Of a stretch of 64,000 nucleotides of DNA, positions 1-64,000 are shown piece after piece (within the stretch, counting starts at the first letter, position 1; each line of letters begins with the position of its first letter). Location of the stretch: the NCBI GenBank assembly GCA_016183365.1, contig JACPES010000003.1, positions 269,051-333,050 of the forward strand, in the 5' to 3' direction. The notes beneath the pieces were generated by a model. The model was not told the origin of the DNA. It made no database searches and saw only the letters and a program-made list of their open reading frames with translations. The position numbers were made by a program, and so were the translations under genes. This DNA comes from Candidatus Collierbacteria bacterium. GTDB lineage: Bacteria; Patescibacteriota; Microgenomatia; UBA1400; JACPES01.

Positions 1-2245
1 GGCCAAAGCGGCTTTGGAAAGAAGAAGCCCCGAGGTTTACGATATTTTGGAAAAAATTACCAAAAATCACCCGGTTTTGCTCAACCGGGCCCCGACTTTG
101 CATAAATTAGGAATTCAGGCTTTTTATCCGATTCTGATCGAAGGCAGCGCTATCAGAATTCATCCTTGCGTTTGTTCCGGATATAACGCTGACTTTGACG
201 GCGACCAAATGGCTGTTCATGTCCCTCTGTCCGTTCACGCCCAGGAAGAAGCCGCGTCCATCATGATGCCGGAACGCAATTTATTAAAACCCTCCAGCGG
301 GACGCCCATAACCGTTCCAAATAAAGAAATGGCGATGGGTTGTTATTATTTAACTTCTTTCGACCCTAATTTTAAAGTTAGCGATTCGGTTTTTTCTGGA
401 AAAGAAGAAGTGATTACCGCTTTACAAAACAATTTTATTGAATACCGTCAACCGGTAATGGTTAGAATTGAAGGAAAAATAATTGAGACTACCGCCGGAA
501 GGATTATCTTTAACCGGGCTTTACCCGATGATGTGCCATTTATTAATCGGCCGATTACCGCCGGAGCAATCCAGGATTTAGTCAGGGAAGCTATAGGCAA
601 ATTAAGTATAGAAGATACGGTCAGTTTAATCGACTCGATTAAAGAGGTAGGTTTTAATGCCGCCACCATCTCCGGGTTATCGGTTTCTGTCAGCGATTGT
701 GTCCTTATTTCCGAAAAAGACGCTATTATAAATTATGCTAATCAAAGGGCGGTTCAAATTGAACAGAATTTTAATATTGGTTTGATTACCAATGAAGAGC
801 GTCGCCGCCTGACGAATCAGTTGTGGATGGAAACTACCGATACAATCGCCGAAAAAACCTGGAATGCTTTGGGCGAAAATAATGCCGTAAAAATTATCAT
901 CGATTCCGGCGGTACCCGGGCCAGCCGGGATCAGGTTAAGCAACTTTCGGCTATGCGCGGATTGGTGGTTGACCCGTTAGGCAATATCGTGGAATTGCCG
1001 ACTAAATCCAACTTCAGGCAGGGTTTGTCGGTGTTTGAATACGTTACCAGTACCAGAGGTTCGCGCAAGGGTTTGACTGATTCAGCCCTAAAAACAGCAG
1101 ATGCCGGTTATTTGACCCGCAGATTGGTTGATGTTACTCATGACGTAATTGTCAGAAGCGATAATTGCGGTACCGAGAGCGGCTTAACCATTTCTAAAAT
1201 CAACCGCCGCGGAGACCAATTTATCAAAAGAATCATTGGCCGGGTTTTGGCCGAAGATGTTTTAAGCCTCAAGAAAGTTATTGCCAAGCGCGGAGACCTA
1301 ATTGACGAATCAACCCAAAAGAAATTGCTGGGAGCTGGAGTGGATTCAGTTATAGTCCGTTCGCCGTTAACCTGCGTTTTGGCTTACGGGATTTGTAAAA
1401 TGTGTTACGGCTGGGATTTTGGCCAAAGAAAATTGGCTGAATTAGGGTTTCCGGCCGGAGTGGTTGCCGCCCAGTCAATCGGGGAACCGGGTACCCAGCT
1501 GACAATGCGGATTAAACATACCGGAGGTATCGTCGGTTTAGACGTAACCCAAGGATTGCCAAGAGTAGAAGAGTTATTTGAAGCCAGGACTCCCAAGATG
1601 CTGGCTCCAATATCTGGGATTGCCGGAAAAGTTGAGATTAAAGAAATCGACCGTGGAATTTTGATCAAAATTTCCGGTCAAGAAGGCGTCGAAGAAGAAC
1701 ATTTGGTGTCAGCTACCGCTCAGCTCCAGGTTCAAAACGGCCAGCAAGTGCCGGCCGGTTGGCAGATGGCTTCCGGAGCATTAGATGTTGATCAACTGGT
1801 GGAAGTTAAAGGAGTTAGAGCCTCACAAGAATATTTGATCCACGAAATCCAGACAGTTTATGAATCCCAGGGAATCCCGATTAACGATAAGCATTTTGAA
1901 GTCATTGTCAGGAAAATGAGCGATAAAGCCAGGATAGTTGATCCTGGTTCAACTGCTTTCCTGCACGGAGAATTAGTAGATTCGGTCACTTTAAATACCA
2001 CCAATGCTCAAGCGATAGCTTCCGGCGGGAAACCGGCGGCAGTCACCCAGGTTATTTTGGGAATTACCCGGGCCAGTCTTTATACTCATTCCTGGTTATC
2101 GGCAGCGTCGTTTATTGAAACCACCAAAGTCTTAACCGAAGCTTCGTTAGAAGGTAAAGAAGATCCGTTATTGGGATTAAAAGAAAACGTAATTATCGGT
2201 AGGTTAATCCCCACTTCGGGAGACCGCGCCGCCATTCCTGGTTGA
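1..2245 (+). CDS. rpoC: DNA-directed RNA polymerase subunit beta' (C-terminal part; 5' end lies outside the window)
   Basis: Translation contains the catalytic [12 protein letters not shown] motif and extended beta'-typical segments. The frame is open from base 1. TGA stop at 2243-2245. Confidence 0.93.
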
Positions 2246-2277
2246 CAGTTATCTCTTCAGCAGATACAGTTAAGCTT

Positions 2278-2937
2278 ATGAATAAGCCATTGTTTTTCGG
2301 ATTTTTATTATTGGGATTGACTTTTTTTATTCAGGTGAAAACCGTTTTTGCTGCCACCAATCCCCGGTTATATTTGGACCCGGCTACCGACAGCGTTGAG
2401 TCCGGATCCCAATTTACGATTAAACTATTTATCGACGCCGGAACTAAATTAACGATAGCCGCCGACGCTAAAATTTCTTTCCCTAAAGCTAAACTGGAAG
2501 TAGTTTCAGTTAAAAGCGGAACTTATTTCGATTCCGTCACTAAAATTATCGGCAATCAAACCGGCAATTTAGAGATCCACGCCTATAATCAAGCTCAAGG
2601 CGAAACCAAAACCGGTTTGGGCGAACTGGTAACTATTACCTTTAAATCTTTATCGCCGGGTTCGGCCTTTATCGATTTAGCGTGTAACGATGGCAGTACT
2701 ATTGATAGCAATATTGCCGATGTGGTTGGCAATGATATTATCGATTGCACTCAAACTTTCGGCAGCGAAATTTCCGTGACGCAAGCCGGGGTTGCCGACA
2801 CCGCTACTCCGACCTCGACCCCTTCCAAACTTCCGCAAGCTGGAAACATAAGTCCTTCTATAATGCTTTTGACAGTTGGATCATTGGCATTAATATCAGG
2901 CTTTTCGTTATTGGCAATGCAAAAAGAATCTGTATGA
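2278..2937 (+). CDS. Secreted surface protein with a cohesin-like beta-sandwich domain and a C-terminal LPQAG sortase-type sorting signal
   Basis: ATG at 2278 (MNKPLFFGFLLLGLTFF, a signal peptide). The body shows a cohesin-like pattern (AADAKISFPKAKLEVVSVKSGTYFDS... GELVTITFKSLSPGSAFIDLA). C-terminus: LPQAG, then a roughly 24-residue hydrophobic stretch, then a short QKESV tail. Confidence 0.5.
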   Translation: MNKPLFFGFLLLGLTFFIQVKTVFAATNPRLYLDPATDSVESGSQFTIKLFIDAGTKLTIAADAKISFPKAKLEVVSVKSGTYFDSVTKIIGNQTGNLEIHAYNQAQGETKTGLGELVTITFKSLSPGSAFIDLACNDGSTIDSNIADVVGNDIIDCTQTFGSEISVTQAGVADTATPTSTPSKLPQAGNISPSIMLLTVGSLALISGFSLLAMQKESV

Positions 2938-3254
2938 AAAAGAAACAATTGATCGGATTCGCATTTTTATCATTACTTCTCGGAGCCGGATTGGCTGGCG
3001 GTCTATATGTTATCAACACCCCGGCTAAAATAGCTCCCAGGGCCGTATCCCCCTCCTTAATAAATCAACCGTCTCCGACTAAAGTTTTGGCTCCGGCCAC
3101 AGTCCCGCCTCAAAAACCACCTGCCAAAACACAATTATCGGAACAGGCGATTATCGACGCTTTCGGAACAGTCTCGACAGACTTTGATCTAAATCAGGAC
3201 GGAACCGTTAATTCTTTAGATATTTTGGAATTTAGAAAAACTTTATTGAAGTAG
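2934..3254 (+). CDS. Small N-terminally membrane-anchored protein with a dockerin-like / EF-hand-like calcium-binding repeat
   Basis: ATG at 2934 overlaps the upstream stop (ATGA). It encodes MKKKQLIGFAFLSLLLGAGLAGG (TM or signal), a Pro-rich linker, then DFDLNQDGTVNSLDILEFRKTLL, which matches the dockerin DxNxDGxVNxxD pattern. The 5' part of the 2745 ORF overlaps the previous gene and was trimmed. Confidence 0.45.
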   Translation: MKKKQLIGFAFLSLLLGAGLAGGLYVINTPAKIAPRAVSPSLINQPSPTKVLAPATVPPQKPPAKTQLSEQAIIDAFGTVSTDFDLNQDGTVNSLDILEFRKTLLK

Positions 3255-4265
3255 TTTCGGTTGATCGATCTCCTGAAAAGATACCGTGGAGGTGATTTTT
3301 TGCCCCAATCTTTGGGTATGGCCTGAAACATCGCTGAATTTGTTGTACGCGTTATTGATATGCCCGCCTAAGATGTTTAACGAATCTTCCAATTGTCCAT
3401 AATCTTTTTCCACCGCCCGCAACAGATTTAAAATTTGCCTTGATCGAGAGGCGAATTGTTTGCCTTGAAATGCCCGCATAATTATTGACAGAGTGGCGTA
3501 CATGGTGTTCGGGCTGACCGGATAAATCCTTAAATTCCTGGAGTAATCCATTAAATCGGGGTTAGTGGCGATTTCGTAATATACCGATTCGCTGGGGATG
3601 TACATCATCGCAAAATCGGTAGTCCCTTCGTCCGGCAAAACGTATTTTGAAGAGATGGCCCGAATATGTTTTTTCACGTCGTTGACAAATTCCTTGCCGG
3701 CTTTTTCTCTTTCAGATTTTTCTTCCGCTTGATTCATTTTCTGAAAATTTTCCATCGGGAATTTGCTGTCTATCGGCAAAATTCCGGCGTCGGTTTTGAT
3801 AGCCGCGTCCACCTTGTCTCCGGAAACAAATTGATATTGGAGATAAAAAGAACTTTGAGGAATCATTTGGGCGATTAGATCGTTCAGGACTTGCTCGCCG
3901 ATATTTCCCCGTAGTTTCGGGCTTTTTAAAAATTCGTGCAATTCTTTCATTGATCGGCCGATTTCGCTGAAACTGCCGGTTTCGCGCTTTAACTCGCCGA
4001 TAACCTCGGCAGCTTTAGTCAGGCGCTCATGGATATCGTGGGTTTGTTTAGTCAAAGATTCTGATAAATGGCGGGTAGAATCCGATAAAGTTTCGTTAAG
4101 GACTTTTTTAGTGTCCGAAATATCTCGGCTCATGGTCTTTAACCATTCGGTCATGGTTTCATCGGTCTTAGGTTTTTTTAATTCCTGAATCTGGCGGTTA
4201 AGATACCAGGTGATAGCCGCCAAAACTGCGATTAAAACCGCCGCCGCTAAAGATAGTTCCAGCAT
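3243..4265 (-). CDS. rmuC: DNA recombination protein RmuC
   Basis: N-terminal TM segment, long coiled-coil region, and the RmuC-typical C-terminal region (GNIGEQVLNDLI ... YVLPDEGTTDFAMMYIPSESVYYE). Confidence 0.8.
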   Translation of the reverse strand: MLELSLAAAVLIAVLAAITWYLNRQIQELKKPKTDETMTEWLKTMSRDISDTKKVLNETLSDSTRHLSESLTKQTHDIHERLTKAAEVIGELKRETGSFSEIGRSMKELHEFLKSPKLRGNIGEQVLNDLIAQMIPQSSFYLQYQFVSGDKVDAAIKTDAGILPIDSKFPMENFQKMNQAEEKSEREKAGKEFVNDVKKHIRAISSKYVLPDEGTTDFAMMYIPSESVYYEIATNPDLMDYSRNLRIYPVSPNTMYATLSIIMRAFQGKQFASRSRQILNLLRAVEKDYGQLEDSLNILGGHINNAYNKFSDVSGHTQRLGQKITSTVSFQEIDQPKLLQ

Positions 4266-4333
4266 ATAACTTCTATGATAACATCATTTACGCCTCACTG
4301 TCTTCCGCCCTTGGCGAAACTATATAAATAACC

Positions 4334-4672
4334 ATGGAACAAGTCTATAAAATTCTAGCCCAGATAATCGCCGATACCTCGTCTCCGGATGAAGCCCAAG
4401 CTCTGATATCCGATTTATTCTCCGAAACCGAGAGGCAGGGGATTGCTAAAAGATTAGCCGTAACCTTGATGTTGTCTAATGGCCGGAGTTACAACGAAAT
4501 AAAAAAACAATTGGGGGTCAGCTCGGCCACCATCGCCAGAATTCAGGAATCGCTGGATAAACCCGGAATTAAAATAGCCATTTCAAAAGTTAAAACCGAC
4601 GAATGGGCCGGCAAATTGGCCAATAAATTCGCCGGGGCTTTAGATAAACTTCTTGCCAAACCCACTCCCTGA
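4334..4672 (+). CDS. YerC/YecD family TrpR-like DNA-binding protein
   Basis: 112 aa carrying the ERQGIAKRLAVTLMLSNGRSYNEIKKQLGVSSATIARIQESL helix-turn-helix signature of the TrpR-related YerC family. Confidence 0.75.
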   Translation: MEQVYKILAQIIADTSSPDEAQALISDLFSETERQGIAKRLAVTLMLSNGRSYNEIKKQLGVSSATIARIQESLDKPGIKIAISKVKTDEWAGKLANKFAGALDKLLAKPTP

Positions 4673-4843
4673 TTTTTCCTATTTCCCTCAGTCAAACGAA
4701 ATCTTCCTGTGTCTTTCTTCAAAAACAATTCTAAATTTCTCAAAGACCGAGTCTCGACCCAAGAAATTAACTGATACATGATATTCAAAAGAAAAAACTA
4801 TCGGACAAACTAAATTTTTACTTGCGACTGCAATTTTTAAGCT

Positions 4844-5221
4844 GTGGATATATCCTTTGATTCGACCACCAACTCCGCCAAGATATATTTTTTTCCACTA
4901 AGATTTTATGAATCCCTGCCTGGCTTTAAATGCGTAGCCAACTATCCGGATTTTGTAATGTTTTCCGCCGGAAATTTCTATTTGGGATTAACCACTCATA
5001 AAGGGAAAACGTCGAAAAATTTGTTCAGTGAATTTAATATTGGTTTGGACCATTTTTCTTTTGAGGTAAAATCAAAGAAAGATTTGGAAAACGCGCTGGA
5101 GTTTTTTGATAAAAACAAAATTCCGCACGGAAATATCGATGAACTGTCAAATGGCTTGTTGATTCTGGTATTCCGCGAACCTGATAACATTCAGCTAGAG
5201 CTTTGCTGTAAAGAACAATGA
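4844..5221 (+). CDS. Hypothetical protein, possibly VOC/glyoxalase-like fold
   Basis: 125-aa ORF immediately upstream of metG, with a 4-nt overlap. Weak glyoxalase-like pattern only. Confidence 0.35.
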   Translation: MDISFDSTTNSAKIYFFPLRFYESLPGFKCVANYPDFVMFSAGNFYLGLTTHKGKTSKNLFSEFNIGLDHFSFEVKSKKDLENALEFFDKNKIPHGNIDELSNGLLILVFREPDNIQLELCCKEQ

Positions 5222-6642
5222 GAAAGAAGTTTTATATCACCACTACCATCCCTTACGTTAACGCCGATCCGCATATCGGGTTCGCCTTAGAAATTGTACA
5301 AGCCGATGTTCTGGCAAGATTTCATCGGCTTTTTGGTGATGAAATATTTTTTAATACTGGGACTGACGAGCACGGTCAAAAGATCTATCAAAAAGCATTA
5401 GAAGCAGGAAAAGATCCACAAAAGTATTGCGACGAATACGCCGCTAAATTCGACAATTTAAAATCTTCCCTTAATTTGAGCTACACCAATTTTATCCGGA
5501 CTACCGATCCCCACCATAAAAAATCCGCCCAAGAATTTTGGAAGCTGTGCGCTGCCAAAGGTGATATTTATAAGGCTAATTATAAAGTGAAATATTGTGT
5601 TGGCTGCGAGCTGGAAAAAACCGATTCAGAATTGACTGAAGGTATTTGTCCGATCCATCCCAATCTTAAGTTGGAGATTAGAGAAGAGGAAAACTATTTT
5701 TTCAAATGGTCGGGATACAAAGATAAACTCTTAAATCTCTATAAAGATAATCCCGAATTTGTGGTTCCTGATTTTAGGTATAACGAACTAAAAAAGTTTG
5801 TTACGTCCGGTCTGCAGGATTTTAGTATCTCTAGATTAAAAGAAAAAATGCCATGGGGAGTTGATGTCCCGGATGATCCCAAGCACGTTATGTATGTTTG
5901 GTTTGACGCCTTAGTAAATTATATTTCCGCTACCGGCTGGCCGGAAGACGAAAAAAGTTTCAGCGCTTGGTGGCCGGGAATTCAGATTGCCGGGAAAGAC
6001 AATCTAAGGCAGCAATCGGCCATGTGGCAAGCAATGTTGATGTCAGCCGGACTTCCCAATACAAAACAAATCATGATTCATGGTTTCATTACCAGCGGTG
6101 GACAGAAAATGAGTAAAAGTTTGGGTAATGTGGTAAGCCCATATGATTTGGTTGACAAATACGGAACCGATGCGACAAGATATTATCTTTTGGCAAAAAT
6201 TAATCCATTTGAAGACGGCGATTTCACTTATGCTAAGTTTGAGGAAGCTTACAATTCCGACCTCGCCAACGGACTGGGAAATTTAGTCCAACGGGTAGCA
6301 AAACTCTGTGAATTAAAGAATCTTGTTTTATCTTTTACTAATCCTTTTGATCCTTCTTTTCCATCTATTTCCTCCCATATCGAAAACTTTGAATTTAACT
6401 TAGCCATAGAGGAATTATGGCGGGAATTCAGCGATCTCGACGCCAAAATTAATCTTGACAAGCCATGGAAAAAATCTGACGAGGAAGCGGGTAAAGACTT
6501 AAAGGTATATCTTGAGAAAATCCTGCAATTAACGTTGCCGTTGAGTATTTTTCTTCCCTCAACCGCCGCTAAAATCCAACAGATTTTCGCAGGCCCAAAA
6601 ATTTCCGCCCCCTCCAGCCCCTTGTTTCCACGCATCGGGTAA
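5218..6642 (+). CDS. metG: Methionine--tRNA ligase (short form, no C-terminal tRNA-binding domain)
   Basis: Class I aaRS motifs: PYVNADPHIGFALE (HIGH-like) and GGQKMSKSLGNVV (KMSKS). Overall MetRS-like. Confidence 0.88.
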   Translation: MRKKFYITTTIPYVNADPHIGFALEIVQADVLARFHRLFGDEIFFNTGTDEHGQKIYQKALEAGKDPQKYCDEYAAKFDNLKSSLNLSYTNFIRTTDPHHKKSAQEFWKLCAAKGDIYKANYKVKYCVGCELEKTDSELTEGICPIHPNLKLEIREEENYFFKWSGYKDKLLNLYKDNPEFVVPDFRYNELKKFVTSGLQDFSISRLKEKMPWGVDVPDDPKHVMYVWFDALVNYISATGWPEDEKSFSAWWPGIQIAGKDNLRQQSAMWQAMLMSAGLPNTKQIMIHGFITSGGQKMSKSLGNVVSPYDLVDKYGTDATRYYLLAKINPFEDGDFTYAKFEEAYNSDLANGLGNLVQRVAKLCELKNLVLSFTNPFDPSFPSISSHIENFEFNLAIEELWREFSDLDAKINLDKPWKKSDEEAGKDLKVYLEKILQLTLPLSIFLPSTAAKIQQIFAGPKISAPSSPLFPRIG

Positions 6643-6651
6643 AATATACCC

Positions 6652-8154
6652 ATGGACTCAATAAAACGCTACTTCCTCCGCCACCCGATCCGCACCCGGA
6701 GGGCTTTGGAAATCCTGCCGGGGTCGGTTAGTTGGTTTCTCATTTTATTTCCAATCTGGGGGTCGTTTCTCATTCCAGAAATCGTCGCGATTTACATCGT
6801 TACATTTACGGTATATTGGCTGTATAGGTCTCTCTCTGTGGCTGGTTTTGCGCTCGTCGGACACTTTAAGATCGAGGCCAGTAAAAGGTTTGACTGGGTA
6901 GGAGACCTCGCGTTCTTCCCGGATTGGCAGCGGATTCGTCACATCGTCGTTTTGCCGACGTACAAAGAGCCTTTGGGAACCTTGCAACGATCCTTAAAAG
7001 GCATTGCGAACCAAACATTTCCACTGAAACGAATTCACGTCATTCTTTCATTTGAGGTTCGCGAGGGAGATGCGGTGAAAGAAAAAGCGAACAAGCTTCG
7101 AGAAGAATTTGGAAACCGGTTCGGCACGTTTGACGTTACCTTCCACCCGGATATTCCGGGAGAAGTGAAGGGGAAATCGAGTAATTCTGCGTGGGCAGCT
7201 ACGTCTGTCGTTGAGCCGAAACTCATCAGGAAAGGCATTATCGATGCGAAGTACGCGACTATAACGAGCATGGACGCGGACGCGCAACTCCACCAGAATT
7301 ACCTTGCGGCCCTCGCGTACAACTTTCTTGACCATCCGAAACGGTATGAGCGTTTTTGGCAACCAAGTATCATGTTCTACAACAACATCTGGCGGATTCC
7401 TGCTCCGATTCGGGCTTTGGTTACCGTGTGGGGAGTGATCCACATGTATCTTCTGGTCCGTCGGGACAGGCTCATCAACTTTTCGACATATTCTCTCTCG
7501 CTACAGCTGCTCCGATCATTCGGATATTGGGATACGAACGTGATTCCGGAGGATTACCGTGTCTTCTTTAAGGCATTTTTCGCAACGAAAGGAAGAGTGG
7601 AGGTCGAACCGATTTTCTTACCGGTCTCGATGGATGCAGCCCAGTCTACGACGTTTTGGAGAACGATGGTCAACCAGTACGAACAAGTGAAGCGGTGGGC
7701 GTGGGGAGTTGCGGACGACCAGTACGTCATCCGGCAGACGGTCCTGACCGCAGGTTTACCGTTCTGGGACAAGATCTTGCGGGTGGTCAGGCTCATGGAG
7801 GATCATTTCCTCTGGCCGGTTAACTGGTTTGCGATCACCATTGGCGCCTTGCTCCCGCCGCTGTTGAATCCGACATTTTCAAGGACGGTGATCGGGAAGA
7901 CGCTTCCCCAAGTAAGCTCCGGGATTCTCACTGTTTCGCTTGTTGCGATTATCGTTATCTTATTCATTGACGCTCGGCAACGGCCGAAGCGGCCGGCAAA
8001 TGTTTCTCGGTTTCGGCGGCTTCTTCAACCCCTTGAGTTTTTTCTGCTTCCGGTTGTGGGATTTTTTTTCAACGCTCTCCCCGGTCTTGACGCCCACACC
8101 AGATTGATGATGGGGCGATATTTGGAATACCGGGTAACGGAAAAAGTCGAGTAA
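6652..8154 (+). CDS. Processive family-2 glycosyltransferase (cellulose/chitin-synthase-like), integral membrane
   Basis: N-terminal TM helices, a DxD-type MDADAQ motif, QVKRWAWG (the Q-x-x-R-W motif of processive GT2) and C-terminal TM helices. Noticeably higher G+C than the flanking genes. Confidence 0.7.
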   Translation: MDSIKRYFLRHPIRTRRALEILPGSVSWFLILFPIWGSFLIPEIVAIYIVTFTVYWLYRSLSVAGFALVGHFKIEASKRFDWVGDLAFFPDWQRIRHIVVLPTYKEPLGTLQRSLKGIANQTFPLKRIHVILSFEVREGDAVKEKANKLREEFGNRFGTFDVTFHPDIPGEVKGKSSNSAWAATSVVEPKLIRKGIIDAKYATITSMDADAQLHQNYLAALAYNFLDHPKRYERFWQPSIMFYNNIWRIPAPIRALVTVWGVIHMYLLVRRDRLINFSTYSLSLQLLRSFGYWDTNVIPEDYRVFFKAFFATKGRVEVEPIFLPVSMDAAQSTTFWRTMVNQYEQVKRWAWGVADDQYVIRQTVLTAGLPFWDKILRVVRLMEDHFLWPVNWFAITIGALLPPLLNPTFSRTVIGKTLPQVSSGILTVSLVAIIVILFIDARQRPKRPANVSRFRRLLQPLEFFLLPVVGFFFNALPGLDAHTRLMMGRYLEYRVTEKVE

Positions 8155-8201
8155 TTTGCAGTGCTTGCTATATTCATGGTGTTTGTGATACTTTTTAAAA
8201 C

Positions 8202-9512
8202 ATGAATCAATTTACGGCTTCTTTATGGGGGGACGAGGCGTTCTCCACAATTTTGGCAATGAGAGATCCAGTTGAAATCATTAAGACGGTGGCCAAAGAC
8301 ACTTCCCCATTTCTGCATCCTTTAATACTTCATTACTGGATGAATATCTTTGGGACTTCAGAGGTGGCCATTCGCAGTCTATCATTTATTTTTTATTTCC
8401 TGACGGTGGTTACCGCCTATTTTATTGGCAAAACTATTGAAAATAAAAAAACGGGATTGTTGGTCGCTTTAATGGTAGTTGTAAACCCGTTCCTATTTGC
8501 CTATGCTTTCGAAGGTCGAATGTACTCGCTTCTACTCTTTACTTCCACCTTGTCTACATATTTTTTTCTAACTAGAAAACCCTGGCTTCATGCTTTAGCC
8601 ACCGCTGCGGCTTTATACACTCACCATTTTTCTTTGACAGTGATTGGAATTCAAGGCATCTGGACCTTTTTTCAAGCTCTGACTTTGCCTAAAAAATCTA
8701 ATTTTGTCAAAAGCATCTTCAGCCGATATTGGTCATTTGGTTTGGCGTTATTGATTTACTCTCCCTGGCTTCCAACTCTTTATCAACAAACCCAAATGGT
8801 AATTTCAGGTTTTTGGTTGCCTAAACCATCTTTTTCTGATTTGACTGGTTTGTATTCAAGTTTTGTAATTGGAAGCCATGAAGGGATCGTTAGACTTATC
8901 CTTTTGGGATTGGTGGGAACCATTCTGATTTTTAGGAAATGGAGGCAAAACAAATGGCAATATTGGTTTTGTCTAAGTTGGTTCCTAATTCCTACTTTTT
9001 TAGTTTGGCTTTTCTCCCAATTTAAGCAATCAATATTTTTTGACCGCTATTTGCTGGCCTCAATTCCCGGGGGATTGTTTTTTTTGGTTTCCAGAAGAAG
9101 GGGTTGGTATTCTCTGGCCCCAATTATTTTGTTAATGGTTTTTTTATTCTGGTATGACTGGCAATATTTCGGCAATCCTACCCGAAGGCCATTTAGGGAA
9201 TTGGCTGACTATGTCAAACAGACACGCCAGCCCGGAGATGAATTGGTGAACTGGAATACCACCGCCCATCATCTTTGGGAATTAAAATATTATCAGATTC
9301 CAGCGCCTATTTATGCCGACGGGGTAACAGAATTACCATTCTTTGTGGGGACTGCCTTGATGCAGACCGGAGACATTATTCAAAAACTTCCCAATGCTCC
9401 CCGATTGGGTATAATCTACAGTGGCGATCCCGGGATGATTGAAGTCGATAATTATGAAATTATGGAAGAAAAAAAGTTTGGAGATTTGACGTTTCAATGG
9501 TGGCGGTTTTAG
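8202..9512 (+). CDS. GT-C superfamily membrane glycosyltransferase (ArnT/PMT-like)
   Basis: 436 aa, polytopic, with an N-terminal WGDEAFS acidic motif in the first loop, typical of ArnT/PMT-type GT-C enzymes. Confidence 0.55.
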   Translation: MNQFTASLWGDEAFSTILAMRDPVEIIKTVAKDTSPFLHPLILHYWMNIFGTSEVAIRSLSFIFYFLTVVTAYFIGKTIENKKTGLLVALMVVVNPFLFAYAFEGRMYSLLLFTSTLSTYFFLTRKPWLHALATAAALYTHHFSLTVIGIQGIWTFFQALTLPKKSNFVKSIFSRYWSFGLALLIYSPWLPTLYQQTQMVISGFWLPKPSFSDLTGLYSSFVIGSHEGIVRLILLGLVGTILIFRKWRQNKWQYWFCLSWFLIPTFLVWLFSQFKQSIFFDRYLLASIPGGLFFLVSRRRGWYSLAPIILLMVFLFWYDWQYFGNPTRRPFRELADYVKQTRQPGDELVNWNTTAHHLWELKYYQIPAPIYADGVTELPFFVGTALMQTGDIIQKLPNAPRLGIIYSGDPGMIEVDNYEIMEEKKFGDLTFQWWRF

Positions 9513-9544
9513 TGGAAGGAGTTTTGGCTTGGGAAAATATATTC

Positions 9545-9583
9545 GGCAAAACCTTACCACAGGTTAACTCCGGGATTTTGACA
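9545..9583 (+). other. Duplicated fragment of the 3' part of the GT2 gene at 6652..8154
   Basis: Translates as GKTLPQVNSGILT, against GKTLPQVSSGILT encoded at 7895..7933. About 80% nucleotide identity over 39 nt, followed by a GC-rich tail. Confidence 0.5.
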
Positions 9584-9825
9584 ATTTTCCCTCTGGCGCG
9601 GCGTTTTCCGTCCACCGACCCGGGATAGGCCAGAATGAGAACGACAATTCAGAATAACATAATAAGAATAAGCGAGAGTAGGAAAACCACATCGAAAGTC
9701 ATAATTACTTTTTACGCATTAATATGAGACTAATCAGCCAACAAATTAGTACTGCTACTAATCCTAATATTAGTACTTCAGCACGGAAGCTGTCAAATGA
9801 AATAAGCGGTGATAAAATAATCAAA

Positions 9826-10450
9826 ATGAAACTTAATCCCTTTAAACTCGAACGTTATTTTGCCAAGTACGAATTTTCTGCCAAATATTTGTTATCCAGT
9901 TCCGATTGCGATGGATTGGGGCAGAAACAATTATTGCAATTAGCGGATGAAGAAACAAAAAATCTTTGGGATAATCTTCACTTGGGGTATACGGAATCTT
10001 TTGGCCATCCGTTGCTTAGGCAAGAAATATCTAAGTTATATCAGGAGGTTAATAAAGATGAGGTATTGGTCGTAGTCCCGGAAGAAGGAATATTTATAAC
10101 TCTGAACACTATGTGAAATTTTATCGATAATTTCTTTAAGATCAAAGGACAGAATAATTTCCGATCACCTGAATAGAATCGAGAGAAATTTAAAAGCTTT
10201 TGAAATTTTTATGAATAAACATCAAAATTTATTTGACTGGATAAGGCCAAATGTCGGGACTATTTGTTTCCCTAAGTTGAAAACTGAAATAGGGGCAGAA
10301 GAATTTTGCGATAAAGTCGTTACATCTGCCGGAATAATGGTTATTCTTTCGAGTGTTTATGACTATGGCGATAGGCATATCAGGGTAGGTTTTGGTCGGG
10401 AAAATTTTCTGGAAGTATTGAATGCTTTTGATAAATTTTTTATAGATCGC
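9826..10450 (+). pseudogene. PLP-dependent aminotransferase (class I/II) with the central catalytic core deleted
   Basis: 5' ORF encodes a typical aminotransferase N-terminus (MKLNPFKLERYFAKYEFSAKYLLSSSDC...). 3' ORF (10211..10540) encodes a typical C-terminal domain (…HIRVGFGRENFLEVLNAFDKFF). The two are only about 95 nt apart, and the roughly 200-aa middle, including the PLP-lysine region, is absent. Confidence 0.6.
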
Positions 10451-10468
10451 TCTTTTTCGTTAATGTCA

Positions 10469-10500
10469 TTAACTCTCCGCGGCCGCGTAGAGAAAAGAGC
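10469..10500 (+). promoter_or_regulatory. Conserved CCGCGGCCGCG-containing motif directly upstream of the argS ATG
   Basis: TTAACTCTCCGCGGCCGCGTAGAGAAAAGAGC. A near-identical copy lies at 44137..44170 upstream of another ATG, and related copies lie in the 44899/45897 direct repeats. Confidence 0.45.
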
Positions 10501-10511
10501 AAAAACAAAAT

Positions 10512-12254
10512 ATGAAATTTACTATCGACAAAGCCATTAAAACCGCAATTCAAAAAACGCTTAAAGATCTTGGGTTTCCGGAAACTCAAGTATCGCTCGA
10601 GCATCCGGCCGTCGAAGTCCACGGCGACTATAGCTCAAATATTGCGTTAACTCTTTTTCCGTCATTGCGATCCGCCAGTCGGCGGAGTGGCAATCTTAAA
10701 TTTTCTTCTCCCCGCCAACTGGCCGAATCAATCGTCGACGAACTTTCCTCAAATAAAGAATTGAAAAAAATCGTCTCCAAAATCGAAGTCGCCAGTCCGG
10801 GGTTTATAAATTTTATTCTCAACGAGAAATTATTGATCATTGGACTCGAAGAAATTCTGAAAGAAAAAAATGGATATGGAAGTTCCAATTCAGCAAAAGG
10901 TAAAACTATGGTCATAGATTATTCTGCTCCTAACATAGCCAAGCGTTTTACCATCGGTCATTTACGCTCGACAATTATCGGTCAGGCGATTTATAACATT
11001 TATAAATTTTTGGGCTGGAAGTGCATCGGCGATAATCATCTTGGCGATTGGGGGACGCAGTTCGGAAAAATGATTGTGGCAATCCGTAAATGGGCCGGAA
11101 AATCCGTGGATGAACTGACAATTGACGAAATGGAAAGTTTATATGTCCGATTTCATCAGGAAGCAGAAACTAATAAAGAATTGGATGAGGAGGCCCGGGT
11201 TGCATTTAAAGCTCTCGAAGACGGTAAGAAAGAAGAACGGGAACTTTGGAAAAAACTCGTTATCCGGTCGATGGAAGAATTTCAGAAAATTTACGATTTG
11301 TTAGGGGTCAAAATAGACGAGGTTTATGGAGAAAGTTATTACGAAAGTATGATGCCTCCGATTATCGATGAAGCCAAGAAAAAAGGTGTTGCCATTGAAA
11401 GTAAAGGCGCGTTAATTATTCCCTATCCGAAAGACGCTCTCCCGCCGAGTATGCTTCTTAAAAGCGATGGGGGAACAACTTATTTAACTCGGGATTTGGC
11501 GACAATCAAATTTAGGAAAGAAAAATGGAATCCTGATTTGATGATATACGAAGTCGGATCAGAACAAACTTTGCATTTCCGGCAAGTTTTCTTGGCAGTA
11601 GAACTTCTTGGTTGGGCAAAGCGCAACCAATTCTTTCATATACCGCATGGACTAATAAGGTTGAAAGAGGGGAAAATAAGTACTCGAAAAGGAAATGCCG
11701 TTAAGCTGGAGCAGGTATTGACGGAAGCGATAGACAGGGCTAAAAAATTCAATGATGATCCTGAAATTTCTAAAATGGTAGGTATTGGCGCGGTTAAATA
11801 TAACGATCTTAAACATTCTCCATCAACAGGATATGTTTTCGATTGGGCTGAAATGATAAATTTGGACGGTAACTCCGGTCCTTATCTCCAATACACCCAC
11901 GCCCGCTGCCGATCCGTATTAAACAAGGCTGGCGTTTTTCCTTCTTCCTTTTTCCCTCTTCCTTCTTCCTTAAACTTCGAGGAGCTTTCCATCCTCCGCT
12001 TTATCTACCGTTTCCCCGAAGTCGTCATGGAGGCGGCTAAACAATACGCCCCGAATTTAGTCTGTACTTTTCTTTACGAACTGGCCCAGCGGTTTAACAC
12101 TTTCTACAACAAGCACCGGATTTTAGGAGACAACGCTCAACGTTCAACGTTCAACGCTCAATTAGTTTTCCGTCTCCTCCTGACTTCCTCCGTCGCCCAA
12201 GTCCTCAAAAATGGCCTAGCTCTTCTCGGTATCCAGTCTCCGAACGCTATGTAA
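10512..12254 (+). CDS. argS: Arginine--tRNA ligase
   Basis: ArgRS N-terminal domain and the DYSAPNIAKRFTIGHLRSTIIG (HIGH-region) signature. Contains an in-frame palindromic insertion at 10661..10695 and a short CAACGTT tandem repeat near the 3' end. Confidence 0.88.
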   Translation: MKFTIDKAIKTAIQKTLKDLGFPETQVSLEHPAVEVHGDYSSNIALTLFPSLRSASRRSGNLKFSSPRQLAESIVDELSSNKELKKIVSKIEVASPGFINFILNEKLLIIGLEEILKEKNGYGSSNSAKGKTMVIDYSAPNIAKRFTIGHLRSTIIGQAIYNIYKFLGWKCIGDNHLGDWGTQFGKMIVAIRKWAGKSVDELTIDEMESLYVRFHQEAETNKELDEEARVAFKALEDGKKEERELWKKLVIRSMEEFQKIYDLLGVKIDEVYGESYYESMMPPIIDEAKKKGVAIESKGALIIPYPKDALPPSMLLKSDGGTTYLTRDLATIKFRKEKWNPDLMIYEVGSEQTLHFRQVFLAVELLGWAKRNQFFHIPHGLIRLKEGKISTRKGNAVKLEQVLTEAIDRAKKFNDDPEISKMVGIGAVKYNDLKHSPSTGYVFDWAEMINLDGNSGPYLQYTHARCRSVLNKAGVFPSSFFPLPSSLNFEELSILRFIYRFPEVVMEAAKQYAPNLVCTFLYELAQRFNTFYNKHRILGDNAQRSTFNAQLVFRLLLTSSVAQVLKNGLALLGIQSPNAM

Positions 12255-12375
12255 GATTTTCCCTACCCTTCTTATCCTTCTTATCCTTCTGATCCTTCTA
12301 ATTCTTCTCGTCTTACGCTCCTCTCCTAATATCTATATCTCTCTTAATATCCTTTAAAATCCTTATAATTATCTA

Positions 12376-12405
12376 TTGACAGGCAATGGTTTCAGTCACT
12401 ATACT
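12376..12405 (+). promoter_or_regulatory. Sigma70-like promoter (TTGACA - 18 nt - TATACT) upstream of the 12414 CDS
   Basis: TTGACA at 12376-12381 and TATACT at 12400-12405. The ATG lies 9 nt downstream, possibly giving a leaderless or short-leader transcript. Confidence 0.4.
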
Positions 12406-12413
12406 GTTTTCAA

Positions 12414-13358
12414 ATGAAACTTCGTTTTGCCACAGTTTTTCTCTTTCAATTATTATTGATGTCTGTTTTTGTTCCCAAGATTCAAGCTTGGTGGTTGGTC
12501 GATCAATTCGGCCAGTTGATTAAAATGGATTCGAGCGGCCAGGTTTTAGGTGATGAAGATAAGGCTCCAAAAAAAGAAGATAAAAATGAGATCAAGAGTG
12601 GTGTCAAGGCAGAAACTACAAATACTAATTTTTCAACCAATCCTAAAGGAAATATTGAGCTAAAGTCAGGTGAAAATAAAAGAGAATTTGAAAATAAAAG
12701 AATAAAAATAAAAATGGAGCAGAAAAATGGCGAGCTGAAAATAAAAACAAAAAGTGAATTAACCGGCGAAGAAATTGAAATTGAGACTAGAATGGAAAAT
12801 AAAGAGAGGCCGGAAAAGACAGAGCCGCGGGAATCACGGGAATCGAAAGAATCCGAAGAATCAGTAGAGGTTCAGGAGACGCAGGAACAGCCGGAAAATG
12901 AAACAGAGATAATGAGGATTAGAGAGCGGGAAGAAAAGAACGAAGTTAAGATAAATACCAGAAATGGCGATTTCGTTATTGATAGGAATAATGTCGGAGC
13001 CACTACTAATTTCCCGTTATCAGTAGATTCTTCAACTAATATTTTGACTGTGACCACTCCGTTAGGAGAAAAACAGGTAACTGTTTTGCCGGATCAGGCA
13101 GTTCAAAATATGTTATCCAGGAATGTAATTGATCAGATTTCCGGTCAAGATAGCACCAGTTCATCCAGTCGGGTAAAAATGAGCCAAAAAATCGACGGGT
13201 CATTGGTTTATGAAGTCGAGGGTGAAAAACAAGAAAAACTATTTGGCTTGATGCCGTTGAAATTCAAAAAAACCGCTATAGTCTCCGTCGAAACAGGAGA
13301 ATTAATAGAAACCAAGGAATCTTTTGTTAACAAGTTCCTCGGGCTGATTTCGTTTTAA
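12414..13358 (+). CDS. Secreted hypothetical protein with a Lys/Glu-rich low-complexity region
   Basis: Signal peptide (MKLRFATVFLFQLLLMSVFVPKIQA), a long K/E-rich charged repeat region, and a C-terminal globular part. Confidence 0.55.
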   Translation: MKLRFATVFLFQLLLMSVFVPKIQAWWLVDQFGQLIKMDSSGQVLGDEDKAPKKEDKNEIKSGVKAETTNTNFSTNPKGNIELKSGENKREFENKRIKIKMEQKNGELKIKTKSELTGEEIEIETRMENKERPEKTEPRESRESKESEESVEVQETQEQPENETEIMRIREREEKNEVKINTRNGDFVIDRNNVGATTNFPLSVDSSTNILTVTTPLGEKQVTVLPDQAVQNMLSRNVIDQISGQDSTSSSSRVKMSQKIDGSLVYEVEGEKQEKLFGLMPLKFKKTAIVSVETGELIETKESFVNKFLGLISF

Positions 13359-13681
13359 CTTTTCAGTGAACGTTTTCGAACAAATTCGAACTCATTTCAA
13401 GTCAATGGGTTAGCTAGCCCCGCCACGGCAGGGCTCGCAAGGTGAACGCGGCGCCTTTACACTGAGCAGTTCGACTGAACTCACTGTAAACCTGCCGAAC
13501 GAACACCCGCCGCGCTGGAGTTTATCCTAAGCGGTGTCGAGAGGTTCAGGACAAGCTTTTTCGGAAGCGTAGCGATCCGGAAAGTAAACTATAAATATGA
13601 GCAGGTATTTCGAATTTTTTACCGAGTGGAATTTTTGGAATACAACAGTCAGCCCCGGAATAAATTCGCCGTTTTTATTTT

Positions 13682-13757
13682 TGGTGACGCTACCCGGATT
13701 CGAACCGGGGTTACCAGGATGAGAACCTGGTGTCCTGGGCCTCTAGACGATAGCGCC
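13682..13757 (-). tRNA. tRNA-Glu (anticodon CTC), CCA encoded
   Basis: Reverse complement GGCGCTATCGTCTAGAGGCCCAGGACACCAGGTTCTCATCCTGGTAACCCCGGTTCGAATCCGGGTAGCGTCACCA. The D-arm is identical to canonical tRNA-Glu. Anticodon loop TTCTCAT. Good cloverleaf. Confidence 0.9.
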
Positions 13758-14003
13758 AATTGAACCTAATTTTATCAGCTTTTCAATCAGAGATCGACTT
13801 TTATAACCTTTAATTTGATATTCTCTTTTCCCAGCCTCGGAATAAGTTTCGTATTTTTCAGTGTGAACTATTTCTATGGGAAGCCTAGATTTAGTAAATT
13901 TACACTTTTCCAATAGATGCTCCTGATATCTATTATTTAAATCAACAGTCGAGCCTGTGTAGTACCGATTATCTTTACATTTGAGAATGTAAACGCTGGG
14001 CAT
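13743..14003 (-). CDS. Small GIY-YIG nuclease-domain protein
   Basis: Trimmed to the ATG at 14001-14003 (MPSVYILKCKDNRYYTGSTVDLNNRYQEH... KREYQIKGY), a GIY-YIG-type core. The upstream ORF extension is low-complexity and overlaps a structured noncoding region. The 3' end overlaps tRNA-Glu by 15 nt. Confidence 0.65.
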   Translation of the reverse strand: MPSVYILKCKDNRYYTGSTVDLNNRYQEHLLEKCKFTKSRLPIEIVHTEKYETYSEAGKREYQIKGYKSRSLIEKLIKLGSIGAIV

Positions 14004-14235
14004 AATTGTTAGGATGTCCCGGTTCGATGATATCGAACCGAGGATGCTCGATCCGATCCGAAGAATCGAGATCGGCAAGAACCTGCTGTCTCCCGACACA
14101 TTTGTGTCGAGGATTCTCGACCTTTGGTCGGAACTAGCCATTAGACGATGGGGTCAACGCTTTAAACTATTCAGAATTATATCAACCCCTAGGTTATAAT
14201 TCTTATTGTCCTTATAATTTTTATCGTTTATAAAC

Positions 14236-14306
14236 TGCGGGATCGGCTAACGGTAGGCCACGACACTCTGAATGTCGGTATCTAGGTTCGATTCCTAGTC
14301 CCGCAA
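14236..14306 (+). tRNA. tRNA-Gln (anticodon CTG)
   Basis: TGCGGGATCGGCTAACGGTAGGCCACGACACTCTGAATGTCGGTATCTAGGTTCGATTCCTAGTCCCGCAA. The U1-A72 pair is typical of bacterial tRNA-Gln. Anticodon loop CTCTGAA. CCA not encoded. Confidence 0.88.
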
Positions 14307-14402
14307 CAAATTTTTTCTTAAGAAAAAATTTGTCCTGAGCGAATGGCGAGCGTAGCCGAGCCAGAGTCGAAGGACCAGTTTCTAAAAAAACTGGAAAATA
14401 TT

Positions 14403-14654
14403 ATGTATTTTGTCTACATGCTTCTTTGCCAAGACGGAAGCTATTACATCGGTTCTTCAAACAATGTTGAGAAGAGGCTGAAAGATCATTTAAATGGTAA
14501 AGGCGGCAAATATACAAAGAGCCATAAACCCCTCAAATTGGTTTATCAAGAGGCGTTGGGAAATAAATCAGAGGCATTAAAACGCGAATTTCAGCTTAAA
14601 CAATGGTCCCGTGTAAGAAAAGAAATATTAGCTCAATCTGTTACGTTTCCCTAA
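14403..14654 (+). CDS. Small GIY-YIG nuclease-domain protein
   Basis: ATG at 14403 (MYFVYMLLCQDGSYYIGSSNNVEKRLKDH ... REFQLKQW). The ORF extension upstream of 14403 is encoded by a palindromic repeat element (14332..14375) and is probably not translated. Confidence 0.65.
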   Translation: MYFVYMLLCQDGSYYIGSSNNVEKRLKDHLNGKGGKYTKSHKPLKLVYQEALGNKSEALKREFQLKQWSRVRKEILAQSVTFP

Positions 14655-14657
14655 CTT

Positions 14658-15941
14658 ATGTTTCCCAAACTAAAAAAATTCTTCAAAAATTTAGGCCCGG
14701 GATTAATTACTGGGGCCGCCGATGACGATCCGTCAGGCATCGCCACTTATTCCCAAACCGGGGCCCAATTTGGTTACGGGATGCTATGGACCGCCGTGTT
14801 TATGCTGCCTTTCCAAGCCGGAGTTCAGGAGGCGTGCGCCAGAATCGGAGCAGTAACCGGAAGGGGAATCGCCGCCAACATCAAACGGCTTTATGGAAAA
14901 AAAATTCTATACGTAGTGGTATTTTTGCTATTGATTGCCAATACAATTAACATTGGGGCAGACATTGGTGCCATGGCCGCGGCTGCCGATTTAATCTTTC
15001 CGGTGGGATTTATTCCTTTGGCTTTAATATTTACGTTAACAATTTTACTTCTGGAAATTTTAACTTCCTATAAAGTTTACTCCAAGATTTTAAAATGGTC
15101 GGTTGTAACTCTTTTAGCCTATCCGCTTACCGTGTTTATGATTAATCAGCCTTGGACGACGATTCTGGCGGCCACATTTATCCCGCATATACAATTCAAT
15201 TTTCAATTTTTATTCATCATCACCGGAGTTCTGGGAACCACCATTTCGCCTTACATGTTTTTTTGGCAAGCCTCGGAAGAAGTAGAAGAAGAAAGACAGG
15301 TCCGTTTACTTAAAGTAGACGGTAAACCACGGATAGATGGCCAATTTATGCATAATCTAAGGGTAGATAATTTTGTTGGAATGTTGTCTTCAGAAATCGG
15401 GACTTGGGCGATTATTGTGGTAGCGGCCACGGTTTTAAATTCTCATGGGATAACCGACATCAAAACTGCCGCCGACGCCGCCAAGGCTTTGGAGCCATTG
15501 GTGAATACTTTCCCGAATGCCGGATATTTAGCCAAAGTCATATTTTCCGTAGGCATTATGGGTTTAGGTTTTCTGTCTATTCCGGTTTTGGCGGGTTCGG
15601 CTGCGTACGCGGTGGCGGAAACGTTCAGTTTAAAAGAAGGCCTGAATTTAAAACTTAAAACCGCTCCTGGTTTTTACGGAATTATCGCCATATCAATGTT
15701 GATAGGTTTGATGATTAATTTTATCGGGATTGATCCGATTAAAGCCTTGGTTTATACAGCGGTGATCAATGGAGTGGTGGCAGTGCCTTTGATCTTTGTC
15801 ATCGCCAAAATCGCCAATAATGGATCAATTCTAGGTCAATACAAAAGCGGCCGGCTATCCAATTTTTTGGTTTGGACGGCATTTGCCGGCCTAGGCTTAG
15901 CCTCCATCGGGATGTTGGCGATAGTCTTGAATATTGTTTAG
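14658..15941 (+). CDS. mntH: NRAMP-family divalent metal cation transporter
   Basis: GPGLITGAADDDPSGIATYSQTGAQFGYGMLW matches the Nramp consensus GPGxLxSxAYxDPG. 427 aa, polytopic. Confidence 0.75.
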   Translation: MFPKLKKFFKNLGPGLITGAADDDPSGIATYSQTGAQFGYGMLWTAVFMLPFQAGVQEACARIGAVTGRGIAANIKRLYGKKILYVVVFLLLIANTINIGADIGAMAAAADLIFPVGFIPLALIFTLTILLLEILTSYKVYSKILKWSVVTLLAYPLTVFMINQPWTTILAATFIPHIQFNFQFLFIITGVLGTTISPYMFFWQASEEVEEERQVRLLKVDGKPRIDGQFMHNLRVDNFVGMLSSEIGTWAIIVVAATVLNSHGITDIKTAADAAKALEPLVNTFPNAGYLAKVIFSVGIMGLGFLSIPVLAGSAAYAVAETFSLKEGLNLKLKTAPGFYGIIAISMLIGLMINFIGIDPIKALVYTAVINGVVAVPLIFVIAKIANNGSILGQYKSGRLSNFLVWTAFAGLGLASIGMLAIVLNIV

Positions 15942-15949
15942 AATAAACA

Positions 15950-16618
15950 TTGTTTATGTCTAAATTCTTTGTTCGTCTTTTCCCCCTATTTCTTCTAATC
16001 CTTCTTTTTCCCTCTTTAATTTTTAATGCGATTTTGTATCAAAAACTTAAGAAACCCGAGCAGGGGATTAAAGTTTTAGGAGTAATCGACGGGGATACTT
16101 TAGTTTTGGACGGAAAAGTCAGATTAAGGTTGCGTAGTGTTGACGCCCCGGAATTGGATTTCTGCGGAGGTCCGGAGGCCAAACAAGAATTATCATTACT
16201 TGTGGCCGATCGGAATGTCGTAATTAAAGAACAAATTATTGACCAAATGGATCGGCCGATGGGTTTGGTTTATGTCGATGACAAACTGGTAAATAAAGAG
16301 ATTTTGGCTTCCGGGTGGGGCCGGTTCCATAGCGATACCACGGATGAAAGGGAAAATTTGAAGTCGGCTTATAACAAAGCCAAAGAGGAGAAATTAGGGA
16401 TATGGGGCCCGAAATGCCGCCAAACTGAAAATCCGGATAATCCAAAATGTAATATTAAAGGCAATATCGATCCTCAAGGCGGGCGAAAAGTGTATTATAT
16501 TCCCGGCTGCGTTCAGTATAAAACCGCTGTGGTGGAAAAAGACCGGGGCGAACAGTGGTTCTGCGATGAGAAAGAAGCCAAAATTGCCGGTTACATTAAA
16601 TCACAGCGTTGTCCCTGA
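15950..16618 (+). CDS. Secreted thermonuclease (staphylococcal nuclease homologue) with a Cys-rich C-terminal extension
   Basis: Signal or TM N-terminus. The SNase core (VIDGDTLVLDGK…RLRSVDAPE) is present, followed by a Cys-containing tail. Confidence 0.75.
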   Translation: MFMSKFFVRLFPLFLLILLFPSLIFNAILYQKLKKPEQGIKVLGVIDGDTLVLDGKVRLRLRSVDAPELDFCGGPEAKQELSLLVADRNVVIKEQIIDQMDRPMGLVYVDDKLVNKEILASGWGRFHSDTTDERENLKSAYNKAKEEKLGIWGPKCRQTENPDNPKCNIKGNIDPQGGRKVYYIPGCVQYKTAVVEKDRGEQWFCDEKEAKIAGYIKSQRCP

Positions 16619-16634
16619 ACCGCTTTAATTTCCT

Positions 16635-17438
16635 CTAATTCTCCTTTCCTATCTTTACAAACCTCCTTTTTCCAAACTGATCCTTAATAATTTCGGCCCG
16701 GAAATTTTTCGGCAGTAATAAATCTTTGATCTTATGGGTTTCGTCAATTTCCAAAAGCAGAACTCCACTAAGTTTTAGCCTTAATTGCGATTGAGCAATT
16801 AATTTATTGATCAATTTTAATCCGTCAGGTCCGCCGTCAAGTGCAAGGAGCGGTTCAAAATCTTTGACCGATTTCGGCAATTTCGCAATTCTAGCAGAAG
16901 GAATATACGGCAGGTTGGCGATGATTAGATCAAACTTTAAATTAGAGGGAAATTGATCAAAAATATTACTTCTAATAAGATTAATTAAGTTTGGTTTCGG
17001 TACCAGGCGATCTAAGTTTCTTTGAGCGACTTCCAAAGATTTGTCCGAAATATCGGATAAAAACATTTGTATCCCCGTGCTAGATCCTTCGACTCGTCGT
17101 TGACCCCTCGCTCGGGATGACAAAGAGAGAATTTCCAGATATAAAGTAATTCCGATACACCCCGATCCGGTGCCGAGGTCGGCAACAGTTAATGGTTGAT
17201 GATTAATGGTTAATGGTTGATGAAAGATAGACTTTAAATGGGCAAGGCTTAAATTTATAAGTTGTTCGGTTTCTATCCGCGGAATTAAGACATTTTGATT
17301 AACCTCGAATTCCCGTCCGTAAAATTCTGCCCAACCCACCAGATATTCGACAGGCGCCTCACCGATCTTGATCCAATCTATTTCCTTTATACCGTGATGG
17401 TTGAGGAAGTTAATTTCTCGTGGAATTAGTTGTCTCAC
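16635..17438 (-). CDS. prmC: Release-factor glutamine N5-methyltransferase (HemK/PrmC)
   Basis: EYLVGWAEFYGREFEVNQNVLIPRIETE, DLGTGSG (SAM-binding) and NLPY (NPPY-type) motifs. Contains an in-frame 21-bp tandem duplication (HQPLTINHQPLT) and an in-frame GC-rich element insertion (17074..17121). Confidence 0.82.
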   Translation of the reverse strand: MRQLIPREINFLNHHGIKEIDWIKIGEAPVEYLVGWAEFYGREFEVNQNVLIPRIETEQLINLSLAHLKSIFHQPLTINHQPLTVADLGTGSGCIGITLYLEILSLSSRARGQRRVEGSSTGIQMFLSDISDKSLEVAQRNLDRLVPKPNLINLIRSNIFDQFPSNLKFDLIIANLPYIPSARIAKLPKSVKDFEPLLALDGGPDGLKLINKLIAQSQLRLKLSGVLLLEIDETHKIKDLLLPKNFRAEIIKDQFGKRRFVKIGKEN

Positions 17439-17476
17439 TTGAAAATGGTCTGTAAAGTATCTGATACTTTACACCC

Positions 17477-18250
17477 TTACAAAAGTAAACGCCAAAAAGC
17501 CACAGCTAAAACTACCCGGTAAACTCCAAATGCGGCCAGAGAGTGGTTTTTCATAAATTTGATCAGCCATTCAACCGCGATTTTGGCGGATATGAACGAT
17601 ACTATAAATCCGACAATCAAAAATTTAATGTCCTGGGCGGAAAAATATTGATACGACTTGATTAAATCCAAACCTGTGGCGGCCACCATTGTCGGAATAG
17701 CTAAAAGAAATGAAAATTCAACCGCGCTTGAACGGGATAAACCGACCGACATTCCGCCGATGATAGTCGCCGCCGCCCGGGAAATTCCGGGGATCATGGA
17801 AACTGTTTGTGCCAGTCCGATCATCAAACAGGGTTTAATCCCCAGTTTTTCAATGGTTAAATTTTTCTGAATTTTGGTTTTAGCCAAAATTTTCTCTAAA
17901 ATGATCAATAAAATTCCTCCGATTAAAAGTGATGCTAAAACAATCCGCGAATCACCGATTAAATATTGTTTAATAAATTTGTACAGAATAAATCCGATGA
18001 TAGCCGAAGGCAAAAAAGCCGCTAAAATTCTGGGATACAATTTTTTATTATCAATTAATTTTCTGTAATAAAGGACGGTTACGGCCATAATTGCTCCAAG
18101 CTGAATAGCAATCTCAAAACTTTTAACAAATTCAGTTTGGGAAAGATTTAATAATTTAGAAACCAAGATTAAATGGCCGGTGGAAGATATCGGCAGAAAC
18201 TCAGTTATGCCTTCAACGATGGATAGAATTAGAGTTTGAATTAAATTCAT
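17477..18250 (-). CDS. uppP: Undecaprenyl-diphosphatase
   Basis: MNLIQTLILSIVEGITEFLPISSTGHLIL (the UppP/BacA signature). Start chosen at the ATG at 18248-18250. The longer ORF up to 18388 runs through the repeat element. Confidence 0.82.
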   Translation of the reverse strand: MNLIQTLILSIVEGITEFLPISSTGHLILVSKLLNLSQTEFVKSFEIAIQLGAIMAVTVLYYRKLIDNKKLYPRILAAFLPSAIIGFILYKFIKQYLIGDSRIVLASLLIGGILLIILEKILAKTKIQKNLTIEKLGIKPCLMIGLAQTVSMIPGISRAAATIIGGMSVGLSRSSAVEFSFLLAIPTMVAATGLDLIKSYQYFSAQDIKFLIVGFIVSFISAKIAVEWLIKFMKNHSLAAFGVYRVVLAVAFWRLLL

Positions 18251-18269
18251 TAGTTTATAGGTTAATTTT

Positions 18270-18386
18270 GTCATTCCGAGCGATCCGCCAGCCAGCGGAG
18301 AGCGTGGGAATCTTTTGTCAGATTGCCACGCTGTCCCGAAGTAACCTCGTCTCGCAAAGCGAGATCCTGCTTTGCAGGACAATGAC
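18270..18386. repeat. GC-rich palindromic repeat element with GTCATTCCGAGCGA … GGACAATGAC termini (full-length member), intergenic between divergent uppP and ugd
   Basis: Several internal hairpins (TCTCGCAAAGCGAGA, CCTGCTTTGCAGG). Both termini carry outward-facing ATGs (…aATGac / gtCAT…). Confidence 0.7.
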
Positions 18387-18420
18387 AACTACAAAACTTG
18401 TTTATGTTATCATTTCATTC

Positions 18421-19713
18421 ATGACTATTGCAGTCGTTGGTGTGGGTTTTGTCGGCCTAGTAACCGCGGCGGTGTTTTCTAAATTCGGCAATACCGTTTG
18501 GGCGGTTAACCGAGATAAACAAAAGTCGGAAGAACTCAAAAAGGGCAAAGTTCCTTTTTTTGAGCCCGGTTTAGAGGAATTAGTCAAGGAAAACGTTGAT
18601 GCCGGCCGATTGAAGTTCACGGTTGAATACCCGGAGGCTATCCGCGAAGCGGATGTGATTATGATAGCCGTCGGAACTCCGTCAGCGCCGGACGGAACCG
18701 CTGATTTATCCGCCGTTTTCGAGGCGGCCCAATCTTTAGCCCCGCATATAAAAACCGGAGCGATCATAATTGTTAAATCGACTGTGCCGCCCGGGACAAA
18801 CAACAAGGTTAAAGAAATTATCAAAATTTATACCAAGAAACAATTTTATACCGCTTCAGTCCCGGAGTTTTTGCGCGAAGGCACTGCGGTCGAAGACACT
18901 TTGCACCCAGACCGGATATTAATCGGGGCCAATGAGCCGTTCGTCATTAAAAAACTTTTGGAATTGCACCGGCCTCTGAACGGAGAAACCGTAATTATGC
19001 GTCCGGAATCCGCCCAACTGACTAAATATTCGGCCAACGCTTATTTAGCCAACCGGATCGTATTTATTAATCAGATATCCGATTTGGCCGAGAAAACCGG
19101 GGCCGATGTTCAGGAGATTATCCGCGGAATGGGGCTGGATCGCAGGATCGGCTTGCATTACTGGTGGCCGGGCCTTGGTTATGGTGGGAGTTGCTACCCC
19201 AAAGATATTAAAGAATTGACGGCTTACGCCAGAAGGGTGGGTGAAGGCGATGGATTATTTGAAAAAATAGACCAATTAAACGAAAATCGGCTCTTAAAAA
19301 TGCTTTCCAAATTTGAAAAAGCCGTTGGTGGCTGGAACGGGAAAACTATTGCCGTTTTAGGGTTATCGTTTAAGCCCAACACCGACGATATGCGGGAAGC
19401 GCCTTCGATGAAAGTGATTCCGGTCTTGACTGCTGCCGGAGCAGCGGTTTCGGTCTATGACCCTCAAGCGTCTGGTCATGCTAAAAAAATCTTGGGAGAC
19501 AGTGTCGCTACGTATGCCGCTAATCCCTATGAAGCTGTAAAAGGAGCAACTGCATTAATAATTTTAGTGGAGTGGGACGAATTCAGATCATTGGATTTGG
19601 CTAAAATTAAAAAGAATATGACTACAGACGCGGTTTTTATTGACACCCGGAATTTATATGATCCGCAAAGAATTAAAGAAGCAGGATTAAAGTATGTCGG
19701 AATAGGAAGATAG
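18421..19713 (+). CDS. ugd: UDP-glucose 6-dehydrogenase
   Basis: MTIAVVGVGFVGLVTAAVF (NAD-binding GxGxxG) and UDPG/GDP-mannose dehydrogenase family features (…GGSCYPKDI…). Start trimmed to 18421. Confidence 0.85.
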   Translation: MTIAVVGVGFVGLVTAAVFSKFGNTVWAVNRDKQKSEELKKGKVPFFEPGLEELVKENVDAGRLKFTVEYPEAIREADVIMIAVGTPSAPDGTADLSAVFEAAQSLAPHIKTGAIIIVKSTVPPGTNNKVKEIIKIYTKKQFYTASVPEFLREGTAVEDTLHPDRILIGANEPFVIKKLLELHRPLNGETVIMRPESAQLTKYSANAYLANRIVFINQISDLAEKTGADVQEIIRGMGLDRRIGLHYWWPGLGYGGSCYPKDIKELTAYARRVGEGDGLFEKIDQLNENRLLKMLSKFEKAVGGWNGKTIAVLGLSFKPNTDDMREAPSMKVIPVLTAAGAAVSVYDPQASGHAKKILGDSVATYAANPYEAVKGATALIILVEWDEFRSLDLAKIKKNMTTDAVFIDTRNLYDPQRIKEAGLKYVGIGR

Positions 19714-19784
19714 GAGAAATTGCTAAATTGCTACATCGCTAAACTTGAACTATGTAACAATCTAACAATATAACAATATAACAA

Positions 19785-20666
19785 TTGAACATTCTTGTCA
19801 CCGGCGCTAACGGATTTGCCGGCCGTCATTTGGTTGAACGTCTTAAGGTCAGCGGTTATACGGTCTTGACTCCGAAAATTGACTTATTAAACGCGACTGA
19901 AACTGAAGTGGTTATTTCCAAACATGAGTTTAACGGGGTTATTCATTTGGCGGCCATGGCCGAAGTCGGGACCAGCCTGATTTCTCCGGCTAAAATTCTC
20001 CGGAATAATATTTTTGCCCAGTTGAATTTACTGGAAACTTTAAGGCGGAGAAAATCCGCGGCTAAAGTTTTAATCATCTGCAGCGCCGACGAATATGGCG
20101 GCAGTCAGGGAGAGCTCATCGATGAAAATACTCCCCTGATGCCAGCCAGCCCTTACGCGGTTTCAAAAGTGGCCCAAGATTTTTTGGGGCTGCAATATTT
20201 TTTATCCTATGGATTAAATATTATCAGGCTTCGGCCTTTTAATCATATCGGCGAGGGGCAACGGACCGGTTTCGTGGTTCCGGATTTTGTCAGACAGATT
20301 GTTGACATAGAAAGAAGCGGTAGTCCCAATGAAATTGTGGTGGGAAATTTAGAAGCCATCCGCGATTTTACCGATGTTAAAGACATGGTTAGGGCTTATG
20401 AATTGGCTCTGACAAAAGGCCAAGCCGGGGAAGTCTACAACGTCGGTTCAGGTCAGGGCATCAAGATTTCTTATCTGCTTCAAGAATTGATTAAGATGTC
20501 AAAGGCCAAAATTAAAATTACAGTGGATAAGTCCAGATTCCGTCCCGGAGAATCCCCTCAACTGGTTTGCAACCCCGGAAAATTTATCCGGGCTACCGGT
20601 TGGAAACCGGAGATTCCTTTAAATAAAACCCTGGAGAGAGTGCTAGAATATTGGCGAAGCAATTAA
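19785..20666 (+). CDS. NAD-dependent epimerase/dehydratase (GDP-4-keto-6-deoxymannose reductase / Rmd-like)
   Basis: ILVTGANGFAGRHL (Rossmann) and an SDR-type YxxxK (PYAVSKVAQ). Located immediately upstream of gmd. Confidence 0.7.
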   Translation: MNILVTGANGFAGRHLVERLKVSGYTVLTPKIDLLNATETEVVISKHEFNGVIHLAAMAEVGTSLISPAKILRNNIFAQLNLLETLRRRKSAAKVLIICSADEYGGSQGELIDENTPLMPASPYAVSKVAQDFLGLQYFLSYGLNIIRLRPFNHIGEGQRTGFVVPDFVRQIVDIERSGSPNEIVVGNLEAIRDFTDVKDMVRAYELALTKGQAGEVYNVGSGQGIKISYLLQELIKMSKAKIKITVDKSRFRPGESPQLVCNPGKFIRATGWKPEIPLNKTLERVLEYWRSN

Positions 20667-20756
20667 ACGAACAAACGAATAAAAAATCAAACGAACAAAT
20701 AAACTAACAAACCAACAAACTAAAAAACGATTTTGTGAATTGTTAGTTTTATATTT

Positions 20757-21788
20757 ATGTCAAAAAAGGCATTCATAACGGGTATCACCGGCCAAGACGG
20801 GAGTTATTTGGCTGAATTTCTGCTTGATCGCGGATACGAAGTTCATGGTTTGATTCGGCGCACCTCGACGGTATCGACGGAAAGAGTATCACACCTTCTT
20901 CACCATATTTCCGTAGTTGACGGCGATCTCACAGATCAACATTCATTAACCCAAGCCATTCAAGACATCAAACCGGATGAAGTATACAATTTGGCAGCTC
21001 AATCGTTTATTCCCACTTCTTTCCGTCAGCCGGTCCTAACCGGAGAAGCCAGCGCTTTAGGCGTTACCAGAATTCTGGAAGCCGTCCGCATCGCCAAACT
21101 CGACACCAAATTCTATCAGGCCAGTTCTTCAGAAATGTTTGGTAAAGCGGTGGAAGTCCCCCAATCGGAAACTACCCCGTTTTCTCCCCGCAGTCCCTAC
21201 GGGGTAGCCAAGGTCTACGGCCATTGGATCACAGTTAATTATCGCGAAGCTTACAATCTTTTCGCTGTATCCGGTATACTCTTTAACCACGAATCTCCCC
21301 GCCGCGGCTTAACCTTCATTACCCGGAAAATTACCATGAGCGTCGCTTGTCTGGCAACCGGCCTAAAATGGGTGCCGCAAAATGAAATCGGCGAGCCATT
21401 AGTTACCGCGGACGGTAAAATCGCTGTCGGCAATCTCGAGTCAAAAAGGGATTGGGGTTTCGCCGGAGATTATGTCGAGGCCATGTGGATGATGCTGCAG
21501 CAAAAACAACCTGACGATTTTGTCATTGGCACCGGCGAAACTCATTCTGTCAAAGAGTTTATCCAAACTGCTTTTGAATCCGCCGGACTAAAAAATTGGG
21601 AATACCATGTTACAGTCGATAAAAGATTTTACCGGCCTGCCGAAGTTGATTTATTGATAGCCGACCCTGCAAAAGCCAATAGAAAGTTGGGCTGGAAACC
21701 AAAGACCAGCTTCAAAGAATTGGTGAATATGATGGTGGAACACGATATTAAATTTGTCAAAAGACAAATTGAGGGAAATCAGAAATGA
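20757..21788 (+). CDS. gmd: GDP-mannose 4,6-dehydratase
   Basis: [31 protein letters not shown]…, the classic Gmd N-terminus, with SDR catalytic residues. Confidence 0.9.
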
Positions 21789-22945
21789 CAAAACAATCAA
21801 AAAAACAAACCGTGGTGATGGTAATTCCAACCTACGATGAACGTGGAAACATCGGCAGGGCTATAGATCAATTGGAAGATGTTTTTAAGAAAATTCCGCT
21901 TAACTACGAGATGCATATTTTAGTGGTTGATGATTCATCTCCGGACGGGACCGCCGACGAGGTGAAAACAAAAATGAAACAGCTGAAAAATGTTCACCTG
22001 TTGATAAATAAGAAAAAGATGGGATTGGGCGGAGCATATTTATCGGGAATGAAATACGCCGTCGAAAAATTGAATCCGGATATTTTCTTTGAATTCGACG
22101 CCGATCTGTCTCATGATCCCAAGTTGGTGCCGCAGTTTTTAACAAAACTGGAGGAGGGCTATGACTTGGTGTTGGGGAGCCGTTATATAAAAGGCGGCGC
22201 CATCCCAGACAATTGGGGATTAAAGAGAAAATTCTATAGCGTAGTCGGGAATATGATTATTATGTTTGTTTTAACCGACTTCAGTATTCGCGACTGGACC
22301 ACCGGTTACCGGGCAATCCGCCGCTATGTTTATGAAAAAGTTTATCCGTTGTTGGGAGAAGAGCGGTTTTTCGGTTATACCTTTCAGATTGGTTTCTTGC
22401 ACAAAGCCGTCCGGGCCGGATTTAAAGCCGGAGAAGTGCCCTTGAAATTCGTGGACCGGACTTTAGGTCGGAGCAAATTGGGGGCGGAATATATTAAAAA
22501 TACTTTAATTTATATTTTCAAAGCCCGATTTTTTGAATTATTGCGGTTCTTCAAATTTGCCACAGTCGGTTCTTTAGGTCTGGTAATCCAAACCGCTCTC
22601 TATTGGATCTTAGGATTCGGATTGAAAGTCGTTTCTCCAACCGTTGCCACCATTCTTGGAGGACAGCTGGCAATCTTGTCAAATTTTATTTTGAATAATG
22701 TCTGGACATTCGGCGACCGGAAAATCACTTCGGTGCCGGTACTGCTTAAAAAACTGGCCGTTTTCTATGCCACATCCAATATTGCCGTTCTGTTTATTCA
22801 GGGCGGAATAATGAAAACAGGTGAGTTAATCGTGGGGAGGGAGAATATTTTAATTCATGGATTTTACGTGGCCGCCTTAGTTTTGACTCTTGTTTTTAAC
22901 TTCACAGTTTACAATAAATATATTTGGAAAAAGGCTCAAGGCTAA
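21785..22945 (+). CDS. Polyprenol-phosphate mannose/hexose synthase (GT2 catalytic domain fused to C-terminal GtrA-like TM domain)
   Basis: [14 protein letters not shown]…[10 protein letters not shown]…DADLSHDP (GT2 / DPM1-like), then 4 TM helices (GtrA-like). Confidence 0.8.
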
Positions 22946-22954
22946 GCCCTCATC

Positions 22955-23038
22955 GTCATTCCGGACTTGCCTGCCCGCCTATGGAGGGATCCGGAATCTA
23001 TATATCATATAAATAGATTACTGTTTTCGCAGGAATGA
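22955..23038. repeat. GC-rich palindromic element (GTCATTCCGGA… hairpin, tail GCAGGAATGATA), intergenic
   Basis: ATTCCGGA-[24 nt]-TCCGGAAT hairpin, same 5' terminus as the element at 35872. Confidence 0.6.
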
Positions 23039-23070
23039 TAAGGTCGGGATAGTTTTGAGGCGGGTTCATT

Positions 23071-23811
23071 ATGTCAAAAAAGACTTCTGTCGACATTGTC
23101 GTTCCGGTATATAACGAAGAAATAGCCCTGCCTGACAATATTCCGATGCTATATAACTATTGCAGAAATAACTTGTCCGAATATGATTGGCGGATAATTA
23201 TCGCCGATAACGCTTCGACGGATTCGACTTCTGCCATCGCCAAAAAATTTGCTAAAAGGCCGCAAATTTCCTATCTCAAGCTTCCCACGAAAGGCAGAGG
23301 GTTGGCCTTAAAGACTGCTTGGCTTAATTCTCAAGCTCAAATCGTCAGTTATATGGACGTGGATTTATCGTCAAATTTGGAATTTTTCAAGGGCTTGCTT
23401 TCGGCGATTGAAGATAGTTCCGATATCGCCATAGGTTCCCGTTTAGCCAGAGGGGCAAACGTGGTCGGGAGGACCGTTTTGCGCGGAATTATGTCCAGGG
23501 GTTATAATTTATTGATAAAAGCGTTTTTTTCAATATCATTCAAAGACGCTCAGTGCGGTTTTAAAGCAATAAAAAAAAGCGTTTTTCAGAATTTGGAACC
23601 TTTGATTGAAAATAATAATTGGTTTTTTGATTCTGAAATGTTAATTTTGGCTGAAAAATCAGGATATAAGATTGCTGAAATCCCGATCTCTTGGCATGAC
23701 GACCCCAGCTCAACCGTTAAAGTCGCCAAAACCGCCAGTGAGGACTTCAAAGGTTTGTTTCGTTTATGGAAAACAAAGCCCTGGAAAAATGTCAGAAGGG
23801 GGGATGGCTAG
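23071..23811 (+). CDS. Family-2 glycosyltransferase (polyprenyl-phosphate sugar synthase-like)
   Basis: VDIVVPVYNEE…IIIADNASTDST…DVDLSS (GT-A DxD). Confidence 0.75.
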   Translation: MSKKTSVDIVVPVYNEEIALPDNIPMLYNYCRNNLSEYDWRIIIADNASTDSTSAIAKKFAKRPQISYLKLPTKGRGLALKTAWLNSQAQIVSYMDVDLSSNLEFFKGLLSAIEDSSDIAIGSRLARGANVVGRTVLRGIMSRGYNLLIKAFFSISFKDAQCGFKAIKKSVFQNLEPLIENNNWFFDSEMLILAEKSGYKIAEIPISWHDDPSSTVKVAKTASEDFKGLFRLWKTKPWKNVRRGDG

Positions 23812-25347
23812 ATGGTTACAATGAACAAAATGGCTAAATTGCCAAAATGGCTACAATGGTTTAAAAAACCACAGATCTTAATTTTGATTTTCATTTTAAT
23901 TGTGGCTGCGTTCTTACGTTTATATCGTATCAGGGATTACATCGTTTTTTTAGGCGATGAAGGCCGCGACGCTTTAGTTTGGTTTAACATGGTGGAAAAA
24001 GGCAAATTCACTTTTTTGGGTCCAACAGCTTCGGTCGGAGGATTTTATTTAGGGCCGGTTTATTACTATTTGGCTTTGCCGTTTTATTTCATTTTCCGCG
24101 ATCCGGTCGGGCCGGCAATTTTCGTAGGCTTATTGGGAGTAGCTACGGTTTGGCTGATTTATTTCGTTACCCAAAGATGGTTTGGAAAAACTTCCGGATT
24201 ATTCGCTTCAGGGATATACGCCGTTACTTCTTTGGTTATCCGTTATTCCCGGGCGTCCTGGAATCCAAACCCGGTACCATTTTTCTCCCTGTTGGGAATA
24301 TACTGGGCCGCTACCGGGGCGAAAGAAAAAAAATGGTGGAAATTAGTCGGAGCCGGAGTTTGTTTGGGGATTCTGTGGCAACTTCATTATTTAACCTTGA
24401 TAATGGCCCCGATTTACTTAATAATTGTATTGATATATAGCAACATTGAAGGTCTGACCTTCAATCGGGCGATACGCCAAGTATTTTTGTTAACGGTCGG
24501 GTGGATGATCGGATTTTCTCCGTTTTTGGCGTTTGAAATTTACCATCATTTTCCCAATGCCAGAACGGTTTTAGAGTTTATCAGTCGACCCAATGGCGCA
24601 GTTTTTAATTGGGAACTTTTGGGACTGTTCAGGTCGGTTATCCGTAATGCCAACAGGCTGACTTTGACTATTTTTAGTTGGCAAAACGGAGTAGTAACTT
24701 TAATCACGACTTTAATTTGGGCTCTGGGCGGGAGCTTGATGATTATTTTTAACAAATCGAATCGTTCGGACAAATTTTTGCCGCGCCAATCGTTGTTGTG
24801 GTGGTTTTGGCTGGGAATAACAATTTTTTCGCTCTATCAAGGCAGTATTTCTGATTACTATTTTGGTTTTTTATTTCCGGTTCCGGCTATATTCTTGGGA
24901 GCGGTAGCGGGATATCTGTTTGAAAAAAAACTGTTTGGCAGATTGTTGGCTGGATTTGTAACTTTGTGGCTGGTTTATGATCAGTCCGGCCGTTTATTTT
25001 TGCGGTTTGAGCCAAATAGATTGCTTCAGCAAACAGAATCTGTTTCCCGCCAAGTAATCTCCCTTTCGGGAAATGAACCATATAATTTTGCCTTGATAAC
25101 TTCCGGAAACAGCGACCACGCCTATCGTTATTTTTTAGAAAAGCTTAATCGGCCGCCGGTTAAGCTTCAGGATTTGATTGCCAAGCAGTTGATAGTGGTT
25201 TGCGAAAAACCGGCCGGCGATTGCCAGCCTTTGGGAAATCCAATTTGGGAAATAGCCGGTTTCGGCCGGGCCGAAGTTGCCGATTCCAAAATTATCCCGC
25301 CGGGGATTACAATCTATAGACTAACGCATTATTTTGGTCAATTATAA
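23812..25347 (+). CDS. GT-C-like polytopic membrane protein (paralog family with 27100 and 51903)
   Basis: The shared N-terminal pattern FLGDEGRDAL…LGPTASVGGFYLGPVYYYLALPF is conserved in three paralogs. Acidic DE motif in the first loop. Confidence 0.5.
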   Translation: MVTMNKMAKLPKWLQWFKKPQILILIFILIVAAFLRLYRIRDYIVFLGDEGRDALVWFNMVEKGKFTFLGPTASVGGFYLGPVYYYLALPFYFIFRDPVGPAIFVGLLGVATVWLIYFVTQRWFGKTSGLFASGIYAVTSLVIRYSRASWNPNPVPFFSLLGIYWAATGAKEKKWWKLVGAGVCLGILWQLHYLTLIMAPIYLIIVLIYSNIEGLTFNRAIRQVFLLTVGWMIGFSPFLAFEIYHHFPNARTVLEFISRPNGAVFNWELLGLFRSVIRNANRLTLTIFSWQNGVVTLITTLIWALGGSLMIIFNKSNRSDKFLPRQSLLWWFWLGITIFSLYQGSISDYYFGFLFPVPAIFLGAVAGYLFEKKLFGRLLAGFVTLWLVYDQSGRLFLRFEPNRLLQQTESVSRQVISLSGNEPYNFALITSGNSDHAYRYFLEKLNRPPVKLQDLIAKQLIVVCEKPAGDCQPLGNPIWEIAGFGRAEVADSKIIPPGITIYRLTHYFGQL

Positions 25348-25367
25348 CCCTTGTAGCCATTTTAATT

Positions 25368-26117
25368 ATGTATCCATTCTTATCAATCGTAATTCCTTCT
25401 TTTAACGAATCTGAAAATATCGCTAAAGGCGCGCTGAATGAGGTGGATAAATATTTATCCGGCCAAAAATATGATTGGGAAACAATTTTAGTTGATGACG
25501 GGTCGACTGACGGGACATTGGAGGATTTGCAAAAATGGATAAATGGTAAAAAGCATTGGCGGGTAATAAAAAATTCTCATCAAGGGAAAGCCCGGGCGGT
25601 AAAAACCGGAGTCTTGAGCGCGCGAGGAGACCTGGTTTTGTTCACTGATTTTGATCAAGCTACTCCTCTATCCGAGGTAGAGAAATTGCTTCCGTTTCTG
25701 CAAAAGGGTTATAACGTGGCAATCGGGTCGCGGGAGGTGAAGGGCAGCGAGCGCCTCGGTGAGCCCTGGTACAGACACCTGATGGGAAAAGTATTTAATT
25801 TTTCCGTCCAAACCATCGCCATCGGCGGCATCCGCGACACCCAGTGCGGCTTCAAACTTTTCACCAATCAGGCCGCCAAAGATCTATTCAATAGTTTGAT
25901 TGTTTACGGCAACGGGATTGAAAAACAGGCCTTCACCGGCGCATTTGACGTCGAACTGCTATACATCGCTCAAAAACGGGACTACAAAATCGCCGAAGTC
26001 CCGGTTTCTTGGCGCCACATTAAAACCAACCGCGTCAATCCTCTCCGCGACTCCGCTAGAATGTTTTTTGATGTCATCCGAATCCGAATGACAGATTTGT
26101 TCGGGGGTTACAGATGA
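25368..26117 (+). CDS. Family-2 glycosyltransferase (DPM-synthase-like)
   Basis: LSIVIPSFNESENI…LVDDGSTDGT…FTDFDQATP. Confidence 0.75.
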   Translation: MYPFLSIVIPSFNESENIAKGALNEVDKYLSGQKYDWETILVDDGSTDGTLEDLQKWINGKKHWRVIKNSHQGKARAVKTGVLSARGDLVLFTDFDQATPLSEVEKLLPFLQKGYNVAIGSREVKGSERLGEPWYRHLMGKVFNFSVQTIAIGGIRDTQCGFKLFTNQAAKDLFNSLIVYGNGIEKQAFTGAFDVELLYIAQKRDYKIAEVPVSWRHIKTNRVNPLRDSARMFFDVIRIRMTDLFGGYR

Positions 26118-27124
26118 ATTCAGTTAAATTTTTCTCACTCTTTACTCTTTACTCATTACTCTTTACTTCTTTCGTTCTTTACTCCTATACCCAAGTCGAT
26201 CTCAACCTGACATTGTCGAGCAATCCTGTCTATCAAACCATTCAACGTCAATTGACAAATATCGGTTACTTCAACCGCCCGCAATCCACCGCAATATTCT
26301 TTGCTATCCTAGCAGGACTTGTTGCTTGTTACTTGTTAATTGTTATTTTTCACGACAAATGGAAACTAACCACTAGGCAACTCTGGCAATTGCTTTTTGC
26401 TTTTTGCTTTTTGCTTTTTGTTTCCTATCCCGCTTTTGCCCACGACATTTTCAATTACATGTTTGACGCTAGGACTGTAGTTAAGTACGCTCAAAATCCC
26501 TACCTGACTACTCCTCTGGATTTTCCAAATGACGATTGGACTAGATTCATGCGTTGGACCCATGTTAGTTCGGTTTATCCTCCTGGTTGGCTGATAACCA
26601 CGATACCGTTTTATCTGTTAGGATTTGGGAAATTCACTTTAACGTTGCTATCGTTTAAATTCTTGGGGATGATTTCGTTTTTGGCATCCAGTTGGTTGAT
26701 GCTAAAAATTGCCGGACGACACGCCTGGATTCTCTGGAGTTTCAATCCGATGATTTTGATTGAGTCTCTAAGCAGTGTCCACAATGAAATCACTATGGTA
26801 GCTTTTACTCTGTTGGCCTTTTACATTGTCGGTGTCAACAAAAAAAATACAGCGCCTTATTTCTCGCTAATTTTTGCTGGACTTATAAAGTATATTTCGT
26901 TTCTGTTACTTCCATTCATAAACCACCCCGCGCGCGCTGCCGTCGCCGCTTGGGTTGGAGCATTGGCATTTTTCATTATGCGTGAAGTCAATCCGTGGTA
27001 TATCATCTTGCCGGTATCAATATCATTTATGTCAAAAAATAGATTTCTGACTAAATTTGCCATAATTGCCAGTTTGTTTGTAATGTATCGTTACTACCCA
27101 TGCGTAGCTATTTTTTCCTGTTAG
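26114..27124 (+). CDS. Polytopic membrane protein of unknown function
   Basis: 336 aa, multiple TM helices. Contains heptamer tandem repeats (TTTACTC)n and (TGCTTTT)n. Confidence 0.45.
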   Translation: MNSVKFFSLFTLYSLLFTSFVLYSYTQVDLNLTLSSNPVYQTIQRQLTNIGYFNRPQSTAIFFAILAGLVACYLLIVIFHDKWKLTTRQLWQLLFAFCFLLFVSYPAFAHDIFNYMFDARTVVKYAQNPYLTTPLDFPNDDWTRFMRWTHVSSVYPPGWLITTIPFYLLGFGKFTLTLLSFKFLGMISFLASSWLMLKIAGRHAWILWSFNPMILIESLSSVHNEITMVAFTLLAFYIVGVNKKNTAPYFSLIFAGLIKYISFLLLPFINHPARAAVAAWVGALAFFIMREVNPWYIILPVSISFMSKNRFLTKFAIIASLFVMYRYYPCVAIFSC

Positions 27125-28812
27125 TTTCCATAATTATTTTTTTATCGTTAACCGGGCCATCAATCGTTTCCGGTAATTTCGCTTTTGTGTTTGACATGGG
27201 TCGCGATCAGCTGTGGATCAGAGATATGGTGGAATTGCGGCGTCCGACTTTGATCGGTCCGTGGGGGTCAATTGCCGGTATTTTCTTTGGGCCGCTATGG
27301 TTCTATTTGTTATCTATCCCGTATTTGATTTTTAAAGGTGACCCGCGGGGAGCGGTTCTAGTTTCTCTGGCGGCTAATTTACTGACGATGATAATCGGAT
27401 GGCAATTTTTGCGGAAAAACAAACATCCGGTCGCCGGGAATATTTTCGCGATCTTGTATTCAGTTTCTCCTTTAACGATTAGCCTTTCATCTTTTGCTTT
27501 CCATGCTAATTTATTGCCTTTAATTACGCTGTTATTTTTTATCGGTCTCTATGTTTTTCATAAATCATTATTCATAAATCATAAATCATTGCTTGGTCTG
27601 TCTTTAGCGGCTCTATCCGCCTCTCTAGCCTATCATTTTGAACCCGCCGCCGGAGTGATGTTAACGGGGTTCATGACTGTTTTAATCTTAATAAATATGC
27701 GGCAAATGAAGATATTTCAATCATTTAAATCATTAAAAAATATATTAATAGCAATTATCTTATTTTTGATCCCCTTCCTCCCTCAACTTGTTTTTGAACT
27801 CCGCCACGATTTCATCCAAACCAAATCTTTGTTTGGCTATTTTAGCGGAGAAAACACCAGTTTGGGCGGGGTTCTGCCTTTAAGCGAAAGAATTGTTGAG
27901 CGGGGAATTAAGCTGGGCGAAACCTTGACATATTCCTTATTCACCATTGATTCTAATCTTTGGAAAATAGTTTTCTTGGGACTTTTTATCCTCGCGCTTC
28001 TTGCTTTAACAAAATTGAAAAAGTTCACCCTGAATCTCGATAGTTTTACTCTTTACTCTTTACTCTTTACCCTTTACTTTCTATCTTTCCATTATTTGGC
28101 TTATACATTTTTGTTTCCGGCAGAATTAAAAGGTTGGTATCTTAGCGGTTTCGTTTCAATTCATATTTTGGCATTTAGTTTGATTTGTGAATTTGTTTAT
28201 GGAGCCCCACGCTCTATCAATAGTGCGACATCCCGCTCGTTTCGCCAGAGCTTCAACGAGGCGAGCCTAAGCGCAATCCATCCACGGGTAAACTCACGAT
28301 TTTCTTGCGAAAGGCGGGATAAATCTAGCCATTTATTTATTTTAACCATTTTGATATTTATAATTATTAGGAATATTAATCCTTTTGATCGGATTTTCGG
28401 CGGACAAAAACCTCCGCTCCCTCCGGAAACTTTCAGCGCCCAAATTGAAGTGGTGGATTGGATCTATCGAGATGCAATTCATAAGGATAAGCCGTTTGCG
28501 GTTTACACCTACACTCCGCCGGTTTATGACTATCAATATCAGTATCTTTTATGGTGGCGCGGGATAAATAAATATAAGTTATTGCCTGCCGAGTATAGTT
28601 ATAAGCCGGGTGAGACCTCTTATCTTCAATATAAAGATCGATTTGTTTCCTCAATCTGGAAACCTAAAGACGCCCAGTTAATGTATTTGATAATTGAGCC
28701 GGATAATCTGGAGTTCAGAGTAGCCGGATGGATGGGAAATTTTTTAAGGTCTGATAAACTGGAAACCCGGGAATTTCCTTCTAAAGTCAAAGTTTTATTC
28801 GGAAGCTTATAA
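27100..28812 (+). CDS. GT-C-like polytopic membrane protein (paralog of 23812 and 51903) carrying a roughly 110-bp in-frame repeat-element insertion
   Basis: N-terminal FDMGRDQLW…GPWGSIAGIFFGPLWFYLL pattern. GC-rich insertion at 28187..28297. Confidence 0.5.
   Translation: MRSYFFLLVSIIIFLSLTGPSIVSGNFAFVFDMGRDQLWIRDMVELRRPTLIGPWGSIAGIFFGPLWFYLLSIPYLIFKGDPRGAVLVSLAANLLTMIIGWQFLRKNKHPVAGNIFAILYSVSPLTISLSSFAFHANLLPLITLLFFIGLYVFHKSLFINHKSLLGLSLAALSASLAYHFEPAAGVMLTGFMTVLILINMRQMKIFQSFKSLKNILIAIILFLIPFLPQLVFELRHDFIQTKSLFGYFSGENTSLGGVLPLSERIVERGIKLGETLTYSLFTIDSNLWKIVFLGLFILALLALTKLKKFTLNLDSFTLYSLLFTLYFLSFHYLAYTFLFPAELKGWYLSGFVSIHILAFSLICEFVYGAPRSINSATSRSFRQSFNEASLSAIHPRVNSRFSCERRDKSSHLFILTILIFIIIRNINPFDRIFGGQKPPLPPETFSAQIEVVDWIYRDAIHKDKPFAVYTYTPPVYDYQYQYLLWWRGINKYKLLPAEYSYKPGETSYLQYKDRFVSSIWKPKDAQLMYLIIEPDNLEFRVAGWMGNFLRSDKLETREFPSKVKVLFGSL
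28187..28297. repeat. GC-rich repeat element with GTGAATTTG … AAACTCAC termini inserted in frame in a GT-C gene
   Basis: Encodes …EFVYGAPRSINSATSRSFRQSFNEASLSAIHPRVNS…. Related to the 32749 element (GTGAAGTTT…AAACTTCAC). Confidence 0.55.
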
Positions 28813-28819
28813 TTTAAAT

Positions 28820-30361
28820 ATGTGGAAACGCCGCGCCCTAGCCATTACCGCCTTAACAATTTTATATCTCTCTTCAAGATTAATTAATTTAACCCTAATC
28901 CCGATTTTTACGGATGAAGCTATTTACATTCGTTGGGGCCAGATCGCTCTTCAGGATCCGGTTCACCGGTTTATTTCCTTGGAAGACGGCAAACAGCCTT
29001 TGTTTATTTGGTTGATGTTGCCGATGTTAAAGTGGGTTTCGGATCCGTTAATTGCAGGCAGATTGGTGTCCGTGTTCTCCGGAGCGATAACTCTAGCGGG
29101 ATTGATGGCGTTGTCATGGAAATTATTCGGGGAGAGAACCGGCTGGATAGCCGGATTGACGTACATCATTTCTCCATTCTTTCTATTGTATGATCGGCTG
29201 GCGCTCTACGATTCTCTGACAACAGTGCTGATGATTTGGGCCCTTTTCTTATCTGTCCTGTTGGCAGAGACATTGCGAATTGATGTTGCTTTGCTTTTAG
29301 GCATGACTGTCGGAGCGGGATTTCTGACGAAATCATCTGCGCAGTTTGCGCTGATTCTTCTGCCAACGACGTTTTTATTGTTTGATTGGAAGGAGCGAGG
29401 GAAAGGGAAAAGATTATTGAAATTGGCAGGATTAGGGATTATTGTCGTCTTGTTGTCCAAAGGTATCGAGTTAATACTTCGGCTGGCGCCTCTTTCGCAC
29501 ATGATTGCCTTAAAGGATCACACATTTATTGTGACGACTCAAGAATTCATTGCGCATCCATTTGAAAGATTGCTTGGAAATATGGGTGGACTGTGGAATT
29601 GGATGCAAGCGTATGCGACGTATCCCTTGTTGGCGCTTTTTGCCGTTGGAATGGCGTACGGCTTGAAAAAATACAAGAGAAGAACGACGTTCTTGAGCTT
29701 GTGGTTTCTTGTTCCGTTTCTGGCTCTGGCGTCATTTGGCAAAGTATTGTATCCGCGATATTTGCTGTTTATGATAGCTCCGCTTCTTCCGATTATTGCT
29801 CTTGGAATTTCGGAGATAGTATCCCTTGTGCCCGAACTCCGTACCGACGCCCTTCGCGAACGCCCCCGCTCAGCGGGACGGCGAGAAGTAAATCCGGTAT
29901 GGGGCTTTATTATAACCTTCCTTTTAATTTCTTATCCGATTTGGTTCTCCTATAAAATTATTTTTGATCCACTATCCGCTCCGTTACCGAAAGTCGACAG
30001 GTTCCAATTTTTTGACGATTGGCCTTCCGGATATGGCATAAACGAGGTAATTGGTTTTATAAAAGTTAGGGCTGAAACCCAAAAAATTTTTGTCGGCACC
30101 GAAGGCACATTTGGCCTGACGCCGGCAGCCTTGAATATTTATCTGAAAGATAATCCGAACGTTGAAGTCAAAGGATATTGGCCGATATCTGACGGGATAA
30201 AAGAATTGACAGAAATCGCGCTTACCGGAAAACCGACTTATGTCTTATTCAAAGATACCCAAAAGCCAAATCCCGAATGGCCGCTGGAATTTATAGTGAA
30301 ATATCAAAAAGGCAGAGGAGAAGTCTACATGTCTTTATATCATATTAATTCTAAAAAGTGA
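28820..30361 (+). CDS. GT-C superfamily glycosyltransferase (ArnT/PMT family)
   Basis: IPIFTDEAIYIRWGQ… in the first loop. Polytopic N-terminal half plus soluble C-terminal domain. In-frame GC-rich insertion at 29828..29889. Confidence 0.6.
   Translation: MWKRRALAITALTILYLSSRLINLTLIPIFTDEAIYIRWGQIALQDPVHRFISLEDGKQPLFIWLMLPMLKWVSDPLIAGRLVSVFSGAITLAGLMALSWKLFGERTGWIAGLTYIISPFFLLYDRLALYDSLTTVLMIWALFLSVLLAETLRIDVALLLGMTVGAGFLTKSSAQFALILLPTTFLLFDWKERGKGKRLLKLAGLGIIVVLLSKGIELILRLAPLSHMIALKDHTFIVTTQEFIAHPFERLLGNMGGLWNWMQAYATYPLLALFAVGMAYGLKKYKRRTTFLSLWFLVPFLALASFGKVLYPRYLLFMIAPLLPIIALGISEIVSLVPELRTDALRERPRSAGRREVNPVWGFIITFLLISYPIWFSYKIIFDPLSAPLPKVDRFQFFDDWPSGYGINEVIGFIKVRAETQKIFVGTEGTFGLTPAALNIYLKDNPNVEVKGYWPISDGIKELTEIALTGKPTYVLFKDTQKPNPEWPLEFIVKYQKGRGEVYMSLYHINSKK
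29828..29889. repeat. GC-rich in-frame insertion with CCGTACCG and CCCGCTCAGCGGGACG modules
   Basis: Shares modules with the 32749 element (CCGTACCG; CCCGCTCCGCGGGACG). Encodes VPELRTDALRERPRSAGRRE. Confidence 0.5.
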
Positions 30362-31644
30362 AGTACCTGGTTGCGGTTTTATTTATACTAGCTGTTGTCA
30401 GAAGTTTTTATCATTTACCCCACTCCAGTTTTGACGCCGACGAAGAGTACTTTGCCAAATCCGGAAAATCAATTCTGTCGGGAAACTTGACTTTAATCGG
30501 TCAGGAAACCGGAGTGGGTGCCCTCTATCACGCGCCTTTGTTCAATTACTTGATTGCTTTTTTTCTTTGGATTTTTCATGGAAATCCCTTGGTGGTCAAG
30601 GGGCTGGGGGCGGCATTCGCCGCCATTACCGTCCCGGCATTTTTCTTGATCGGAAGAAAGCTGACGTCCACCACGGCGGCCTTCTTTTCCTCGCTCCTGG
30701 TTTTATTTAGCGATAGCTTTTTGGGGTTGGAATCGTTTGCTCCGAATATTACTCCTCTGACTCTTCTGGTATTATTTTTTTTGTTAGCGGCGGCACATAA
30801 TTGTAAAAGCAAGTTCAAATCAATGATTCTTGGAGCCTTGGTCGGTTTATCTGCTCACTTCCATATCGTGGGTATGATGTTAATTCCATCATTGGTGATT
30901 ATCAATTGGAGATGGTTGCCCGTATTCCTGTTGTTTGTTTCACCGCTAATATTTTTCGATTTCCGTCATAATCATCTAATTACGAATAACGCTTTGTCGT
31001 TTTTTGCCAATCCCGGCATCGGGACCCCTCTTATCTTCCGGTTGAACACATATTTTCTTTCTCTTGCCGACCACATCAACCTCGGGGTGAGCGCCGGAAT
31101 TTTCATTCCGGTGGCGATACTAGCGCTAATTTGGGGATTATTTACTCCAAGAATTACCCGGATGATTAAAATAGTATTGTTACTTCCTCTGTTTTTCTTC
31201 CTTCTATACTCCAAGCATCTGGTGCCGTATTACGCGATCGTTTCCTGGACGCCATTCATTCTGATATTTGGTGTGGCGCTAGAAATGATCTGGGAAAAAA
31301 GATCAATCGGAAAAATGGTTGTTTTGGCATACCTGGGCCTATTTATCTATGGAAATACTATCAGTCTATTCCGGTGGACGGCGGTCAGAGGGATTAATAA
31401 TAAAATCGCCGCCTTGGAGTACATTAAGAAAGAGTCAGGGAGTCGTCCGATTTATATTTCCAGAACCATGGAGAGGGCAACCAACTTTGGTTTTGATTAT
31501 CTGATGGATTATGTCGCTTTGGTGTCAACCGGAAATCCCAATGACCCTACTTATACGCTGGTAGTCCCGGCAGATTGGCAGGGAATTAAACCGGACAAAC
31601 AATTTGGCGATATCGGAATAGTATTGCCGCATGAAGGAAAATAG
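30358..31644 (+). CDS. GT-C-like polytopic membrane protein
   Basis: GTG start at 30358. SFDADEEYFAKSG acidic first-loop motif. About 11 TM helices. Confidence 0.5.
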   Translation: MKYLVAVLFILAVVRSFYHLPHSSFDADEEYFAKSGKSILSGNLTLIGQETGVGALYHAPLFNYLIAFFLWIFHGNPLVVKGLGAAFAAITVPAFFLIGRKLTSTTAAFFSSLLVLFSDSFLGLESFAPNITPLTLLVLFFLLAAAHNCKSKFKSMILGALVGLSAHFHIVGMMLIPSLVIINWRWLPVFLLFVSPLIFFDFRHNHLITNNALSFFANPGIGTPLIFRLNTYFLSLADHINLGVSAGIFIPVAILALIWGLFTPRITRMIKIVLLLPLFFFLLYSKHLVPYYAIVSWTPFILIFGVALEMIWEKRSIGKMVVLAYLGLFIYGNTISLFRWTAVRGINNKIAALEYIKKESGSRPIYISRTMERATNFGFDYLMDYVALVSTGNPNDPTYTLVVPADWQGIKPDKQFGDIGIVLPHEGK

Positions 31645-31746
31645 AAATACATTAATCATCTGGATATTCCGGGGGAATCCTCTGGTTGTCAATAGATTAA
31701 ATGTCGACTTCGGTCTGGTGGCAACGGAGCCGAAAACAATCAAACA

Positions 31747-33315
31747 ATGAACGATAAGCAAAAAGATAAAATTATGCTGCCTTTTATAATTTTTATCTCC
31801 GTTATTCTTTTTTTCTATCGGCTCGGGGAGACTGCTTTAACCAATTGGGACGAGGCTTGGTTTGGATCTGTGGCCCAAGACATGGTTTCTTCCGGTAATC
31901 TTTTGACAGGGAAATGGAATGGGCAAACATTTTTTTATGAACCCCCGCTTTTGGTTTGGTTGTTGTCTTTGTCGATTAAAGTTTTCGGCGAGAGCGAATT
32001 TTGGCTGCGGTCGGTCAGCGCTATAGCCGGACTTTTTACGGTTGTCGGTTGTTATTTTTTGACATTTCGAATCACAAAATCAAGACCGGCCGGAATTTTG
32101 TCAGGGCTGATAATTTTGTCTGATATCGAGTTTCTGTTCCGCAGCCGCCAAGTCAACGTCGAAATCCTTCTGACAGTTTTATTGTTGTGGTCGATGATTT
32201 TTATCTCTAAAGCTTATGAAAGCAATCGGCGACGGTGGATATTTTTTTCCGCTATTTGTTTAGGTTTGGCCTTTTTAACTAAACGAGCCAGTCCGGTTTT
32301 AGCTCTGCCGGCAGTCGGTTATCTTTTGTTAAAAACAACCTTCCGTGAACATCCTGTTCCTTTGTTTATATTCTTTATAACTTTTATAACCGTCACTTTA
32401 CCCTGGTATTTGCTTAGTTATTTTAAATGGGGGGACCAATTTATTAATGAGTTTTTTATCGGATATACTCTCAATAAAATTAAATCAGTCAACGTCAGTA
32501 TCGGAACTTCACCATTTTTTTACTTAAATTCTATTAAGCATGCCTTTAAATTCTGGTCTCTTTTAATTCCGCTTGCGGCCGTTTGGGCAGCGGTAACAGC
32601 TTTCCGTGACCGGAAAATTGCGGGAATAATGATTTTCATTTTGACTTTTCTATTTTTTCTGACCTTAGCGCCAATCAAATCTTCGTGGTTTTTCTTACCT
32701 CCTCATCCATTCTTGGCTATTTTGATAGGATTATTTATTTCAAGAATTGTGAAGTTTATCCTGCGAAGCCCCGTACCGTCTGGTACAGGGCGAAGCAGGA
32801 TCCCGCTCCGCGGGACGAAACTTCACAATCAAATAATTGTCATTTCAGACGCAGCAAAGCGAAGATCCGGAATTTATGCGGATATTCTATATAGCTTTCA
32901 ACTCGCCTCGCGACGAAGCGGGTTCAGGGTTGGGGTGATATTAGTTGTAATAATCTCTTTGGCGGGATGGCAACTTTATCGTTACCGTCACGATTACATA
33001 GTTCCCGACACCACCGGAAACCAAGCGATGATTTCCAGTTTGGCCGGGGCATTATCTAACAAAGGCGAACCGATTTATTTGGATGACGAATATCTGCCGG
33101 TGGCGGTTTTTTACAGCCATAAAAAAATTATTCCTTTAAGATTTAGCCGGACGGTTAATCGCGTCCCGAGCCAAACTTCTATTCCTGATAACAGTCTGAT
33201 TTTAACCAATCCGGAAACATTTCCCGCTTTAAAATCCGCTACCGGAATTTTGTTTGAGGAGCTTTTTTCCGTTAGGGATTTGATTTTGGTTAGAGCTAAA
33301 GGATTTAAGGTTTAA
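31747..33315 (+). CDS. GT-C superfamily glycosyltransferase (ArnT / PMT family, GT83/GT39-like)
   Basis: LTNWDEAWFGSVAQDMVSSGNLLTGKWNGQTFFYEPPLLVWL, a textbook ArnT/PMT N-terminal signature. Carries a roughly 190-bp in-frame GC-rich insertion (32749..32935). Confidence 0.7.
   Translation: MNDKQKDKIMLPFIIFISVILFFYRLGETALTNWDEAWFGSVAQDMVSSGNLLTGKWNGQTFFYEPPLLVWLLSLSIKVFGESEFWLRSVSAIAGLFTVVGCYFLTFRITKSRPAGILSGLIILSDIEFLFRSRQVNVEILLTVLLLWSMIFISKAYESNRRRWIFFSAICLGLAFLTKRASPVLALPAVGYLLLKTTFREHPVPLFIFFITFITVTLPWYLLSYFKWGDQFINEFFIGYTLNKIKSVNVSIGTSPFFYLNSIKHAFKFWSLLIPLAAVWAAVTAFRDRKIAGIMIFILTFLFFLTLAPIKSSWFFLPPHPFLAILIGLFISRIVKFILRSPVPSGTGRSRIPLRGTKLHNQIIVISDAAKRRSGIYADILYSFQLASRRSGFRVGVILVVIISLAGWQLYRYRHDYIVPDTTGNQAMISSLAGALSNKGEPIYLDDEYLPVAVFYSHKKIIPLRFSRTVNRVPSQTSIPDNSLILTNPETFPALKSATGILFEELFSVRDLILVRAKGFKV
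32749..32935. repeat. Composite GC-rich repeat insertion in frame in the ArnT-like gene
   Basis: Three parts: a GTGAAGTTT…AAACTTCAC hairpin element (32749..32826), a GTCATTTCAGACGC…CCGGAAT element (32839..32873) and a GC-rich tail. Encodes …KFILRSPVPSGTGRSRIPLRGTKLHNQIIVISDAAKRRSG…LASRRSGFRVG…. Confidence 0.6.
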
Positions 33316-34476
33316 AATCAGGAAAATCAATCCACTGGTTAAAAAATGGCTGGATAAAAACGGATTTAATTGCAGAGGGAGATAAGGATCTTTGATATAA
33401 AAAATCAGTAAGAAATAGGTTAGGCCGACTATTGCCAGGTCTTTGAATTTTTTAGTTTGAATAAATTTTGCGATTAGAACTATCCAAACGGGAATTAAAA
33501 TAGTGTAATGATGCTGCCACACAAAAACCGGCAAAAATAGCAAAACTATTATTGTTAAATGCCAAAAATCAATAAAGTCATTCCTAGTTGTTCCGGTTTT
33601 TATAATTTTTATAATTCTTATAGCTCTTACTCCTAAAATAAAACTAATCCCTAACCTAATCGCCGAATTTAAATTTCCGAAAACCCCAAATCTCGCTATC
33701 AACGCCGTTATCGACTGATTCATGTAGGAAGCGTTAACAGTTTCTTTGGTTACTTCACCCATCAGACCGGGAACAACCGACACAAAATAATATTTTGTCA
33801 AATCCCAACCGAAAACGAACCCTCCCATAACTGTTAGAAACGCAAAAGTGAAAACATACCAGTTAACCACTTTCCATTTTTTTCTAATCAAAAAATAAAT
33901 TAGTATCGGCGCCGGAGTCAACTTGAGAATAGTTGCCAAACCAAATAAAATTCCAGAAACAGTATCTTTTTTCCTGATTGTGACAAAATAATAACTGCCG
34001 ACAATCAATGCCAAAACGATCAAATTAATCTGCCCAAGCGCTAAAGTTAATTTTACCGGAAACATTTTTAAACACAGCGTAAAAATCAGCCATTTAATAA
34101 CCAATGATCCACGAGATCCCTCGACTACGCTACGTTCCGCTTGGGATGACGGGGAGGAACGATCAAAGTTGAGAATCCGTAAAGTCATGGATACCGTCAA
34201 CCAAAGACTTACTACTGACAAAACTGTAAATAACCATTCTGATAATTCTGTCGGTGCTGCCGCCAATGGAAGAAAAAAAAGGGTAGTGGCCGGCGAATAG
34301 TTATACCGGTCAAAAAATTTCAGCTTATAAGGATTTTCTCCATTCAAAGTCGCTTTTGTACCATCAATATAGACGCTAAAATCATTAAGAGGAAAGTTTT
34401 TTACCAAATTTGCCAACGGCACTACCTGACGGTATAAAATTATTGCTACAATCAAGAGTATTATTCTTTTAGCCAT
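33229..34476 (-). CDS. Polytopic membrane protein, GT87/DUF2029-like (putative mannosyltransferase)
   Basis: DFSVYIDGTKATLNGENPY, resembling the GT87 DFxxYYxAAxxxxxGxNPY motif. Start trimmed to the ATG at 34474-34476, which shares a CATG with the divergent 34475 gene. The 3' end overlaps the convergent 31747 gene. Confidence 0.45.
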   Translation of the reverse strand: MAKRIILLIVAIILYRQVVPLANLVKNFPLNDFSVYIDGTKATLNGENPYKLKFFDRYNYSPATTLFFLPLAAAPTELSEWLFTVLSVVSLWLTVSMTLRILNFDRSSPSSQAERSVVEGSRGSLVIKWLIFTLCLKMFPVKLTLALGQINLIVLALIVGSYYFVTIRKKDTVSGILFGLATILKLTPAPILIYFLIRKKWKVVNWYVFTFAFLTVMGGFVFGWDLTKYYFVSVVPGLMGEVTKETVNASYMNQSITALIARFGVFGNLNSAIRLGISFILGVRAIRIIKIIKTGTTRNDFIDFWHLTIIVLLFLPVFVWQHHYTILIPVWIVLIAKFIQTKKFKDLAIVGLTYFLLIFYIKDPYLPLQLNPFLSSHFLTSGLIFLILNLKSFSSNQNQIPNGKKLLKQNSGSGF

Positions 34477-36766
34477 GAAATCTTTCAACCATTTAACCAT
34501 TCTAACCATTTTAACTTTTGTAGTCACCACAATATTTTACTTCAAGCCCATCTGGAAAAATAAGTTGATTCCTTTTCCAGGCCGCCTGCTGGTATCTTAT
34601 TTTAGCCCCTGGAAAGAAGAATCATGGCCCGAGTTTCCGACCGGAGTTCCGCGTAAAGGTCTATTGGGTTTTGATACCGCCAGAATGATGGGTTCCTGGC
34701 GCAGTTTTATTACAAACGAACTTAAACAAGGCAGATTGCCGACCTGGAACCCGCATCAGTTCGCCGGCGCCCCGCTTTTAGCCAATTTCCAATCGGCCAC
34801 TTTCTTTCCTCCCAATCTAATTTATCTCCTGCTTCCTTTTTCAATCGCCTGGACAATTTTAGTCATTTTTCAACCCTTGTTAGCAAGTTTTGGGATGTAT
34901 TTATTGCTTAAATCACAGTTTAAAGACAAAAACCTAATAACTAACAACCAAATACTAATAACTATTCTTCCTTCTCTCGCCTACGGTTTTTCCGCCTGGA
35001 TGTCTGTTTGGATAGAATGGAATATTCACGGTTTTGTTTACGCCCTGCTTCCATTTGTGCTCCTTTTTATCCATAAGAGAAAAGCCATTTTAATCATTTT
35101 AACCATTTCAGCCATTATTTTTGCCGGTCATCCGCAAATGGCCTTTATTGCCCTGACGGCTGCCGCGCTCTTTGCCGCGGTCAATCACCGTCTTAAAAAA
35201 TTTCTGTTGTCAGCCGCGGTCGCCCTTCTAATTACTTCTGTCCAGTGGATTCCCGCTGTTCGTTACTACCAAGAGGCCAGCCGGGAACAATCCTCAAGCG
35301 AATTTACTTACGAAAAAACTCTCTTACCGTGGGGCCAAATCTCGCAATTAATAGTTCCTAATTATCTGGGAAATTCCGCCACCGGAAATTTCCGCGGCCA
35401 AGCAAATTTTGTAGAAACCACCGCTTATTCAGGAATAGCAATTTTGGGATTTGCGATTATGGGATTGTTGGCAAGAAACAAGAAACAAGAAGTAAAATTT
35501 GCCGTTTTTCTCCTTCTGACAATTTTCCTTTTTGTTCTCCCCAACCCATTTTCATTTCTTGTAGGCAAACTCAACATCCCGATTCTTTCCACCAGCGTCG
35601 CCAGTCGCTGGCTGATGCTTTTGCCTCTGGCGGTAACTTTGTTAGCTGCCGCCGGTATCGACCGATTTATTGAACTAACTACATCAAACCCTACTAAAAA
35701 GGCCAGGCCTTTTCCGGAAAGGCCTGGCCTTTTCTCTCCCGCCGTTTTTGTTTTTATCCTAATAGCTGGTCTGTGGATATACGCTTTGCTATCTCCTTCT
35801 GAACTCCGTTCGGTTTCCATCCGCAATCTGATGATACCCAGCGCCATCGCCGGCTTATTCCTATTAACATTGTCATTCCGGACTGCCGACCCGCCTGCAA
35901 GCGCCTGGAGCGCTAGCGACTGGCGGGCAGGTCGGCAGTCTGTAATGAAGATTTTATTGTTTTCTTTGGTTGTTTTGTCTATCGGTGAGCTTATTTTATT
36001 CGGTTGGAAAACAATGCCGTACACTGAAAAAAATTTCGTTTATCCGGAGACTCCGGTGTTAGAAAAATTACAGGAGTTTTCCAAAGATGGTAGTAGATTT
36101 GCATCTACTGATGGCAGCGTAATCGAGTCAAATTTTGCCACTTATTATAAGTTATATGATTTATCAGGCTACGATGCTTTGTACCCGCGCAGAATCGGAG
36201 AATTGATTTGGGTAGCTCAAAATAAAGGGCAACCTGTAGCCGATTTTTCCCGGTCTACCGTGGTCACTCCCACCTCTCCTTCACTGACCAAAGATAATCT
36301 TTGGAACTTGGCCGGCGTCCGCTGGATCATCAATAAAGATGACCTGCTGTCAGAACATCCCGGCCAAAGATCTAATGATTTATCTCCCGACTTCAAACTT
36401 ATCTGGGAAGAAGGCAAGTGGCAAATCTACGAAAACCTTAACGCATTTCCTCGGGCTTTCTTTATTAAGAGTGGGGATTGGATTGGTGAGGGTGATGACG
36501 TGATTAGTAGCTCCTTAAATCTCTCAACCTCTTTAGTCTCCCTTATCACCCCGGCTAGAATTGTCTTCTATCAGCCGACAAAGGTGGCGATAGAGGTTAG
36601 CGCCCCAGCTGATGGTTATCTGGTATTAACCGATACTTTTTATCCCGGCTGGACGGCTACCGTTGATGGTCCTTTGGCGGAGATTGTTCCGGCGTTTCAT
36701 GCTTTTAGAGCCGTTCCGGTCTCTCAAGGAAATCATATTGTTAAGTTTAGTTACGGTTCTTTATAA
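34475..36766 (+). CDS. YfhO-like GT-C polytopic membrane protein (paralog of 56130 and 59927)
   Basis: Shared N-terminal pattern: …YFSPWKEE…GRLPTWNPHQFAGAPLLANFQSATFFPP…. Carries in-frame palindromes at 35697..35734 and 35872..35948 and a (CAAGAAA)3 repeat. Confidence 0.5.
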   Translation: MKSFNHLTILTILTFVVTTIFYFKPIWKNKLIPFPGRLLVSYFSPWKEESWPEFPTGVPRKGLLGFDTARMMGSWRSFITNELKQGRLPTWNPHQFAGAPLLANFQSATFFPPNLIYLLLPFSIAWTILVIFQPLLASFGMYLLLKSQFKDKNLITNNQILITILPSLAYGFSAWMSVWIEWNIHGFVYALLPFVLLFIHKRKAILIILTISAIIFAGHPQMAFIALTAAALFAAVNHRLKKFLLSAAVALLITSVQWIPAVRYYQEASREQSSSEFTYEKTLLPWGQISQLIVPNYLGNSATGNFRGQANFVETTAYSGIAILGFAIMGLLARNKKQEVKFAVFLLLTIFLFVLPNPFSFLVGKLNIPILSTSVASRWLMLLPLAVTLLAAAGIDRFIELTTSNPTKKARPFPERPGLFSPAVFVFILIAGLWIYALLSPSELRSVSIRNLMIPSAIAGLFLLTLSFRTADPPASAWSASDWRAGRQSVMKILLFSLVVLSIGELILFGWKTMPYTEKNFVYPETPVLEKLQEFSKDGSRFASTDGSVIESNFATYYKLYDLSGYDALYPRRIGELIWVAQNKGQPVADFSRSTVVTPTSPSLTKDNLWNLAGVRWIINKDDLLSEHPGQRSNDLSPDFKLIWEEGKWQIYENLNAFPRAFFIKSGDWIGEGDDVISSSLNLSTSLVSLITPARIVFYQPTKVAIEVSAPADGYLVLTDTFYPGWTATVDGPLAEIVPAFHAFRAVPVSQGNHIVKFSYGSL
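35697..35734. repeat. Near-perfect palindrome AAAAGGCCAGGCCTTTTCCGGAAAGGCCTGGCCTTTT, in frame in a CDS
   Basis: Member of the AAGGCCWGGCC family (see 52251, 52534, 57168). Encodes KKARPFPERPGLFS. Confidence 0.75.
35872..35948. repeat. GC-rich palindromic element GTCATTCCGGACTGCCGACCCGCC…GGCGGGCAGGTCGGCAGTC…TGTAATGA, in frame in a CDS
   Basis: Long imperfect stem. The 5' terminus is identical to the 22955 element. Encodes LSFRTADPPASAWSASDWRAGRQSVMK. Confidence 0.65.
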
Positions 36767-36773
36767 TTCTTTT

Positions 36774-37448
36774 ATGAAAATCTCAATTATTATCCCTGCT
36801 TTCAATGAAGGAAAAACTATTTCCAAAATAATTGAGTCTTTAAAAAAAGTTGATGGATTCCATAAAGAAATTATTGTGGTTGATGACGCGTCAACTGACG
36901 GAACATATAAAAAACTTCAAGATACTAAAGGAATAAAAGTTATCCGCCATCCAAAAAATTTAGGTAAAGGTTCGGCTATCAGAACCGGGATAAAGTCTTC
37001 CTCTGGCGATTATGTATTAGTCCAAGACGCCGATCTGGAGTACGATCCTCAAGACATACTGACCATGATAAAGCCTATTAACCAAGGGAAGGCGGAAGTC
37101 GTTTACGGGTCCAGATTTACCGGCTCGCGGCGCAATATGTTTTTTTGGCACTGGATGGGAAACCAGTTATTGACTCTGGTGACCAATATTCTCTATAACA
37201 CCACTCTTTCGGACATGGAAACTTGTTATAAATTAATTCCCTTGAAATTAATTAAATCGTTAAATTTGAGAGCTAAAAGGTTTGAATTTGAGCCGGAAGT
37301 GACCGTCAAGATTTTAAAAAGAGGCATCAGAATTTGGGAAGTCCCGATTTCCTATGCCGGCCGGGAATATCATGAGGGCAAGAAAATTACTTGGCGAGAT
37401 GGTATTCCGGCATTGTTTACATTACTAAAGTATCGTTTTGTGGATTGA
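36774..37448 (+). CDS. Family-2 glycosyltransferase (DPM-synthase-like)
   Basis: ATG at 36774. MKISIIIPAFNEGKTI…IVVDDASTDGT…VQDADLEYDP. Confidence 0.8.
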   Translation: MKISIIIPAFNEGKTISKIIESLKKVDGFHKEIIVVDDASTDGTYKKLQDTKGIKVIRHPKNLGKGSAIRTGIKSSSGDYVLVQDADLEYDPQDILTMIKPINQGKAEVVYGSRFTGSRRNMFFWHWMGNQLLTLVTNILYNTTLSDMETCYKLIPLKLIKSLNLRAKRFEFEPEVTVKILKRGIRIWEVPISYAGREYHEGKKITWRDGIPALFTLLKYRFVD

Positions 37449-37454
37449 AGGAAA

Positions 37455-38837
37455 ATGAACAAAAAACAAAAAACAAAAAACATCTTTGCTCTTTGCTCTT
37501 TGCTCTTTGCTCTTTTACCCCTATTCTGGAATCTCTTGCGTCCAGGTTTCTATTCTTCCGATGACGGCGAATGGATGGTAATTAGGTTAACCGCTTTTCA
37601 TGAATCTTTCCGCAAAGGGCAAATTCCGGTTAGGTGGTTGTCCAGATTAAATCATGAATATGGATATCCGGTAACTAATTTTCTTTATCCATTGCCATTT
37701 TATCTGGCTGAACCATTTTATGCGCTAACCAGGGATCCGGTTTTAGCCGTAAAAATAGTTATGGGATTGGCGATAGCCAGCATGGCTGTCGGATCATACG
37801 TTTTATTTAAAAAATGGGGAACAGCGGAGGGGATTATCGGTGCTTTAACATATTCTTATTCTCCATATGTAGTTTTTAATCTTTACCAGCGTGGTTCATT
37901 GGGAGAACTAGTGGCTATGGGAATAGTTCCATGGGTATTTTGGGCCATTTCTTCAAAAAAGCTGTTATTGTCATCGTTTTTTACCGCGGCATTAATAACA
38001 GCCCATAACGTGGTTGCCGCGCTTTTTTTGCCCCTAGTCGTGGTCTGTGTTTTGTGGAAATTTAAAACCAGAGCATGGTTTATGGTTCATGGTTTATGGT
38101 TTATGCTCGCTTTTGGCTTGAGCGCCTTCTTCTGGTTCCCGGCTTTGGCCGAGTACCGTTTTGTCCGGACATCTCAAATCGCGGTTTCGGATTTTAGTAA
38201 CGAATATCTTTCTTTACAAAATGCTTTTGAACGGACCGGACCAATCTCCGTTTTGACTAATTTTGGCTTGCCCTTGTTCTTTTTAACCGAAAATTCTAAA
38301 TGGTTTTGGAACTTATTCAAACCTTTGCAAATAATTCAGTTTCCCTGGAGATTATTAAATTTATTCTCTTTTATTTCTTCAGGAATTATTTCGTTTTTAA
38401 TTTTTAAATTAAAAAAATACCGCTTATTTCAATCTTTAATTATAATTTTTATAGCTGTTATAACATTTATTTCAGTTTTTCCCTTTCTGTCTCCAAAGTC
38501 TTTTACCAATTATCCTCCGAGCTATTATCAAACTAACGATGATAGTACCACGGTTAGAGCCGAATATACCCCGATCTGGGTAAATGATTGGCCTTTGGTT
38601 CGTCCGGAAACTCCCGTAAAACATTACTACCCCGGTCTAAAGTTGTTTGTGAACGGATCGGAAAAATTTGTTAATCCTGGTGAATATAACGGAGAGATAA
38701 GAAGTTCCGTTTTTGGCGAAGGCGGTAAGATCAAATTCATTTGGAGCGAGACGCCCTTGAGGGCAGCAACGGATTTAATATCAATTTTTAGTTTTTTGAT
38801 TATTTTATTTTTGTTTAAATATAGGTGGATAATATGA
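37455..38837 (+). CDS. Polytopic membrane protein (putative GT-C; paralog of 38834)
   Basis: The N-terminus is encoded by (AAAAAAC)3(TTTGCTC)4. GQIPVRWLSRLNHEYGYPVTNFLYPLPFY is conserved with the downstream paralog. Confidence 0.45.
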   Translation: MNKKQKTKNIFALCSLLFALLPLFWNLLRPGFYSSDDGEWMVIRLTAFHESFRKGQIPVRWLSRLNHEYGYPVTNFLYPLPFYLAEPFYALTRDPVLAVKIVMGLAIASMAVGSYVLFKKWGTAEGIIGALTYSYSPYVVFNLYQRGSLGELVAMGIVPWVFWAISSKKLLLSSFFTAALITAHNVVAALFLPLVVVCVLWKFKTRAWFMVHGLWFMLAFGLSAFFWFPALAEYRFVRTSQIAVSDFSNEYLSLQNAFERTGPISVLTNFGLPLFFLTENSKWFWNLFKPLQIIQFPWRLLNLFSFISSGIISFLIFKLKKYRLFQSLIIIFIAVITFISVFPFLSPKSFTNYPPSYYQTNDDSTTVRAEYTPIWVNDWPLVRPETPVKHYYPGLKLFVNGSEKFVNPGEYNGEIRSSVFGEGGKIKFIWSETPLRAATDLISIFSFLIILFLFKYRWII

Positions 38838-40357
38838 AGTTTATCCTTTTCATAATGTTGTTGAGTGTGCCTGCGGTCTGGCAAATCATCGCTCCTGGAT
38901 TTTTCCCGATGCACGACGATATCCAGGTGGCCAGAGTCGAGCAGATGTTTGTGGCTTTAAAATCAGGGCAGTTTCCTGTTCGTTGGGTGCCTGATTTAGG
39001 GTATGGCTACGGGTATCCGATTTTTAATTTTTATAATCCCTTAGCCTATTATTTTGGAGCGGCTTTTATGTTTTTAGGACTTGATGCTTTAGAGGCCACA
39101 AAATTGATGTTTATCTTTCCGGTTTTGGTATCGGGAATATCAATGTTTATATTTTCTAAACTTTTTTTATCCGATTTCGCTTCAGGATTTGCCGGATTAC
39201 TTTATGTTTATGCTGCATACCACGCGGTTCAAATCTACGTTAGGGGCGCGGTCGCCGAGTATTGGGCTTATGCCCTATTGCCGTTGGTTTTCTATGCCAT
39301 TTGGAAAAGAAAAATTATTTTTGCCGGACTAACTTTGGCTGCTTTAATCGCATCTCACAATCTTACTGCTTTTATGACTATTCCTTTTTTGGTGCTTTTA
39401 TTTTTATTTCGATATTTTAAAATATCGAAACTAAAAAATTTCAATAATGATAATTTAATCTTAATATTGTTTAGAGGAATGGTGCCATTGATGATTGGTT
39501 TAGGTTTGAGCGCCTTTTTTTGGCTACCATCTATTCTGGAATCTCCAAAAACCTTAGTTAGCCAAATGGTATTTGAAAAATTTGATCCCCCCTCAAAACA
39601 TGTGGTTTATCCATTACAACTATGGTCCGGAGTTTGGGGTTACGGCGGGTCATCTGCCGGAATTGATGATGGATTATCGTTTCAAATAGGTAAAATTCAT
39701 TTGATAGGAAGTCTTGCGGCAATTGCTATATTGCTATATTGTTATATTGTTAAACGAAAAGAAATTCAATTAACAATTGAGCAATTTAACAATTTAGCAA
39801 TTTTCTCTGTCGTCGGCTTAATACTTTCAGTATTTATCCTACTTCCTTTATCCCGGCCAATTTGGGATGCCTTTCCGGTCCTTTCCTATATCCAATTTCC
39901 CTGGCGCTTTCTGACGTTTGTTTCTCTATTTAGCTCTCTATTGACAGCTTGGGCGATTACAATGGTCTTGAACCTGATAGTAAAAAAAGAAGCCATGAAA
40001 AATGTAGCGTTCATTGCTTCTTGCTTCCTGCTTCTTGTTTCTTATATCAAATTCTTCCAACCCCAATTTAAATTTCCGGTTACAGCGGATGAACTAATTA
40101 CCCGGGAAAAACTGGTCTGGGATTATTCTAGGATCTCCTATGAATACTTGCCAAAGGGGTTTATTCCGCCCATAAACGCTGAAGTTGCCTTAAGAGTAGA
40201 TAATAAGCAGAATCAACTATTGGTCGACAGCCTAAAAGAGCAAACTATGGTTAGACGGGTTGCGAATATAATTAGCTTGTTCACGTTTATAACCTTTATA
40301 GCATTTGTTGTTGTTATTCCCTTTTGTAAGAAAAATGGACAAAATCTCTCAAGTTAA
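38834..40357 (+). CDS. Polytopic membrane protein (putative GT-C; paralog of 37455)
   Basis: GQFPVRWVPDLGYGYGYPIFNFYNPLAYY. ATG at 38834 (the ORF call from 38825 uses GTG). Confidence 0.45.
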   Translation: MKFILFIMLLSVPAVWQIIAPGFFPMHDDIQVARVEQMFVALKSGQFPVRWVPDLGYGYGYPIFNFYNPLAYYFGAAFMFLGLDALEATKLMFIFPVLVSGISMFIFSKLFLSDFASGFAGLLYVYAAYHAVQIYVRGAVAEYWAYALLPLVFYAIWKRKIIFAGLTLAALIASHNLTAFMTIPFLVLLFLFRYFKISKLKNFNNDNLILILFRGMVPLMIGLGLSAFFWLPSILESPKTLVSQMVFEKFDPPSKHVVYPLQLWSGVWGYGGSSAGIDDGLSFQIGKIHLIGSLAAIAILLYCYIVKRKEIQLTIEQFNNLAIFSVVGLILSVFILLPLSRPIWDAFPVLSYIQFPWRFLTFVSLFSSLLTAWAITMVLNLIVKKEAMKNVAFIASCFLLLVSYIKFFQPQFKFPVTADELITREKLVWDYSRISYEYLPKGFIPPINAEVALRVDNKQNQLLVDSLKEQTMVRRVANIISLFTFITFIAFVVVIPFCKKNGQNLSS

Positions 40358-41831
40358 GCAAAAAACAGTTAAAGGGTTGGTGGCCCTGATAGCCAGAACC
40401 GGTCTGCTGCAGGTTATAGCGGTTGTAGCGACATTTATTTTGACGGTATTTTTAGATCCAGCTCAATTTGGAGTTTTTGCGATCGTGGCCGCAGCAGTTG
40501 ACATTTTGGTTTATTTTTCAGATATCGGTTTAGCCGGAGCGTTGATCCAGAAGCAAGATATAAACGAAAAAGATCTGGCTACAACTTTTACGATTCAGCA
40601 GATATTAAGTTTGACTTTGTTGGGTCTTGGATTTTTAGCCGGCAGCTTGGTGGCTAATATTTACTCTCTTTCCTTAGCCGGAATTTGGTTGTTCAGAGCG
40701 TTATTGGTTTCAGTTTTTTTGTCAGGCTTGAAAACGATTCCCAGTGTTTTATTGGAAAGAAAACTTGATTTTATTAAAGTCGTTACCGTCCAGATTGCGG
40801 AAACATTAATTTTTTACGGACTGGCGGTATTTTTGGCGTGGAAAGGGTTTGGAGTATCCAGTTTTTCTTGGGCGGTTTTATTCAGGAGTGTCATTGGGTT
40901 GATAATGATTTATATTTTAGCGCCATGGAGACCGCGAATCGGGATTGACAGGATTTCATTCAAAAAACTGATATCGTTTGGAATGCCGTTTCAATTAAAT
41001 AGTCTTTTAGGTTTGGTAAAAGATCGGATGTTGGTGGCATATTACGGAGCGATTTTGTCTCCGGTTCATGTCGGGTATCTACAGTGGGCGGAAAGATGGT
41101 CTCTTTTCCCGTTGAGAATGGTGGTGGATAATGTCTCAAAGGTGACTTTTCCGGCTTATTCCAGACTGCAGGCAGAACGCGATCATTTAGTCAAAGCTAT
41201 TGAAAAATCAATTTTTTTTACCGGTCTTTTCATTTTCCCGATCTTAATAGGACTGATAGTTTTGGCTCCGACTGCCCTGGAAGTTATTCCCAAATATAAT
41301 AAATGGCAGCCGGCTCTTTTGGCTTTAGGTTTATTTTCCATAAATGCTATGTGGTCTTCAATTTCGACTACAATTACTAACGCGTTTGCGGCTATGGGGA
41401 AAATTAATATTAATTTGAAATTAATGTTAATGTGGACCGTGCTGACATGGATTTTGACTCCATTATTGATGTCTAAATACGGTTATAATGGCGTGGCCGC
41501 CGCTTCGGCTTTGGTAGCTTCATCTTCAATAATTCCGATGATAATCCTTAAAAGGATATTACCGATAAGGCTATTCTCGAATATCTGGCCGCAATTAATC
41601 AACGCGTTAATAATGGGGTTAATAATCCGTTATGTTAATTTAAAATTACCATTTACTATTTACTCTTTGCTATTTACCGTTCTCCTCGGTGCTATACTTT
41701 ATGGTGCGTTATTAATGGTTTTAATGCCTAAAAAACTGATAGCAGAAATAAAATCAGTCTGGTTGTTGTCATCCCGAGCGAAGCCAGGTACCGGCCGGAA
41801 CCTGGCGAAGTCGAGGGATCTAACGGAGTGA
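40335..41831 (+). CDS. Wzx-type oligosaccharide flippase (MOP superfamily polysaccharide biosynthesis protein)
   Basis: About 14 TM helices with a Wzx-like N-terminus (…LVALIARTGLLQVIAVVATFILTVFLDPAQFGVFAIVAAAVDILVYFSDIGLAGALIQ). The last 22 residues are encoded by the palindromic element at 41768..41832. Confidence 0.65.
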   Translation: MDKISQVKQKTVKGLVALIARTGLLQVIAVVATFILTVFLDPAQFGVFAIVAAAVDILVYFSDIGLAGALIQKQDINEKDLATTFTIQQILSLTLLGLGFLAGSLVANIYSLSLAGIWLFRALLVSVFLSGLKTIPSVLLERKLDFIKVVTVQIAETLIFYGLAVFLAWKGFGVSSFSWAVLFRSVIGLIMIYILAPWRPRIGIDRISFKKLISFGMPFQLNSLLGLVKDRMLVAYYGAILSPVHVGYLQWAERWSLFPLRMVVDNVSKVTFPAYSRLQAERDHLVKAIEKSIFFTGLFIFPILIGLIVLAPTALEVIPKYNKWQPALLALGLFSINAMWSSISTTITNAFAAMGKININLKLMLMWTVLTWILTPLLMSKYGYNGVAAASALVASSSIIPMIILKRILPIRLFSNIWPQLINALIMGLIIRYVNLKLPFTIYSLLFTVLLGAILYGALLMVLMPKKLIAEIKSVWLLSSRAKPGTGRNLAKSRDLTE

Positions 41832-41886
41832 CAAAAATAATTATTAATATCGCTTTGCTAGATTTCTCGCTGTAGCTCGAAATGAC
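41768..41886. repeat. GC-rich palindromic element GTCATCCCGAGCGAAGCCAGGTACCGGCCGGAACCTGGCGAAGTCGAGGGATCTAACGGAGTGAC plus a degenerate second copy ending …CTCGAAATGAC
   Basis: Forms the 3' end and stop codon of the flippase gene and the spacer before the next ATG. Close relatives at 17074..17121 (reverse) and 14332..14375. Confidence 0.65.
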
Positions 41887-41902
41887 GAAAGAATTATAGT
41901 TT

Positions 41903-42823
41903 ATGAAACAAACACTTTCTGTAGTTCTGTCTGTTCACAACGAAGAAAAACTTCTAGAAGAGGCCCTAAAATCTATTAAAGATTTGGCCGATGAAATTAT
42001 CGTTGTCGATAATGAATCAACAGACAAGACAGTCCAAATTACCAAAAAGTACACAAAAAATATTTTTGTTCACCAAAATACCCCAAATTCCCTAAATATC
42101 CCAAAAAATTACGGTTTTTCCAAAGCCAAGGGCGATTGGATTCTTTCTCTCGATGGTGATGAAGTGATACCGGTGGAATTGGCCGCTGAAATCAGTCGTA
42201 TCATCAATTCTCCATCTGATTCTTCTGTCAATGGCTACTGGATGTCAAGAAAGAATATAGTTTTCGGCAAATGGATCAAGCATGGAATTTGGTATCCGGA
42301 TAAACAGTTAAGACTATTCCGCCGCGGCAAAGGGAAATTTCCGGAAAAACATAATCATGAATATTTGGAAGCAACAGGGGAATTAGCTGAATTAAAAAAT
42401 CATTTGATTCATCAAAATTATCAAACTATTGTTCAATTCGTGGATAAAATGAATCATACTTACACTGACAATGAAGCCGAAGTCCTGTTGGCGTTGGGGA
42501 AAAAATTAGAGTGGTTCGACGCTATCAGGATGCCGGCTTCTGATTTCATCCTGAATTTTTTCCGCCGCCAATCATATAAGGACGGGCTTCATGGTTTGAT
42601 CTTGTCGTTACTGCAAGCCTTTTATGCGCTTTTGGTATTTGCTAAAGCATGGGAAAAACAAGGGTTTTGGGAATACGATTCTAAGGATTTTGTCCGTGAC
42701 GTTAAGTCTGAACTGAAAGACAAAGGCAAAGAGTTCTCTTGGTGGTACACTAAAGAACTTATACCTTGGTTTTTAAAACCAAAGCAAATAATTAAGAAGT
42801 TTATCAACGCATCAACTCATTAA
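41903..42823 (+). CDS. Family-2 glycosyltransferase
   Basis: LSVVLSVHNEEKLL…IIVVDNESTDKT…LSLDGDE. Confidence 0.75.
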   Translation: MKQTLSVVLSVHNEEKLLEEALKSIKDLADEIIVVDNESTDKTVQITKKYTKNIFVHQNTPNSLNIPKNYGFSKAKGDWILSLDGDEVIPVELAAEISRIINSPSDSSVNGYWMSRKNIVFGKWIKHGIWYPDKQLRLFRRGKGKFPEKHNHEYLEATGELAELKNHLIHQNYQTIVQFVDKMNHTYTDNEAEVLLALGKKLEWFDAIRMPASDFILNFFRRQSYKDGLHGLILSLLQAFYALLVFAKAWEKQGFWEYDSKDFVRDVKSELKDKGKEFSWWYTKELIPWFLKPKQIIKKFINASTH

Positions 42824-42850
42824 CGCATTAACGTATCAACACATTAATCT

Positions 42851-43882
42851 ATGAACATATTTATCACCGGCGGAGCCGGATTTATCGGTACCCACTCCGC
42901 GAATTTCTATCTGAAAGCCGGTAACAAGATTACAATATTTGATAATTTTTCCCGAAAAGGGACTAGAGAAAATGTTAAATGGCTGGAGAAAAAATATGGA
43001 GTAGGGAGCATGGAAGTTATTGAAGGAGATATACGGGATTTCGATAAGCTTAAACAGTCAATTGTCGGCAATGATGTAGTTATTCATTTGGCCGGTCAAG
43101 TGGCGGTGACGACTTCAGTTACTAACCCAAGAGAGGATTTTGAAATTAACGCTTTGGGCACGTTTAACGTTTTGGAATCCGTTCGGCTTCTTACTCCTGA
43201 CTCTATACTCCTATTCGCTTCGACCAATAAAGTTTACGGCGGGATGGAAGAAATAAAAATTATCAAAAAAGGCAAAAGGTATGTTTACCGCGATTTGCCG
43301 GGCGGGATTTCTGAAGCCCAGAATTTGGATTTCCATTCTCCGTATGGATGCAGCAAGGGGACCGCGGACCAATATGTCCGGGATTATCACCGGATTTATG
43401 GTTTGAAAACCGTGGTTTTCCGTCAGAGTTGTATCTTCGGCACTCATCAATTCGGAATTGAAGATCAAGGATGGGTGAGCTGGTTTACCATCGCTTCTGT
43501 TTTGGGAAAACCGATAACCGTCTATGGCGACGGGATGCAGGTTCGAGACGTATTGTTCGTCGAGGATTTAGTTAAAGCCTATGATTTGGCGATAAAAAAA
43601 ATTGACAAAACAGCCGGAAAGATCTATAACGTCGGCGGCGGACCAAAGTTTACTCTTTCTTTACTTGAATTATTGGCTCTTCTCGAGAAAAAACTCGGCA
43701 AAAAAATTCCATACAGTTCTGCCGACTGGCGCCCCGGCGACCAGCCGGTCTATGTCAGCAGTATTTCAAAGATAAAAAAAGAATTGGGTTGGGAACCACA
43801 AATCTCCGTCAATCAGGGAACCGGCAGAATGATTGACTGGATTATCAAAGAAAAAGATCTAATAGAAAAAGCACTGAATTAA
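42851..43882 (+). CDS. NAD-dependent epimerase/dehydratase (CDP-paratose 2-epimerase / UDP-sugar epimerase-like)
   Basis: MNIFITGGAGFIGTH (Rossmann) and YGCSKGTADQY (SDR YxxxK). Confidence 0.75.
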   Translation: MNIFITGGAGFIGTHSANFYLKAGNKITIFDNFSRKGTRENVKWLEKKYGVGSMEVIEGDIRDFDKLKQSIVGNDVVIHLAGQVAVTTSVTNPREDFEINALGTFNVLESVRLLTPDSILLFASTNKVYGGMEEIKIIKKGKRYVYRDLPGGISEAQNLDFHSPYGCSKGTADQYVRDYHRIYGLKTVVFRQSCIFGTHQFGIEDQGWVSWFTIASVLGKPITVYGDGMQVRDVLFVEDLVKAYDLAIKKIDKTAGKIYNVGGGPKFTLSLLELLALLEKKLGKKIPYSSADWRPGDQPVYVSSISKIKKELGWEPQISVNQGTGRMIDWIIKEKDLIEKALN

Positions 43883-43906
43883 ATTTATGAAGGGAAAAAT
43901 TGCGGT

Positions 43907-44130
43907 AACGGGGTGGAAAGATTGGATGAATGTTAAGGTTCTGCAAAAGGTAGTTATTGTGGACGAGATAGATAATATTTTGCTTCAAATTCTCATTTTT
44001 GACTATTTGCTATCAGGCTAAAGTTAAAGGAATTTCTCCAAATGTGGTTTTAAGCCAAGAATATGCCGAATACCGCTGGCTCTCAAAATCAGAAGCGCTA
44101 TCGCTCAATTCAATTCCTATCTTTTTAATC
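43907..44130 (+). pseudogene. Possible NUDIX hydrolase remnant (frameshifted fragments)
   Basis: Frame 1: MKGKIAVTGWKDWMNVKVLQKVVIVDEIDNILLQIL. Another frame: …SQEYAEYRWLSKSEALSLNSIPI, which is a NUDIX C-terminal-like pattern. No intact ORF. Weak evidence. Confidence 0.25.
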
Positions 44131-44136
44131 TTTGCT

Positions 44137-44170
44137 TTTAACTCTACGCGGCCGCGGATAGAAAAGAGCA
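44137..44170 (+). promoter_or_regulatory. Second copy of the TTAACTCT-CGCGGCCGCG-TAGAAAAGAGCA motif, abutting the ATG at 44172
   Basis: Near-identical to 10469..10500 upstream of argS. Confidence 0.45.
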
Positions 44171-44171
44171 T

Positions 44172-44873
44172 ATGACTTATCAAAAACTCCAAAAAGAACT
44201 GTTTGATCGGATTGAAATTCAGGCTAAAATCGGCAATTCTTCAAATACTCTAGTTGCAATGCGAAATTTTGATAATGACAATAGCCGGTGTTTAACCTCA
44301 GTATTTTTTCTGTCTCAAACTAAGGTTGTGTCAGAAATACAAAAATTTACAGAAGAACTACAGGTTGCTGATAACAGGCAATATTATTATCCAGTCTTTT
44401 CGCTTCATATAACTATCCAAAACATTAGAAATGAAAACATTCAGCCTTTATTCAATCAAGAAGATATTGATATGACCAAGCAGGTTTTTGCAAAAATCAT
44501 TCCGAAACATAAACCAATTAAATGCCATTTGAAAGGGTTATTTGAATTGCCGACAAGCATATCTATTAGAGGATATACAGATGAATCTCTGAAAGATTTG
44601 GTTTTAGACTTAAAGAGAGAACTGATTTCTGTTGGAGTTCCTGACAATAAAAAATATGCTTCCGATTCGATATTTTTCTGCAACAGCACCATCTGTCGTT
44701 ACCAAGTTCAACCTAATGATAAATTTTTCGAGATTGTCAGACGGAACAAGAATCGGGATTTCGATGCCGTTGACATCAATGAGGTCAGTTTGATGACTAC
44801 AAATGCGGTTGCTGATCAGAAATACACCAACATTATTAACAGTATCCCCTTAGCTTCCCCTAATTTCTTTTAG
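44172..44873 (+). CDS. Hypothetical protein (single HxTx motif reminiscent of 2H phosphoesterases)
   Basis: 233 aa. …YYYPVFSLHITIQNI… has one H-x-T-x motif, and a second could not be found, so no family is assigned. Confidence 0.5.
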   Translation: MTYQKLQKELFDRIEIQAKIGNSSNTLVAMRNFDNDNSRCLTSVFFLSQTKVVSEIQKFTEELQVADNRQYYYPVFSLHITIQNIRNENIQPLFNQEDIDMTKQVFAKIIPKHKPIKCHLKGLFELPTSISIRGYTDESLKDLVLDLKRELISVGVPDNKKYASDSIFFCNSTICRYQVQPNDKFFEIVRRNKNRDFDAVDINEVSLMTTNAVADQKYTNIINSIPLASPNFF

Positions 44874-44898
44874 TTCCATTATTTTCGCTTGACTACTA

Positions 44899-44980
44899 TT
44901 CTTTTCCATCCGCGGCCGCGGACTCAAAAGAGTAAAAGTTAATCTTAACTTACAGCGGCCGCGGGGAGTTATTGACATTA
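44899..44980 (+). repeat. 82-bp direct repeat, copy 1: CCGCGGCCGCGG - 33 nt AT-rich - CGGCCGCGG - TTATTGACA
   Basis: Nearly identical (1-2 mismatches) to 45897..45978. Ends in a TTGACA -35-like hexamer, about 58 nt upstream of the paaX-like ATG. Confidence 0.8.
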
Positions 44981-45034
44981 GTTATTCTTTTAATTAGAGT
45001 AATTTGATTAGAGTAATAAATTCAAACCTTTTTT

Positions 45035-45865
45035 ATGGCACGTAGTCGAACTACATCCAAATTGATTTCTAGGCTTACCGGTGAGTTGGCCGTTACGACC
45101 TTGGATTTCGTGGTACTATCTGCTGCTTTGGCCGGTGGGATGATTCTATACGGACCTAGTGGAAAAGATTTATACGCCAGCCAAAAAACCCAAAGAGCTC
45201 TGAAAATGACGGGATTAATGTACAAAAAATGGGACGAATCGGCTTTCCGCCGTGCAGTTGGTCGGGCAGCCGGCGAAGGATTGGTTAAACGAATTACAGA
45301 TGGCTTTAAATTGACAGGGTCAGGTAAAAAGCGGTTGAAGGAATTATTACCGTCGTATAAACAACCCAAACCTTGGGATGAAAAATTGTGGTTGGTGACC
45401 TATGACATTCCGGAAGACAAGCGTTACATTCGTGATCGCTTTCGCAATTGGCTGTTTGAAATCGGCTGTCGAATGATCCAGGAATCAGTATGGCTATCAG
45501 TCAAAGATCCAAAACCTTGGATTAAAGATTCGATAGCATCAATGGAAAAGGGAAATATCATCGTATCGTGTTTGGGTAAGGATGGAAGTATCGGGAATGA
45601 GAATTTAAACGAACTGATTTATCGCGTGTTTGAATTAAAACGATTGAACAAGGCATATAAAAGTTGGTTGCAAGCAGTAAATCAACAAAGTAGTAAATCA
45701 ACAGTATTGAGTTTAGGTTTTAGATTTTTATCTCTTTTGCGTCAAGATCCAATGTTTCCGAAAGATCTACTGCCTCAAGATTGGGCGGGCAACAAAGCCA
45801 GGAGAATCTTCGAGACAGAAATCGAGTCTGAAATGGGTGCGATCAAAATATACTTGCAAAAATAA
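45035..45865 (+). CDS. PaaX-family transcriptional regulator
   Basis: WDEKLWLVTYDIPEDKRYIRDRFRNWLFEIGCRMIQESVWLS and DPMFPKDLLPQDWAGNKARRIF match the PaaX middle and C-terminal domains (compare E. coli PaaX WDGKWLLLL… / DPLLPEELLPAHWAGHTARQL). Confidence 0.8.
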   Translation: MARSRTTSKLISRLTGELAVTTLDFVVLSAALAGGMILYGPSGKDLYASQKTQRALKMTGLMYKKWDESAFRRAVGRAAGEGLVKRITDGFKLTGSGKKRLKELLPSYKQPKPWDEKLWLVTYDIPEDKRYIRDRFRNWLFEIGCRMIQESVWLSVKDPKPWIKDSIASMEKGNIIVSCLGKDGSIGNENLNELIYRVFELKRLNKAYKSWLQAVNQQSSKSTVLSLGFRFLSLLRQDPMFPKDLLPQDWAGNKARRIFETEIESEMGAIKIYLQK

Positions 45866-45896
45866 TTTCTCCTAAAACTTGATTGAGAAAAATTTG

Positions 45897-45978
45897 TTCT
45901 TTTCCATCCGCGGCCGCGGACTCAAAAGAGTAAAAGTTAATCTTAACTTCCAGCGGCCGCGGGGAGTTATTGACACTA
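45897..45978 (+). repeat. 82-bp direct repeat, copy 2 (promoter/operator-like module upstream of larE)
   Basis: See copy 1. TTGACA at 45970-45975 lies about 64 nt upstream of the larE ATG. Confidence 0.8.
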
Positions 45979-46038
45979 ATACTAATTAATAGAATTCATC
46001 AAAAGGGATTTATCAGTCGTTGTATACTCACTGTTGTC

Positions 46039-46851
46039 ATGATGCAGGAAAGCCGTTCATTGAAACAAAAAGAAACACTATTGAAAGAGCTATTTTCGGA
46101 AATGAGGAGCGTTGTCGTTGCCCTATCTGCTGGAGTGGATTCATCGCTTACGCTTGCGGTGGCGCATGATGTATTAAAAGAAAAAGCAGTTGCAGCAGTT
46201 GCGATATCTCCCAGTCTATCTCAGGACAATGTAAAACTTGCAAGAAGAGTCGCGAAACTTATTGGGGCTGAGCTTATAGAAATTGAAACTCATGAGGTCG
46301 AGGATCCGGAGTACCAGAAGAATAATCCGCTGCGATGCTATTTTTGTAAGCATATTGTCTATTCGGAGTTGAAAAAAATCGCGGAGCAAAAACACGCTTT
46401 TCTTGTCGATGGTTTTAACACTGACGATACTGCGGAAACGAGACCAGGCATGCGGGCAGCAAAAGAAGAACGAGTCAGACATCCGCTTTTTGAAGCAGGA
46501 TTAACCAAAAAAGACGTGCGGTCTCTGGCTGGAAAATACGGGTTGCCGAACTGGAATAAGGCTGCCGATGCGTGTTTATCGTCCCGATTCTTAACCGGCA
46601 TTCCGGTAAATCCCCGCTTGGTGAAGCGCATTGAAGGACTGGAGTCGGTAGTGCGCCGCATCCTACAATTGGGAGCAGAACATACATTACGCGTCCGGCA
46701 TCTTGGAGATCAAGAAGCTCGAGTTGAAGTCAATTCTGAGTTGTTTCCAATTCCGGTCAGACTTGAGAAAAAAGTGAAAAATGTTGTCGAGTCATTTGGA
46801 TATCGCGAGATTTCATTTGCCGTTTACAGATGGGGGAGTGCCAGTGGTTAA
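46039..46851 (+). CDS. larE: LarE-family PP-loop ATP pyrophosphatase (sacrificial sulfur transferase for nickel-pincer cofactor synthesis)
   Basis: PP-loop ALSAGVDSS and the LarE-typical NPLRCYFCK motif. About 270 aa from the ATG at 46039. Higher G+C than surrounding genes. Confidence 0.75.
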   Translation: MMQESRSLKQKETLLKELFSEMRSVVVALSAGVDSSLTLAVAHDVLKEKAVAAVAISPSLSQDNVKLARRVAKLIGAELIEIETHEVEDPEYQKNNPLRCYFCKHIVYSELKKIAEQKHAFLVDGFNTDDTAETRPGMRAAKEERVRHPLFEAGLTKKDVRSLAGKYGLPNWNKAADACLSSRFLTGIPVNPRLVKRIEGLESVVRRILQLGAEHTLRVRHLGDQEARVEVNSELFPIPVRLEKKVKNVVESFGYREISFAVYRWGSASG

Positions 46852-47373
46852 ACGAGTCGTTAATATCATTGAAAATCTCGGTTTTGCTCAAATTGATCAC
46901 GGCCGTTTCGAACGGACCGGAATTCCCGAAGTGGTTTTTTGCGAAGGGAAAACGCCGGAACAGGTTGCGGAGATTTTCTCAAGGCTGGCCGCGACCAGTG
47001 GATTCGCCATGGCGACACGGGTGAAGCCCCGACACCAGAAAGTTATTCAAAAGAAAGTTCCCGAAACCGTATGGCATGAACGGGCTGGCATTATGACTAT
47101 GTTGTAGTTGTGACCGCGGGGACAGGAGATATTTCGGTTGCGGAAGAGGCAAAGGTGACATTAGAGTTTTTTGGCATTCGGGCAGAGAAACTTTGCTGAC
47201 TTCTTGTCTGGTTATTGGCGTCCCGACGGCAATCGGATACGGGATGGGGCGAGGCGGAAAAACGGCTCTTCGCACAATGCTCGATTCTTGTGTTCCCGGG
47301 ATGGTGGCAGTTAATATTGACAACGGATTCGGAGCCGCGTGCGCGGTGATGAGAATGTGGAAAAACTAGAAAA
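46781..47373 (+). pseudogene. larB: larB (pyridinium-3,5-biscarboxylic acid mononucleotide synthase), frameshifted with an internal deletion
   Basis: LarB-like pieces lie in three different frames: …VVNIIENLGFAQIDHGRFERTGIPEVVFCEGKTPEQV…ATRV; [24 protein letters not shown]; [48 protein letters not shown]. The conserved DVGVAGIHRL…IVVAGMEGALP segment is missing. Confidence 0.65.
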
Positions 47374-47375
47374 TC

Positions 47376-47546
47376 ATGAAAATAGGGTATTTCGATTGTA
47401 TCGGCGGGGCAAGCGGCGACATGATTTTAGGGTCTTTGATTGATGTCGGCCTCCCTATCGCGGTTTTGAAAAGAGAACTTGAAAAACTTCCAATTCAAGG
47501 TTGGACATTAAACGCAAAAAATCCGAGTAAAAGTGGCAAGATATGA
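47376..47546 (+). pseudogene. larC: larC (nickel insertion protein), N-terminal fragment only
   Basis: MKIGYFDCIGGASGDMILGSLIDVGLPIAVLKRELEKLPIQGWTLNAKNPSKSGKI, then stop. LarC normally exceeds 400 aa and the remainder is absent or frameshifted. Confidence 0.55.
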
Positions 47547-47626
47547 AGGAAAAATTGTTCGCGCCTTGCCGGAATACGATGATTGCAAAAAAACTGCAGC
47601 GGAGAAAAAAGTGTCGATTCAAACAG

Positions 47627-48700
47627 TTATTGATAGTGTAAGAGATATCGTTCTTTCCACATTATTCCATAATTAGTTTTCATCATACGCCTAACGTTTT
47701 TGATGCCTACAGTTGCGTACCAGATGTCGTAATACACTTTAGCCGCCCAACGGAGAAGGAATAAAAATGGCGATTTAACGTCGAACATCAGCCATTCCAT
47801 CCATTTTCCGCGATGCCTTAACCACATTTCAGTAGCCATGACGATATTCGACTGATTAGCCTGTTCGAATTTGAACTGGGGAAGTTTATCTCCGACAACT
47901 TCGGTCTTCATAGATCCAACTCCGACTTGTTGTGCAAAAGTAATATGCTTGACGGTTTTCGGGTCTATCCCCATAACTCTTGAGGCTACCGTATCCAACG
48001 CCACCCGGTCCGGCGAAGCAAAAATATATCCGATTTTACGAGGTTTTCCGGTTTTAGGGCCTTTGCCCTCCATTCCAAACAAGCCGTCCATTAAAGCAAA
48101 AGTAATTTTGCCTTTGAAGAAATTGTTGACGTCGGCGATGGCCTGATGCAGAACCATATGGAAATTATGCCGCAGGTCATGGATGCATCCCCATTGATTT
48201 TTTAAAGCTCCGGTCATTGAGGAATACGAATGAGTTTTTAAAACCGGCATGGTGATGATCGTATCGGCATCAAGGAGCACTTTGCTGATTTTGAGATGAT
48301 GGAGAACCAGCGCTTTTTCAAATGACACAACACGAAATTCCGTGTGAGAAAGATTGACAACGGTCGCATCATACTTTTTTACCATATCTTCAATTCCCTG
48401 AACTTTAAACGATATATCCGCCCGCATAATTGCGGCTGTATCGGTATCCACGATAGTAATTTTTTTCGGTCGGTATTTTTTAGACGCTTTGATTACTTTT
48501 AAAACACCTTCAATCACAATTGGAGTAGTGGTGCAGGAAGGATAAATCGTGTCCCAAACCACATTGACTTTTAAAACCAAATTTTTCCCCTTCATGTATT
48601 TTTCCCATTGGGCCAATATCATGGCTTTTTCGACAGCCTTAAAGACGACTTGAGGATTAGTAGATTTATCGTCGACTTTGACGCAAGAAACGAGAGACAC
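47627..48700 (-). CDS. DUF362-family protein, possibly LarA-like (NPN-cofactor enzyme superfamily)
   Basis: 357 aa. The PVLKTHSYSSMTGALKN segment resembles the LarA PHFFAGFSGGRK region around the cofactor-binding lysine. Assignment is tentative, but adjacency to larE/B/C supports it. Confidence 0.5.
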   Translation of the reverse strand: MSLVSCVKVDDKSTNPQVVFKAVEKAMILAQWEKYMKGKNLVLKVNVVWDTIYPSCTTTPIVIEGVLKVIKASKKYRPKKITIVDTDTAAIMRADISFKVQGIEDMVKKYDATVVNLSHTEFRVVSFEKALVLHHLKISKVLLDADTIITMPVLKTHSYSSMTGALKNQWGCIHDLRHNFHMVLHQAIADVNNFFKGKITFALMDGLFGMEGKGPKTGKPRKIGYIFASPDRVALDTVASRVMGIDPKTVKHITFAQQVGVGSMKTEVVGDKLPQFKFEQANQSNIVMATEMWLRHRGKWMEWLMFDVKSPFLFLLRWAAKVYYDIWYATVGIKNVRRMMKTNYGIMWKERYLLHYQ

Positions 48701-48776
48701 AATAATAAATGGTTATAATGGTTAATAAATGGTTTAAATGATTGAGATCTTAATTTTTTTAGCCATTTTAACCATT

Positions 48777-49532
48777 CTAACCATTTTGACCATTTTGTCT
48801 ATATTCCGGGTGTCCGGTTAATTTTTTCATTCTTTCTGTTATCATGATTCTTAAATATTTCGGCACCGACTGAAAAATTGTTAATTTTGATTGTCCTTCA
48901 CCGCGGCGCTCGTATTGGATGGGAATTTCACCGACTTTGTATCCGTGGAGGTGAAATTTTATCGGGATTTCGGTGTGAATTTCAAACCAACCGCTTTTTA
49001 AGTTTAATTTTTTAAGAGCGGACGCTCTCATGATTCTATAGCCGCTGCTGGCATCATGAAGCGGATAACCGGTAGTAAGTTTGGCGGCTAAAACGCAAGC
49101 TTGCGATAATAATAGACGAAAAGCCGGACCGTCCATCGATCCTCCGGAAACGAAGCGGCTGCCGATAACCATGTCATAGCCTTTGTTTGCGGCGGAGATA
49201 AAATCCGGAATTTCCTCCGGTCGGTGAGATAGGTCGGTATCCATGGTGATAATCCATTTGCCGCGGGCAACGGCAAATCCGGCTCTTTCGGCGTTCCCCG
49301 GTCCATTATTGGAATAGCGGTGAATGACTTTAATCTGTGGGAATTCATCCGATAGTTTGTCCAGAATTTTCCCGGTATTATCCGAGCTGACGTCATCAAT
49401 GGCGATAATTTCATAAGAAAGTCGGTTGCTTGTGGCCATTTTGATAATTCTGGATATAAAAGAGAGGATATTTCCTTCTTCATTGTGAGCCGGAGTAACT
49501 ATGGAATATTTAATGTCTTTAGTCTTTGGCAT
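48777..49532 (-). CDS. Family-2 glycosyltransferase (DPM-synthase-like)
   Basis: YSIVTPAHNEEGNI…IIAIDDVSSDNT…TMDTDLSHRP. The C-terminus is encoded by CCATTTT-type tandem repeats. Confidence 0.78.
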   Translation of the reverse strand: MPKTKDIKYSIVTPAHNEEGNILSFISRIIKMATSNRLSYEIIAIDDVSSDNTGKILDKLSDEFPQIKVIHRYSNNGPGNAERAGFAVARGKWIITMDTDLSHRPEEIPDFISAANKGYDMVIGSRFVSGGSMDGPAFRLLLSQACVLAAKLTTGYPLHDASSGYRIMRASALKKLNLKSGWFEIHTEIPIKFHLHGYKVGEIPIQYERRGEGQSKLTIFQSVPKYLRIMITERMKKLTGHPEYRQNGQNG

Positions 49533-49561
49533 AACAACTGATTATCGCCTATAATAAGCCA

Positions 49562-51004
49562 ATGTTCAAGGGGATTTTTCACCGCGGCCGGTTCCTGCTT
49601 CCCCTTTTTGTTCTTTCCGGCATATTATTTAGCGGAGCTATCAGATATCCCTTTTTCCAGGATGATTTTTTTGCCCTCCAAACATCACGCGTTTATACCC
49701 CCAATGATGTTTTTCGCCTTATAGGCATACAAGATGGAACTGTTTATTGGCGTCCAATCGGGATTCAATTGTACTTTGCGTTATTACAGGCAATAAATAT
49801 AGGTTCACCTCTGGGATTTCATTTGGCCGCGTTCTTTTTTCACCTGATCAACATTTACTTGATTTTTAAGCTCACTAAATTAATTTATCCGAAAACTTCC
49901 GTCAGCCGGCTAACGGCGTTTTTCTATGCCATCAGCCCATTGCATTATTTTGCTCTAGGCTGGGCTATCAATTTTTCATATGTGATTGTTGTCACTTTGG
50001 CATTATTAGTGTTTATTTTTGCCATATCCAATAGATTAATTCTCTCTTGGACATTTCTGGTCTTAGCGTTGGCAGCCAATGAATTGGCAATATCTGTGCC
50101 AATTTTACTTGTTCTAATTCTTGTTAAGTTGAACGGAAAGCAATTTTTAAGCCAAAAGCGATTACTGAAATTCACCGCAGCGGTGTTTGCGGTGACAGTC
50201 GGTTATTTAATATGGCGGTTTTCCCAAGGAATTAGAGCGGAGAACGATTACATTATTTCGCTGATTGCCCCGATTCTTTCGATGCGTTGGTACGGATTAT
50301 GGATGATCGGTCTTAGCGACATCATTAGGGATCAGATGACAAGCATTTTTACCTTCCAAACTTTATTTACGATGAGTTTCCCCTGGGTTGTGTTTGTCTA
50401 TACATTTCAGATTGGAGTGATGTTATTAGTGATGAGCGGTATGGCGATTGAGGCTGTCCGTTCGAAACGCTGGCTGACAGAGCGGTTGTTTCAAATCGGA
50501 TGGATAGTAATTGGATTGTCTCCGGTTTTATTTTTTCCGGTTCATCTTTATTCGCATTATGCCATTTTGGCCTCCATTGCTCTTTATTGGGCAATTTCTC
50601 AATTTTTGGTCGAACTTAAGACTCCTTATAATTTAAGAATTCGGCAAATTATGACAGGGTTATGGCTGTTGGTGGCGGTAGTTACTTTGAGATTAAATTA
50701 TTTAGCCTCATGGATGAGCGATCACGCTCGCCATAGCCAACTATTTCAAGGCGAATTATTACGGCAGTATAAACAAGTTGACTCATCCGCCACTATTTAT
50801 ATAATTACGAACTCCACTAAAGCGCCTTTGGTTCTGGCCAAAGGATACTCGCTAAACTATTTGTATGGTGTTTCGCCGGAGAAAGTACACTATACTAAGT
50901 CAGCAAAAGCCTATTTATTCCCGATTGGAAATATTGATAGTGATATTACGGAACAAGAAGCTCGTGAGTTGTTAGCAATAAATGGCGTAATTTTTGATTT
51001 ATAA
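49562..51004 (+). CDS. GT-C-like polytopic membrane protein
   Basis: 480 aa, about 12 TM helices, with an FFQDDFFAL acidic first-loop motif. Confidence 0.45.
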   Translation: MFKGIFHRGRFLLPLFVLSGILFSGAIRYPFFQDDFFALQTSRVYTPNDVFRLIGIQDGTVYWRPIGIQLYFALLQAINIGSPLGFHLAAFFFHLINIYLIFKLTKLIYPKTSVSRLTAFFYAISPLHYFALGWAINFSYVIVVTLALLVFIFAISNRLILSWTFLVLALAANELAISVPILLVLILVKLNGKQFLSQKRLLKFTAAVFAVTVGYLIWRFSQGIRAENDYIISLIAPILSMRWYGLWMIGLSDIIRDQMTSIFTFQTLFTMSFPWVVFVYTFQIGVMLLVMSGMAIEAVRSKRWLTERLFQIGWIVIGLSPVLFFPVHLYSHYAILASIALYWAISQFLVELKTPYNLRIRQIMTGLWLLVAVVTLRLNYLASWMSDHARHSQLFQGELLRQYKQVDSSATIYIITNSTKAPLVLAKGYSLNYLYGVSPEKVHYTKSAKAYLFPIGNIDSDITEQEARELLAINGVIFDL

Positions 51005-51928
51005 GTGAAGTTATCAGTTGTCATCCCAAGCTATAACGGAAAACTTTTACTGGAGAAAAACCTCCCGGCGGTAATTCTGGCAGTTAATAACTGGGATCAA
51101 GGCCATAAATGGGAGGTTGTGGTTGTCGACGACGCTTCGACTGATGGGACTATCGAATGGTTGGCGCAAAACTATCCATCGGTAAAAGTGGTTAAAAACA
51201 AAAATAATTTACGTTTTGCGAAAAGCTGCAACCGCGGTGTGTCGCAAGCTATTGGCGACGTGGTGCTGCTTTTAAATAATGACGTCAAGCCTCAAAAAAA
51301 CTTTTTATCTCACCTATTGACACATTTCTCTGATGAATCTGTGTTTGCCGTGGGATGTTGCGAGCTTAATATGGTTGATGGTCAAGTCAAAGAAGGCGGT
51401 AGAGGAGTGTCAAGGTTTAACCGCGGGTTGGTGATCCATTGGCGGCCGGAGGATCAAAAAAATCAGGATGTCACTTGGGTTTCCGGCGGTAGCGCCGCCT
51501 TTAATAAAAGTATCTGGGATAAACTGGGAGGATTTGATAAATTATTCAGGCCGGCTTACGAAGAAGACCGCGACTTATGCTGGCAAGCTTTAAAATCCGG
51601 ATACAGAATAGTTTTTGAACCAAAAGCGGTGGTAGAGCATTTTCATGAAACCACTAATTTTAAATTATTCGGAAAAGCAAAAATTTCTTTATATTCCCTA
51701 AAAAATCAGCTTCTGTTTGTTTGGAAAAATGTATCTTCTCCGGAATATTTGTTTAATCATTTTCTTTGGTTACCATACCATTTGATTTTGACCACTTGGC
51801 GGACGAAGGGAATATTTTTAATAGCCTTTTGCTGGGCTTTGATTCAATTGCCGGAGGCCTTGGCTTCTAAAAGAAAGGCGTCAAAACTTTGGAGAGTAAA
51901 AGATGAAGAAATTTTTAAATTGGCTTAA
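51005..51928 (+). CDS. Family-2 glycosyltransferase
   Basis: GTG start. LSVVIPSYNGK…VVVDDASTDGT…LLLNNDV. Confidence 0.72.
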   Translation: MKLSVVIPSYNGKLLLEKNLPAVILAVNNWDQGHKWEVVVVDDASTDGTIEWLAQNYPSVKVVKNKNNLRFAKSCNRGVSQAIGDVVLLLNNDVKPQKNFLSHLLTHFSDESVFAVGCCELNMVDGQVKEGGRGVSRFNRGLVIHWRPEDQKNQDVTWVSGGSAAFNKSIWDKLGGFDKLFRPAYEEDRDLCWQALKSGYRIVFEPKAVVEHFHETTNFKLFGKAKISLYSLKNQLLFVWKNVSSPEYLFNHFLWLPYHLILTTWRTKGIFLIAFCWALIQLPEALASKRKASKLWRVKDEEIFKLA

Positions 51929-53456
51929 AGATAATTGGGGTTTAGTACTGGTTGTAATAATCGGCGGGCTTTTAAGGTTTTACCGCCTGCAGGACTTGAC
52001 TACATTTGGCGGAGATCAGGGGATTGATTACCAAAATGTGGCGAGAATGGTGGTAGAAAAAAGATTATCGTTGTTGGGCCCGGTAACCCATGTAGGAGTT
52101 TTTTTGGGTCCACTCTACTATTATCTTTTAATTCCGTTTTTTTTGATTTTTAAATTCGATCCGATTGCCACGCCGGTAATGTTTGGGTTGTTTGGGACGA
52201 CGACTGTGGGTTTGGTTTACATTTTGGCGAAACTTTTATTAAGGCCTGGCCTTGCCGGGCAAGGCCAGGCCTTTGTTGATATATTCGTCTTTCTGACTGC
52301 TCTCCTCTACGCCGTTTCACCGGTTATTCTAGAGTCCAGCCGGGCGCCATCGCAACCGCACTTGATTCCATTTTTTGCGACTCTACTGTTAATTTCAATT
52401 GTCCGCATTGTCGAGAAAAGGGATAAATGGTGGGATTGGGTTCTAACCGGGATATGTTTGGCCAGTGTGATTCAATTCCACTTTTTGGCGTTTCCGCTAT
52501 GGATTTTTACAGCAATTATATTGGTTGTCAGTAAAGGCCTGGCCCCGCTCAGCGGGGCCAGGCCTTATAAGATTTTTCTACTGGCGATTCCGGCGGTAGT
52601 TCTGTTGTTTCCCTGGTTTTTATTCGAAATCCGCCACAATTTTTTTATCACTAATCAAATTCTTGCCTACCTTCGTTCAGGAGAAGTTGAATTTCACCCA
52701 ATTGTTTATATGGAACGTGTTTTGGATTTAATCTGGTTTAGTTTTGATAAGCTGATAGGACAGGGAAACCAGTTTATTACACTTTTGTCAATCATTTTTT
52801 TCTTGTTTGCGACTAGTACTTTCTATTACAAAAAGGAGTCTCCTTTACGGAGAGACAACAGGGTCTTTTTCATCTTAATATCGTACTTCTGGCTGAATAT
52901 TTTCGGCATTGCTCTATATAAATTTCCTTTTTCCAACCATTACATTTCTGCTTTGTATCCCATAATAGTATTATTATTTTCTATCGGAGTATTTCAGATT
53001 ATGCCTCGACTATTAGCTTTTATAACTTTTTTAATATTTATTTTCTTTATTTTTCTCCACAATAATTTTACTTCTAATCACGGATATACCATGCCGGAGT
53101 GGGTAAATGCCAGCCTGATTCAAAAAGCGGCGGAAATGATTACGGGAGATATTAAAAAACAAGCCGGAACTTATAATGTGGTAAATACCCTAGACGGCGA
53201 TACCAGAGCAAATCCATACCGTTATGTTTTAATGTATAAATACAAAGTTGCCCCATTGGGGGTAGAGAAATATCCCGAAGCGGATCATTTATATATTGTC
53301 ACCAGAAACAGAAAGAATGAGTTACTGGATGACAGGCGTTGGGAATTGGCAAGTTTTCCGGTAGAAATGATTGAAGATTTAGGCATGATCGGCGGGGATA
53401 TAAAGATGTATAGATGGGATAATGGATCAGCCGATAGAAAGGATTTAAGAGAATGA
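51903..53456 (+). CDS. GT-C-like polytopic membrane protein (paralog of 23812/27100) carrying three in-frame palindromes
   Basis: FGGDQGIDYQNVARMV…LLGPVTHVGVFLGPLYYYLLIPF. Palindromes at 52251..52283, 52534..52566 and 52832..52846. Confidence 0.5.
   Translation: MKKFLNWLKDNWGLVLVVIIGGLLRFYRLQDLTTFGGDQGIDYQNVARMVVEKRLSLLGPVTHVGVFLGPLYYYLLIPFFLIFKFDPIATPVMFGLFGTTTVGLVYILAKLLLRPGLAGQGQAFVDIFVFLTALLYAVSPVILESSRAPSQPHLIPFFATLLLISIVRIVEKRDKWWDWVLTGICLASVIQFHFLAFPLWIFTAIILVVSKGLAPLSGARPYKIFLLAIPAVVLLFPWFLFEIRHNFFITNQILAYLRSGEVEFHPIVYMERVLDLIWFSFDKLIGQGNQFITLLSIIFFLFATSTFYYKKESPLRRDNRVFFILISYFWLNIFGIALYKFPFSNHYISALYPIIVLLFSIGVFQIMPRLLAFITFLIFIFFIFLHNNFTSNHGYTMPEWVNASLIQKAAEMITGDIKKQAGTYNVVNTLDGDTRANPYRYVLMYKYKVAPLGVEKYPEADHLYIVTRNRKNELLDDRRWELASFPVEMIEDLGMIGGDIKMYRWDNGSADRKDLRE
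52251..52283. repeat. Perfect 33-bp palindrome AAGGCCTGGCCTTGCC-G-GGCAAGGCCAGGCCTT inside a CDS
   Basis: 16-bp arms checked by hand. Encodes LRPGLAGQGQAFV in frame. Confidence 0.85.
52534..52566. repeat. Perfect 33-bp palindrome AAGGCCTGGCCCCGC-TCA-GCGGGGCCAGGCCTT inside a CDS
   Basis: 15-bp arms. Shares the CCCGCTCAGCGGG core with the 29828 insertion. Encodes KGLAPLSGARPYK. Confidence 0.85.
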
Positions 53457-54292
53457 AAATAGCAACGGTCATTTTAGTTTACGGAGAAAGCCCGCATTTG
53501 AACGAATGTTTAGCCAGCCTAAAATCGGCAGAAAATTCGGGTATAAATAATCAGGTTATCGTGGTTGACAATTCCAAAGATAATGCCGGTTTTTCCGGAG
53601 GGAATAACAAGGGTATCCGTCAGGCTTTAGCCGAAGGGGCAGAAGCGGTATTGATTCTAAACGATGATACAAAAGTGGCTAAATCGGCATTGTTAGAAAT
53701 GATAGATAGTCTAGAAAAAGAAGGGGTCGGAGTCGTCGCTCCTAAAATTTATTTTTATCCCGGATTCGAGTTTCATAAATCAAGATATAAGCCGAAAGAT
53801 AGAGGCAAAGTTATTTGGTATGCAGGCGGTTTAATCGATTGGAGTAATGTTGTCGGAGTCCATCGGGGAGTTGACGAAGTTGATCGCGGACAATATGAAA
53901 TAAAAGCGGAAACGGAATTCGCTACCGGATGCGCAGTTTTGATTAAAAGGGAAGTTTTCGAGACTATTGGCCTGTATGACGAAAGATATTTTTTGTACTT
54001 AGAAGATCTGGATTTTTCCGTTAGAGCTAACAAAGCAGGGATTAAAATTATTTATCAGCCCAAGGCAGTTGTCTGGCATAAAAACGCCCAATCCAGCGGA
54101 GTGGGGTCGGGGTTGCACGATTATTTTTTCACCAGGAATAGGTTGTTGTTTGGGTTAGAACATGCAACTATTAAAACTAAATTGGCTCTAATTAGAGAAA
54201 GTATCAGAATTTTCCTGAAAGGGAATAGTTGGAAAAGAAAGGGAGTAATGGATTATTATTTGAGGAAATTTGGCCGGGGTAGCTGGAAATGA
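53453..54292 (+). CDS. Family-2 glycosyltransferase
   Basis: IATVILVYGESPHL…VVDNSKDNAGF…LNDDT. Confidence 0.72.
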   Translation: MKIATVILVYGESPHLNECLASLKSAENSGINNQVIVVDNSKDNAGFSGGNNKGIRQALAEGAEAVLILNDDTKVAKSALLEMIDSLEKEGVGVVAPKIYFYPGFEFHKSRYKPKDRGKVIWYAGGLIDWSNVVGVHRGVDEVDRGQYEIKAETEFATGCAVLIKREVFETIGLYDERYFLYLEDLDFSVRANKAGIKIIYQPKAVVWHKNAQSSGVGSGLHDYFFTRNRLLFGLEHATIKTKLALIRESIRIFLKGNSWKRKGVMDYYLRKFGRGSWK

Positions 54293-55083
54293 AATTATCT
54301 GCGATAGTTATCACAAACAATTCTGCTGCCAAAATAAAAGGTTGTCTGAAATCGTTAAAATTTGCCGATGAAATTATAGTTGTGGATTCAGGCTCTACCG
54401 ATAAGACTAAAGAATTGGTCGAAAAAACCGGGGCCAGGGTTTTTGAAGTTGAAAATGTCGGCTATTCTCATAGCCGTAACGTTGGGGCCCAAAAGGCCAA
54501 AGGCGAATGGTTACTTTATATTGACGCGGATGAAAGGGTTACTCCTGAATTGGAAAAAGCAATATCCGTCATTGCGAGCCCCGTTGCGGGGCTCGCAATG
54601 ACTTTTCAGAGCTACAAAATTTACCGCAAGAATATTATCCTAGGAAAATGGCTCAAACACGGCGGCTGGTGGCCTGATCCGGTCCACCGGCTGATCAAAA
54701 AATCAGCGCTGAAAGAATGGACGGGAAAACTCCACGAATACCCCATTATTGATGGGAATGTTGGTCTGATTACTGAGCCTCTCGTTCATTTTTCAAAAGG
54801 TTCGATATCGGAAATGGTAAAAAATTCCCGCGACTTTGTGCCAATAGAAGCGCAATTGAAATCAGATGCTGGTCATCCGCCGGTAAAAATCTATCATTTT
54901 GTTTTGGCTATGTGGAGAGAGTTTTGGACCAGGGGTATTTTGAAAGCCGGTTGGTTAGATGGCATAGTCGGCATAATCGAAATCTTTTATCAAATGTTCC
55001 ACCAATTTATGGTCTATTCAATATTATGGCAAATGCAACAGTCTTCTTTCCGTCATCCTGAGCGAAACAAAAAATCTCGTTAA
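54289..55083 (+). CDS. Family-2 glycosyltransferase carrying an in-frame 35-bp perfect palindrome
   Basis: LSAIVITNNSAAKI…IIVVDSGSTDKT…YIDADE. Palindrome at 54568..54602. The C-terminus ends in a truncated element (55052..55068). Confidence 0.75.
   Translation: MKLSAIVITNNSAAKIKGCLKSLKFADEIIVVDSGSTDKTKELVEKTGARVFEVENVGYSHSRNVGAQKAKGEWLLYIDADERVTPELEKAISVIASPVAGLAMTFQSYKIYRKNIILGKWLKHGGWWPDPVHRLIKKSALKEWTGKLHEYPIIDGNVGLITEPLVHFSKGSISEMVKNSRDFVPIEAQLKSDAGHPPVKIYHFVLAMWREFWTRGILKAGWLDGIVGIIEIFYQMFHQFMVYSILWQMQQSSFRHPERNKKSR
54568..54602. repeat. Perfect 35-bp palindrome GTCATTGCGAGCCCC-GTTGC-GGGGCTCGCAATGAC inside a GT2 CDS
   Basis: Carries the GTCATTGC…GCAATGAC termini of the main element family. 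Encodes IASPVAGLAMT in frame. Confidence 0.88.
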
Positions 55084-55087
55084 ACTT

Positions 55088-56032
55088 ATGAATCATAATT
55101 CGCAAATCATTTTATACAAGACTCCCGATGATCAGATTAAAGTCCAAGTTAAATTGGAGAAAGAAACTGTTTGGTTGAATCAAGACCAAATGGTTCAACT
55201 TTTTCAGAGAGATCAGTCTGTAATTTCAAAACATATCGCGAATGTGTTTCGGGAAAAAGAACTAAAGAAAGAAAGCAATATGCAATTTTTGCATATTGCT
55301 GGATCAGATAAACCGGTAGCCTTTTACAATTTAGATGTAATTATTTCTATTGGCTATAGGGTTAAATCGATCAGAGGTACACAGTTTAGGATTTGGGCCA
55401 CGAAGACGATTAAAGAATACATGATTAAAGGCTTTGTGATGGATGACGAAAGATTGTCTCAAGGAAAAACCGGAAATAAATTTAATTATTATGACGAACT
55501 TCTAGAGAGGGTTAGGGCAATTAGAGCGTCGGAAAAGAATTTATACGAAAAAGTAAAAGATATTTTTGCCACCAGCGTTGATTATAATTCTAAAACAAAA
55601 GAGGCCGCTAAATTTTTTGCCACGGTCCAAAATGAATTTCACTACGCCATTGCCGGATACACGGCGGCGGAGCTGATTGTTAAAAGAGCTAGCGGAAGGC
55701 AAAAAAACTTGGGAATGACTAACTGGAAAGGTAAAAGCGTGGTTAAGAGCGACGCGGTAATTGCTAATAATTACATGTTGGAAAGAGAACTTCGTCAATT
55801 GTATCTGTTGGTAGAGCAATTTCTATCTTTTGCCGAACTTCAAATTGAAAGAGAAAGACCGATGTACATGAGCGATTGGAGAAAGGCGCTAGATGAATTT
55901 TTAAGCCTGAATAGATTGGAATTATTGAAGAAGAAGGGTGGAATATCACACCAGAAAATGGAAAAATTTATTAAAAGCGAGTTAGAGAAATATAAAAGAA
56001 TTTCACGGTTGTCCTTAAGGAAAAAAACATGA
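55088..56032 (+). CDS. RhuM-family (virulence-associated) protein
   Basis: N-terminus …DDQIKVQVKLEKETVWLNQDQMVQLFQRDQSVISKHIANVF… matches the RhuM family signature. Confidence 0.7.
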   Translation: MNHNSQIILYKTPDDQIKVQVKLEKETVWLNQDQMVQLFQRDQSVISKHIANVFREKELKKESNMQFLHIAGSDKPVAFYNLDVIISIGYRVKSIRGTQFRIWATKTIKEYMIKGFVMDDERLSQGKTGNKFNYYDELLERVRAIRASEKNLYEKVKDIFATSVDYNSKTKEAAKFFATVQNEFHYAIAGYTAAELIVKRASGRQKNLGMTNWKGKSVVKSDAVIANNYMLERELRQLYLLVEQFLSFAELQIERERPMYMSDWRKALDEFLSLNRLELLKKKGGISHQKMEKFIKSELEKYKRISRLSLRKKT

Positions 56033-56129
56033 ATATCGTAGCTCAAAGTCTTTGGGAGTAGCCCTTAGCACCCTATCTCATTTAATTCCGATGATAATAA
56101 TCGTTTCAAAGTTTCTTTAAGGCCAAAAA

Positions 56130-58190
56130 ATGATTAAAAGACAATTATTTCAATCAATTAATCAATTAATTAATTGGAGAGAAATTAAACCATATCTGGC
56201 ATTTTCTTTTATCTGGATAATATTTTCGTACCCTTTCTTTTTTCAGGGCAGGATTCCGGCGCCGCTGGATTTTTTGGTTAATTTTTACGCGCCGTGGGAT
56301 ACCTACTATGATTCGCCGGTAAAAAATCCGAGCTTATCCGATGTGGTCGCCCAAATAATTCCATGGAAGATTTTCAATGGCCAAGAACTGCGCGCTGGCA
56401 GAATTCCCTTATGGAATCCATATAATTTGACAGGGGCACCTCATTTGGGGAATTGGCAAAGCGGGGTTTTGTATCCGACGACTTTATTGTTTCTGATTTT
56501 TCCAGATCCTATTGCTTGGTCGCTTCATGTTTTACTTCAACCTTTGCTGGCTGGAATTTTTATGATTTTATTTTTACGGCAACTAAAAATTTCCCCCCTA
56601 GCTTCACTTTTGGGAGCAATAGTTTTTGCATATGGCGGATTTATGACATCCTGGTTTGAATGGGGAACTTTGGGCCACGCTCTGCTGTGGTTGCCGCTGG
56701 CATTATACGGAATATTAAGGACGAAGGACGAAGGACGAAGGACGAAGATATCAGCGTTAACGATTTTTTCTTTAACAATGTCTCTTTTGGCGGGGCATCC
56801 ACAAACCTCGATTTACGTCATGATTGCAGTTATCGGATACTATTTATATAAGAATATAAGAAATGACAATAAGCTCTCACTGTTTCTTGTTTCTTGTTCC
56901 TTGTTTCTTATCCCCATACTTCTTGCAGCCCCCCAAGTTTTTCCTTCAATCCAAGTTTATTCGGAGTCTGCACGGAATTTGGTTGACGGCAGAAGCTGGG
57001 CTAAAGCGTTTTTGATCAAGCCTGCCGATTTTTTAACATTCCTCGCTCCGGATTTCTTCGGTAATCCTACTACCAGAAATAGTTGGAGCGATTTTTCGTA
57101 TGTGGAAATGCAAGGATATGTTGGTGTCGTGACTTTTATGTTGGCATCAGTGGCTGTTATGAACATTAAAAGGCCTGGTCCCGCGGTGGCGGGGTCTAGC
57201 CTTATCAAGTTTTTGATTTGCGGGATTGTTATCGCATTAATGCTGGCGACTAAAAATCCGATTTCGGAATTGATTATTGATTTGAATTTGCCAATTATTT
57301 CCGACAGCAGTCCGGCCAGAATCATGGGACTAATTAACTTTTCATTGGCGGTTTTGGCGGCATTTGGTCTGGATTCTTTTACAAAACTTATTAAAGAGAA
57401 AAAGACAAAATTCTTAAACTCCGGGATTTATTTTATCGCGGCTATTTTGGCCGGAATGTGGATATGGACTTTTGCGTCAACTAATCCTAATGCCCTGGTG
57501 ACCAGAAGAAACTTGATTTTTCCCTCAACCGTTTTTGCGGTCTTTAGTATGGCGTATTTTCTGATTTCAAAAATATTCGCTAATCCGCGGGTCCGGACAT
57601 TGTTTTTTGTTTTTTGTTTTTTGTTTTTTGTCTCTCTCGATCTTTTCCGCTTTCACCATAAATTTACGCCTTTTTCAGATATAAAAAATTGGTATCCGGA
57701 AGTTCCGGTTATTACTCAACTCAAATCATCTTCAGGACGAATTTTTGGGACTTTGGAGGCGAATTTAAACCTGCCGTTTAGGTTGAAATCAATTGATGGT
57801 TACGATCCCTTAATCAATCGGAATCTTGTTTTAATGACGTACGATCCACAGGCGCTGTCAACACATAACAGGATTACTTCGCCGGACTTTCCGAAGGGAA
57901 ACGCCCAAACAATTGCCAGCTTAGGTAAATTGGGAGTCAAGAGAGTTATAGATTCTGCCGTTCCCGGGGGTAATTCCTGGGATCTTCGGTTATGGGAATA
58001 CGGCGATCAGTTCCGGTTGGATTGGAAAGATGTAAAGTATCAGATACTTTACAACACGCAGGCTCAAGAATCAGAACTGGAACCGATTTCCGGAATGAAA
58101 AACGGCCAAATAAAACTATTTAACCTTGGGATATTAATTTCCAGCTCGACCGTATTTGGTATGCAAATTTGGAAAAAATATGCTAAATAA
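56130..58190 (+). CDS. YfhO-like GT-C polytopic membrane protein (paralog of 34475/59927)
   Basis: …YAPWDTYYDSPVKNPSLSDVVAQIIPW…GRIPLWNPYNLTGAPHLGNWQSGVLYP…. Contains (ACGAAGG)4, (TTTCTTG)4 and (GTTTTTT)4 heptamer arrays and a degraded palindrome at 57168..57205. Confidence 0.5.
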   Translation: MIKRQLFQSINQLINWREIKPYLAFSFIWIIFSYPFFFQGRIPAPLDFLVNFYAPWDTYYDSPVKNPSLSDVVAQIIPWKIFNGQELRAGRIPLWNPYNLTGAPHLGNWQSGVLYPTTLLFLIFPDPIAWSLHVLLQPLLAGIFMILFLRQLKISPLASLLGAIVFAYGGFMTSWFEWGTLGHALLWLPLALYGILRTKDEGRRTKISALTIFSLTMSLLAGHPQTSIYVMIAVIGYYLYKNIRNDNKLSLFLVSCSLFLIPILLAAPQVFPSIQVYSESARNLVDGRSWAKAFLIKPADFLTFLAPDFFGNPTTRNSWSDFSYVEMQGYVGVVTFMLASVAVMNIKRPGPAVAGSSLIKFLICGIVIALMLATKNPISELIIDLNLPIISDSSPARIMGLINFSLAVLAAFGLDSFTKLIKEKKTKFLNSGIYFIAAILAGMWIWTFASTNPNALVTRRNLIFPSTVFAVFSMAYFLISKIFANPRVRTLFFVFCFLFFVSLDLFRFHHKFTPFSDIKNWYPEVPVITQLKSSSGRIFGTLEANLNLPFRLKSIDGYDPLINRNLVLMTYDPQALSTHNRITSPDFPKGNAQTIASLGKLGVKRVIDSAVPGGNSWDLRLWEYGDQFRLDWKDVKYQILYNTQAQESELEPISGMKNGQIKLFNLGILISSSTVFGMQIWKKYAK

Positions 58191-58893
58191 ATTCTTTTTA
58201 CCTCCTGATGTTTTTATTCGCCACTGGTTGGTAGCGCGAGAGATTCGCAAAGGGCCTCTCCGAAGGTTATCGGGAGAATCATTATTAGATGTTGGGGGAT
58301 CGCTCGCTGAATTTCGTAAATTTATAGCCAAACTGGAAATTACCACCGCGGACGTGGTGGCGGGAGCAGACGTTGTCTATAATGGCCAAAAACTTCCGTT
58401 AGATAATGCTTCATTTGATTATGTAGTCTCGGTTGATACTTTAGAACACATCCCGCCGGAAAAAAGATTAGGTTTTGTGAATGATTTAGTTAGAGTAGCT
58501 AAACAAAGAGTTGTTATTATCGCGCCTTTTGCTTCAATGCAACATGATATATATGAGAAAAATTTAATATTGGATTTCAAGAAGAGTGAAAAAAAGATTC
58601 CGGTTTATTTAACTGAACATCGAAAACACGGTTTGATAAGTCTCGGTCAGTTAATTGAGATCGGGAAAAGTTACCCGACGGCAATTTACAGTCTAGCCGG
58701 TCTGGTTTGGCTGGATAAATTAAATTTTGCGGTCCACATGTTTGAAGTCAATCCCGGAAAAATAAACAGAGTTATTTATATTTTAAAGTTTATTTGGAAT
58801 TTGGTTATAAACCTTATATCTTCTTTAATGATTATTAATCCTGATAAAAATACGGCCAGCAGGGTAATTATCGTTATTGACAAATACAATTGA
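58180..58893 (+). CDS. Class I SAM-dependent methyltransferase
   Basis: LDVGGSLAEF (motif I-like) … VVSVDTLEHIPPEKRLGFVNDLVRVAK (motif II/III-like). ATG at 58180. Confidence 0.6.
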   Translation: MLNKFFLPPDVFIRHWLVAREIRKGPLRRLSGESLLDVGGSLAEFRKFIAKLEITTADVVAGADVVYNGQKLPLDNASFDYVVSVDTLEHIPPEKRLGFVNDLVRVAKQRVVIIAPFASMQHDIYEKNLILDFKKSEKKIPVYLTEHRKHGLISLGQLIEIGKSYPTAIYSLAGLVWLDKLNFAVHMFEVNPGKINRVIYILKFIWNLVINLISSLMIINPDKNTASRVIIVIDKYN

Positions 58894-59930
58894 AGAAAAT
58901 TTTAATCCATTCTCCATATTGGCATATCGGCGGCGGCGGAGAACGATACGCTTTGACAGCGGCGCAATGTTTAAGTCGTGAGGCTTTAGTCTCGGTGGAC
59001 GTGGGAGAAAATAACAACTTGGAAGTTCTCGGTGAAAGCTTGGGGCTAGATTTAAACCGGGTGAAAACCGTTCGAAAAATAACCGAGGTTAAGAAAATTA
59101 TAGGTTTCGATGGCATATTTTGGCTGTCAGATGGCAGTATCCCATTTCTGCCGTTTTTTTCGACTAAAGTTATTCATTTTCAAGCTCCGTTCCAAAAAGT
59201 AGATGGTAAAAACCTGAAAAACAGGTTGAAACTAATGGGGACTAAAGTGATTTGTAATTCCAAATATACTAAAGGGTTTATTGATAAAGAATTCGGGATA
59301 AATTCAATGGTGATTTATCCGCCGGTTGCGACTGACCGATTTAAACCAATGTCTAAGGACAAATTGATTTTGACAGTTGGCCGATTTAGTTCTTCTTCCC
59401 AATTTAAACGTCAGGATTTACTGATAGAGGCGTTTAAAGATTTAATCAAAAACAGAGTTAGGGGTTGGAGGATGGTTGTGGTCGGTAAAGTCGAAGATAA
59501 CCAAAGCCTTAAAATGATTTCCGACCTAAGGTCGAAAATAAAAGGTTTTCCGATAACCATTAAAACAGATTTAGATCAGGACAGATTAAGGTCTCTTTTT
59601 TGCCGGTCGGCGATATATTGGCACGCTGCAGGTTACGGAGTAAATTTGAACGATTATCCGGAACGAGCCGAGCATTTCGGCATTAGCACGGTTGAAGCTA
59701 TGGCCGCCGGAGCTATTCCGTTATCTTTCGCTGCCGGTGGTCAATTAGAAATAATTTCTAGTGGGGAGAACGGATTTTTATGGACAACTTCGCAGGAACT
59801 GATAATGCTGACAAAAAAGATAATTAATGATTCCGAATTAAAAGAGCGGATTGGTTTGGCGGCTATTAGCCGGGCCGAGAATTTTAGCCAAGACAATTTC
59901 TGTCGGAAAATTAGAGAATTGTTTAAGTGA
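58890..59930 (+). CDS. GT4 (group 1) glycosyltransferase
   Basis: C-terminal GT-B pattern …LTVGRFSSSSQFKRQDLLIEAF…FGISTVEAMAAGAIPL…. Confidence 0.72.
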   Translation: MKKILIHSPYWHIGGGGERYALTAAQCLSREALVSVDVGENNNLEVLGESLGLDLNRVKTVRKITEVKKIIGFDGIFWLSDGSIPFLPFFSTKVIHFQAPFQKVDGKNLKNRLKLMGTKVICNSKYTKGFIDKEFGINSMVIYPPVATDRFKPMSKDKLILTVGRFSSSSQFKRQDLLIEAFKDLIKNRVRGWRMVVVGKVEDNQSLKMISDLRSKIKGFPITIKTDLDQDRLRSLFCRSAIYWHAAGYGVNLNDYPERAEHFGISTVEAMAAGAIPLSFAAGGQLEIISSGENGFLWTTSQELIMLTKKIINDSELKERIGLAAISRAENFSQDNFCRKIRELFK

Positions 59931-62011
59931 AAATATTAAATTTGGTTCGAAATTTAATAGCTTATGTCATTCCAGCGATCCTTCGACAAGCTCAGGATGG
60001 TGAGCACCGTCGAACCAAAGCTGGAATCTATTTAAATAGTAGTTCCGCCAAAGGCGGAATGACAATGGTGATTTTGATTGTACTATCTTTGTCTTTTTTC
60101 TGGCCTGTATGGTTTAAGGGAAAACTGCCGATTCCGGCCGATGCTTTAGTCGGATTGTATCACCCGTTCCGAGATTATTACGCGGCTGATTTTCCGAATG
60201 GGGTCCCGTTTAAAAATTATATTTTGACTGATCCGGTATTGCAGCAGTACCCGTGGAAATGGTTAGCTATAAATCAGTTAGGGAGTATCCTTAAAGGAGT
60301 CTCCTTTAAGGATACTCCCTTGTTGGAAAATCCTTATTCTTTTGGCGGTTACGGAGCCAGTTCAATAGAAAATATTCAGGCGGGGACATTTTATCCGCTG
60401 AACATCCTTTTTTTTCTTATCAATAATTTTTCCGCGGCATGGACGGTTTTTATCATCCTTCAGTCAATCTTGGCTTCATTATTTATGTACTGGTGGCTTA
60501 AAGAAAATTCCTTAAAAAATTCGGCAGCGATTTTTGGCGGGTTAGTTTGGGCGTTTTCTTCTTTCAATTTGGTCTGGCTGGAGTGGGGGAATATTGGACA
60601 TGCCGGACTGTGGTTGCCATTGGCACTATTGTGTGTTGACAAAATGCAAAAAACAAAAAACAAAAAACAAAAAACCTGGAAATGGCATGCGATTCTGCAA
60701 TTTGTACTATCAAGCAGCCTTTTTGCCGGACATTTGCAAGTGACGCTTTATCTACTGATGGCTGTGGCGCTGTATTGGTTTATCCGGCTGGGTATTTCGA
60801 AACGATCTATTTCATTGTTTCTTGTTTTTTGTTTCTTGTTTCTTGCCCTTACGTCCATTCAATGGATTCCATCACTGAAATTTACTCTCTCATCAAATCG
60901 TGAAGTCGAGCAACAGGATGCTCTTACCCGCGAAGGGTTTTTCATTCGTCCCCATCAGTTAGTTCAAATGATAAGTCCGGATTTTTTTGGCAACCCGTCG
61001 ACTTTGAATTATCGCGGCGCTTGGAATTATGCCGAACAGGTAATTTATATCGGAATCATTCCTTTACTATTTGTTCTTTTAGGCGTTCTCACCAAAAACT
61101 CTCAAAAAAATGATGTAGATTCGATATGCTATAGCTTATCGAATCTACATCTACATAGGTTTTGTTGGTCGCTGATAATTATCGGTTTGTTGTTCGCGAC
61201 TGACAATCCGATTTCGCGTTTGCCTTATCAATTAAAGCTGCCATTAATTTCTGATCTGCAACCGACAAGATTATCTTATTTGATTACTTTCGGACTATCT
61301 TCCCTTTCGGCTTTTGGTCTCAACGAGTTTATTAAAAATCCCCGGAAATTATTCTCAAAAGTTATAACCATCGTTGTCGTCTTTACCGTTTTGCTGTTTG
61401 CCCTATTAATAATTAGCAGTAAACTTTCACCGGAAGATAAATTAATTTCCCAACGCAACTTAATATGGCCAGTAACGCTTTTGATTTTATTTTATATTTT
61501 AAGTGGATTGTTCTACTTGTTTGAGAACAAAAAACAAAAAACAAAAAACAAAAAACTTCAGCTCTTTGCTCTTTGCTCTTTGCTTTTTGTCATTTCCGAT
61601 CTCTTCCGTTTCGGCTGGAAATTTACTCCGTTCTCTCCAAAAGAATATTTGTATCCCATAACTCCTGCCATAAAATTTTTGCAAAACAATATTCGGGAAA
61701 ACGACAGATATATGACTTTAGACCGCCGCATTTTACCTCCGAATGCAAATATAATTTATGAATTGAAATCAATCGAAGGTTACGATCCAATTTATTCGAA
61801 ACAATACGCGTTGTTAATAGGAGAGATGGAATCCGGGGAAGTAGCCGATAAGCCGCAGAGTTTTGGTCGGATTATCAGGCCTATAAACTATAAATCCCCG
61901 ATTACTGCTCTTTTGGGAGTCCGTTACGCGCTTAGTCTGTCTGATCTTGAAGAGGAGAGGTGGGTTAAGGTTTTTCAAGAAGGGAAAACTAGAATCTATG
62001 AAAGACGGTAG
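59927..62011 (+). CDS. YfhO-like GT-C polytopic membrane protein (paralog of 34475/56130); start uncertain
   Basis: The ORF call uses GTG at 59927. Alternative ATGs at 60059 and 60065 lie at the end of the 59966..60063 repeat element. Carries (AAAAAAC)4 ×2, (TTTGCTC)3 and (TTTCTTG)4 arrays and a perfect 39-bp palindrome. Confidence 0.5.
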   Translation: MKILNLVRNLIAYVIPAILRQAQDGEHRRTKAGIYLNSSSAKGGMTMVILIVLSLSFFWPVWFKGKLPIPADALVGLYHPFRDYYAADFPNGVPFKNYILTDPVLQQYPWKWLAINQLGSILKGVSFKDTPLLENPYSFGGYGASSIENIQAGTFYPLNILFFLINNFSAAWTVFIILQSILASLFMYWWLKENSLKNSAAIFGGLVWAFSSFNLVWLEWGNIGHAGLWLPLALLCVDKMQKTKNKKQKTWKWHAILQFVLSSSLFAGHLQVTLYLLMAVALYWFIRLGISKRSISLFLVFCFLFLALTSIQWIPSLKFTLSSNREVEQQDALTREGFFIRPHQLVQMISPDFFGNPSTLNYRGAWNYAEQVIYIGIIPLLFVLLGVLTKNSQKNDVDSICYSLSNLHLHRFCWSLIIIGLLFATDNPISRLPYQLKLPLISDLQPTRLSYLITFGLSSLSAFGLNEFIKNPRKLFSKVITIVVVFTVLLFALLIISSKLSPEDKLISQRNLIWPVTLLILFYILSGLFYLFENKKQKTKNKKLQLFALCSLLFVISDLFRFGWKFTPFSPKEYLYPITPAIKFLQNNIRENDRYMTLDRRILPPNANIIYELKSIEGYDPIYSKQYALLIGEMESGEVADKPQSFGRIIRPINYKSPITALLGVRYALSLSDLEEERWVKVFQEGKTRIYERR
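59966..60063. repeat. Full-length GC-rich palindromic element GTCATTCCAGCGA … GGCGGAATGAC at the 5' end of a GT-C gene
   Basis: Long-range stem ATTCCAGC/GCTGGAAT plus a TTCCGCCAAAGGCGGAA hairpin. Translated in frame if the GTG start is used (…VIPAILRQAQDGEHRRTKAGIYLNSSSAKGGMTM…). Confidence 0.7.
60281..60319. repeat. Perfect 39-bp palindrome GGGAGTATCCTTAAAGGAG-T-CTCCTTTAAGGATACTCCC inside a CDS
   Basis: 19-bp arms checked by hand. Encodes GSILKGVSFKDTPL. The core AAAGGAGTCTCCTTT recurs at 52832..52846. Confidence 0.88.
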
Positions 62012-63650
62012 AAAGATTGTTTTCTTTCTATTCTTTTTTTCTCTGTTTTTGAGGGTAGTGTGGTGGGGTAAGTTTCCTCCGGGATTTACTGCAGATGAAG
62101 CGATAATGGGTTACGACGCCTATAGCTTACTTAAAACCGGAAAAGATCAATTCGGAACATCCTGGCCGCTGGCATTCAGATCGTTCGGCGACTGGCGACC
62201 GCCTTTATACATATACACGTCAATGCCGTTTGTGGCCATTTTTGGATTGACTCCATTGGCGGTTAGACTGCCATCGATGATTGCCGGATCACTGGAAATA
62301 GTTCTTATCTATCTGGTTGGAAAAGAGATTTTCTCGAGGGACACCGGACTATTTTCTGCAATTTTACTTATGCTGTCTCCATGGTCAATATTGCAAACCC
62401 GATTTGCCCAGGAAGCAAATCTTTCTACTTTAACTATATTTGCCGGAATAGCAGGTTTAATTTTTTGGATAAGAAGGAAAAAGTGGAAACATATTGTTTG
62501 TAGCGCGTTGTTTTTTGGCCTGTCATTTTATTCATACCACAACGCCAGATTAACAACGCCTCTTATTTTGCTTGGATGTTTAGTCTTAATAAAGTCAGTT
62601 AAAATTGTGTCCGGACGACAAATTGTGATTGCGGTGATAATTGGAATTTTAACAGTGTTGCCGCAATTAGTTTGGATGAAAAATAATCCGCAGACAATAT
62701 TCCGCCGCGCTTCTTCCCAAAGCGTTCTCACTGATCAGGGCATCAAAGGCTCTTTATGGAAAGATATTGTATCGATGCCGCCGGGTTATCCGGTTTGGCT
62801 GTCGAGATTACAGCACAATAAGCCGCTCTATTATGGGAGAGCGATTTTTAAAGGATATCTGTCGCATTTAGATCCGCGGTTTTTGTTTTTTTCCGGTGAT
62901 CCGCATGAACGGTTTAGAATGCCTTATTCCGGGCTCCTCAATTGGACAATGTTGTTATTTTTGCCAATCGGTTTTTTTATGGTTCTAAAACGCTGTTTTC
63001 GTTATACAGATAAATCTCTGGCGTTTTCTTTCCGCTTAATTGTTTGGTGGCTTTTGGTTGCTCCGGTTGTGGCCTCCTTATCAACCATTGTGCCAAATTC
63101 TCAACACGCCCAAGATTTAATGATTCCGCTTCATCTCATCGGCGGAATTGGCGCTGCCTTGGTTTTTGAACGGATGGCTGTTCTACAAAAATCCCTTGCC
63201 TTTTCATTGTTTTTCGTTTCTCTTTCCTTGTTTCTTTATGGTTATACGCAGATAATCCCTGTTCAAACGAAATATCTTCAGGCTTGGCATTACTATGGTA
63301 ATTTATTCGAAAAATTACGCCCATATAACCAGAGCAAAATAGTATTTTTGGGCGGGCAATACTATATCAATTTAGCATTTTATTTGAAAGTTGATCCTTT
63401 GGCGTTTCAGAAAGAAGTAAAGATTTCACAACCGGATAATTTGGCGGAATTAGATCATGTGGAATCGTTTGGCAGGTTTACCTTCACCAGAGATCGCGAT
63501 ATTCCAAACAATGTAGATATTAATACTTTTTATGTGCGATTGAATGAATTCGAAGAAGTGTTGCCCGAAGGTACTACTGTTGTTGATCGGGAAGTTTGGC
63601 CGGACGGGAAAAGAGAATATATAATTTTTCGATATAATGGGAAATCATGA
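61998..63650 (+). CDS. GT-C superfamily glycosyltransferase (PMT/ArnT family)
   Basis: …GKFPPGFTADEAIMGYDAYSLLKTGKDQFGTSWPLAFRSFGDWRPPLYIY… (PMT-type loop-1 signature). ATG at 61998 (the ORF call from 61947 overlaps the previous gene). Confidence 0.62.
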   Translation: MKDGRKIVFFLFFFSLFLRVVWWGKFPPGFTADEAIMGYDAYSLLKTGKDQFGTSWPLAFRSFGDWRPPLYIYTSMPFVAIFGLTPLAVRLPSMIAGSLEIVLIYLVGKEIFSRDTGLFSAILLMLSPWSILQTRFAQEANLSTLTIFAGIAGLIFWIRRKKWKHIVCSALFFGLSFYSYHNARLTTPLILLGCLVLIKSVKIVSGRQIVIAVIIGILTVLPQLVWMKNNPQTIFRRASSQSVLTDQGIKGSLWKDIVSMPPGYPVWLSRLQHNKPLYYGRAIFKGYLSHLDPRFLFFSGDPHERFRMPYSGLLNWTMLLFLPIGFFMVLKRCFRYTDKSLAFSFRLIVWWLLVAPVVASLSTIVPNSQHAQDLMIPLHLIGGIGAALVFERMAVLQKSLAFSLFFVSLSLFLYGYTQIIPVQTKYLQAWHYYGNLFEKLRPYNQSKIVFLGGQYYINLAFYLKVDPLAFQKEVKISQPDNLAELDHVESFGRFTFTRDRDIPNNVDINTFYVRLNEFEEVLPEGTTVVDREVWPDGKREYIIFRYNGKS

Positions 63651-64000
63651 AACGCTGGCCGATTTTTTTTCTTTTAACAATCTTATTTTTTCTTCATTTT
63701 TATAGGCTAGGAGATATACCACCCGGATTAAACAATGATGAGGCGAACATTGGTTATGAAGCATGGTCTATTGCCACCACCGGCCGCGACCAATGGGGAA
63801 ATTTTTTGCCGCTGGTATTTCAAGGCTTCGGTAACTGGAGTTTGCCGGTTTATATTTATTTAACTGCTCCATTTGTTCGGATATTAGGGCCGACGATTCT
63901 TGCGGTTCGGGCGGTTTCCGCGTTGTCATTTTTGGCGCTGGTTTTATTGGTCTATGCGATTGTCAAAAAATTCCGGCCGCAAATAGCTTTTCCGGCGGCA
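63647..64000 (+). CDS. GT-C superfamily glycosyltransferase (PMT/ArnT family), 3' end outside the window
   Basis: …GDIPPGLNNDEANIGYEAWSIATTGRDQWGNFLPLVFQGFGNWSLPVYIY…, a paralog of the preceding gene. ATGA start/stop overlap. Confidence 0.6.
   Translation, partial: MKRWPIFFLLTILFFLHFYRLGDIPPGLNNDEANIGYEAWSIATTGRDQWGNFLPLVFQGFGNWSLPVYIYLTAPFVRILGPTILAVRAVSALSFLALVLLVYAIVKKFRPQIAFPAA

What the first reader, a model, noticed from the sequence alone, without database searches (positions are those of the whole stretch)
2278..3254. Adjacent cohesin-like surface protein (LPQAG sorting signal) and dockerin-like small membrane protein: a possible minimal cohesin-dockerin pair outside a cellulosome context
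Gene 1 (2278..2937) has a signal peptide, a roughly 150-residue domain with the cohesin sequence pattern, and an LPQAG motif followed by a hydrophobic anchor. Gene 2 (2934..3254) overlaps it by ATGA. It is N-terminally anchored and ends in DFDLNQDGTVNSLDILEFRKTLL, a single dockerin/EF-hand-type Ca-binding repeat. Translationally coupled genes for the two halves of a protein-protein docking module would be a novel cell-surface assembly or attachment system in an episymbiotic-type genome. No sortase gene is in this window.
Basis: inference. Interest (0 to 1): 0.6.

Follow-up and report, generated by a model that had tools for sequence, protein, structure and literature searches.

The report
Wall-anchored cohesin with half-dockerin membrane partner
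Two overlapping genes of a tiny-genome Collierbacteria (CPR) bacterium encode a cohesin that is probably linked to the cell wall and a 106-residue membrane protein ending in one dockerin-type calcium-binding repeat. This is the smallest version of a cohesin-dockerin surface module that turns out to be common in related bacteria, and whether the two proteins bind each other is still untested.

Summary

- **Gene 1 (2278..2937):** signal peptide, one cohesin domain and a C-terminal LPQAG + hydrophobic segment. Pfam Cohesin scores 29.7 bits against a cut-off of 24.1. The AlphaFold2 core has pLDDT above 90, and the top 50 Foldseek PDB hits are all cohesins.
- **Gene 2 (2934..3254, ATGA overlap):** N-terminal membrane helix, Pro-rich spacer, then helix, a 12-residue Ca-type loop and a helix. 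This is exactly one dockerin repeat, so it fails the two-repeat definition of a dockerin.
- **Organism:** Candidatus Collierbacteria (Microgenomates, CPR). NCBI calls both genes "hypothetical protein".
- **Conservation:** the pair keeps its 4-nt overlap in four different neighbourhoods, with dN/dS 0.11-0.23.
- **Wider family:** the cohesin belongs to a large family, with 3,497 50%-identity clusters at E<=1e-3. Relatives place such cohesins next to membrane-anchored FN3 proteins with one or two dockerin repeats, and sometimes next to GH39, GH5-dockerin or PilN/PilO genes.
- **Not shown:** binding between the two proteins, sortase processing and function. No sortase lies in the window, and the rest of the genome could not be searched.

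Verdict: a new variant of a known kind, of moderate interest.

The parts
2278..2937 (+). Gene 1 (219 aa, NCBI HYU89_02740 / MBI2309793.1, annotated 'hypothetical protein'): exported single-cohesin protein with a C-terminal LPXTG-type sorting signal.
   Evidence: ORF and sequence. The start agrees with NCBI and with homologue conservation. dN/dS is 0.12-0.21 against relatives.
2278..2352 (+). Predicted Sec signal peptide (residues 1-25, ...TVFA|A).
   Evidence: By inspection of the sequence. AF2 gives helix 4-22 at low pLDDT. No dedicated signal-peptide predictor was available.
2359..2781 (+). Cohesin domain (about residues 28-168), with two invariant cysteines C136 (nt 2683-2685) and C157 (nt 2746-2748).
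   Evidence: Pfam PF00963 at 29.7 bits against a 24.1 cut-off. AF2 pLDDT block means are 86-98 for residues 31-170, an all-beta sandwich. The Foldseek PDB top 50 are all cohesins, E about 2e-9, target-normalised TM mostly about 0.5-0.8, best 0.79, rmsd 2.3-3 A for the best. Both Cys are invariant in 18 homologues and at least 90% conserved in 117 family members.
2782..2829 (+). Thr/Pro-rich linker (residues 169-184) between the cohesin and the sorting motif.
   Evidence: Sequence. pLDDT is about 50.
2830..2844 (+). LPQAG pentapeptide (residues 185-189), an LPXTG-type motif with Ala at position 4.
   Evidence: L185, P186, A188 and G189 are invariant in 18 homologues. In the wider family of 117: 47 LPxTG, 31 LPxSG, 10 LPxAG. 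It is the only LPx[TAS]G match in the six-frame ORFs of at least 50 aa of the window.
2854..2934 (+). Hydrophobic C-terminal segment (about residues 193-213) and short tail MQKESV with a single Lys.
   Evidence: AF2 helix 193-218. TIGR01167 scores 15.1 against a 15.9 cut-off, and EF0750_LPXTG gives E 1.2e-3. 27 of 117 family members match EF0750_LPXTG, 12 match TIGR01167 and 8 match PF00746.
2934..2937 (+). ATGA start/stop overlap of gene 2 and gene 1 (translational coupling).
   Evidence: Sequence. The same 4-nt overlap occurs in L001, L002, L003, L006, L007, L008, L020-L023, and in the Shapirobacteria locus L004.
2934..3254 (+). Gene 2 (106 aa, NCBI HYU89_02745 / MBI2309794.1, annotated 'hypothetical protein'): small bitopic membrane protein with a C-terminal single dockerin-type repeat.
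   Evidence: ORF. 33 homologues at 46-100% identity. dN/dS is 0.11-0.23. NCBI name.
2949..3014 (+). N-terminal membrane helix (residues 6-27) with invariant G17, G19, G22, G23 (LLGAGLAGGLY), followed by the nearly invariant juxtamembrane motif Y25-V26-x-x-T29-P30-T31-x-I33-A34-P35-K/R-A37.
   Evidence: AF2 helix 2-28, pLDDT 76-80. Invariant columns. There is no canonical small-x-small signal-peptidase site, since Pro sits at -3 (by inspection), so a signal anchor is more likely than a cleaved signal.
3018..3134 (+). Pro-rich spacer (residues 29-67; 10 Pro in 39 residues). Its length varies among homologues, with a 15-aa insertion in the 121-aa forms.
   Evidence: Composition. AF2 gives no structure here and pLDDT below 50. 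In-frame indels are visible.
3135..3167 (+). Conserved pre-helix LSEQAIIDAFG (residues 68-78), the 'E helix' of an EF-hand-like unit.
   Evidence: E70, I73, I74, F77 and G78 are invariant. AF2 helix 70-76. It is also conserved in FN3-type partner proteins of other lineages. It aligns to the inter-repeat helix of the C. cellulolyticum dockerin 2vn5_B (query 72-104 against chain 24-56).
3186..3251 (+). Single dockerin-type repeat. The 12-residue Ca-type loop DLNQDGTVNSLD covers residues 85-96 and the helix ILEFRKTLLK covers residues 97-106.
   Evidence: Pfam Dockerin_1 at 21.3 bits against a 22.9 cut-off, one repeat only. The family profile puts 15 dockerins at the top of the PDB list, best E 7e-5, and the single repeat matches both repeats of each. 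Positions 1, 3, 5, 9 and 12 are D, N, D, N, D, all invariant; these are the Ca-coordinating positions of dockerins (PMC4582956). AF2 gives a loop with a beta-bridge at 86/92 and helix 97-105, at pLDDT of only about 60.

Best explanation
This is a two-gene cell-envelope module of a Collierbacteria (CPR) bacterium.

**Gene 1.** It is exported through Sec and folds into a single cohesin domain, probably stabilised by a C136-C157 disulfide. Its LPQAG + hydrophobic C-terminus is an LPXTG-type sorting signal. A sortase encoded elsewhere in the genome would therefore link it covalently to peptidoglycan. Sortase linkage is inferred.

**Gene 2.** It is translated by re-initiation at the ATGA overlap, which would favour coupled expression of the two proteins. 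It stays in the membrane through an N-terminal signal-anchor helix. A roughly 40-residue proline-rich spacer holds out one calcium-loaded EF-hand-like unit that is one repeat of a dockerin.

**Proposed interaction (inferred, not shown).** This half-dockerin is the cognate ligand of the neighbouring cohesin. It could bind alone. Alternatively, two copies could pair, brought together by the invariant Gly-rich membrane helix, to mimic a normal two-repeat dockerin. The complex would be a calcium-dependent, non-covalent strap between membrane and wall, or an occupied docking socket on the cell surface.

**Context.** The pair is the minimal form of a cohesin-dockerin surface system found across Microgenomates. 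In relatives the partner additionally carries an FN3 domain and one or two repeats, and sits beside GH39, GH5-dockerin or PilN/PilO genes.
For: **Shown**
- The cohesin assignment rests on the Pfam profile above its cut-off and on the predicted fold. The AF2 core has pLDDT above 90, and the Foldseek top 50 are all cohesins, including the sortase-anchored ScaE (2zf9) and the non-cellulosomal A. fulgidus cohesin (2xdh).
- LPxAG is invariant. The wider family carries LPx[T/S/A]G + TM in 88 of 117 members, and members match LPXTG-anchor models.
- Gene 2's C-terminus matches dockerins and no other Pfam family at E<=10. The family profile puts 15 dockerins on top in the PDB.
- All five Ca-coordinating positions and the putative recognition positions 11 and 17, plus Phe16, are invariant (positions as defined in PMC4582956).
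- Both genes are under purifying selection.
- The pair keeps its ATGA overlap while its neighbours change: rpoC/RmuC, an ABC transporter, DsbD/thioredoxin, PIN/NusA.
- Starting from the half-dockerin side, all 8 CPR-type metagenome hits have a cohesin gene immediately upstream.
- Starting from the cohesin side, Shapirobacteria L004 has a 4-nt-overlapping partner with a TM, an FN3 domain and two dockerin repeats.

**From the literature**
- N-terminally truncated dockerins still bind cohesin (Karpol 2009, as cited in PMC4728124).
- Sortase is near ubiquitous in Microgenomates (PMC6744442).
Against: - No physical or modelled evidence exists that the two products touch. The complex model could not be run.
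- Gene 2 alone models with pLDDT of about 60 in the C-terminal unit, and Foldseek finds nothing with it.
- Only one repeat is present, and Pfam Dockerin_1 and TIGR01167 both fall just below their cut-offs.
- Position 4 of the sorting motif is Ala, and the tail has a single basic residue. Many family members have no basic tail at all.
- No sortase was found in the 64-kb window or in any fetched locus.
- The Gly-rich TM motif is confined to the Collierbacteria-type partners and is absent from FN3-type partners. The dimer idea is therefore weakly grounded.
- Gene adjacency could reflect co-expression of two surface proteins that do not bind each other.
Confidence: 0.55

Rival explanations
1. The cohesin is a general docking socket for other dockerin-bearing proteins encoded elsewhere in the genome, such as enzymes or FN3 adhesins, or on a host cell. 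Gene 2 would then be a competitor, placeholder or regulator of that socket, or only one of several ligands, and not a structural strap.
For: - Relatives have several dockerin-bearing proteins and several cohesins per cluster: GH5-dockerin and a 645-aa protein in L005, FN3 with two repeats in L017, and cohesin+dockerin proteins in L019.
- Classical anchoring cohesins such as ScaE bind dockerins of other scaffoldins (PMC4081043).
- A dockerin-domain protein is essential in a Saccharibacterium and was proposed to target host glycans (PMC10633639).
Against: - In 64 kb of window and about 172 kb of Collierbacteria-type loci, the only dockerin loop is gene 2's.
- The strict 4-nt coupling and joint relocation of the pair argue for a dedicated partnership.
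- The rest of the genome could not be inspected.
Confidence: 0.2
2. Gene 1 is not processed by a sortase. It stays in the membrane through its C-terminal helix, and LPxAG is only a conserved hinge. Gene 1 and gene 2 then form a hetero-complex of two oppositely oriented single-pass membrane proteins at the outer face of the membrane.
For: - The motif has Ala instead of Thr at position 4, and the tail has one Lys. Many family members end without any basic tail.
- TIGR01167 falls below its cut-off.
- No sortase is seen in any fetched sequence.
- Both membrane segments contain invariant glycines: G201 and G208 in gene 1; G17, G19, G22 and G23 in gene 2.
Against: - L-P-x-[T/S/A]-G, about 3 residues, a hydrophobic helix and the end of the protein is the canonical tripartite sortase signal. 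It is kept in 88 of 117 diverse relatives.
- 27 members match a sortase-dependent surface-protein model.
- Sortase is near ubiquitous in Microgenomates.
Confidence: 0.15
3. Gene 2 is an independent small calcium-binding (EF-hand-like) membrane protein, for example for Ca sensing or envelope stabilisation. It would be co-transcribed with the cohesin gene only by operon history, and the dockerin resemblance would reflect the shared Dx[DN]xDG calcium motif.
For: - The Dx[DN]xDG motif occurs in many unrelated calcium-binding contexts (PMC3123361, listed).
- Only one repeat is present, and the Pfam score is below its cut-off.
- Weak hits to the EF-hand protein CaBP1 appear at E of about 1.
Against: - Similarity extends beyond the loop into the helix. 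F16 and R17 are invariant and positions 10-11 are S/T-L, and the similarity is specific for dockerins: 15 top hits, E down to 7e-5, against E of about 1 for EF-hand proteins.
- The same C-terminal unit is found next to a cohesin gene in every case examined, including two-repeat versions.
Confidence: 0.08

Closest known systems
ScaE of Ruminococcus flavefaciens (sortase-anchored single-cohesin anchoring scaffoldin; structure 2zf9)
   Same: The architecture is the same: signal peptide, one cohesin and a C-terminal sortase signal that fastens it covalently to the cell wall (PMC4081043). ScaE is among the Foldseek hits of the gene 1 model (E 3e-7).
   Different: - ScaE binds the X-dockerin modules of large scaffoldins (ScaB, CttA) to hold a cellulosome.
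- Here the only candidate ligand nearby is a 106-residue membrane protein with one repeat.
- No glycoside hydrolase is in the window.
- Sequence identity is about 11-12%, and the best structural matches are type I cohesins.
Type I cohesin-dockerin complexes of clostridial cellulosomes (e.g. C. acetobutylicum CaCohA2-CaDoc0917, 6kgc; C. thermocellum 1ohz; C. cellulolyticum 2vn5)
   Same: - 6kgc chain A is the best structural match of gene 1, and its partner chain is among the best sequence matches of gene 2.
- The loop has the dockerin Ca ligands at positions 1, 3, 5, 9 and 12, with Asp rather than Glu at position 12 (PMC4582956).
   Different: - Canonical dockerins have two repeats on one chain and are fused to secreted enzymes or scaffoldins.
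- Here there is one repeat, preceded by a conserved helix, on an N-terminally membrane-anchored mini-protein.
[quoted passage not shown] 2009, FEMS Microbiol Lett 291:1; e.g. Archaeoglobus fulgidus cohesin 2xdh, Clostridium perfringens cohesins 2jh2/2vo8)
   Same: These are cohesin and dockerin modules in organisms without cellulosomes, mostly on non-catalytic proteins (statement in PMC13487519). 2xdh ranks fifth among the structural matches.
   Different: - The review itself could not be read.
- In the papers searched here, nothing describes a translationally coupled pair of a sortase-type cohesin and a membrane-anchored single-repeat partner, or any cohesin-dockerin system in Microgenomates.
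Single-repeat dockerin Clocl_2271 of Clostridium clariflavum and engineered truncated dockerins
   Same: - Natural dockerins with only one repeat exist but are rare: 1 of 75 in C. clariflavum (PMC4582956).
- Progressive N-terminal truncation of a dockerin left cohesin binding largely intact (Karpol 2009, cited in PMC4728124).
   Different: These are exceptions or laboratory constructs. Here the single repeat is the conserved state in at least two partner families.
Minimal cellulosome-like systems (Cellulosilyticum lentocellum ClcC + GH5-dockerin, PMC13487519; C. saccharoperbutylacetonicum, PMC7157769)
   Same: Both are reduced systems with a single cohesin protein and few dockerin partners.
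   Different: In those systems the dockerin is fused to a working cellulase and the cohesin protein carries a CBM. Here there is no enzyme and no CBM. The Daviesbacteria relative L005 (GH5-dockerin near two cohesin genes) is closer to that kind.

Membership tests
Cohesin domain (Pfam PF00963) | Sequence profile match above the curated threshold | tested here: met
   29.7 bits against a gathering score of 24.1, E 8.2e-7, residues 37-128. 104 of 117 wider-family members also match.
Cohesin domain (Pfam PF00963) | Nine-stranded beta-sandwich (jelly-roll) cohesin fold | tested here: met
   The AF2 model has pLDDT block means of 86-98 over residues 31-170. The Foldseek PDB top 50 are all cohesins, E 2e-9 to 9e-6, target-normalised TM up to 0.79.
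Cohesin domain (Pfam PF00963) | Binds a dockerin | not testable with these tools
Dockerin type I (Pfam PF00404) | Two tandem repeats of about 22 residues, each a Ca-binding loop plus helix | tested here: not met
   Only one loop is present (regex). Pfam aligns profile positions 3-23 of 57 only. The single repeat aligns to both repeats of each PDB dockerin.
Dockerin type I (Pfam PF00404) | Loop with Ca ligands at positions 1, 3, 5, 9, 12 (D/N, with Asp at 12), followed by a helix bearing the recognition residues | tested here: met
   D85, N87, D89, N93 and D96 are invariant, as are L95 (position 11), F100 (16) and R101 (17). Positions are as defined in PMC4582956.
Dockerin type I (Pfam PF00404) | Profile score above the curated threshold | tested here: not met
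   21.3 bits against 22.9. This is expected for half of a two-repeat model. The family profile against PDB dockerins reaches E 7e-5.
Sortase substrate (LPXTG cell-wall anchor; TIGR01167 / PF00746) | LPXTG pentapeptide near the C-terminus | tested here: inconclusive
   The motif is LPQAG, with Ala at position 4, and LPxAG is invariant in close homologues. In the wider family: 47 LPxTG, 31 LPxSG, 10 LPxAG. TIGR01167 scores 15.1 against 15.9.
Sortase substrate (LPXTG cell-wall anchor; TIGR01167 / PF00746) | Hydrophobic segment followed by a positively charged tail | tested here: inconclusive
   The hydrophobic helix is present. The tail MQKESV has one Lys, and K216 is at least 90% conserved. Many relatives have no basic tail.
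Sortase substrate (LPXTG cell-wall anchor; TIGR01167 / PF00746) | A sortase encoded in the same genome | not testable with these tools
   None is in the window or in the fetched loci. Only 64 kb of the 588-kb contig was accessible. The literature reports sortase as near ubiquitous in Microgenomates (PMC6744442).
Cellulosome | Scaffoldin with two or more cohesins plus dockerin-fused glycoside hydrolases | tested here: not met
   There is one cohesin, one half-dockerin, and no glycoside hydrolase among the 40 window ORFs scanned with Pfam. The definition is as stated in PMC13487519. Relatives do carry GH39 or GH5-dockerin genes nearby.
Canonical EF-hand (paired helix-loop-helix) | Helix, 12-residue loop and helix, usually with Glu at loop position 12, occurring in pairs | tested here: inconclusive
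   AF2 predicts a helix-loop-helix topology at low confidence. Position 12 is Asp, which is dockerin-like. Only one unit is present per chain. No Pfam EF-hand family hit appears at E<=10.

The most novel reading that the evidence does not exclude
The Collierbacteria pair is the minimal core of an undescribed cohesin-dockerin envelope system found across Microgenomates. In this reading, a membrane-anchored half-dockerin dimerises through its invariant Gly-rich membrane helix and reconstitutes a two-repeat dockerin from two chains (a 'split dockerin'). It then latches onto a peptidoglycan-linked cohesin. The result is a calcium-dependent, non-covalent membrane-to-wall tether or host-attachment socket in ultra-small episymbiotic bacteria.
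Probability: 0.25. Interest if true: 0.7.

Novelty: new variant of a known kind. Interest (0 to 1): 0.5.

Why it matters
- CPR/Patescibacteria have tiny genomes and are thought to live attached to other cells. Very little is known about how their envelope is organised or how they attach.
- This pair is kept under purifying selection in these small genomes. In this lineage it sits directly behind rpoBC, and its cohesin belongs to a family with thousands of 50%-identity clusters. It is therefore unlikely to be decoration.
- If the two proteins bind, this would be the smallest natural cohesin-dockerin system. It would also be the first in which the dockerin function is carried by a single repeat on a membrane anchor.
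- Such a system would be a compact natural Ca-switchable tag/receptor pair for protein engineering.
- It would also give a way into the surface biology of Microgenomates, including the links seen here to FN3 proteins, GH39/GH5 enzymes and PilN/PilO.
- If they do not bind, the finding is still a correct annotation of two 'hypothetical proteins'.

Tried and rejected
2. **Foldseek on gene 2.** The search with the gene 2 model gave only one meaningless hit, E 8.7. The model is mostly disordered with pLDDT of about 60.
3. **Sequence searches of gene 1 against the PDB.** Neither the single sequence nor the profile found any cohesin. The relationship is visible only through the Pfam profile and the predicted fold.
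4. **Sortase.**
   - No T[LIVM]xTC or looser [TS][LIVM]x[TS]C motif lies in a plausible context.
   - No sortase appeared in Pfam scans of 40 window ORFs.
   - The rest of the 588-kb contig is out of reach of the tools.
5. **Genome-collection scan with the close-family alignment.** It found only one GTDB species representative, a Collierbacteria. The degenerate-pattern method sees close relatives only.
7. **Unavailable resources.** The afdb50 fold library is not installed, and Peer et al. 2009 (PMC3035643) is not held.
8. **Readings considered and rejected.**
   - Sortase-assembled pilin: the fold is cohesin, not CnaA/B.
   - Cleaved secreted peptide for gene 2: there is no acceptable -3/-1 signal-peptidase site, though this was not tested with a predictor.
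   - Classical cellulosome: there are no enzymes here.
   - Chance ORF for gene 2: dN/dS is 0.11-0.23 and the indels are in frame.
Full report
**1. The observation**

Both ORFs are real and lie at the stated coordinates.
- Gene 1 runs from ATG 2278 to TGA 2937 (219 aa). NCBI's protein MBI2309793.1 (HYU89_02740) uses the same start, and homologue conservation begins at this Met.
- Gene 2 runs from ATG 2934 to TAG 3254 (106 aa; MBI2309794.1, HYU89_02745). Its start overlaps gene 1's stop as ATGA.
- NCBI annotates both as 'hypothetical protein'. They sit on a 588,265-bp contig of Candidatus Collierbacteria bacterium, in the Microgenomates group of the Patescibacteria/CPR.
- In six-frame ORFs of at least 50 aa across all 64 kb, an LPx[TAS]G pattern and a dockerin-loop pattern each occur exactly once, in these two adjacent genes.
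- In 172 kb of related loci, a relaxed form of the dockerin-loop pattern hits only gene 2 homologues. The co-occurrence is therefore not chance.

**2. Gene 1 is a cohesin with an LPXTG-type C-terminus**

- Pfam Cohesin matches above its curated threshold: 29.7 against 24.1 bits, E 8e-7.
- AlphaFold2 on an 18-sequence alignment gives an all-beta sandwich with pLDDT block means of 86-98 for residues 31-170.
- Foldseek against the PDB returns cohesins only in its top 50, with E down to 2e-9, target-normalised TM up to 0.79 and rmsd 2.3-3 A for the best. The hits include type I cohesins, the non-cellulosomal A. fulgidus cohesin 2xdh and the sortase-anchored ScaE cohesin 2zf9.
- Plain sequence searches against the PDB do not see this relationship.
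- Two cysteines (C136, C157) are invariant, which fits an extracytoplasmic disulfide. This reading is an inference.
- The C-terminus has LPQAG, then 3 residues, then a hydrophobic helix, then MQKESV. L, P, A and G of the motif are invariant in 18 homologues down to 41% identity.
- TIGR01167 misses its cut-off narrowly, 15.1 against 15.9.

**3. Gene 2 is a bitopic mini-protein ending in one dockerin repeat**

- AF2 predicts a membrane helix (2-28), a disordered Pro-rich spacer (10 Pro in residues 29-67), a short helix (70-76), a loop with the beta-bridge typical of EF-hand loops, and a final helix (97-105).
- The C-terminal unit has a pLDDT of only about 60, and a fold search with this model is uninformative. 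The sequence evidence is stronger.
- Pfam reports only Dockerin_1 at E<=10. [quoted passage not shown]
- A profile of 21 homologues puts 15 dockerins at the top of the PDB list, best E 7e-5. The single repeat aligns to both repeats of each dockerin.
- Loop positions 1, 3, 5, 9 and 12 are D, N, D, N, D and are invariant. These are the Ca-coordinating positions of dockerins (PMC4582956).
- Positions 11 (Leu) and 17 (Arg), which that paper lists among the recognition positions, and position 16 (Phe) are also invariant.
- A conserved helix (LSEQAIIDAFG) precedes the loop, so the unit is a complete helix-loop-helix.
- The membrane helix is unusually conserved, with G17, G19, G22 and G23 invariant. 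So is a juxtamembrane motif YVxxTPTxIAP[KR]A, whose role I cannot explain.
- Because there is only one repeat, the protein fails the two-repeat definition of a dockerin. I file it as 'dockerin-type repeat', not as a dockerin.

**4. The pair is a conserved unit**

- Gene 1 has 28 and gene 2 has 33 close database relatives, often on contigs of identical length.
- In every Collierbacteria-type locus with enough sequence, the two genes are adjacent with the same 4-nt overlap.
- The neighbours differ:

| Locus | Neighbourhood of the pair |
|---|---|
| window, L001/L008, L002, L020-L023 | between rpoC and a convergent RmuC gene |
| L007 | after an ABC transporter gene |
| L003 | after DsbD/thioredoxin genes |
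| L006 | before PIN/NusA/IF-2 genes |

- Both genes are under purifying selection, with dN/dS 0.11-0.23 where dS is not saturated.

**5. It is the minimal member of a much larger system**

- An exhaustive profile search with the cohesin alignment finds 3,497 50%-identity clusters at E<=1e-3 and 766 at E<=1e-10. Most of the 150 best-scoring ones listed are 210-260 aa and match over their full length.
- Of 117 sampled members, 104 match Pfam Cohesin.
- 88 of the 117 have LPx[T/S/A]G followed by a hydrophobic end. The rest mostly have IPVTG or PPVSG variants.
- 27 match a sortase-dependent surface-protein model.
- Named members come from Candidatus Shapirobacteria, Daviesbacteria and 'Patescibacteria group'.
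- Contexts are summarised below.

| Locus | Arrangement |
|---|---|
| L004 (Shapirobacteria) | cohesin gene overlapped by 4 nt with a gene for TM + FN3 + two dockerin repeats |
| L009, L010, L012, L015, L016 | cohesin-LPxTG, then TM-FN3-linker-helix-single dockerin repeat, followed in L009, L010 and L015 by a GH39 gene |
| L011 | cohesin followed by a 105-aa TM + Pro-rich + single-repeat protein, a second minimal partner |
| L005 (Daviesbacteria) | GH5 cellulase-dockerin close to two cohesin genes |
| L017 | three cohesin genes followed directly by PilN, PilO, a 64-aa gene and an FN3 + two-repeat dockerin gene |
| L019 | proteins with both a cohesin-like domain and dockerin repeats |

- Starting from the half-dockerin side, all 8 CPR-type hits of the metagenome scan have a cohesin gene immediately upstream.
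- The C-terminal unit (helix-GT-x5-loop-helix) aligns across these partner families.

**6. Mechanism**

*Shown:* the domain identities, the topology signals, the coupling and the conservation.

*Inferred:*
- (a) A sortase links gene 1 to peptidoglycan. No sortase is in the window or in any fetched locus, and the rest of the genome could not be searched. Méheust et al. report the sortase family as near ubiquitous in Microgenomates (PMC6744442).
- (b) Gene 2 remains membrane-anchored. By inspection, Pro sits at -3 of the only small-residue site, so cleavage is unlikely.
- (c) The half-dockerin binds the adjacent cohesin in a Ca-dependent way. This is plausible because N-terminally truncated dockerins keep binding (Karpol 2009, cited in PMC4728124). 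Type I binding is dominated by one repeat helix (established knowledge of the dual binding mode).
- (d) Optionally, two chains pair through the Gly-rich membrane helix to imitate a two-repeat dockerin. Lone EF-hands normally pair. However, the Gly motif is absent from FN3-type partners, so this step is weak.

The geometry fits. A 16-residue linker holds the cohesin close to its wall attachment point. A spacer of about 40 residues, roughly 12 nm if extended, lets the membrane-anchored repeat reach it. The outcome would be a membrane-to-wall strap or a pre-occupied docking socket.

**7. Rivals**

- The cohesin may serve other dockerin proteins encoded elsewhere or on a host cell.
- Gene 1 may stay in the membrane without sortase processing.
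- Gene 2 may be an unrelated Ca-binding protein.

Each is set out with its tests in the rival section. A classical cellulosome is excluded for this window, because there is no glycoside hydrolase and only one cohesin.

**8. Known or new**

- Sortase-anchored single cohesins (ScaE), non-cellulosomal cohesin/dockerin modules (Peer et al. 2009) and rare single-repeat dockerins (Clocl_2271) are all known.
- NCBI already labels some relatives 'cohesin domain-containing protein'.
- Full-text searches found no paper describing cohesin-dockerin gene pairs in Microgenomates or Patescibacteria. The only related mention is an essential dockerin-domain protein in a Saccharibacterium (PMC10633639). The library does not hold most subscription journals.
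- I rate the finding a new variant of a known kind: a genetically coupled, wall-anchored cohesin with a membrane-anchored single-repeat partner, conserved in a CPR lineage.
- Interest is moderate (0.5). The parts are recognisable with standard profiles, and the mechanism is untested. The system is nevertheless widespread, unstudied and directly testable.

Noticed in passing
window 6652-63650: Nearly the whole rest of the window is an island of envelope-glycosylation genes. It holds at least 8 PMT_2-type GT-C membrane glycosyltransferases, one GT87, two YfhO-like proteins, at least 9 GT2 enzymes (one fused to GtrA), a Polysacc_synt_3 flippase, UDP-glucose dehydrogenase, three GDP-mannose-dehydratase/epimerase-like enzymes and BacA. 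The Thr/Pro-rich linkers of genes 1 and 2 would be plausible O-glycosylation targets, but this is an inference only.
   Followed up: partly
window 34475-36766 and 34729-34826: A tRNA-Ser (GGA) gene on the minus strand lies inside the mechanical ORF 34475..36766 (YfhO-like). The true start of that gene must therefore be downstream of the tRNA.
   Followed up: no
window 3243-3254: The 3' end of gene 2 overlaps by 12 nt the 3' end of the convergent RmuC-family gene (3243..4265, minus strand). No terminator-like hairpin lies between them. A promoter-like TTGACA-17-TACAGT sits at 2242-2270, between rpoC and gene 1.
   Followed up: partly
window 2949-3044 (gene 2 residues 6-37): The membrane helix and the juxtamembrane motif Y-V-x-x-T-P-T-x-I-A-P-[KR]-A are almost invariant across homologues that differ by up to 50% elsewhere. 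A plain anchor would not need this. It might be a partner-binding or processing site and remains unexplained.
   Followed up: partly
L017 2317-6648 (JGI Ga0568889_0001332): Three consecutive cohesin genes are followed directly by PilN and PilO homologues, a 64-aa gene, and a 353-aa TM + FN3 protein with two dockerin repeats. This hints at a link between cohesin-dockerin proteins and the type IV pilus platform in CPR.
   Followed up: partly
L009 124-2801, L010 8-2634, L015 730-3362: A conserved three-gene cassette: SP-cohesin-[LI]PVTG, then TM-FN3-single dockerin repeat, then a GH39-family glycoside hydrolase with an N-terminal anchor.
   Followed up: partly
L005 346-7362 (Ca. Daviesbacteria JACQIY010000051.1): A GH5 cellulase with two dockerin repeats, a 645-aa protein ending in two dockerin-like repeats, and two cohesin genes lie next to a phage-type integrase and a Y1 transposase. 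This looks like a cellulosome-like mini-cluster that may be mobile.
   Followed up: partly
L003 1370-4719: In this divergent relative the pair sits directly after DsbD-like, HMA and thioredoxin-like genes. This fits the two invariant cysteines of the cohesin needing an extracytoplasmic disulfide system.
   Followed up: no
L019 1607-3482 (GCA_030699725.1): Two adjacent proteins each combine an N-terminal anchor, a cohesin-like domain, a long Thr/Pro linker and dockerin repeats on one chain. Such proteins could chain to each other.
   Followed up: no
L013 303-1688 and L014 17-1222: Marine metagenome proteins of 400-461 aa, with a CxxC thioredoxin-like N-terminus and Gly-rich repeats, end in a dockerin-like repeat pair. 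They are unrelated to the CPR module and were picked up only through the loop pattern.
   Followed up: no
window 45035-45865: A 276-aa protein has PaaX-middle (Cas2-like) and PaaX C-terminal domains, with a weak CRISPR_Cas2 match below its cut-off. No CRISPR array was looked for.
   Followed up: no

Follow-up and report, generated by a model that had tools for sequence, protein, structure and literature searches.

The Chlorella virus (Cv) and Xenopus hyaluronan synthases (HAS), the bacterial cellulose synthase BcsA, and the chitin synthase Chs1 hold a GT-A domain between N-terminal and C-terminal transmembrane helices and carry DxD, ED, and QxxRW motifs; BcsA possesses a PilZ domain. ArnC/ArnT and GtrB/GtrC are pairs of a GT2 and a GT-C enzyme, of which ArnC and GtrB are small polyprenyl-phosphate sugar transferases. 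Aminoacyl-tRNA synthetases are among the core genes for which xenologous replacement by homologous recombination is a classic finding, and GC-biased gene conversion in bacteria is associated with recombining genes of raised GC3. The window, the whole stretch of 64,000 nucleotides analysed here, belongs to a genome of Candidatus Collierbacteria (Microgenomates, CPR).

The GT2 gene (6652..8154, plus strand) encodes a protein of 500 residues, predicted to be membrane-embedded and to resemble hyaluronan and cellulose synthases. Residues 204–435 match the Pfam family Glyco_trans_2_3 (PF13632) at 39.9 bits, above the cut-off of 27. The residues D208-A-D210, E300-D301, and Q345-V-K-R348-W349 are invariant in 30 homologs, as the DxD, ED, and QxxRW motifs are in the synthases, and presumably fill the roles established for DxD, (T)ED, and QxxRW. 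The C-terminal YxVTxK is taken to be similar to the gating-loop FxVTxK of BcsA. In the AF2 model (pLDDT 85.2, pTM 0.86), transmembrane helices flank the GT domain on both sides, a predicted arrangement like that of the synthases. Cv-HAS, BcsA, XlHAS1, and Chs1 are the top Foldseek matches in the PDB (E 2e-10 to 1e-5, TM 0.43–0.51), although the TM values are only moderate. PcManGT (6yv7), a minimal non-channel relative, is also among the Foldseek matches. The original prediction of a cellulose-synthase-like GT2 with a QVKRW motif is supported by the Pfam match, the motif, and the nearest folds, those of HAS and BcsA.

Sequence similarity of GT2 to any solved structure is undetectable. Unlike in BcsA, Pfam detects no PilZ or other accessory domain, and the PgaC/IcaA model TIGR03937, whose cut-off is 422 bits, gives a score of 17.4. 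Every named protein among 3378 homologs is from CPR bacteria, the closest are all CPR/Microgenomates proteins, and the family is, as far as the matches show, confined to CPR. Literature searches on glycosyltransferases of CPR bacteria and on gene transfer turned up no work dealing with this family in particular. Most likely, the enzyme would polymerise a nucleotide-sugar into an envelope glycan, together with the adjacent GT-C protein.

The GT-C gene (8202..9512, plus strand) encodes a PMT_2/GT39-like glycosyltransferase of 436 residues (Pfam PF13231, 33.1 bits, cut-off 26.1), and the identical NCBI protein is annotated as glycosyltransferase family 39, from Candidatus Collierbacteria. Its composition is host-like, with a GC of 0.400 and a GC3 of 0.407. 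As in ArnC/ArnT and GtrB/GtrC, a PMT_2/GT39-type GT-C gene immediately follows a GT2 gene in several Microgenomates lineages, but the GT2 member here is a 500-residue, multi-helix, synthase-like protein with QxxRW and not a small transferase like ArnC or GtrB. The pair is colinear over 2.8 kb in the relatives L066 and L067, and colinear in L068 as well. GT-C also comes after GT2 in the Gottesmanbacteria-type loci L048–L057 and L060, and lies 1–2 kb downstream in L042 and L058. The colinearity in three relatives argues against a fresh insertion of GT-C, and the earlier suggestion that this low-GC gene was inserted at 8202..9512 is thus rejected. The colinearity with L066 and L067 ends at 9439–9503.

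GT2 is a core gene of the lineage, located directly downstream of metG (5218..6642, plus strand). Of 60 genome loci in Collierbacteria, Woesebacteria, Gottesmanbacteria, and other groups, about 50 have their genes in the order rmuC (minus strand), trpR-like, metG, GT2. Since GT2 follows metG in about 50 loci, no new gene was acquired; at most, an allele was replaced.

Three adjacent genes, rmuC, metG, and GT2, point to three different relatives with 100% support. In neighbor-joining trees, rmuC pairs with L010 (100% bootstrap), metG pairs with L071 (100% bootstrap), and GT2 groups with L069/L061, its groupings having bootstraps of 100%, 99.5%, and 93%. The window rmuC is 96% identical to that of L010 and 45% to that of L061, and the corresponding values for the trpR-like gene are 90% and 52%. 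GT2 is 74% identical to L010, 84% to L061, and 90% to L069, while metG is 76% identical to L071 and 55% to L010. The nearest phylogenetic relatives sought for GT2 are all CPR/Microgenomates, and the nearest alleles are those of L069 (90% amino acid, 84.5% nucleotide identity) and L073 (84.1% nucleotide identity). L069 is a contig of 1.6 kb, and its homology is limited to 6638–8157, that is, GT2 plus a 14-nt leader. A repeat at the ends of the L069 contig occurs neither in the window nor in the other loci.

The conserved upstream neighbour, metG, is itself a mosaic. Positions 5227–6302 share 81.6% nucleotide identity with L071, and the 3′ part matches L010, L061, and L062 at about 70%. On both sides the backbone is L010-like: upstream it includes rmuC and the trpR-like gene, and downstream, where L010-like DNA resumes at 9592, it includes a small ORF, the 5′ end of argS, and a gene for a protein of 314 residues.

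No ORF of the window departs in composition as strongly as GT2. Its GC is 0.510, compared with a mean of 0.413 (sd 0.036, 51 window ORFs; z +2.7), and its GC3 of 0.605 is the window maximum, compared with a mean of 0.423 (sd 0.053, same ORFs; z +3.4). GC2 is 0.393, which is ordinary for the window. Synonymous codon usage is the most deviant of 44 ORFs (z +4.5, runner-up +2.1), and the 1.5-kb tile at 6501–8000 displays the lowest tetranucleotide correlation to the window (0.47, z -6.8). The GC rises near 6550 and falls at 8154. The GC of GT2 exceeds that of its flanks by 0.095 to 0.10, compared with a mean difference of +0.004 in orthologous loci (sd 0.019, maximum +0.044, n = 53). The higher G+C content relative to the flanking genes noted at the outset is therefore confirmed by windowed GC, codon usage, and tetranucleotides alike. 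Horizontal acquisition, which had been proposed on this ground, would apply at most to the allele, with its foreign-looking composition and conflicting tree, and not to the gene itself.

GT2 was probably swapped for the homologous allele of a different Microgenomates lineage, an orthologous replacement that would bring no new function. As in xenologous replacement, GT2 retains its position while its ancestry and composition differ from those of its neighbours, and metG is mosaic as well. Here, however, the donor would lie within the same candidate phylum, and the stump of a second copy would survive beside the locus. We infer the direction and number of the transfers from these patterns, and the donor may have been GC-rich. 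GT2 is GC-rich and GT-C host-like, and the two do not have the same nearest relatives, so at least two events are needed.

Alternatively, GT2 may have been inherited vertically and its GC3 raised in place by GC-biased conversion or synonymous-site selection, a GT2-like relic downstream of GT-C, described below, being the product of an older rearrangement or a lost paralog. We consider this history unlikely, although several observations favor it. Most close relatives have a higher GC3 in GT2 than in its flanks (six loci with at least 70% identity, mean +0.06), and the family-wide offset has a mean of +0.013 and is positive in 67% of cases (p 0.045); among 58 loci, however, none has a larger offset than the window (z 2.8). 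The locus is demonstrably prone to recombination and, as in GC-biased gene conversion, GC3 but not GC2 is raised and most of the subclade shows a positive offset, but the mosaic neighbours metG (0.41) and GT-C (0.41) are not GC3-enriched. The nucleotide identity of GT2 to L010, 69%, is like that of other backbone genes (70–72%), whereas the GT2 tree conflicts with those of rmuC and metG at 99–100% bootstrap and the GC content changes stepwise at the gene borders.

A still larger contrast is present in a second low-GC genome, L073, in which GT2 has a GC of 0.540 and a GC3 of 0.683 and the other genes have a GC of 0.41–0.43. Vertical inheritance accommodates this contrast, which would not be expected from one simple transfer. 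On the other side, the GC-rich relative L062 (genome GC 0.535, GT2 GC3 0.735) represents a possible donor type. Given a GC-rich GT2 in low-GC L073, a GC-rich donor and a recombination-linked GC bias are not separable, and the GC3 pattern is explained equally well by a locus-specific upward pressure on GC3, such as biased conversion associated with recombination, and by a GC-rich donor. Polarised substitutions, a weak indicator of amelioration here, number 48 GC-to-AT and 40 AT-to-GC in the window lineage and 19 and 48, respectively, in L069, with third positions saturated relative to the outgroups.

The GT2-family relic spans 17 codons at 9539..9589 on the plus strand (IFGKTLPQVNSGILTIF) and corresponds to GT2 codons 413–429 (7888..7938, plus strand; VIGKTLPQVSSGILTVS). 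In the GT2 model, these residues form a helix in the C-terminal membrane region, in which all of 30 homologs share G415, K416, L418, P419, Q420, and S423. The core of the relic, 9545–9583, encodes GKTLPQVNSGILT and matches 12 of 13 amino acids of GT2 codons 415–427, with 27 of 39 nucleotides in common. The original prediction that this stretch re-encodes part of GT2 holds at the amino acid level, but the GT2 counterpart, GKTLPQVSSGILT, is encoded by 7894–7932; the interval first given, 7895–7933, is one base off and out of frame. The relic matches family-invariant residues, contains a subclade-specific Gly, and has Ile as in L010 at a position where the resident GT2 has Val. Among the sequences compared, the hexapeptide GKTLPQ is present only in GT2 genes and at 9545.

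It is improbable that the 17-codon match is a chance resemblance, which would leave the compositional anomaly as the only real signal. The match is short, and no GT2 similarity extends beyond 9539–9589 on either side (all frames, 9513–9723 and the rest of the window). At the nucleotide level, 27 of 39 is within chance, as 6 of 20 Markov nulls give such a diagonal on one strand. At the protein level, by contrast, tblastn against the window yields 30.8 bits with an E value of 0.005 (0.005–0.007 for the whole window). None of 300 second-order Markov nulls reaches this score (maximum 30.0 bits), and the best score in 595 kb of related real non-GT2 sequence is 25.8 bits. Against a shuffled control, the 39-nt match is thus nonsignificant as DNA and significant as protein. 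The ungapped core scores about 30 bits, the level of the null maximum; the full 30.8 bits of tblastn depend on a gapped extension (ARRFPS...), a coincidental one that runs into the small ORF's antisense. This extension was considered as a GT2 remnant and rejected, as the reading also exists in L010, at a distance of 414 nt from its GT2. A family HMM run on six-frame translations finds its best window match here, at the correct profile positions 411–427, yet scores 1.5 bits, a 17-residue piece being too short for its sensitivity. The relic also lies on the same strand as GT2, in the first non-coding stretch downstream and at a block junction, and hits family-invariant residues, all of which argue against chance.

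The relic is best read as the leftover of a second, different GT2 copy. Matches in the core number 11, 12, and 4 of 13 at first, second, and third codon positions, so that 9 of the 12 nucleotide differences fall at third positions. This concentration indicates that the relic diverged as a separate functional gene. Nucleotide identity to orthologs is 63–70% (33 of 51 for the resident, 34 of 51 for L010, and 31–36 of 51 for others), and this nearly equal distance points to a different, once-functional GT2 copy, although the range does not resolve the source lineage. Gene X, a second GT-C-like gene located after GT-C in L066–L068, was considered as the source and is unmatched. An RNA or a terminator was also considered and rejected: Rfam at E<=1 gives nothing relevant, the folding z is 0.11, and no terminator was detected.

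A recent partial duplication of the 3′ end of the foreign GT2, by insertion of GT-C or recombination between two copies, was the history first proposed, and the order of GT2, GT-C, and fragment on the same strand would fit it. It is now very improbable: an identity of 69% with differences mostly at third positions denotes long divergence under purifying selection and not a recent copy, the resident gene does not resemble the fragment more closely than about 38 orthologs do, the GT2–GT-C junction is ancestral in L066, L067, and L068, and flanking direct repeats and mobility genes are absent. Over positions 4000–13000 of the window, no integrase, transposase, or flanking repeat was found; the tRNAs nearest to the locus lie at 13.7–14.3 kb of the window.

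The genes next to the relic are decaying. A small hydrophobic ORF (9589..9702, minus strand), common to L010, is disrupted by an in-frame TGA at 9651–9649 and has lost its own stop. TGA is the terminator of 13 among 44 window ORFs and therefore a genuine stop codon. Over 9592–9671, blastn identity to L010 is 77.5% with two 3-nt indels; the L010 counterpart is MSFNIIFLLSLIILLIMALIVVIMAYPGPVDGKRRARN (tblastn E 5.7e-12). The last 13 codons differ from L010 by six synonymous changes and one non-synonymous change. These C-terminal codons are what was initially taken for a GC-rich tail of the fragment, which is instead the antisense of this conserved minus-strand ORF. Further downstream, an aminotransferase class I/II pseudogene (9826..10540, plus strand) consists of two pieces in different frames, 9826–10116 and 10211–10540, matching residues 1–82 and 292–354 of PDB 8fft (370 residues). 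About 210 central residues have been deleted.

Under the replacement history, the stretch from metG to GT-C is a recombinational patchwork within an L010-like backbone on both sides. The 5′ part of metG is L071-like, GT2 falls in a GC3-rich allele lineage with L069 and L073, and GT-C is L066/L067-like. The former resident GT2 may have been cut off as the GT2–GT-C segment was joined by an illegitimate right-hand crossover. The relic, which lies between the end of colinearity at 9439–9503 and the restart of L010-like DNA at 9592, would then be the stump of this former allele at the exact junction of the GT-C block and the L010-like backbone, in the position and orientation of GT2 in L010. Deletions would subsequently have trimmed the stump, and the same decay may have disrupted the small ORF and gutted the aminotransferase gene. 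Against this scenario, it calls for one more deletion, about 630 nt long, with its end at the stop codon of the small ORF.

The sharp composition borders at a conserved gene would also be expected of an assembly or binning chimera, with reads of a GC-richer relative stitched into the contig, but this is excluded by the recovery of the sequence at 100% identity, borders included, in four further independently assembled runs (contigs of 6–28 kb), and by in-frame junctions whose spacers, 9 and 47 nt, are of normal length. The P0242 (L072) and L063–65 contigs are 100% identical to the window; population variation within the cluster is thus absent.

The GT2 locus is a case of ordinary genome mosaicism, composed of recombination and gene decay, and involves no new gene or system. 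GC3 anomalies are well known, as are pseudogene relics and orthologous replacement, and current views stand. As a clean and well-controlled case, the locus illustrates how gene-sized segments recombine among related CPR lineages and leave a physical scar, and it bears on the reliance of MAG-based CPR phylogenies and species concepts on single loci. GT2 itself is a very conserved, CPR-restricted, predicted envelope glycan synthase linked to metG, and it has no solved or characterised relative by sequence.

A more speculative and improbable extension is that the GC3-rich GT2 lineage of the window, L069, and L073 spreads gene by gene through low-GC Microgenomates, the relic being the footprint of such a sweep. 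The allele would perhaps spread by changing a surface glycan recognised by phages or hosts. In a weaker variant, the relic may be kept within a 43-residue ORF (9497–9628) as a decoy of the GT2 membrane helix.

Between GT2 (6652-8154, plus strand) and argS (10512-12254, plus strand) lies the GT-C ORF of 436 residues (8202-9512, plus strand). The roughly 1 kb from GT-C to argS contains no intact gene. An NCBI protein on a 588-kb Candidatus Collierbacteria contig is identical to GT-C, which assigns the window to a Microgenomates (CPR) genome. GT2, an ORF of 500 residues, directly follows metG (5218-6642, plus strand), and a block with rmuC and a trpR-like gene occupies 3233-4668. Mobility genes and flanking repeats were not found bordering GT2.

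The GT2 protein matches the Pfam family Glyco_trans_2_3. A DxD motif (residues 208-210), an ED motif (300-301), a QxxRW motif (345-349), and a C-terminal YxVTxK motif are invariant across 30 homologs. Related solved structures were not detectable by sequence or profile search. The AlphaFold model of GT2 is confident (pLDDT 85), and its best matches in the PDB are Chlorella virus hyaluronan synthase, BcsA, Xenopus HAS1, and Chs1, with E values of 2e-10 to 1e-5 and TM-scores of 0.43-0.51. The Pfam match, the invariant motifs, and these structural matches justify the label cellulose/chitin-synthase-like at the level of fold and motifs. The protein does not qualify as a BcsA or PgaC equivalog. Homology search returned 3378 matches, and every named close homolog is a CPR protein.

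As the original prediction proposed, GT2 is a compositional outlier, and this holds for each measure applied. Its GC and GC3 are 0.510 and 0.605, against means of 0.413 and 0.423 for 51 ORFs in the window (z +2.7 and +3.4). The GC3 is the highest of these ORFs, and the GC2 is ordinary. The synonymous codon usage of GT2 is the most deviant among 44 ORFs (z +4.5; runner-up +2.1), and by tetranucleotide correlation with the window, the tile 6501-8000 ranks far below all others (0.47, z -6.8). GC steps up near 6550 and down at 8154. An assembly chimera is excluded, because four further runs, each assembled independently, give the sequence with 100% identity. Nor is the elevated GC a family trait: GT2 exceeds its flanks by 0.10 in the window, compared with a mean of +0.004 in 53 orthologous loci (sd 0.019, maximum +0.044). 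The excess of GT2 GC3 over that of metG and rmuC, +0.153, is the largest among 58 loci (z 2.8). Elsewhere in the window, a minus-strand ORF of 114 residues at 46979-47323 also has an unusually high GC (0.519, z +2.9), and the tiles over 46001-48000 show a low tetranucleotide correlation. Rfam and tRNA searches of this ORF region gave no match.

GT2 was not horizontally acquired as a gene, given its conserved position and its CPR-only named homologs. Among 60 loci from Collierbacteria, Woesebacteria, Gottesmanbacteria, and further Microgenomates, about 50 share the order rmuC (minus strand), trpR-like gene, metG, GT2. The proposed foreign origin survives in a narrower form, as replacement of the allele within the phylum, which is indicated by conflicting trees. 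The rmuC and trpR-like genes are 96% and 90% identical to those of L010, a related Microgenomates locus, but only 45% and 52% identical to those of L061, another such locus. GT2 is 74% identical to its counterpart in L010, 84% to that in L061, and 90% to that in L069, a third related contig. For metG, the identity is 76% to the related locus L071 and 55% to L010. Neighbor-joining trees group GT2 with L069 (100%), then with L061 (99.5%) and L070 (93%), but rmuC with L010 and metG with L071 (100% each).

The homology with L069 is gapless, 84.5% identical in nucleotides, and spans exactly the GT2 gene and 14 nt upstream. The rmuC/trpR-like block is 85% identical in nucleotides to L010, whereas other shared genes reach about 70%. 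The gene metG is itself a mosaic: its 5' 1.1 kb (5227-6302) is 81.6% identical in nucleotides to L071, and its 3' end resembles L010, L061, and the related locus L062. The pattern in metG and in the rmuC/trpR-like block suggests that the locus underwent more than one exchange, and the GT2 allele differs in ancestry from its neighbors. Taken together, the conflicting identities, the trees, and the metG mosaic show the locus to be a patchwork built by gene-sized recombination among related lineages. For GT2, orthologous replacement is the best description, and the finding as a whole adds one more example of familiar processes, genome mosaicism and gene decay of the ordinary kind.

The compositional contrast recurs outside the window organism, in a second low-GC genome. 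In the related contig L073, GT2 (187-1689) is 84% identical in nucleotides to the window allele and has a GC of 0.540 and a GC3 of 0.683; the other genes of the contig have a GC of 0.41-0.43. One GC-rich relative, L062 (genome GC 0.535, GT2 GC3 0.735), could represent a donor type. A locus-specific upward pressure on GC3, for example biased gene conversion, explains the recurrence in L073 equally well, and GT2 GC3 lies above that of the flanks in close relatives generally (mean +0.06). Polarised substitution counts in GT2 have to be read with third positions that are saturated relative to the outgroups. The 1655-bp contig L069, which carries the closest GT2 allele, starts and ends with the same 27 nt (1-27 and 1629-1655; CCTGCGAAGCAGGATCTGGCTCCGCCA, with a hairpin-like core), a repeat absent from the window. 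By eye, short TAAATTCCC-type repeats lie on both sides of GT2 in L069 and L073, possibly a dispersed repeat that interrupted the assembly.

Downstream of GT-C, positions 9545-9583 encode GKTLPQVNSGILT, and the resident GT2 encodes GKTLPQVSSGILT at 7894-7932, one nucleotide upstream of the originally predicted 7895-7933. The two segments agree in 12 of 13 residues and 27 of 39 nucleotides, with nine of the 12 differences at third codon positions. The match reaches 17 codons (9539-9589) once one more conservative residue pair is added on each side, and nothing aligns beyond on either side. In tblastn the match scores 30.8 bits (E 0.005 for the window). All 300 Markov nulls stay below this score, and the highest value in 595 kb of real sequence from relatives is 25.8 bits. 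Outside GT2 genes, the hexapeptide GKTLPQ occurs only at this fragment. The match thus exceeds chance at the protein level but not at the DNA level taken alone, so that the shuffled control originally proposed would have been ambiguous if run on DNA.

The fragment was predicted to duplicate the 3' end of the present GT2, and this reading fails: it is 63-70% identical in nucleotides to every ortholog, and the resident gene is no closer. It matches the family-invariant residues and a glycine found in 25 of 105 family members, about a quarter, including the closest relatives of the window. It also carries an isoleucine as in L010, where the resident GT2 has valine. The equal distance to orthologs and this residue pattern mark the fragment as the relic of a different, once-functional GT2 copy. 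In the identical contig L072, the gene caller placed a 43-residue plus-strand ORF (MVAVLVEGVLAWENIFGKTLPQVNSGILTIFPLARRFPSTDPG) at 9497-9628, which begins within the 3' end of GT-C and includes the relic. This ORF shows no sign of conservation elsewhere. Searches of 9505-9730 for RNA families, unusual folding, and terminators gave nothing that would explain the stretch.

The GC-rich tail that had been assigned to the fragment is instead a small minus-strand ORF homologous to one in L010, and so not part of the relic. Over 9592-9671 the identity to L010 is 77.5%, and the alignment contains two 3-nt indels. The L010 counterpart (7915-8028) is a minus-strand ORF of 38 codons for a small hydrophobic protein, and the window copy (9589-9702, minus strand) matches it with a tblastn E value of 5.7e-12. 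A codon-by-codon reading of the last 13 codons counts six synonymous differences and a single replacement. In the window, an in-frame TGA at 9651-9649 interrupts the ORF, whose own stop is gone; this genome uses TGA as a regular stop, at the end of 13 of 44 ORFs. A sigma-70-like promoter match lies nearby at 9796-9767 (minus strand).

Further downstream, two plus-strand ORF pieces in different frames (9826-10116 and 10211-10540) match residues 1-82 and 292-354 of PDB 8fft and form a class I/II aminotransferase pseudogene, from which about 210 central residues are deleted between the pieces. With the disrupted small ORF, this remnant marks the kilobase after GT-C as a stretch of decaying genes. 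Its C-terminal tail (10415-10510, …SLTLRGRVEKRAKTK…) weakly resembles translated 44124-44216 (minus strand; E 0.03), which could reflect a short repeated element or chance. In L073, a T-box-like leader (1781-2024) lies between GT2 and an operon containing ArgRS; the full model is covered at 28 bits, against a gathering score of 93. Nothing similar precedes argS in the window, and by eye the L010 intergenic region at about 7640-7900 contains a similar stretch.

GT-C had been proposed as a fresh insertion, which its distribution contradicts. GT2 and GT-C are colinear with two related loci, L066 and L067, over 2.8 kb, and also with a third, L068. In all three, GT-C is followed by another GT-C-like gene, after which comes argS. 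In Gottesmanbacteria-type loci GT-C likewise follows GT2.

The DNA flanking the metG-to-GT-C block is L010-like, upstream in rmuC and the trpR-like gene and downstream in the small ORF, the 5' end of argS, and a gene of 314 residues. In L010, the left-hand neighbor of the small ORF is GT2, oriented as the relic is here. The L066/L067-like GT2-GT-C block ends at 9439-9503 and L010-like sequence begins at 9592; the relic falls precisely in between. We infer a three-step history, including the direction and number of events, as the simplest reading. A GT2-GT-C segment from a relative would have been joined in, its right-hand junction formed illegitimately within the GT2 then resident. The 3' stump of that gene would have been left behind, and later deletions would have cut it to 17 codons. 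The GC-rich GT2 allele may have come with this event, although a separate arrival is more probable, since GT-C is host-like in composition and differs from GT2 in its nearest relatives.

With the GT-C protein as the tblastn query, further GT-C/PMT_2-like membrane proteins were found at about 27-33 kb, 37-40 kb, and 62 kb, with matches including 62085-62540 (E 1e-10), 31960-32211, and 27382-28248. Membrane glycosyltransferases are abundant in the window.

Follow-up and report, generated by a model that had tools for sequence, protein, structure and literature searches.

The closest described relatives of the repeats reported here are the NTS/dRS3 repeats and the Ssn-related motifs (SRM) of Neisseria. 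The GIY-YIG nuclease SsnA binds and cuts the latter in single-stranded form; the 3 nt preceding the palindrome govern cleavage, and the C behind it governs binding (Chenal et al. 2025, PMC11893778). The loop of the palindrome can be removed or extended, and the motifs were likened to REP/REPIN elements (PMC11893778). Small GIY-YIG single-strand DNA nucleases recognise GC-rich hairpins of the same type in Neisseria and Wolbachia. The original prediction for the DNA analyzed here regarded the behaviour of its repeats as not known to be described for the lineage. The class itself is known, since its frame is that of the Neisseria NTS/dRS3 repeat and of the Ssn-related motifs, published in 2025 (PMC11893778). 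The claim for the lineage was upheld, as we found no published description of such repeats in CPR/Patescibacteria.

The window, i.e. the complete analyzed stretch of 64,000 nt, belongs to a Candidatus Collierbacteria genome. The host is a groundwater bacterium with a tiny genome, which is dotted with short GC-rich DNA hairpins.

The predicted family of GC-rich palindromic DNA proved to be real. All listed copies (11/11) were found at their positions, and a 12th copy, absent from that listing, was detected at 34115-34150. The 14-mer GTCATTCCGAGCGA (≤3 mismatches) occurred 14 times in the window compared to 4.5 ± 1.8 times in dinucleotide shuffles, none of which (0/100) reached 14 matches. An architecture of GTCAT, a 5-bp stem, an interior, the complementary stem and C was present ten times, against 2.3 ± 1.6 (maximum 8) in 200 first-order Markov random sequences matched in dinucleotide frequency; seven of the ten matches were GC-rich true units. 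The G+C content of the units was 49-70%, that of the window 41%. An external HMM trained only on 179 units from unrelated metagenome contigs recovered 18265-18315, 41764-41821 and 17104-17126 (E = 6e-7 to 1e-3). The repeats are not an assembly artefact, because the sequence was identical across 3.5-21.7 kb, except for one 8-nt gap, in eight independent assemblies of this population from Logan.

A single long element with truncated copies had been proposed. Instead, the basic unit is one hairpin of 25-65 nt, GTC-ATYSC...GSRAT-C, the loop of which often holds nested extra hairpins. Two types of units were found, here named type A (GTCATTSC...GSAATC) and type B (GTCATCCYGAGCGA...GTCGARGGATC). Seven GC-rich units of the window fitted the frame GTC + ATYSC...GSRAT + C, and the copies 14332-14375, 32839-32873 and 55052-55068 are degenerate or incomplete. 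The units are found singly, in inverted dimers whose GTCAT heads point outward, or in nested mosaics with further hairpins in the loops. Relative to canonical short forms known from elsewhere, the long interiors represent insertions into the loop. The degenerate search sequence published for SRM gave 0 matches in the window owing to the length and nesting of these interiors.

The supposed full-length elements and two further copies each consist of two units in inverted orientation. The dimer 18270..18386 is located between the divergent genes bacA and ugd and comprises unit(+) 18270-18312, an 8-nt spacer and unit(-) 18321-18386. In a 125-nt gap between two GT2 genes, the dimer 22955..23038 contains unit(+) 22955-22998 (GTCATTCCGGACTTG-[insert]-ATCCGGAATC), an AT-rich spacer and a degenerate unit(-) 23016-23038; the uninterrupted form of its first unit, GTCATTCCGGACTTGATCCGGAATC, was found in a Roizmanbacteria locus (L031). 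The third dimer (41768..41886) carries a type B unit(+) 41768-41820, from which the final ~21 codons and the stop of a Wzx-like flippase are derived, followed by a spacer and a short unit(-) 41861-41886. The fourth, 59966..60063, is located upstream of a YfhO-like gene. Here, a reverse type B core ATCCTGAGCTTGTCGAAGGATC is nested within unit(+) 59966-60028, and a spacer separates it from a short unit(-) 60042-60063. The dimers 18270-18386 and 59966-60063 are effectively intergenic, the long ORFs crossing both being upstream extensions of real genes.

With their outward-facing inverted termini and a size of 84-119 bp the dimers resemble classical MITEs. These would be non-autonomous IS derivatives whose terminal inverted repeats, GTCAT...ATGAC, are recognised by a transposase of the DDE or another type acting in trans. 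The variable presence of copies between related genomes would fit as well. Nevertheless, we regard this origin as quite unlikely. No target-site duplication was visible in the flanks of any dimer, and the scanned or annotated ORFs of at least 100 aa in the window included no transposase, integrase or RAYT. Furthermore, single hairpins predominate over pairs of terminal inverted repeats, and across phyla the same termini adjoin small GIY-YIG genes and not transposases.

Copies were found in six or more coding regions, and those in frame add about 12-26 residues. The prediction that genes carry copies in frame was confirmed by comparison for the PrmC-like and the YfhO-like gene; for argS and a GT2 gene no clean empty site was present among the relatives compared. 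The PrmC-like gene, whose designation as prmC rests on weak methyltransferase Pfam matches only, contains the type B unit 17083..17121 on the minus strand (GTCATCCCGAGCGA...GTCGAAGGATC in the sense strand, peptide SSRARGQRRVEGS; external HMM E = 1.4e-3). This segment of 39 nt or 13 codons is missing in the syntenic ortholog of a related genome (L001). The YfhO-like gene carries a long palindrome of 77 nt (35872..35948, plus strand; GTCATTCC head, GTAATGA tail) with a nested CCCGCCTGC/GGCGGGCAGG hairpin (single-stranded DNA fold -28.4 kcal/mol, z = -5.9). It adds about 26 residues in frame, and the inserted segment is missing in the paralog 56130-58190 and in the homolog of a further locus (L094).

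In argS, the type A unit 10661..10695 (plus strand; GTCATTGCGA-[TCCGCC AGTC GGCGGA]-GTGGCAATC, peptide SLRSASRRSGNL) lies in frame within the N-terminal domain, in a loop of variable length (fold -10.2 kcal/mol, z = -3.45). The GT2 gene contains a perfect 35-nt palindrome in frame (54568..54602; GTCATTGCGAGCCCCG-TTG-CGGGGCTCGCAATGAC, peptide VIASPVAGLAMT; fold -21.6 kcal/mol, z = -8.7) in a variable loop; compared with paralogs, the net gain is 3 residues. The 3' end of this gene also holds a truncated type B head GTCATCCTGAGCGAAAC (55052..55068, plus strand), which is a head alone with 2 mismatches to the 14-mer. Among relatives, the loops occupied in these two genes (argS and GT2) are hypervariable, and in close relatives they contain other repeats. 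A PMT_2 glycosyltransferase gene contains a degenerate type A-like unit in frame (32839..32873, plus strand; peptide VISDAAKRRSGI); the unit is a weak member since its head GTCATTTC and tail CCGGAAT are incompletely complementary. The 12th copy is a type B unit on the minus strand (GTCATCCCAAGCGG...GTCGAGGGATC in the sense strand), in frame in a GT87 gene with the peptide PSSQAERSVVEGS. In the fold test, significant single-stranded DNA folding was gone in this copy (34115-34150) and in 17083-17121. For most in-gene copies the GTCAT strand is the coding strand, a bias that derives from few and partly non-independent cases. Copies inside genes persist where the frame is kept and the loop is tolerant.

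These in-frame copies bear out the predicted resemblance to the behaviour of Rickettsia palindromic elements (RPE). Membership in the RPE families was rejected, since the insert peptides matched no model at E ≤ 10 in NCBIfam, a library which we take to contain RPE domain models. That RPE family members were acquired by, or are shared with, the host lineage is therefore highly improbable in our view. Residence in frame in unrelated genes, including that of an aminoacyl-tRNA synthetase, would agree with it, but no conserved encoded peptide is common to the copies, which use three reading frames, and the host is a Collierbacterium. The units also measure 25-77 nt compared to about 100-150 bp given for RPE (PMC10969869). 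Some RPE may contain the same hairpin unit, since Rickettsia is among the genomes holding more than 300 Ssn-related motifs (PMC11893778).

Units were gained, lost or exchanged since the split from the ~80%-identical relative. In L001 the PrmC-like ortholog has its own, different unit elsewhere in the gene. The bacA-ugd dimer is present at the orthologous site as well, where its left unit is 95% conserved and its right unit is replaced. The left unit of 59966-60063 shares 62/64 positions (97%) with a non-orthologous site of L001 (13533-13595); the two differences together form one compensatory stem pair.

Parts of this picture could also be expected from non-mobile sequences, i.e. host-selected structural signals such as terminators, mRNA stabilisers or protein-binding sites together with chance or ancestral palindromic coding segments. 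Three dimers (18270, 22955 and 59966) fit exactly into short gaps between genes, the bacA-ugd copy is conserved in a relative, and the compensatory change shows that selection, or copying, acted on the structure. We consider this explanation unlikely, however. A terminator would do harm in the coding regions occupied, the segments in the PrmC-like and YfhO-like genes are missing from ortholog and paralogs, and a near-identical unit is found at unrelated loci in two genomes with no more than about 80% identity.

Two single-domain GIY-YIG genes are present in the window. GIY#1 (14391..14654, plus strand, ATG at 14403) encodes a UPF0213/YazA-like nuclease of 83-87 aa (Pfam PF01541, E = 2.4e-20), which matched PDB 1zg2 (UPF0213; E = 1.6e-17), the GKG(A/G)KYT motif being common to both. 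Among its homologues are Staphylococcus genes and one from Bacillus subtilis that is annotated yazA. Identity to SsnA of N. gonorrhoeae was 31%, and mini-profiles scored 92 bits for UPF0213 versus 47 bits for SsnA. GIY#2 (13743..14003, minus strand, 86 aa) lies between a tRNA 5' fragment and tRNA-Glu. Both proteins are nearer to UPF0213 than to SsnA and neither falls into the SsnA clade.

Located 16-28 nt upstream of GIY#1 is a degenerate hairpin motif (14332..14375, plus strand; GTCC-TGAGCGAA-[22-nt loop insert]-GTCGAA-GGAC). It lacks the AT of GTCAT and its single-stranded DNA fold is not significant. This is the upstream motif of the GIY#1 family, a short form of which, GTCCTGAGCGAAGTCGAAGGAC, precedes the homologue in L084. 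Within 200 bp of homologues of GIY#1, hairpins of the class CYGAGC...CGARGG showed a 13-fold enrichment (18 matches in 31.8 kb versus 33 in 774 kb; 80 genomes of several phyla). GTCAT-type units were not enriched beside homologues of GIY#1 or GIY#2, and no units flanked the GIY#2 homologues in L093, L094 or L096.

SsnA-type genes were found on metagenome contigs. Among 120 contigs chosen only by GTCATTCCGAGCGA...GGGAATC, four carried such a gene directly flanked by both subtypes of the window (GTCATTGCGAG... and GTCATTCCGAGCGA...), and one of the proteins matched N. gonorrhoeae SsnA with E = 1e-21. The gonococcal ssnA gene itself, encoding Y6, Y17 and E64, has nine strict SRMs within 3.2 kb. 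A Roizmanbacteria contig holds the exact NTS core GTCATTCCCGCGAAGGCGGGAATC.

These neighbours also bear on REP/REPIN-like elements, which a RAYT (IS200/IS605-type Y1 transposase) spreads by acting on hairpin DNA. REPs are typically extragenic. In addition, no Y1 transposase was found among the scanned or annotated ORFs of the window, and in other contigs the gene beside the units encodes a GIY-YIG nuclease and not a RAYT. Such an origin thus appears very unlikely to us, even though the units are short imperfect palindromes, the inverted doublets resemble REPINs and a hairpin-based single-strand mechanism is plausible, an analogy also drawn for the Neisseria motifs (PMC11893778).

We would rather assign the elements of the window to the hairpin repeats of the NTS/Ssn-related-motif class, with a candidate GIY-YIG partner, and consider this assignment fairly probable. 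The unit is a short imperfect palindrome with its stem after GTC and before C, which are the cut and binding positions of SsnA-type enzymes in Neisseria. A small GIY-YIG nuclease may bind and nick the extruded or single-stranded hairpin, which could be the basis of spread, of recombination or of a restriction of incoming single-stranded DNA. GIY#1 is the candidate partner of type B; should the organism possess an SsnA-type enzyme for the type A units, its gene would lie outside the window.

The kind of repeat is already known, and its occurrence in the Collierbacteria lineage or inside genes is not known to have been reported. To our knowledge, no repeat association has been reported for the UPF0213/YazA/YhbQ family (PDB 1zg2, 1ywl); GIY#1 is similar to it in sequence and differs by the hairpin enrichment beside the genes seen here. 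RPE are likewise in-frame palindromic repeats in unrelated or essential genes of a reduced genome and encode short peptides in tolerant regions (PMC10969869). In contrast, the units of the window are much shorter, lack a family-specific encoded peptide, have a concrete candidate class of protein partner and occur in another phylum. With REP/REPIN elements they share short hairpins, often in inverted doublets, the single-strand hairpin as presumed substrate and the association with a small nuclease-type gene, present in one copy and with repeats on its own flanks. Here, however, the partner is a GIY-YIG nuclease instead of an HUH Y1 enzyme, copies are present inside genes and the window contains no RAYT.

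Compared with the Neisseria/SsnA system, many in-frame copies are located within coding sequences, a topic absent from PMC11893778, and the host belongs to the CPR, a group not mentioned there. SsnA is cd10448-like, whereas the GIY-YIG proteins of the window are UPF0213-like. On the other hand, the small GIY-YIG gene has a motif just upstream here as well, and the units share the frame (C/T)GTC-ATTCC...GGAAT-C with NTS/dRS3, the NIME mosaics and SRM. The predicted single-stranded DNA topology is the same as that of NTS, with 5 unpaired nt including GTC, the stem and C. In both systems the repeats are multi-copy, mosaic or clustered, and located near surface-polysaccharide or surface-protein genes.

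The unit of repetition in the window was found to be a single GTCAT-headed, GC-rich hairpin of 25-65 nt with the formula 5'-(T/C)GTC-ATYSC...GSRAT-C-3'. In predicted ssDNA folds the units show approximately 5 unpaired bases including GTC, the stem and a 3' C. All eleven copies listed in the original prediction were recovered at their positions, and a further copy was found at 34115-34150 (minus strand), in frame in a GT87 gene. The proposal of one element with full-length and truncated copies was not borne out, since the copies regarded as full-length are inverted dimers. These dimers (18270-18386, 22955-23038, 41768-41886 and 59966-60063) consist of two inverted units which are separated by a short AT-rich spacer and turn their GTCAT heads outward.

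Units of type A (GTCATTSC...GSAATC) were present at 10661, 18270, 18386, 22955, 35872, 54568, 59966 and 60063, and units of type B (GTCATCCYGAGCGA...GTCGARGGATC) at 17121, 34150, 41768 and 55052. The copies at 14332, 17121, 34150, 32839 and 55052 were degenerate or partial. The long interiors are hairpins nested in the loops of short canonical forms which are known elsewhere. The window form GTCATTCCGAGCGA-[TCCGCCAGCCAGCGGAGA]-GCGTGGGAATC corresponds to the short form GTCATTCCGAGCGAAGCGTGGGAATC, which accounted for 16 of 125 pattern matches in metagenome contigs. Likewise, the 22955 unit is GTCATTCCGGACTTGATCCGGAATC, a form present in Roizmanbacteria, with a 19-nt insertion, and a reversed type B core is nested within the 59966 unit. 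A GC-rich stretch at 13400-13600, between the gene 12414-13358 and tRNA-Glu, contains hairpin fragments such as GCTAGCCCCGCCACGGCAGGGCTCGC and, on the minus strand, GTCCTGAACCTCTCGACACCGCTTAGGATA, possibly the decayed remains of a unit mosaic.

The ArgRS encoded in the window shows 100% identity to an annotated protein of Candidatus Collierbacteria (CPR, Microgenomates). The window has a G+C content of 41% and carries the housekeeping genes argS, a PrmC-like methyltransferase gene, bacA and ugd. These are accompanied by an extended series of glycosyltransferase, PMT_2, YfhO-like, GT87 and flippase genes, in effect a region for cell-envelope glycosylation. Within the window the 14-mer GTCATTCCGAGCGA occurred 14 times with up to 3 mismatches, compared to 4.5 +/- 1.8 times in shuffled sequences. 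A structural scan required GTCAT, a 5-bp stem starting from AT, its complement after an interior of 4-75 nt, and a subsequent C; it gave 10 matches (7 of them GC-rich) versus 2.3 +/- 1.6 in random sequences. As the loops were too heterogeneous for a covariance model of the window copies, we used an external HMM trained solely on 179 units of unrelated metagenome contigs, which retrieved three window copies with E-values from 6e-7 to 1e-3. The Rfam search of the window yielded two tRNAs alone at the gathering threshold, the E-value threshold search of 13300-14450 gave no match, and PADLOC returned marginal GIY-YIG matches and nothing more. Two matches to the unit pattern were found in viral contigs.

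The region was identical in eight independent assemblies of the same population and the repeats are therefore no assembly artefact. These assemblies, all with identical ArgRS, represent the same strain and yielded no insertion polymorphism. Between L004 and window positions 512-22246 (21.7 kb), which come from two assemblies of the same population, the sole difference was one 8-nt gap that may reflect length variation of a tandem repeat.

The syntenic contig L001, with approximately 80% nucleotide identity to the window, served as reference for turnover and insertion. The dimer between bacA and ugd is orthologous in both; its left unit is 95% conserved and its right unit has been replaced. The left unit of 59966 was identical in 62 of 64 positions to an L001 unit at an unrelated locus with unrelated flanks, and both mismatches fall on a single stem pair that has changed in a compensatory way (A-T versus C-G). 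Such near-identity in genomes that are about 80% identical in their genes points to recent copying or transfer with preservation of the hairpin.

The GTCAT...ATGAC ends of the dimers resemble the terminal inverted repeats of a MITE, but most copies are single hairpins. No direct repeats indicative of a target-site duplication were present in the dimer flanks, and no transposase, integrase or IS200-type enzyme was detected among the scanned or annotated window ORFs of at least 100 aa, which cover most of them. With these hallmarks missing in the window, a MITE is considered unlikely. For REP/REPIN-RAYT systems, the RAYT hallmark is lacking within the window, where no Pfam match to a Y1 (IS200/IS605-like) RAYT gene was obtained.

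The original prediction of in-frame insertion into genes held for the PrmC-like and YfhO-like genes by comparison with ortholog, paralog and homolog, but was weaker for argS and the GT2 gene, where the units occupy variable loops. For the PrmC-like gene, alignment with the L001 ortholog shows a clean gap of 39 nt (13 codons) in place of the window unit. The L001 gene has a type A unit of its own at a second site, at which a 7-nt tandem repeat is found in the window, and a different palindrome at a third. Two palindromes of the YfhO-like gene, one of 77 nt and one of the AAGGCC type, were both missing from the window paralog and from a homolog on contig L094. A comparable case is found in another CPR genome: positions 1-800 of the Roizmanbacteria contig MGAO01000009 (L031) contain the canonical Neisseria-type core GTCATTCCCGCGAAGGCGGGAATC as inverted dimers, of which one forms an in-frame part of a 5'-3' exonuclease gene (peptide LPSFPRKRESHKIPDQVGDD) and another lies just beyond the end of this gene.

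The argS and GT2 units lie in loops whose length varies between 40 homologs or, for GT2, between paralogs, and close relatives carry unrelated low-complexity repeats in the same loops. Accordingly, no clean empty site was found for the argS unit, as its relatives have other repeats in that loop. In the AlphaFold model of ArgRS (pLDDT 91) the N-terminal accessory domain accommodates the insert between two of its helices without a drop in confidence, which lends weak support to a position in a surface loop. Peptides encoded by the inserts include SLRSASRRSGNL, SSRARGQRRVEGS and VIASPVAGLAMT. In-frame units in proteins, including an essential tRNA synthetase, represent a concrete source of many lineage-specific insertions in CPR proteins. 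The dimers 18270 and 59966 are intergenic; ORFs that cross them represent upstream extensions. This matters for annotation: gene callers extend ORFs across units, as seen upstream of ugd, bacA and GIY#1, a small GIY-YIG gene.

Every single (non-dimer) intragenic unit of the window has its GTCAT strand on the coding strand, including two in minus-strand genes. In low-GC contigs 14 sense and 4 antisense units were counted, and 3 of the latter were partner halves of dimers. Stop-codon content on its own predicts a ratio of approximately 3:2. Given the small and partly non-independent sample, the sense-strand excess is to be taken as a lead only.

Further repeats of other kinds occur in the region. 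A second, unrelated palindromic family with the structure AAGGCCWGGCC-loop-GGCCWGGCCTT is present at 35699-35731, 52241-52273 and 52534-52566 and in L001 at about 17770-17815. One member lies within the YfhO-like gene (peptide KARPFPERPGL, missing from paralog and homolog) and two in the membrane ORF 51903-53456, all in frame and with three different frames in use; the family is also present in the PrmC-like ortholog of L001. Intergenic repeats centred on CCGCGGCCGCGG were found at 10451-10501, 44120-44170, 44884-44980 and 45897-45978. An 82-nt pair of them with 98% identity flanks the gene of a PaaX-like regulator (45035-45865), so the repeats may be operator sites of this regulator. Tandem repeats of 6-9 nt such as (AACAAAA)n, (TTTGCTC)n and (AACCATTTT)n are located at gene starts, ends and loops (12262-12308, 34486-34528, 37444-37529, 48743-48803, 57592-57632, 60629-60683 and 61517-61602). 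Some are translated, e.g. as KQKTKNKK, and in relatives such tandem repeats take the place of hairpin units in the same variable loops of argS and of the PrmC-like gene. A RhuM-family gene (55088-56032, Pfam E = 1e-94) starts 20 nt past the truncated unit 55052-55068 in the middle of the glycosyltransferase cluster and may be an inserted mobile or defence-related gene.

Chenal et al. 2025 (PMC11893778) defined the Neisseria repeat NTS, CGTCATTCCCGCGMAVGCGGGAATCYRG, of which dRS3 is a subset, together with degenerate Ssn-related motifs (SRMs), and the unit structure closely resembles both. NTS is the target of SsnA, a 94-aa single-domain GIY-YIG protein which binds the hairpin solely as ssDNA and cuts a few nt upstream. 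The three bases 5' of the palindrome govern cutting, the C after the palindrome governs binding, removal or extension of the loop is tolerated, and the motif flanks ssnA genes across phyla (PMC11893778). The window units have exactly the same frame, with GTC before the palindrome and C after it giving the orientation. GTCAT with a 5-bp stem, followed by the complementary stem and C, fits seven GC-rich units, and the topology of their ssDNA folds is that of Neisseria NTS. The published SRM pattern HGTCWYN(0-2)YYVSBRHN(0-5)WNVSBRGN(0-2)RNCYNB had 0 matches in the window because the unit interiors exceed the allowed length; the same script gave 9 matches in 3.2 kb around ssnA of N. gonorrhoeae.

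Scanning metagenome contigs for GTCATTCCGAGCGA-N(4-34)-GGGAATC returned 120 contigs (781 kb). Four of these (L156, L167, L199 and L200) carried SsnA-type genes, each directly flanked by GTCATTCCGAGCGA... and GTCATTGCGAG... units, and one of the encoded proteins matched SsnA of N. gonorrhoeae with E = 1e-21 over 97% of its length. Since the unit types of the window flank SsnA-type genes, they are assigned to the SsnA-associated class, of which they form a variant with long loops.

The window itself contains two small single-domain GIY-YIG genes, GIY#1 (14391/14403-14654, plus strand) and GIY#2 (13743-14003, minus strand), which flank a tRNA-Glu/tRNA-Gln locus. GIY#1 is UPF0213/YazA-like (match to PDB 1zg2 with E = 1.6e-17) and shares 31% identity with SsnA of N. 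gonorrhoeae. Its mini-profile scores were 92 bits for the UPF0213 type versus 47 bits for the SsnA type, and those of GIY#2 were 64.5 versus 31.7 bits, which by this measure places both outside the SsnA clade (cd10448). GIY#1 was rejected as partner of the GTCAT units, as the 826 kb selected for its homologues (80 genomes) contained only about 8 true units, none adjacent to a homologue; no ORF in this set had the SsnA type as best score. GIY#2 was rejected as well, belonging to a narrow family (11 relatives) with no units in the flanks of the homologues. An SsnA-type partner of the type A units, if present, is located outside the window.

A different but related hairpin, GYCC-TGAGC...TCGAAG-GGRC (e.g. 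GAAGTGCCCTGAGCTTGTCGAAGGGC), usually precedes GIY#1 homologues by 3-50 nt and shares their strand. There were 18 occurrences in 31.8 kb near the gene and 33 in 774 kb of other sequence. This 13-fold enrichment spans CPR, Bacteroidales, Ignavibacteria and Omnitrophota. The degenerate copy at 14332-14375 (short form GTCCTGAGCGAAGTCGAAGGAC), the only motif adjoining GIY#1 in the window, is a GIY#1-family hairpin of this kind whose loop carries an insertion of 22 nt, and it shares its interior with type B units. This interior and the enrichment make GIY#1 a candidate nuclease for type B-like hairpins. Furthermore, the enrichment suggests that the UPF0213 type is a second, very widespread and uncharacterised GIY-YIG family with sequence-specific ssDNA targets. 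Such putative targets matter for the ssDNA tools proposed from Ssn enzymes.

With regard to gene neighbourhood, UPF0213-type genes (80 loci, L013-L092, about 200 bp on each side) often follow a tRNA gene closely. Hairpins of the GAAGTGCCCTGAGCTTGTCGAAGGGC type precede them, in some cases joined by a reversed copy ACTTCGACTCGCTTCGCTCGCTCAGTGCAAGCAC beside the tRNA, and the same arrangement occurs in Bacteroidales (L045, L052). The GIY#2 locus (13682-14160, minus strand) comprises a tRNA 5' fragment with a hairpin-rich leader of about 130 nt, the GIY#2 gene and an intact tRNA-Glu, with the stop codon of GIY#2 overlapping the 5' end of this tRNA. A tRNA-like sequence immediately follows the GIY#2 homologues on L093 (7625-8470), L094 (3300-3800)/L095 and L096 (7240-7975), and on L093 a tRNA 5' fragment and leader are likewise present upstream. 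In L001 a different GIY-YIG subfamily occupies this position. From this arrangement GIY#2 looks like a GIY-YIG homing cassette targeting tRNA genes; Rfam detected no intron family at the locus.

NTS/dRS3/SRM repeats with Ssn nucleases are already known as a kind of repeat, so the novelty originally claimed stands for the in-gene copies in CPR but not for the repeat as such. What is new is the host (CPR), a nested form with long loops which the published pattern misses, the frequency of in-frame copies within genes, and the association of a UPF0213-type GIY-YIG family with a motif. Neither CPR nor intragenic copies appear in the Ssn paper (PMC11893778), and we found no other paper reporting either. 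The range of nuclease-linked hairpin repeats, known from Neisseria, Wolbachia and further Pseudomonadati, thereby comes to include the Candidate Phyla Radiation. The genomes of this group are smaller than 1 Mb and usually regarded as streamlined.

The likeness to Rickettsia palindromic elements (RPEs) suggested in the original prediction concerns behaviour and not family membership. In-frame insertion into unrelated genes is common to RPEs and to the units (PrmC-like and YfhO-like genes, Roizmanbacteria exonuclease). None of nine insert peptides had any match at E <= 10 in NCBIfam, the library with the RPE domain models. RPEs are about 150 bp in size (PMC10969869), compared to 25-77 nt for the units, which by peptide, size and lineage are not members of the RPE families. 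A tentative and rather speculative extension would be that small GIY-YIG nucleases outside the SsnA clade (UPF0213/YazA/YhbQ) each have a cognate hairpin, and that such pairs drive in-frame coding palindromes in reduced genomes (CPR and possibly Rickettsia RPEs). If so, the bias towards GTCAT on the coding strand would reflect insertion or retention coupled to the strand exposed as ssDNA. The units described here link coding palindromes of the Rickettsia style to an enzyme class of known biochemical activity and thus to a possible mechanism.
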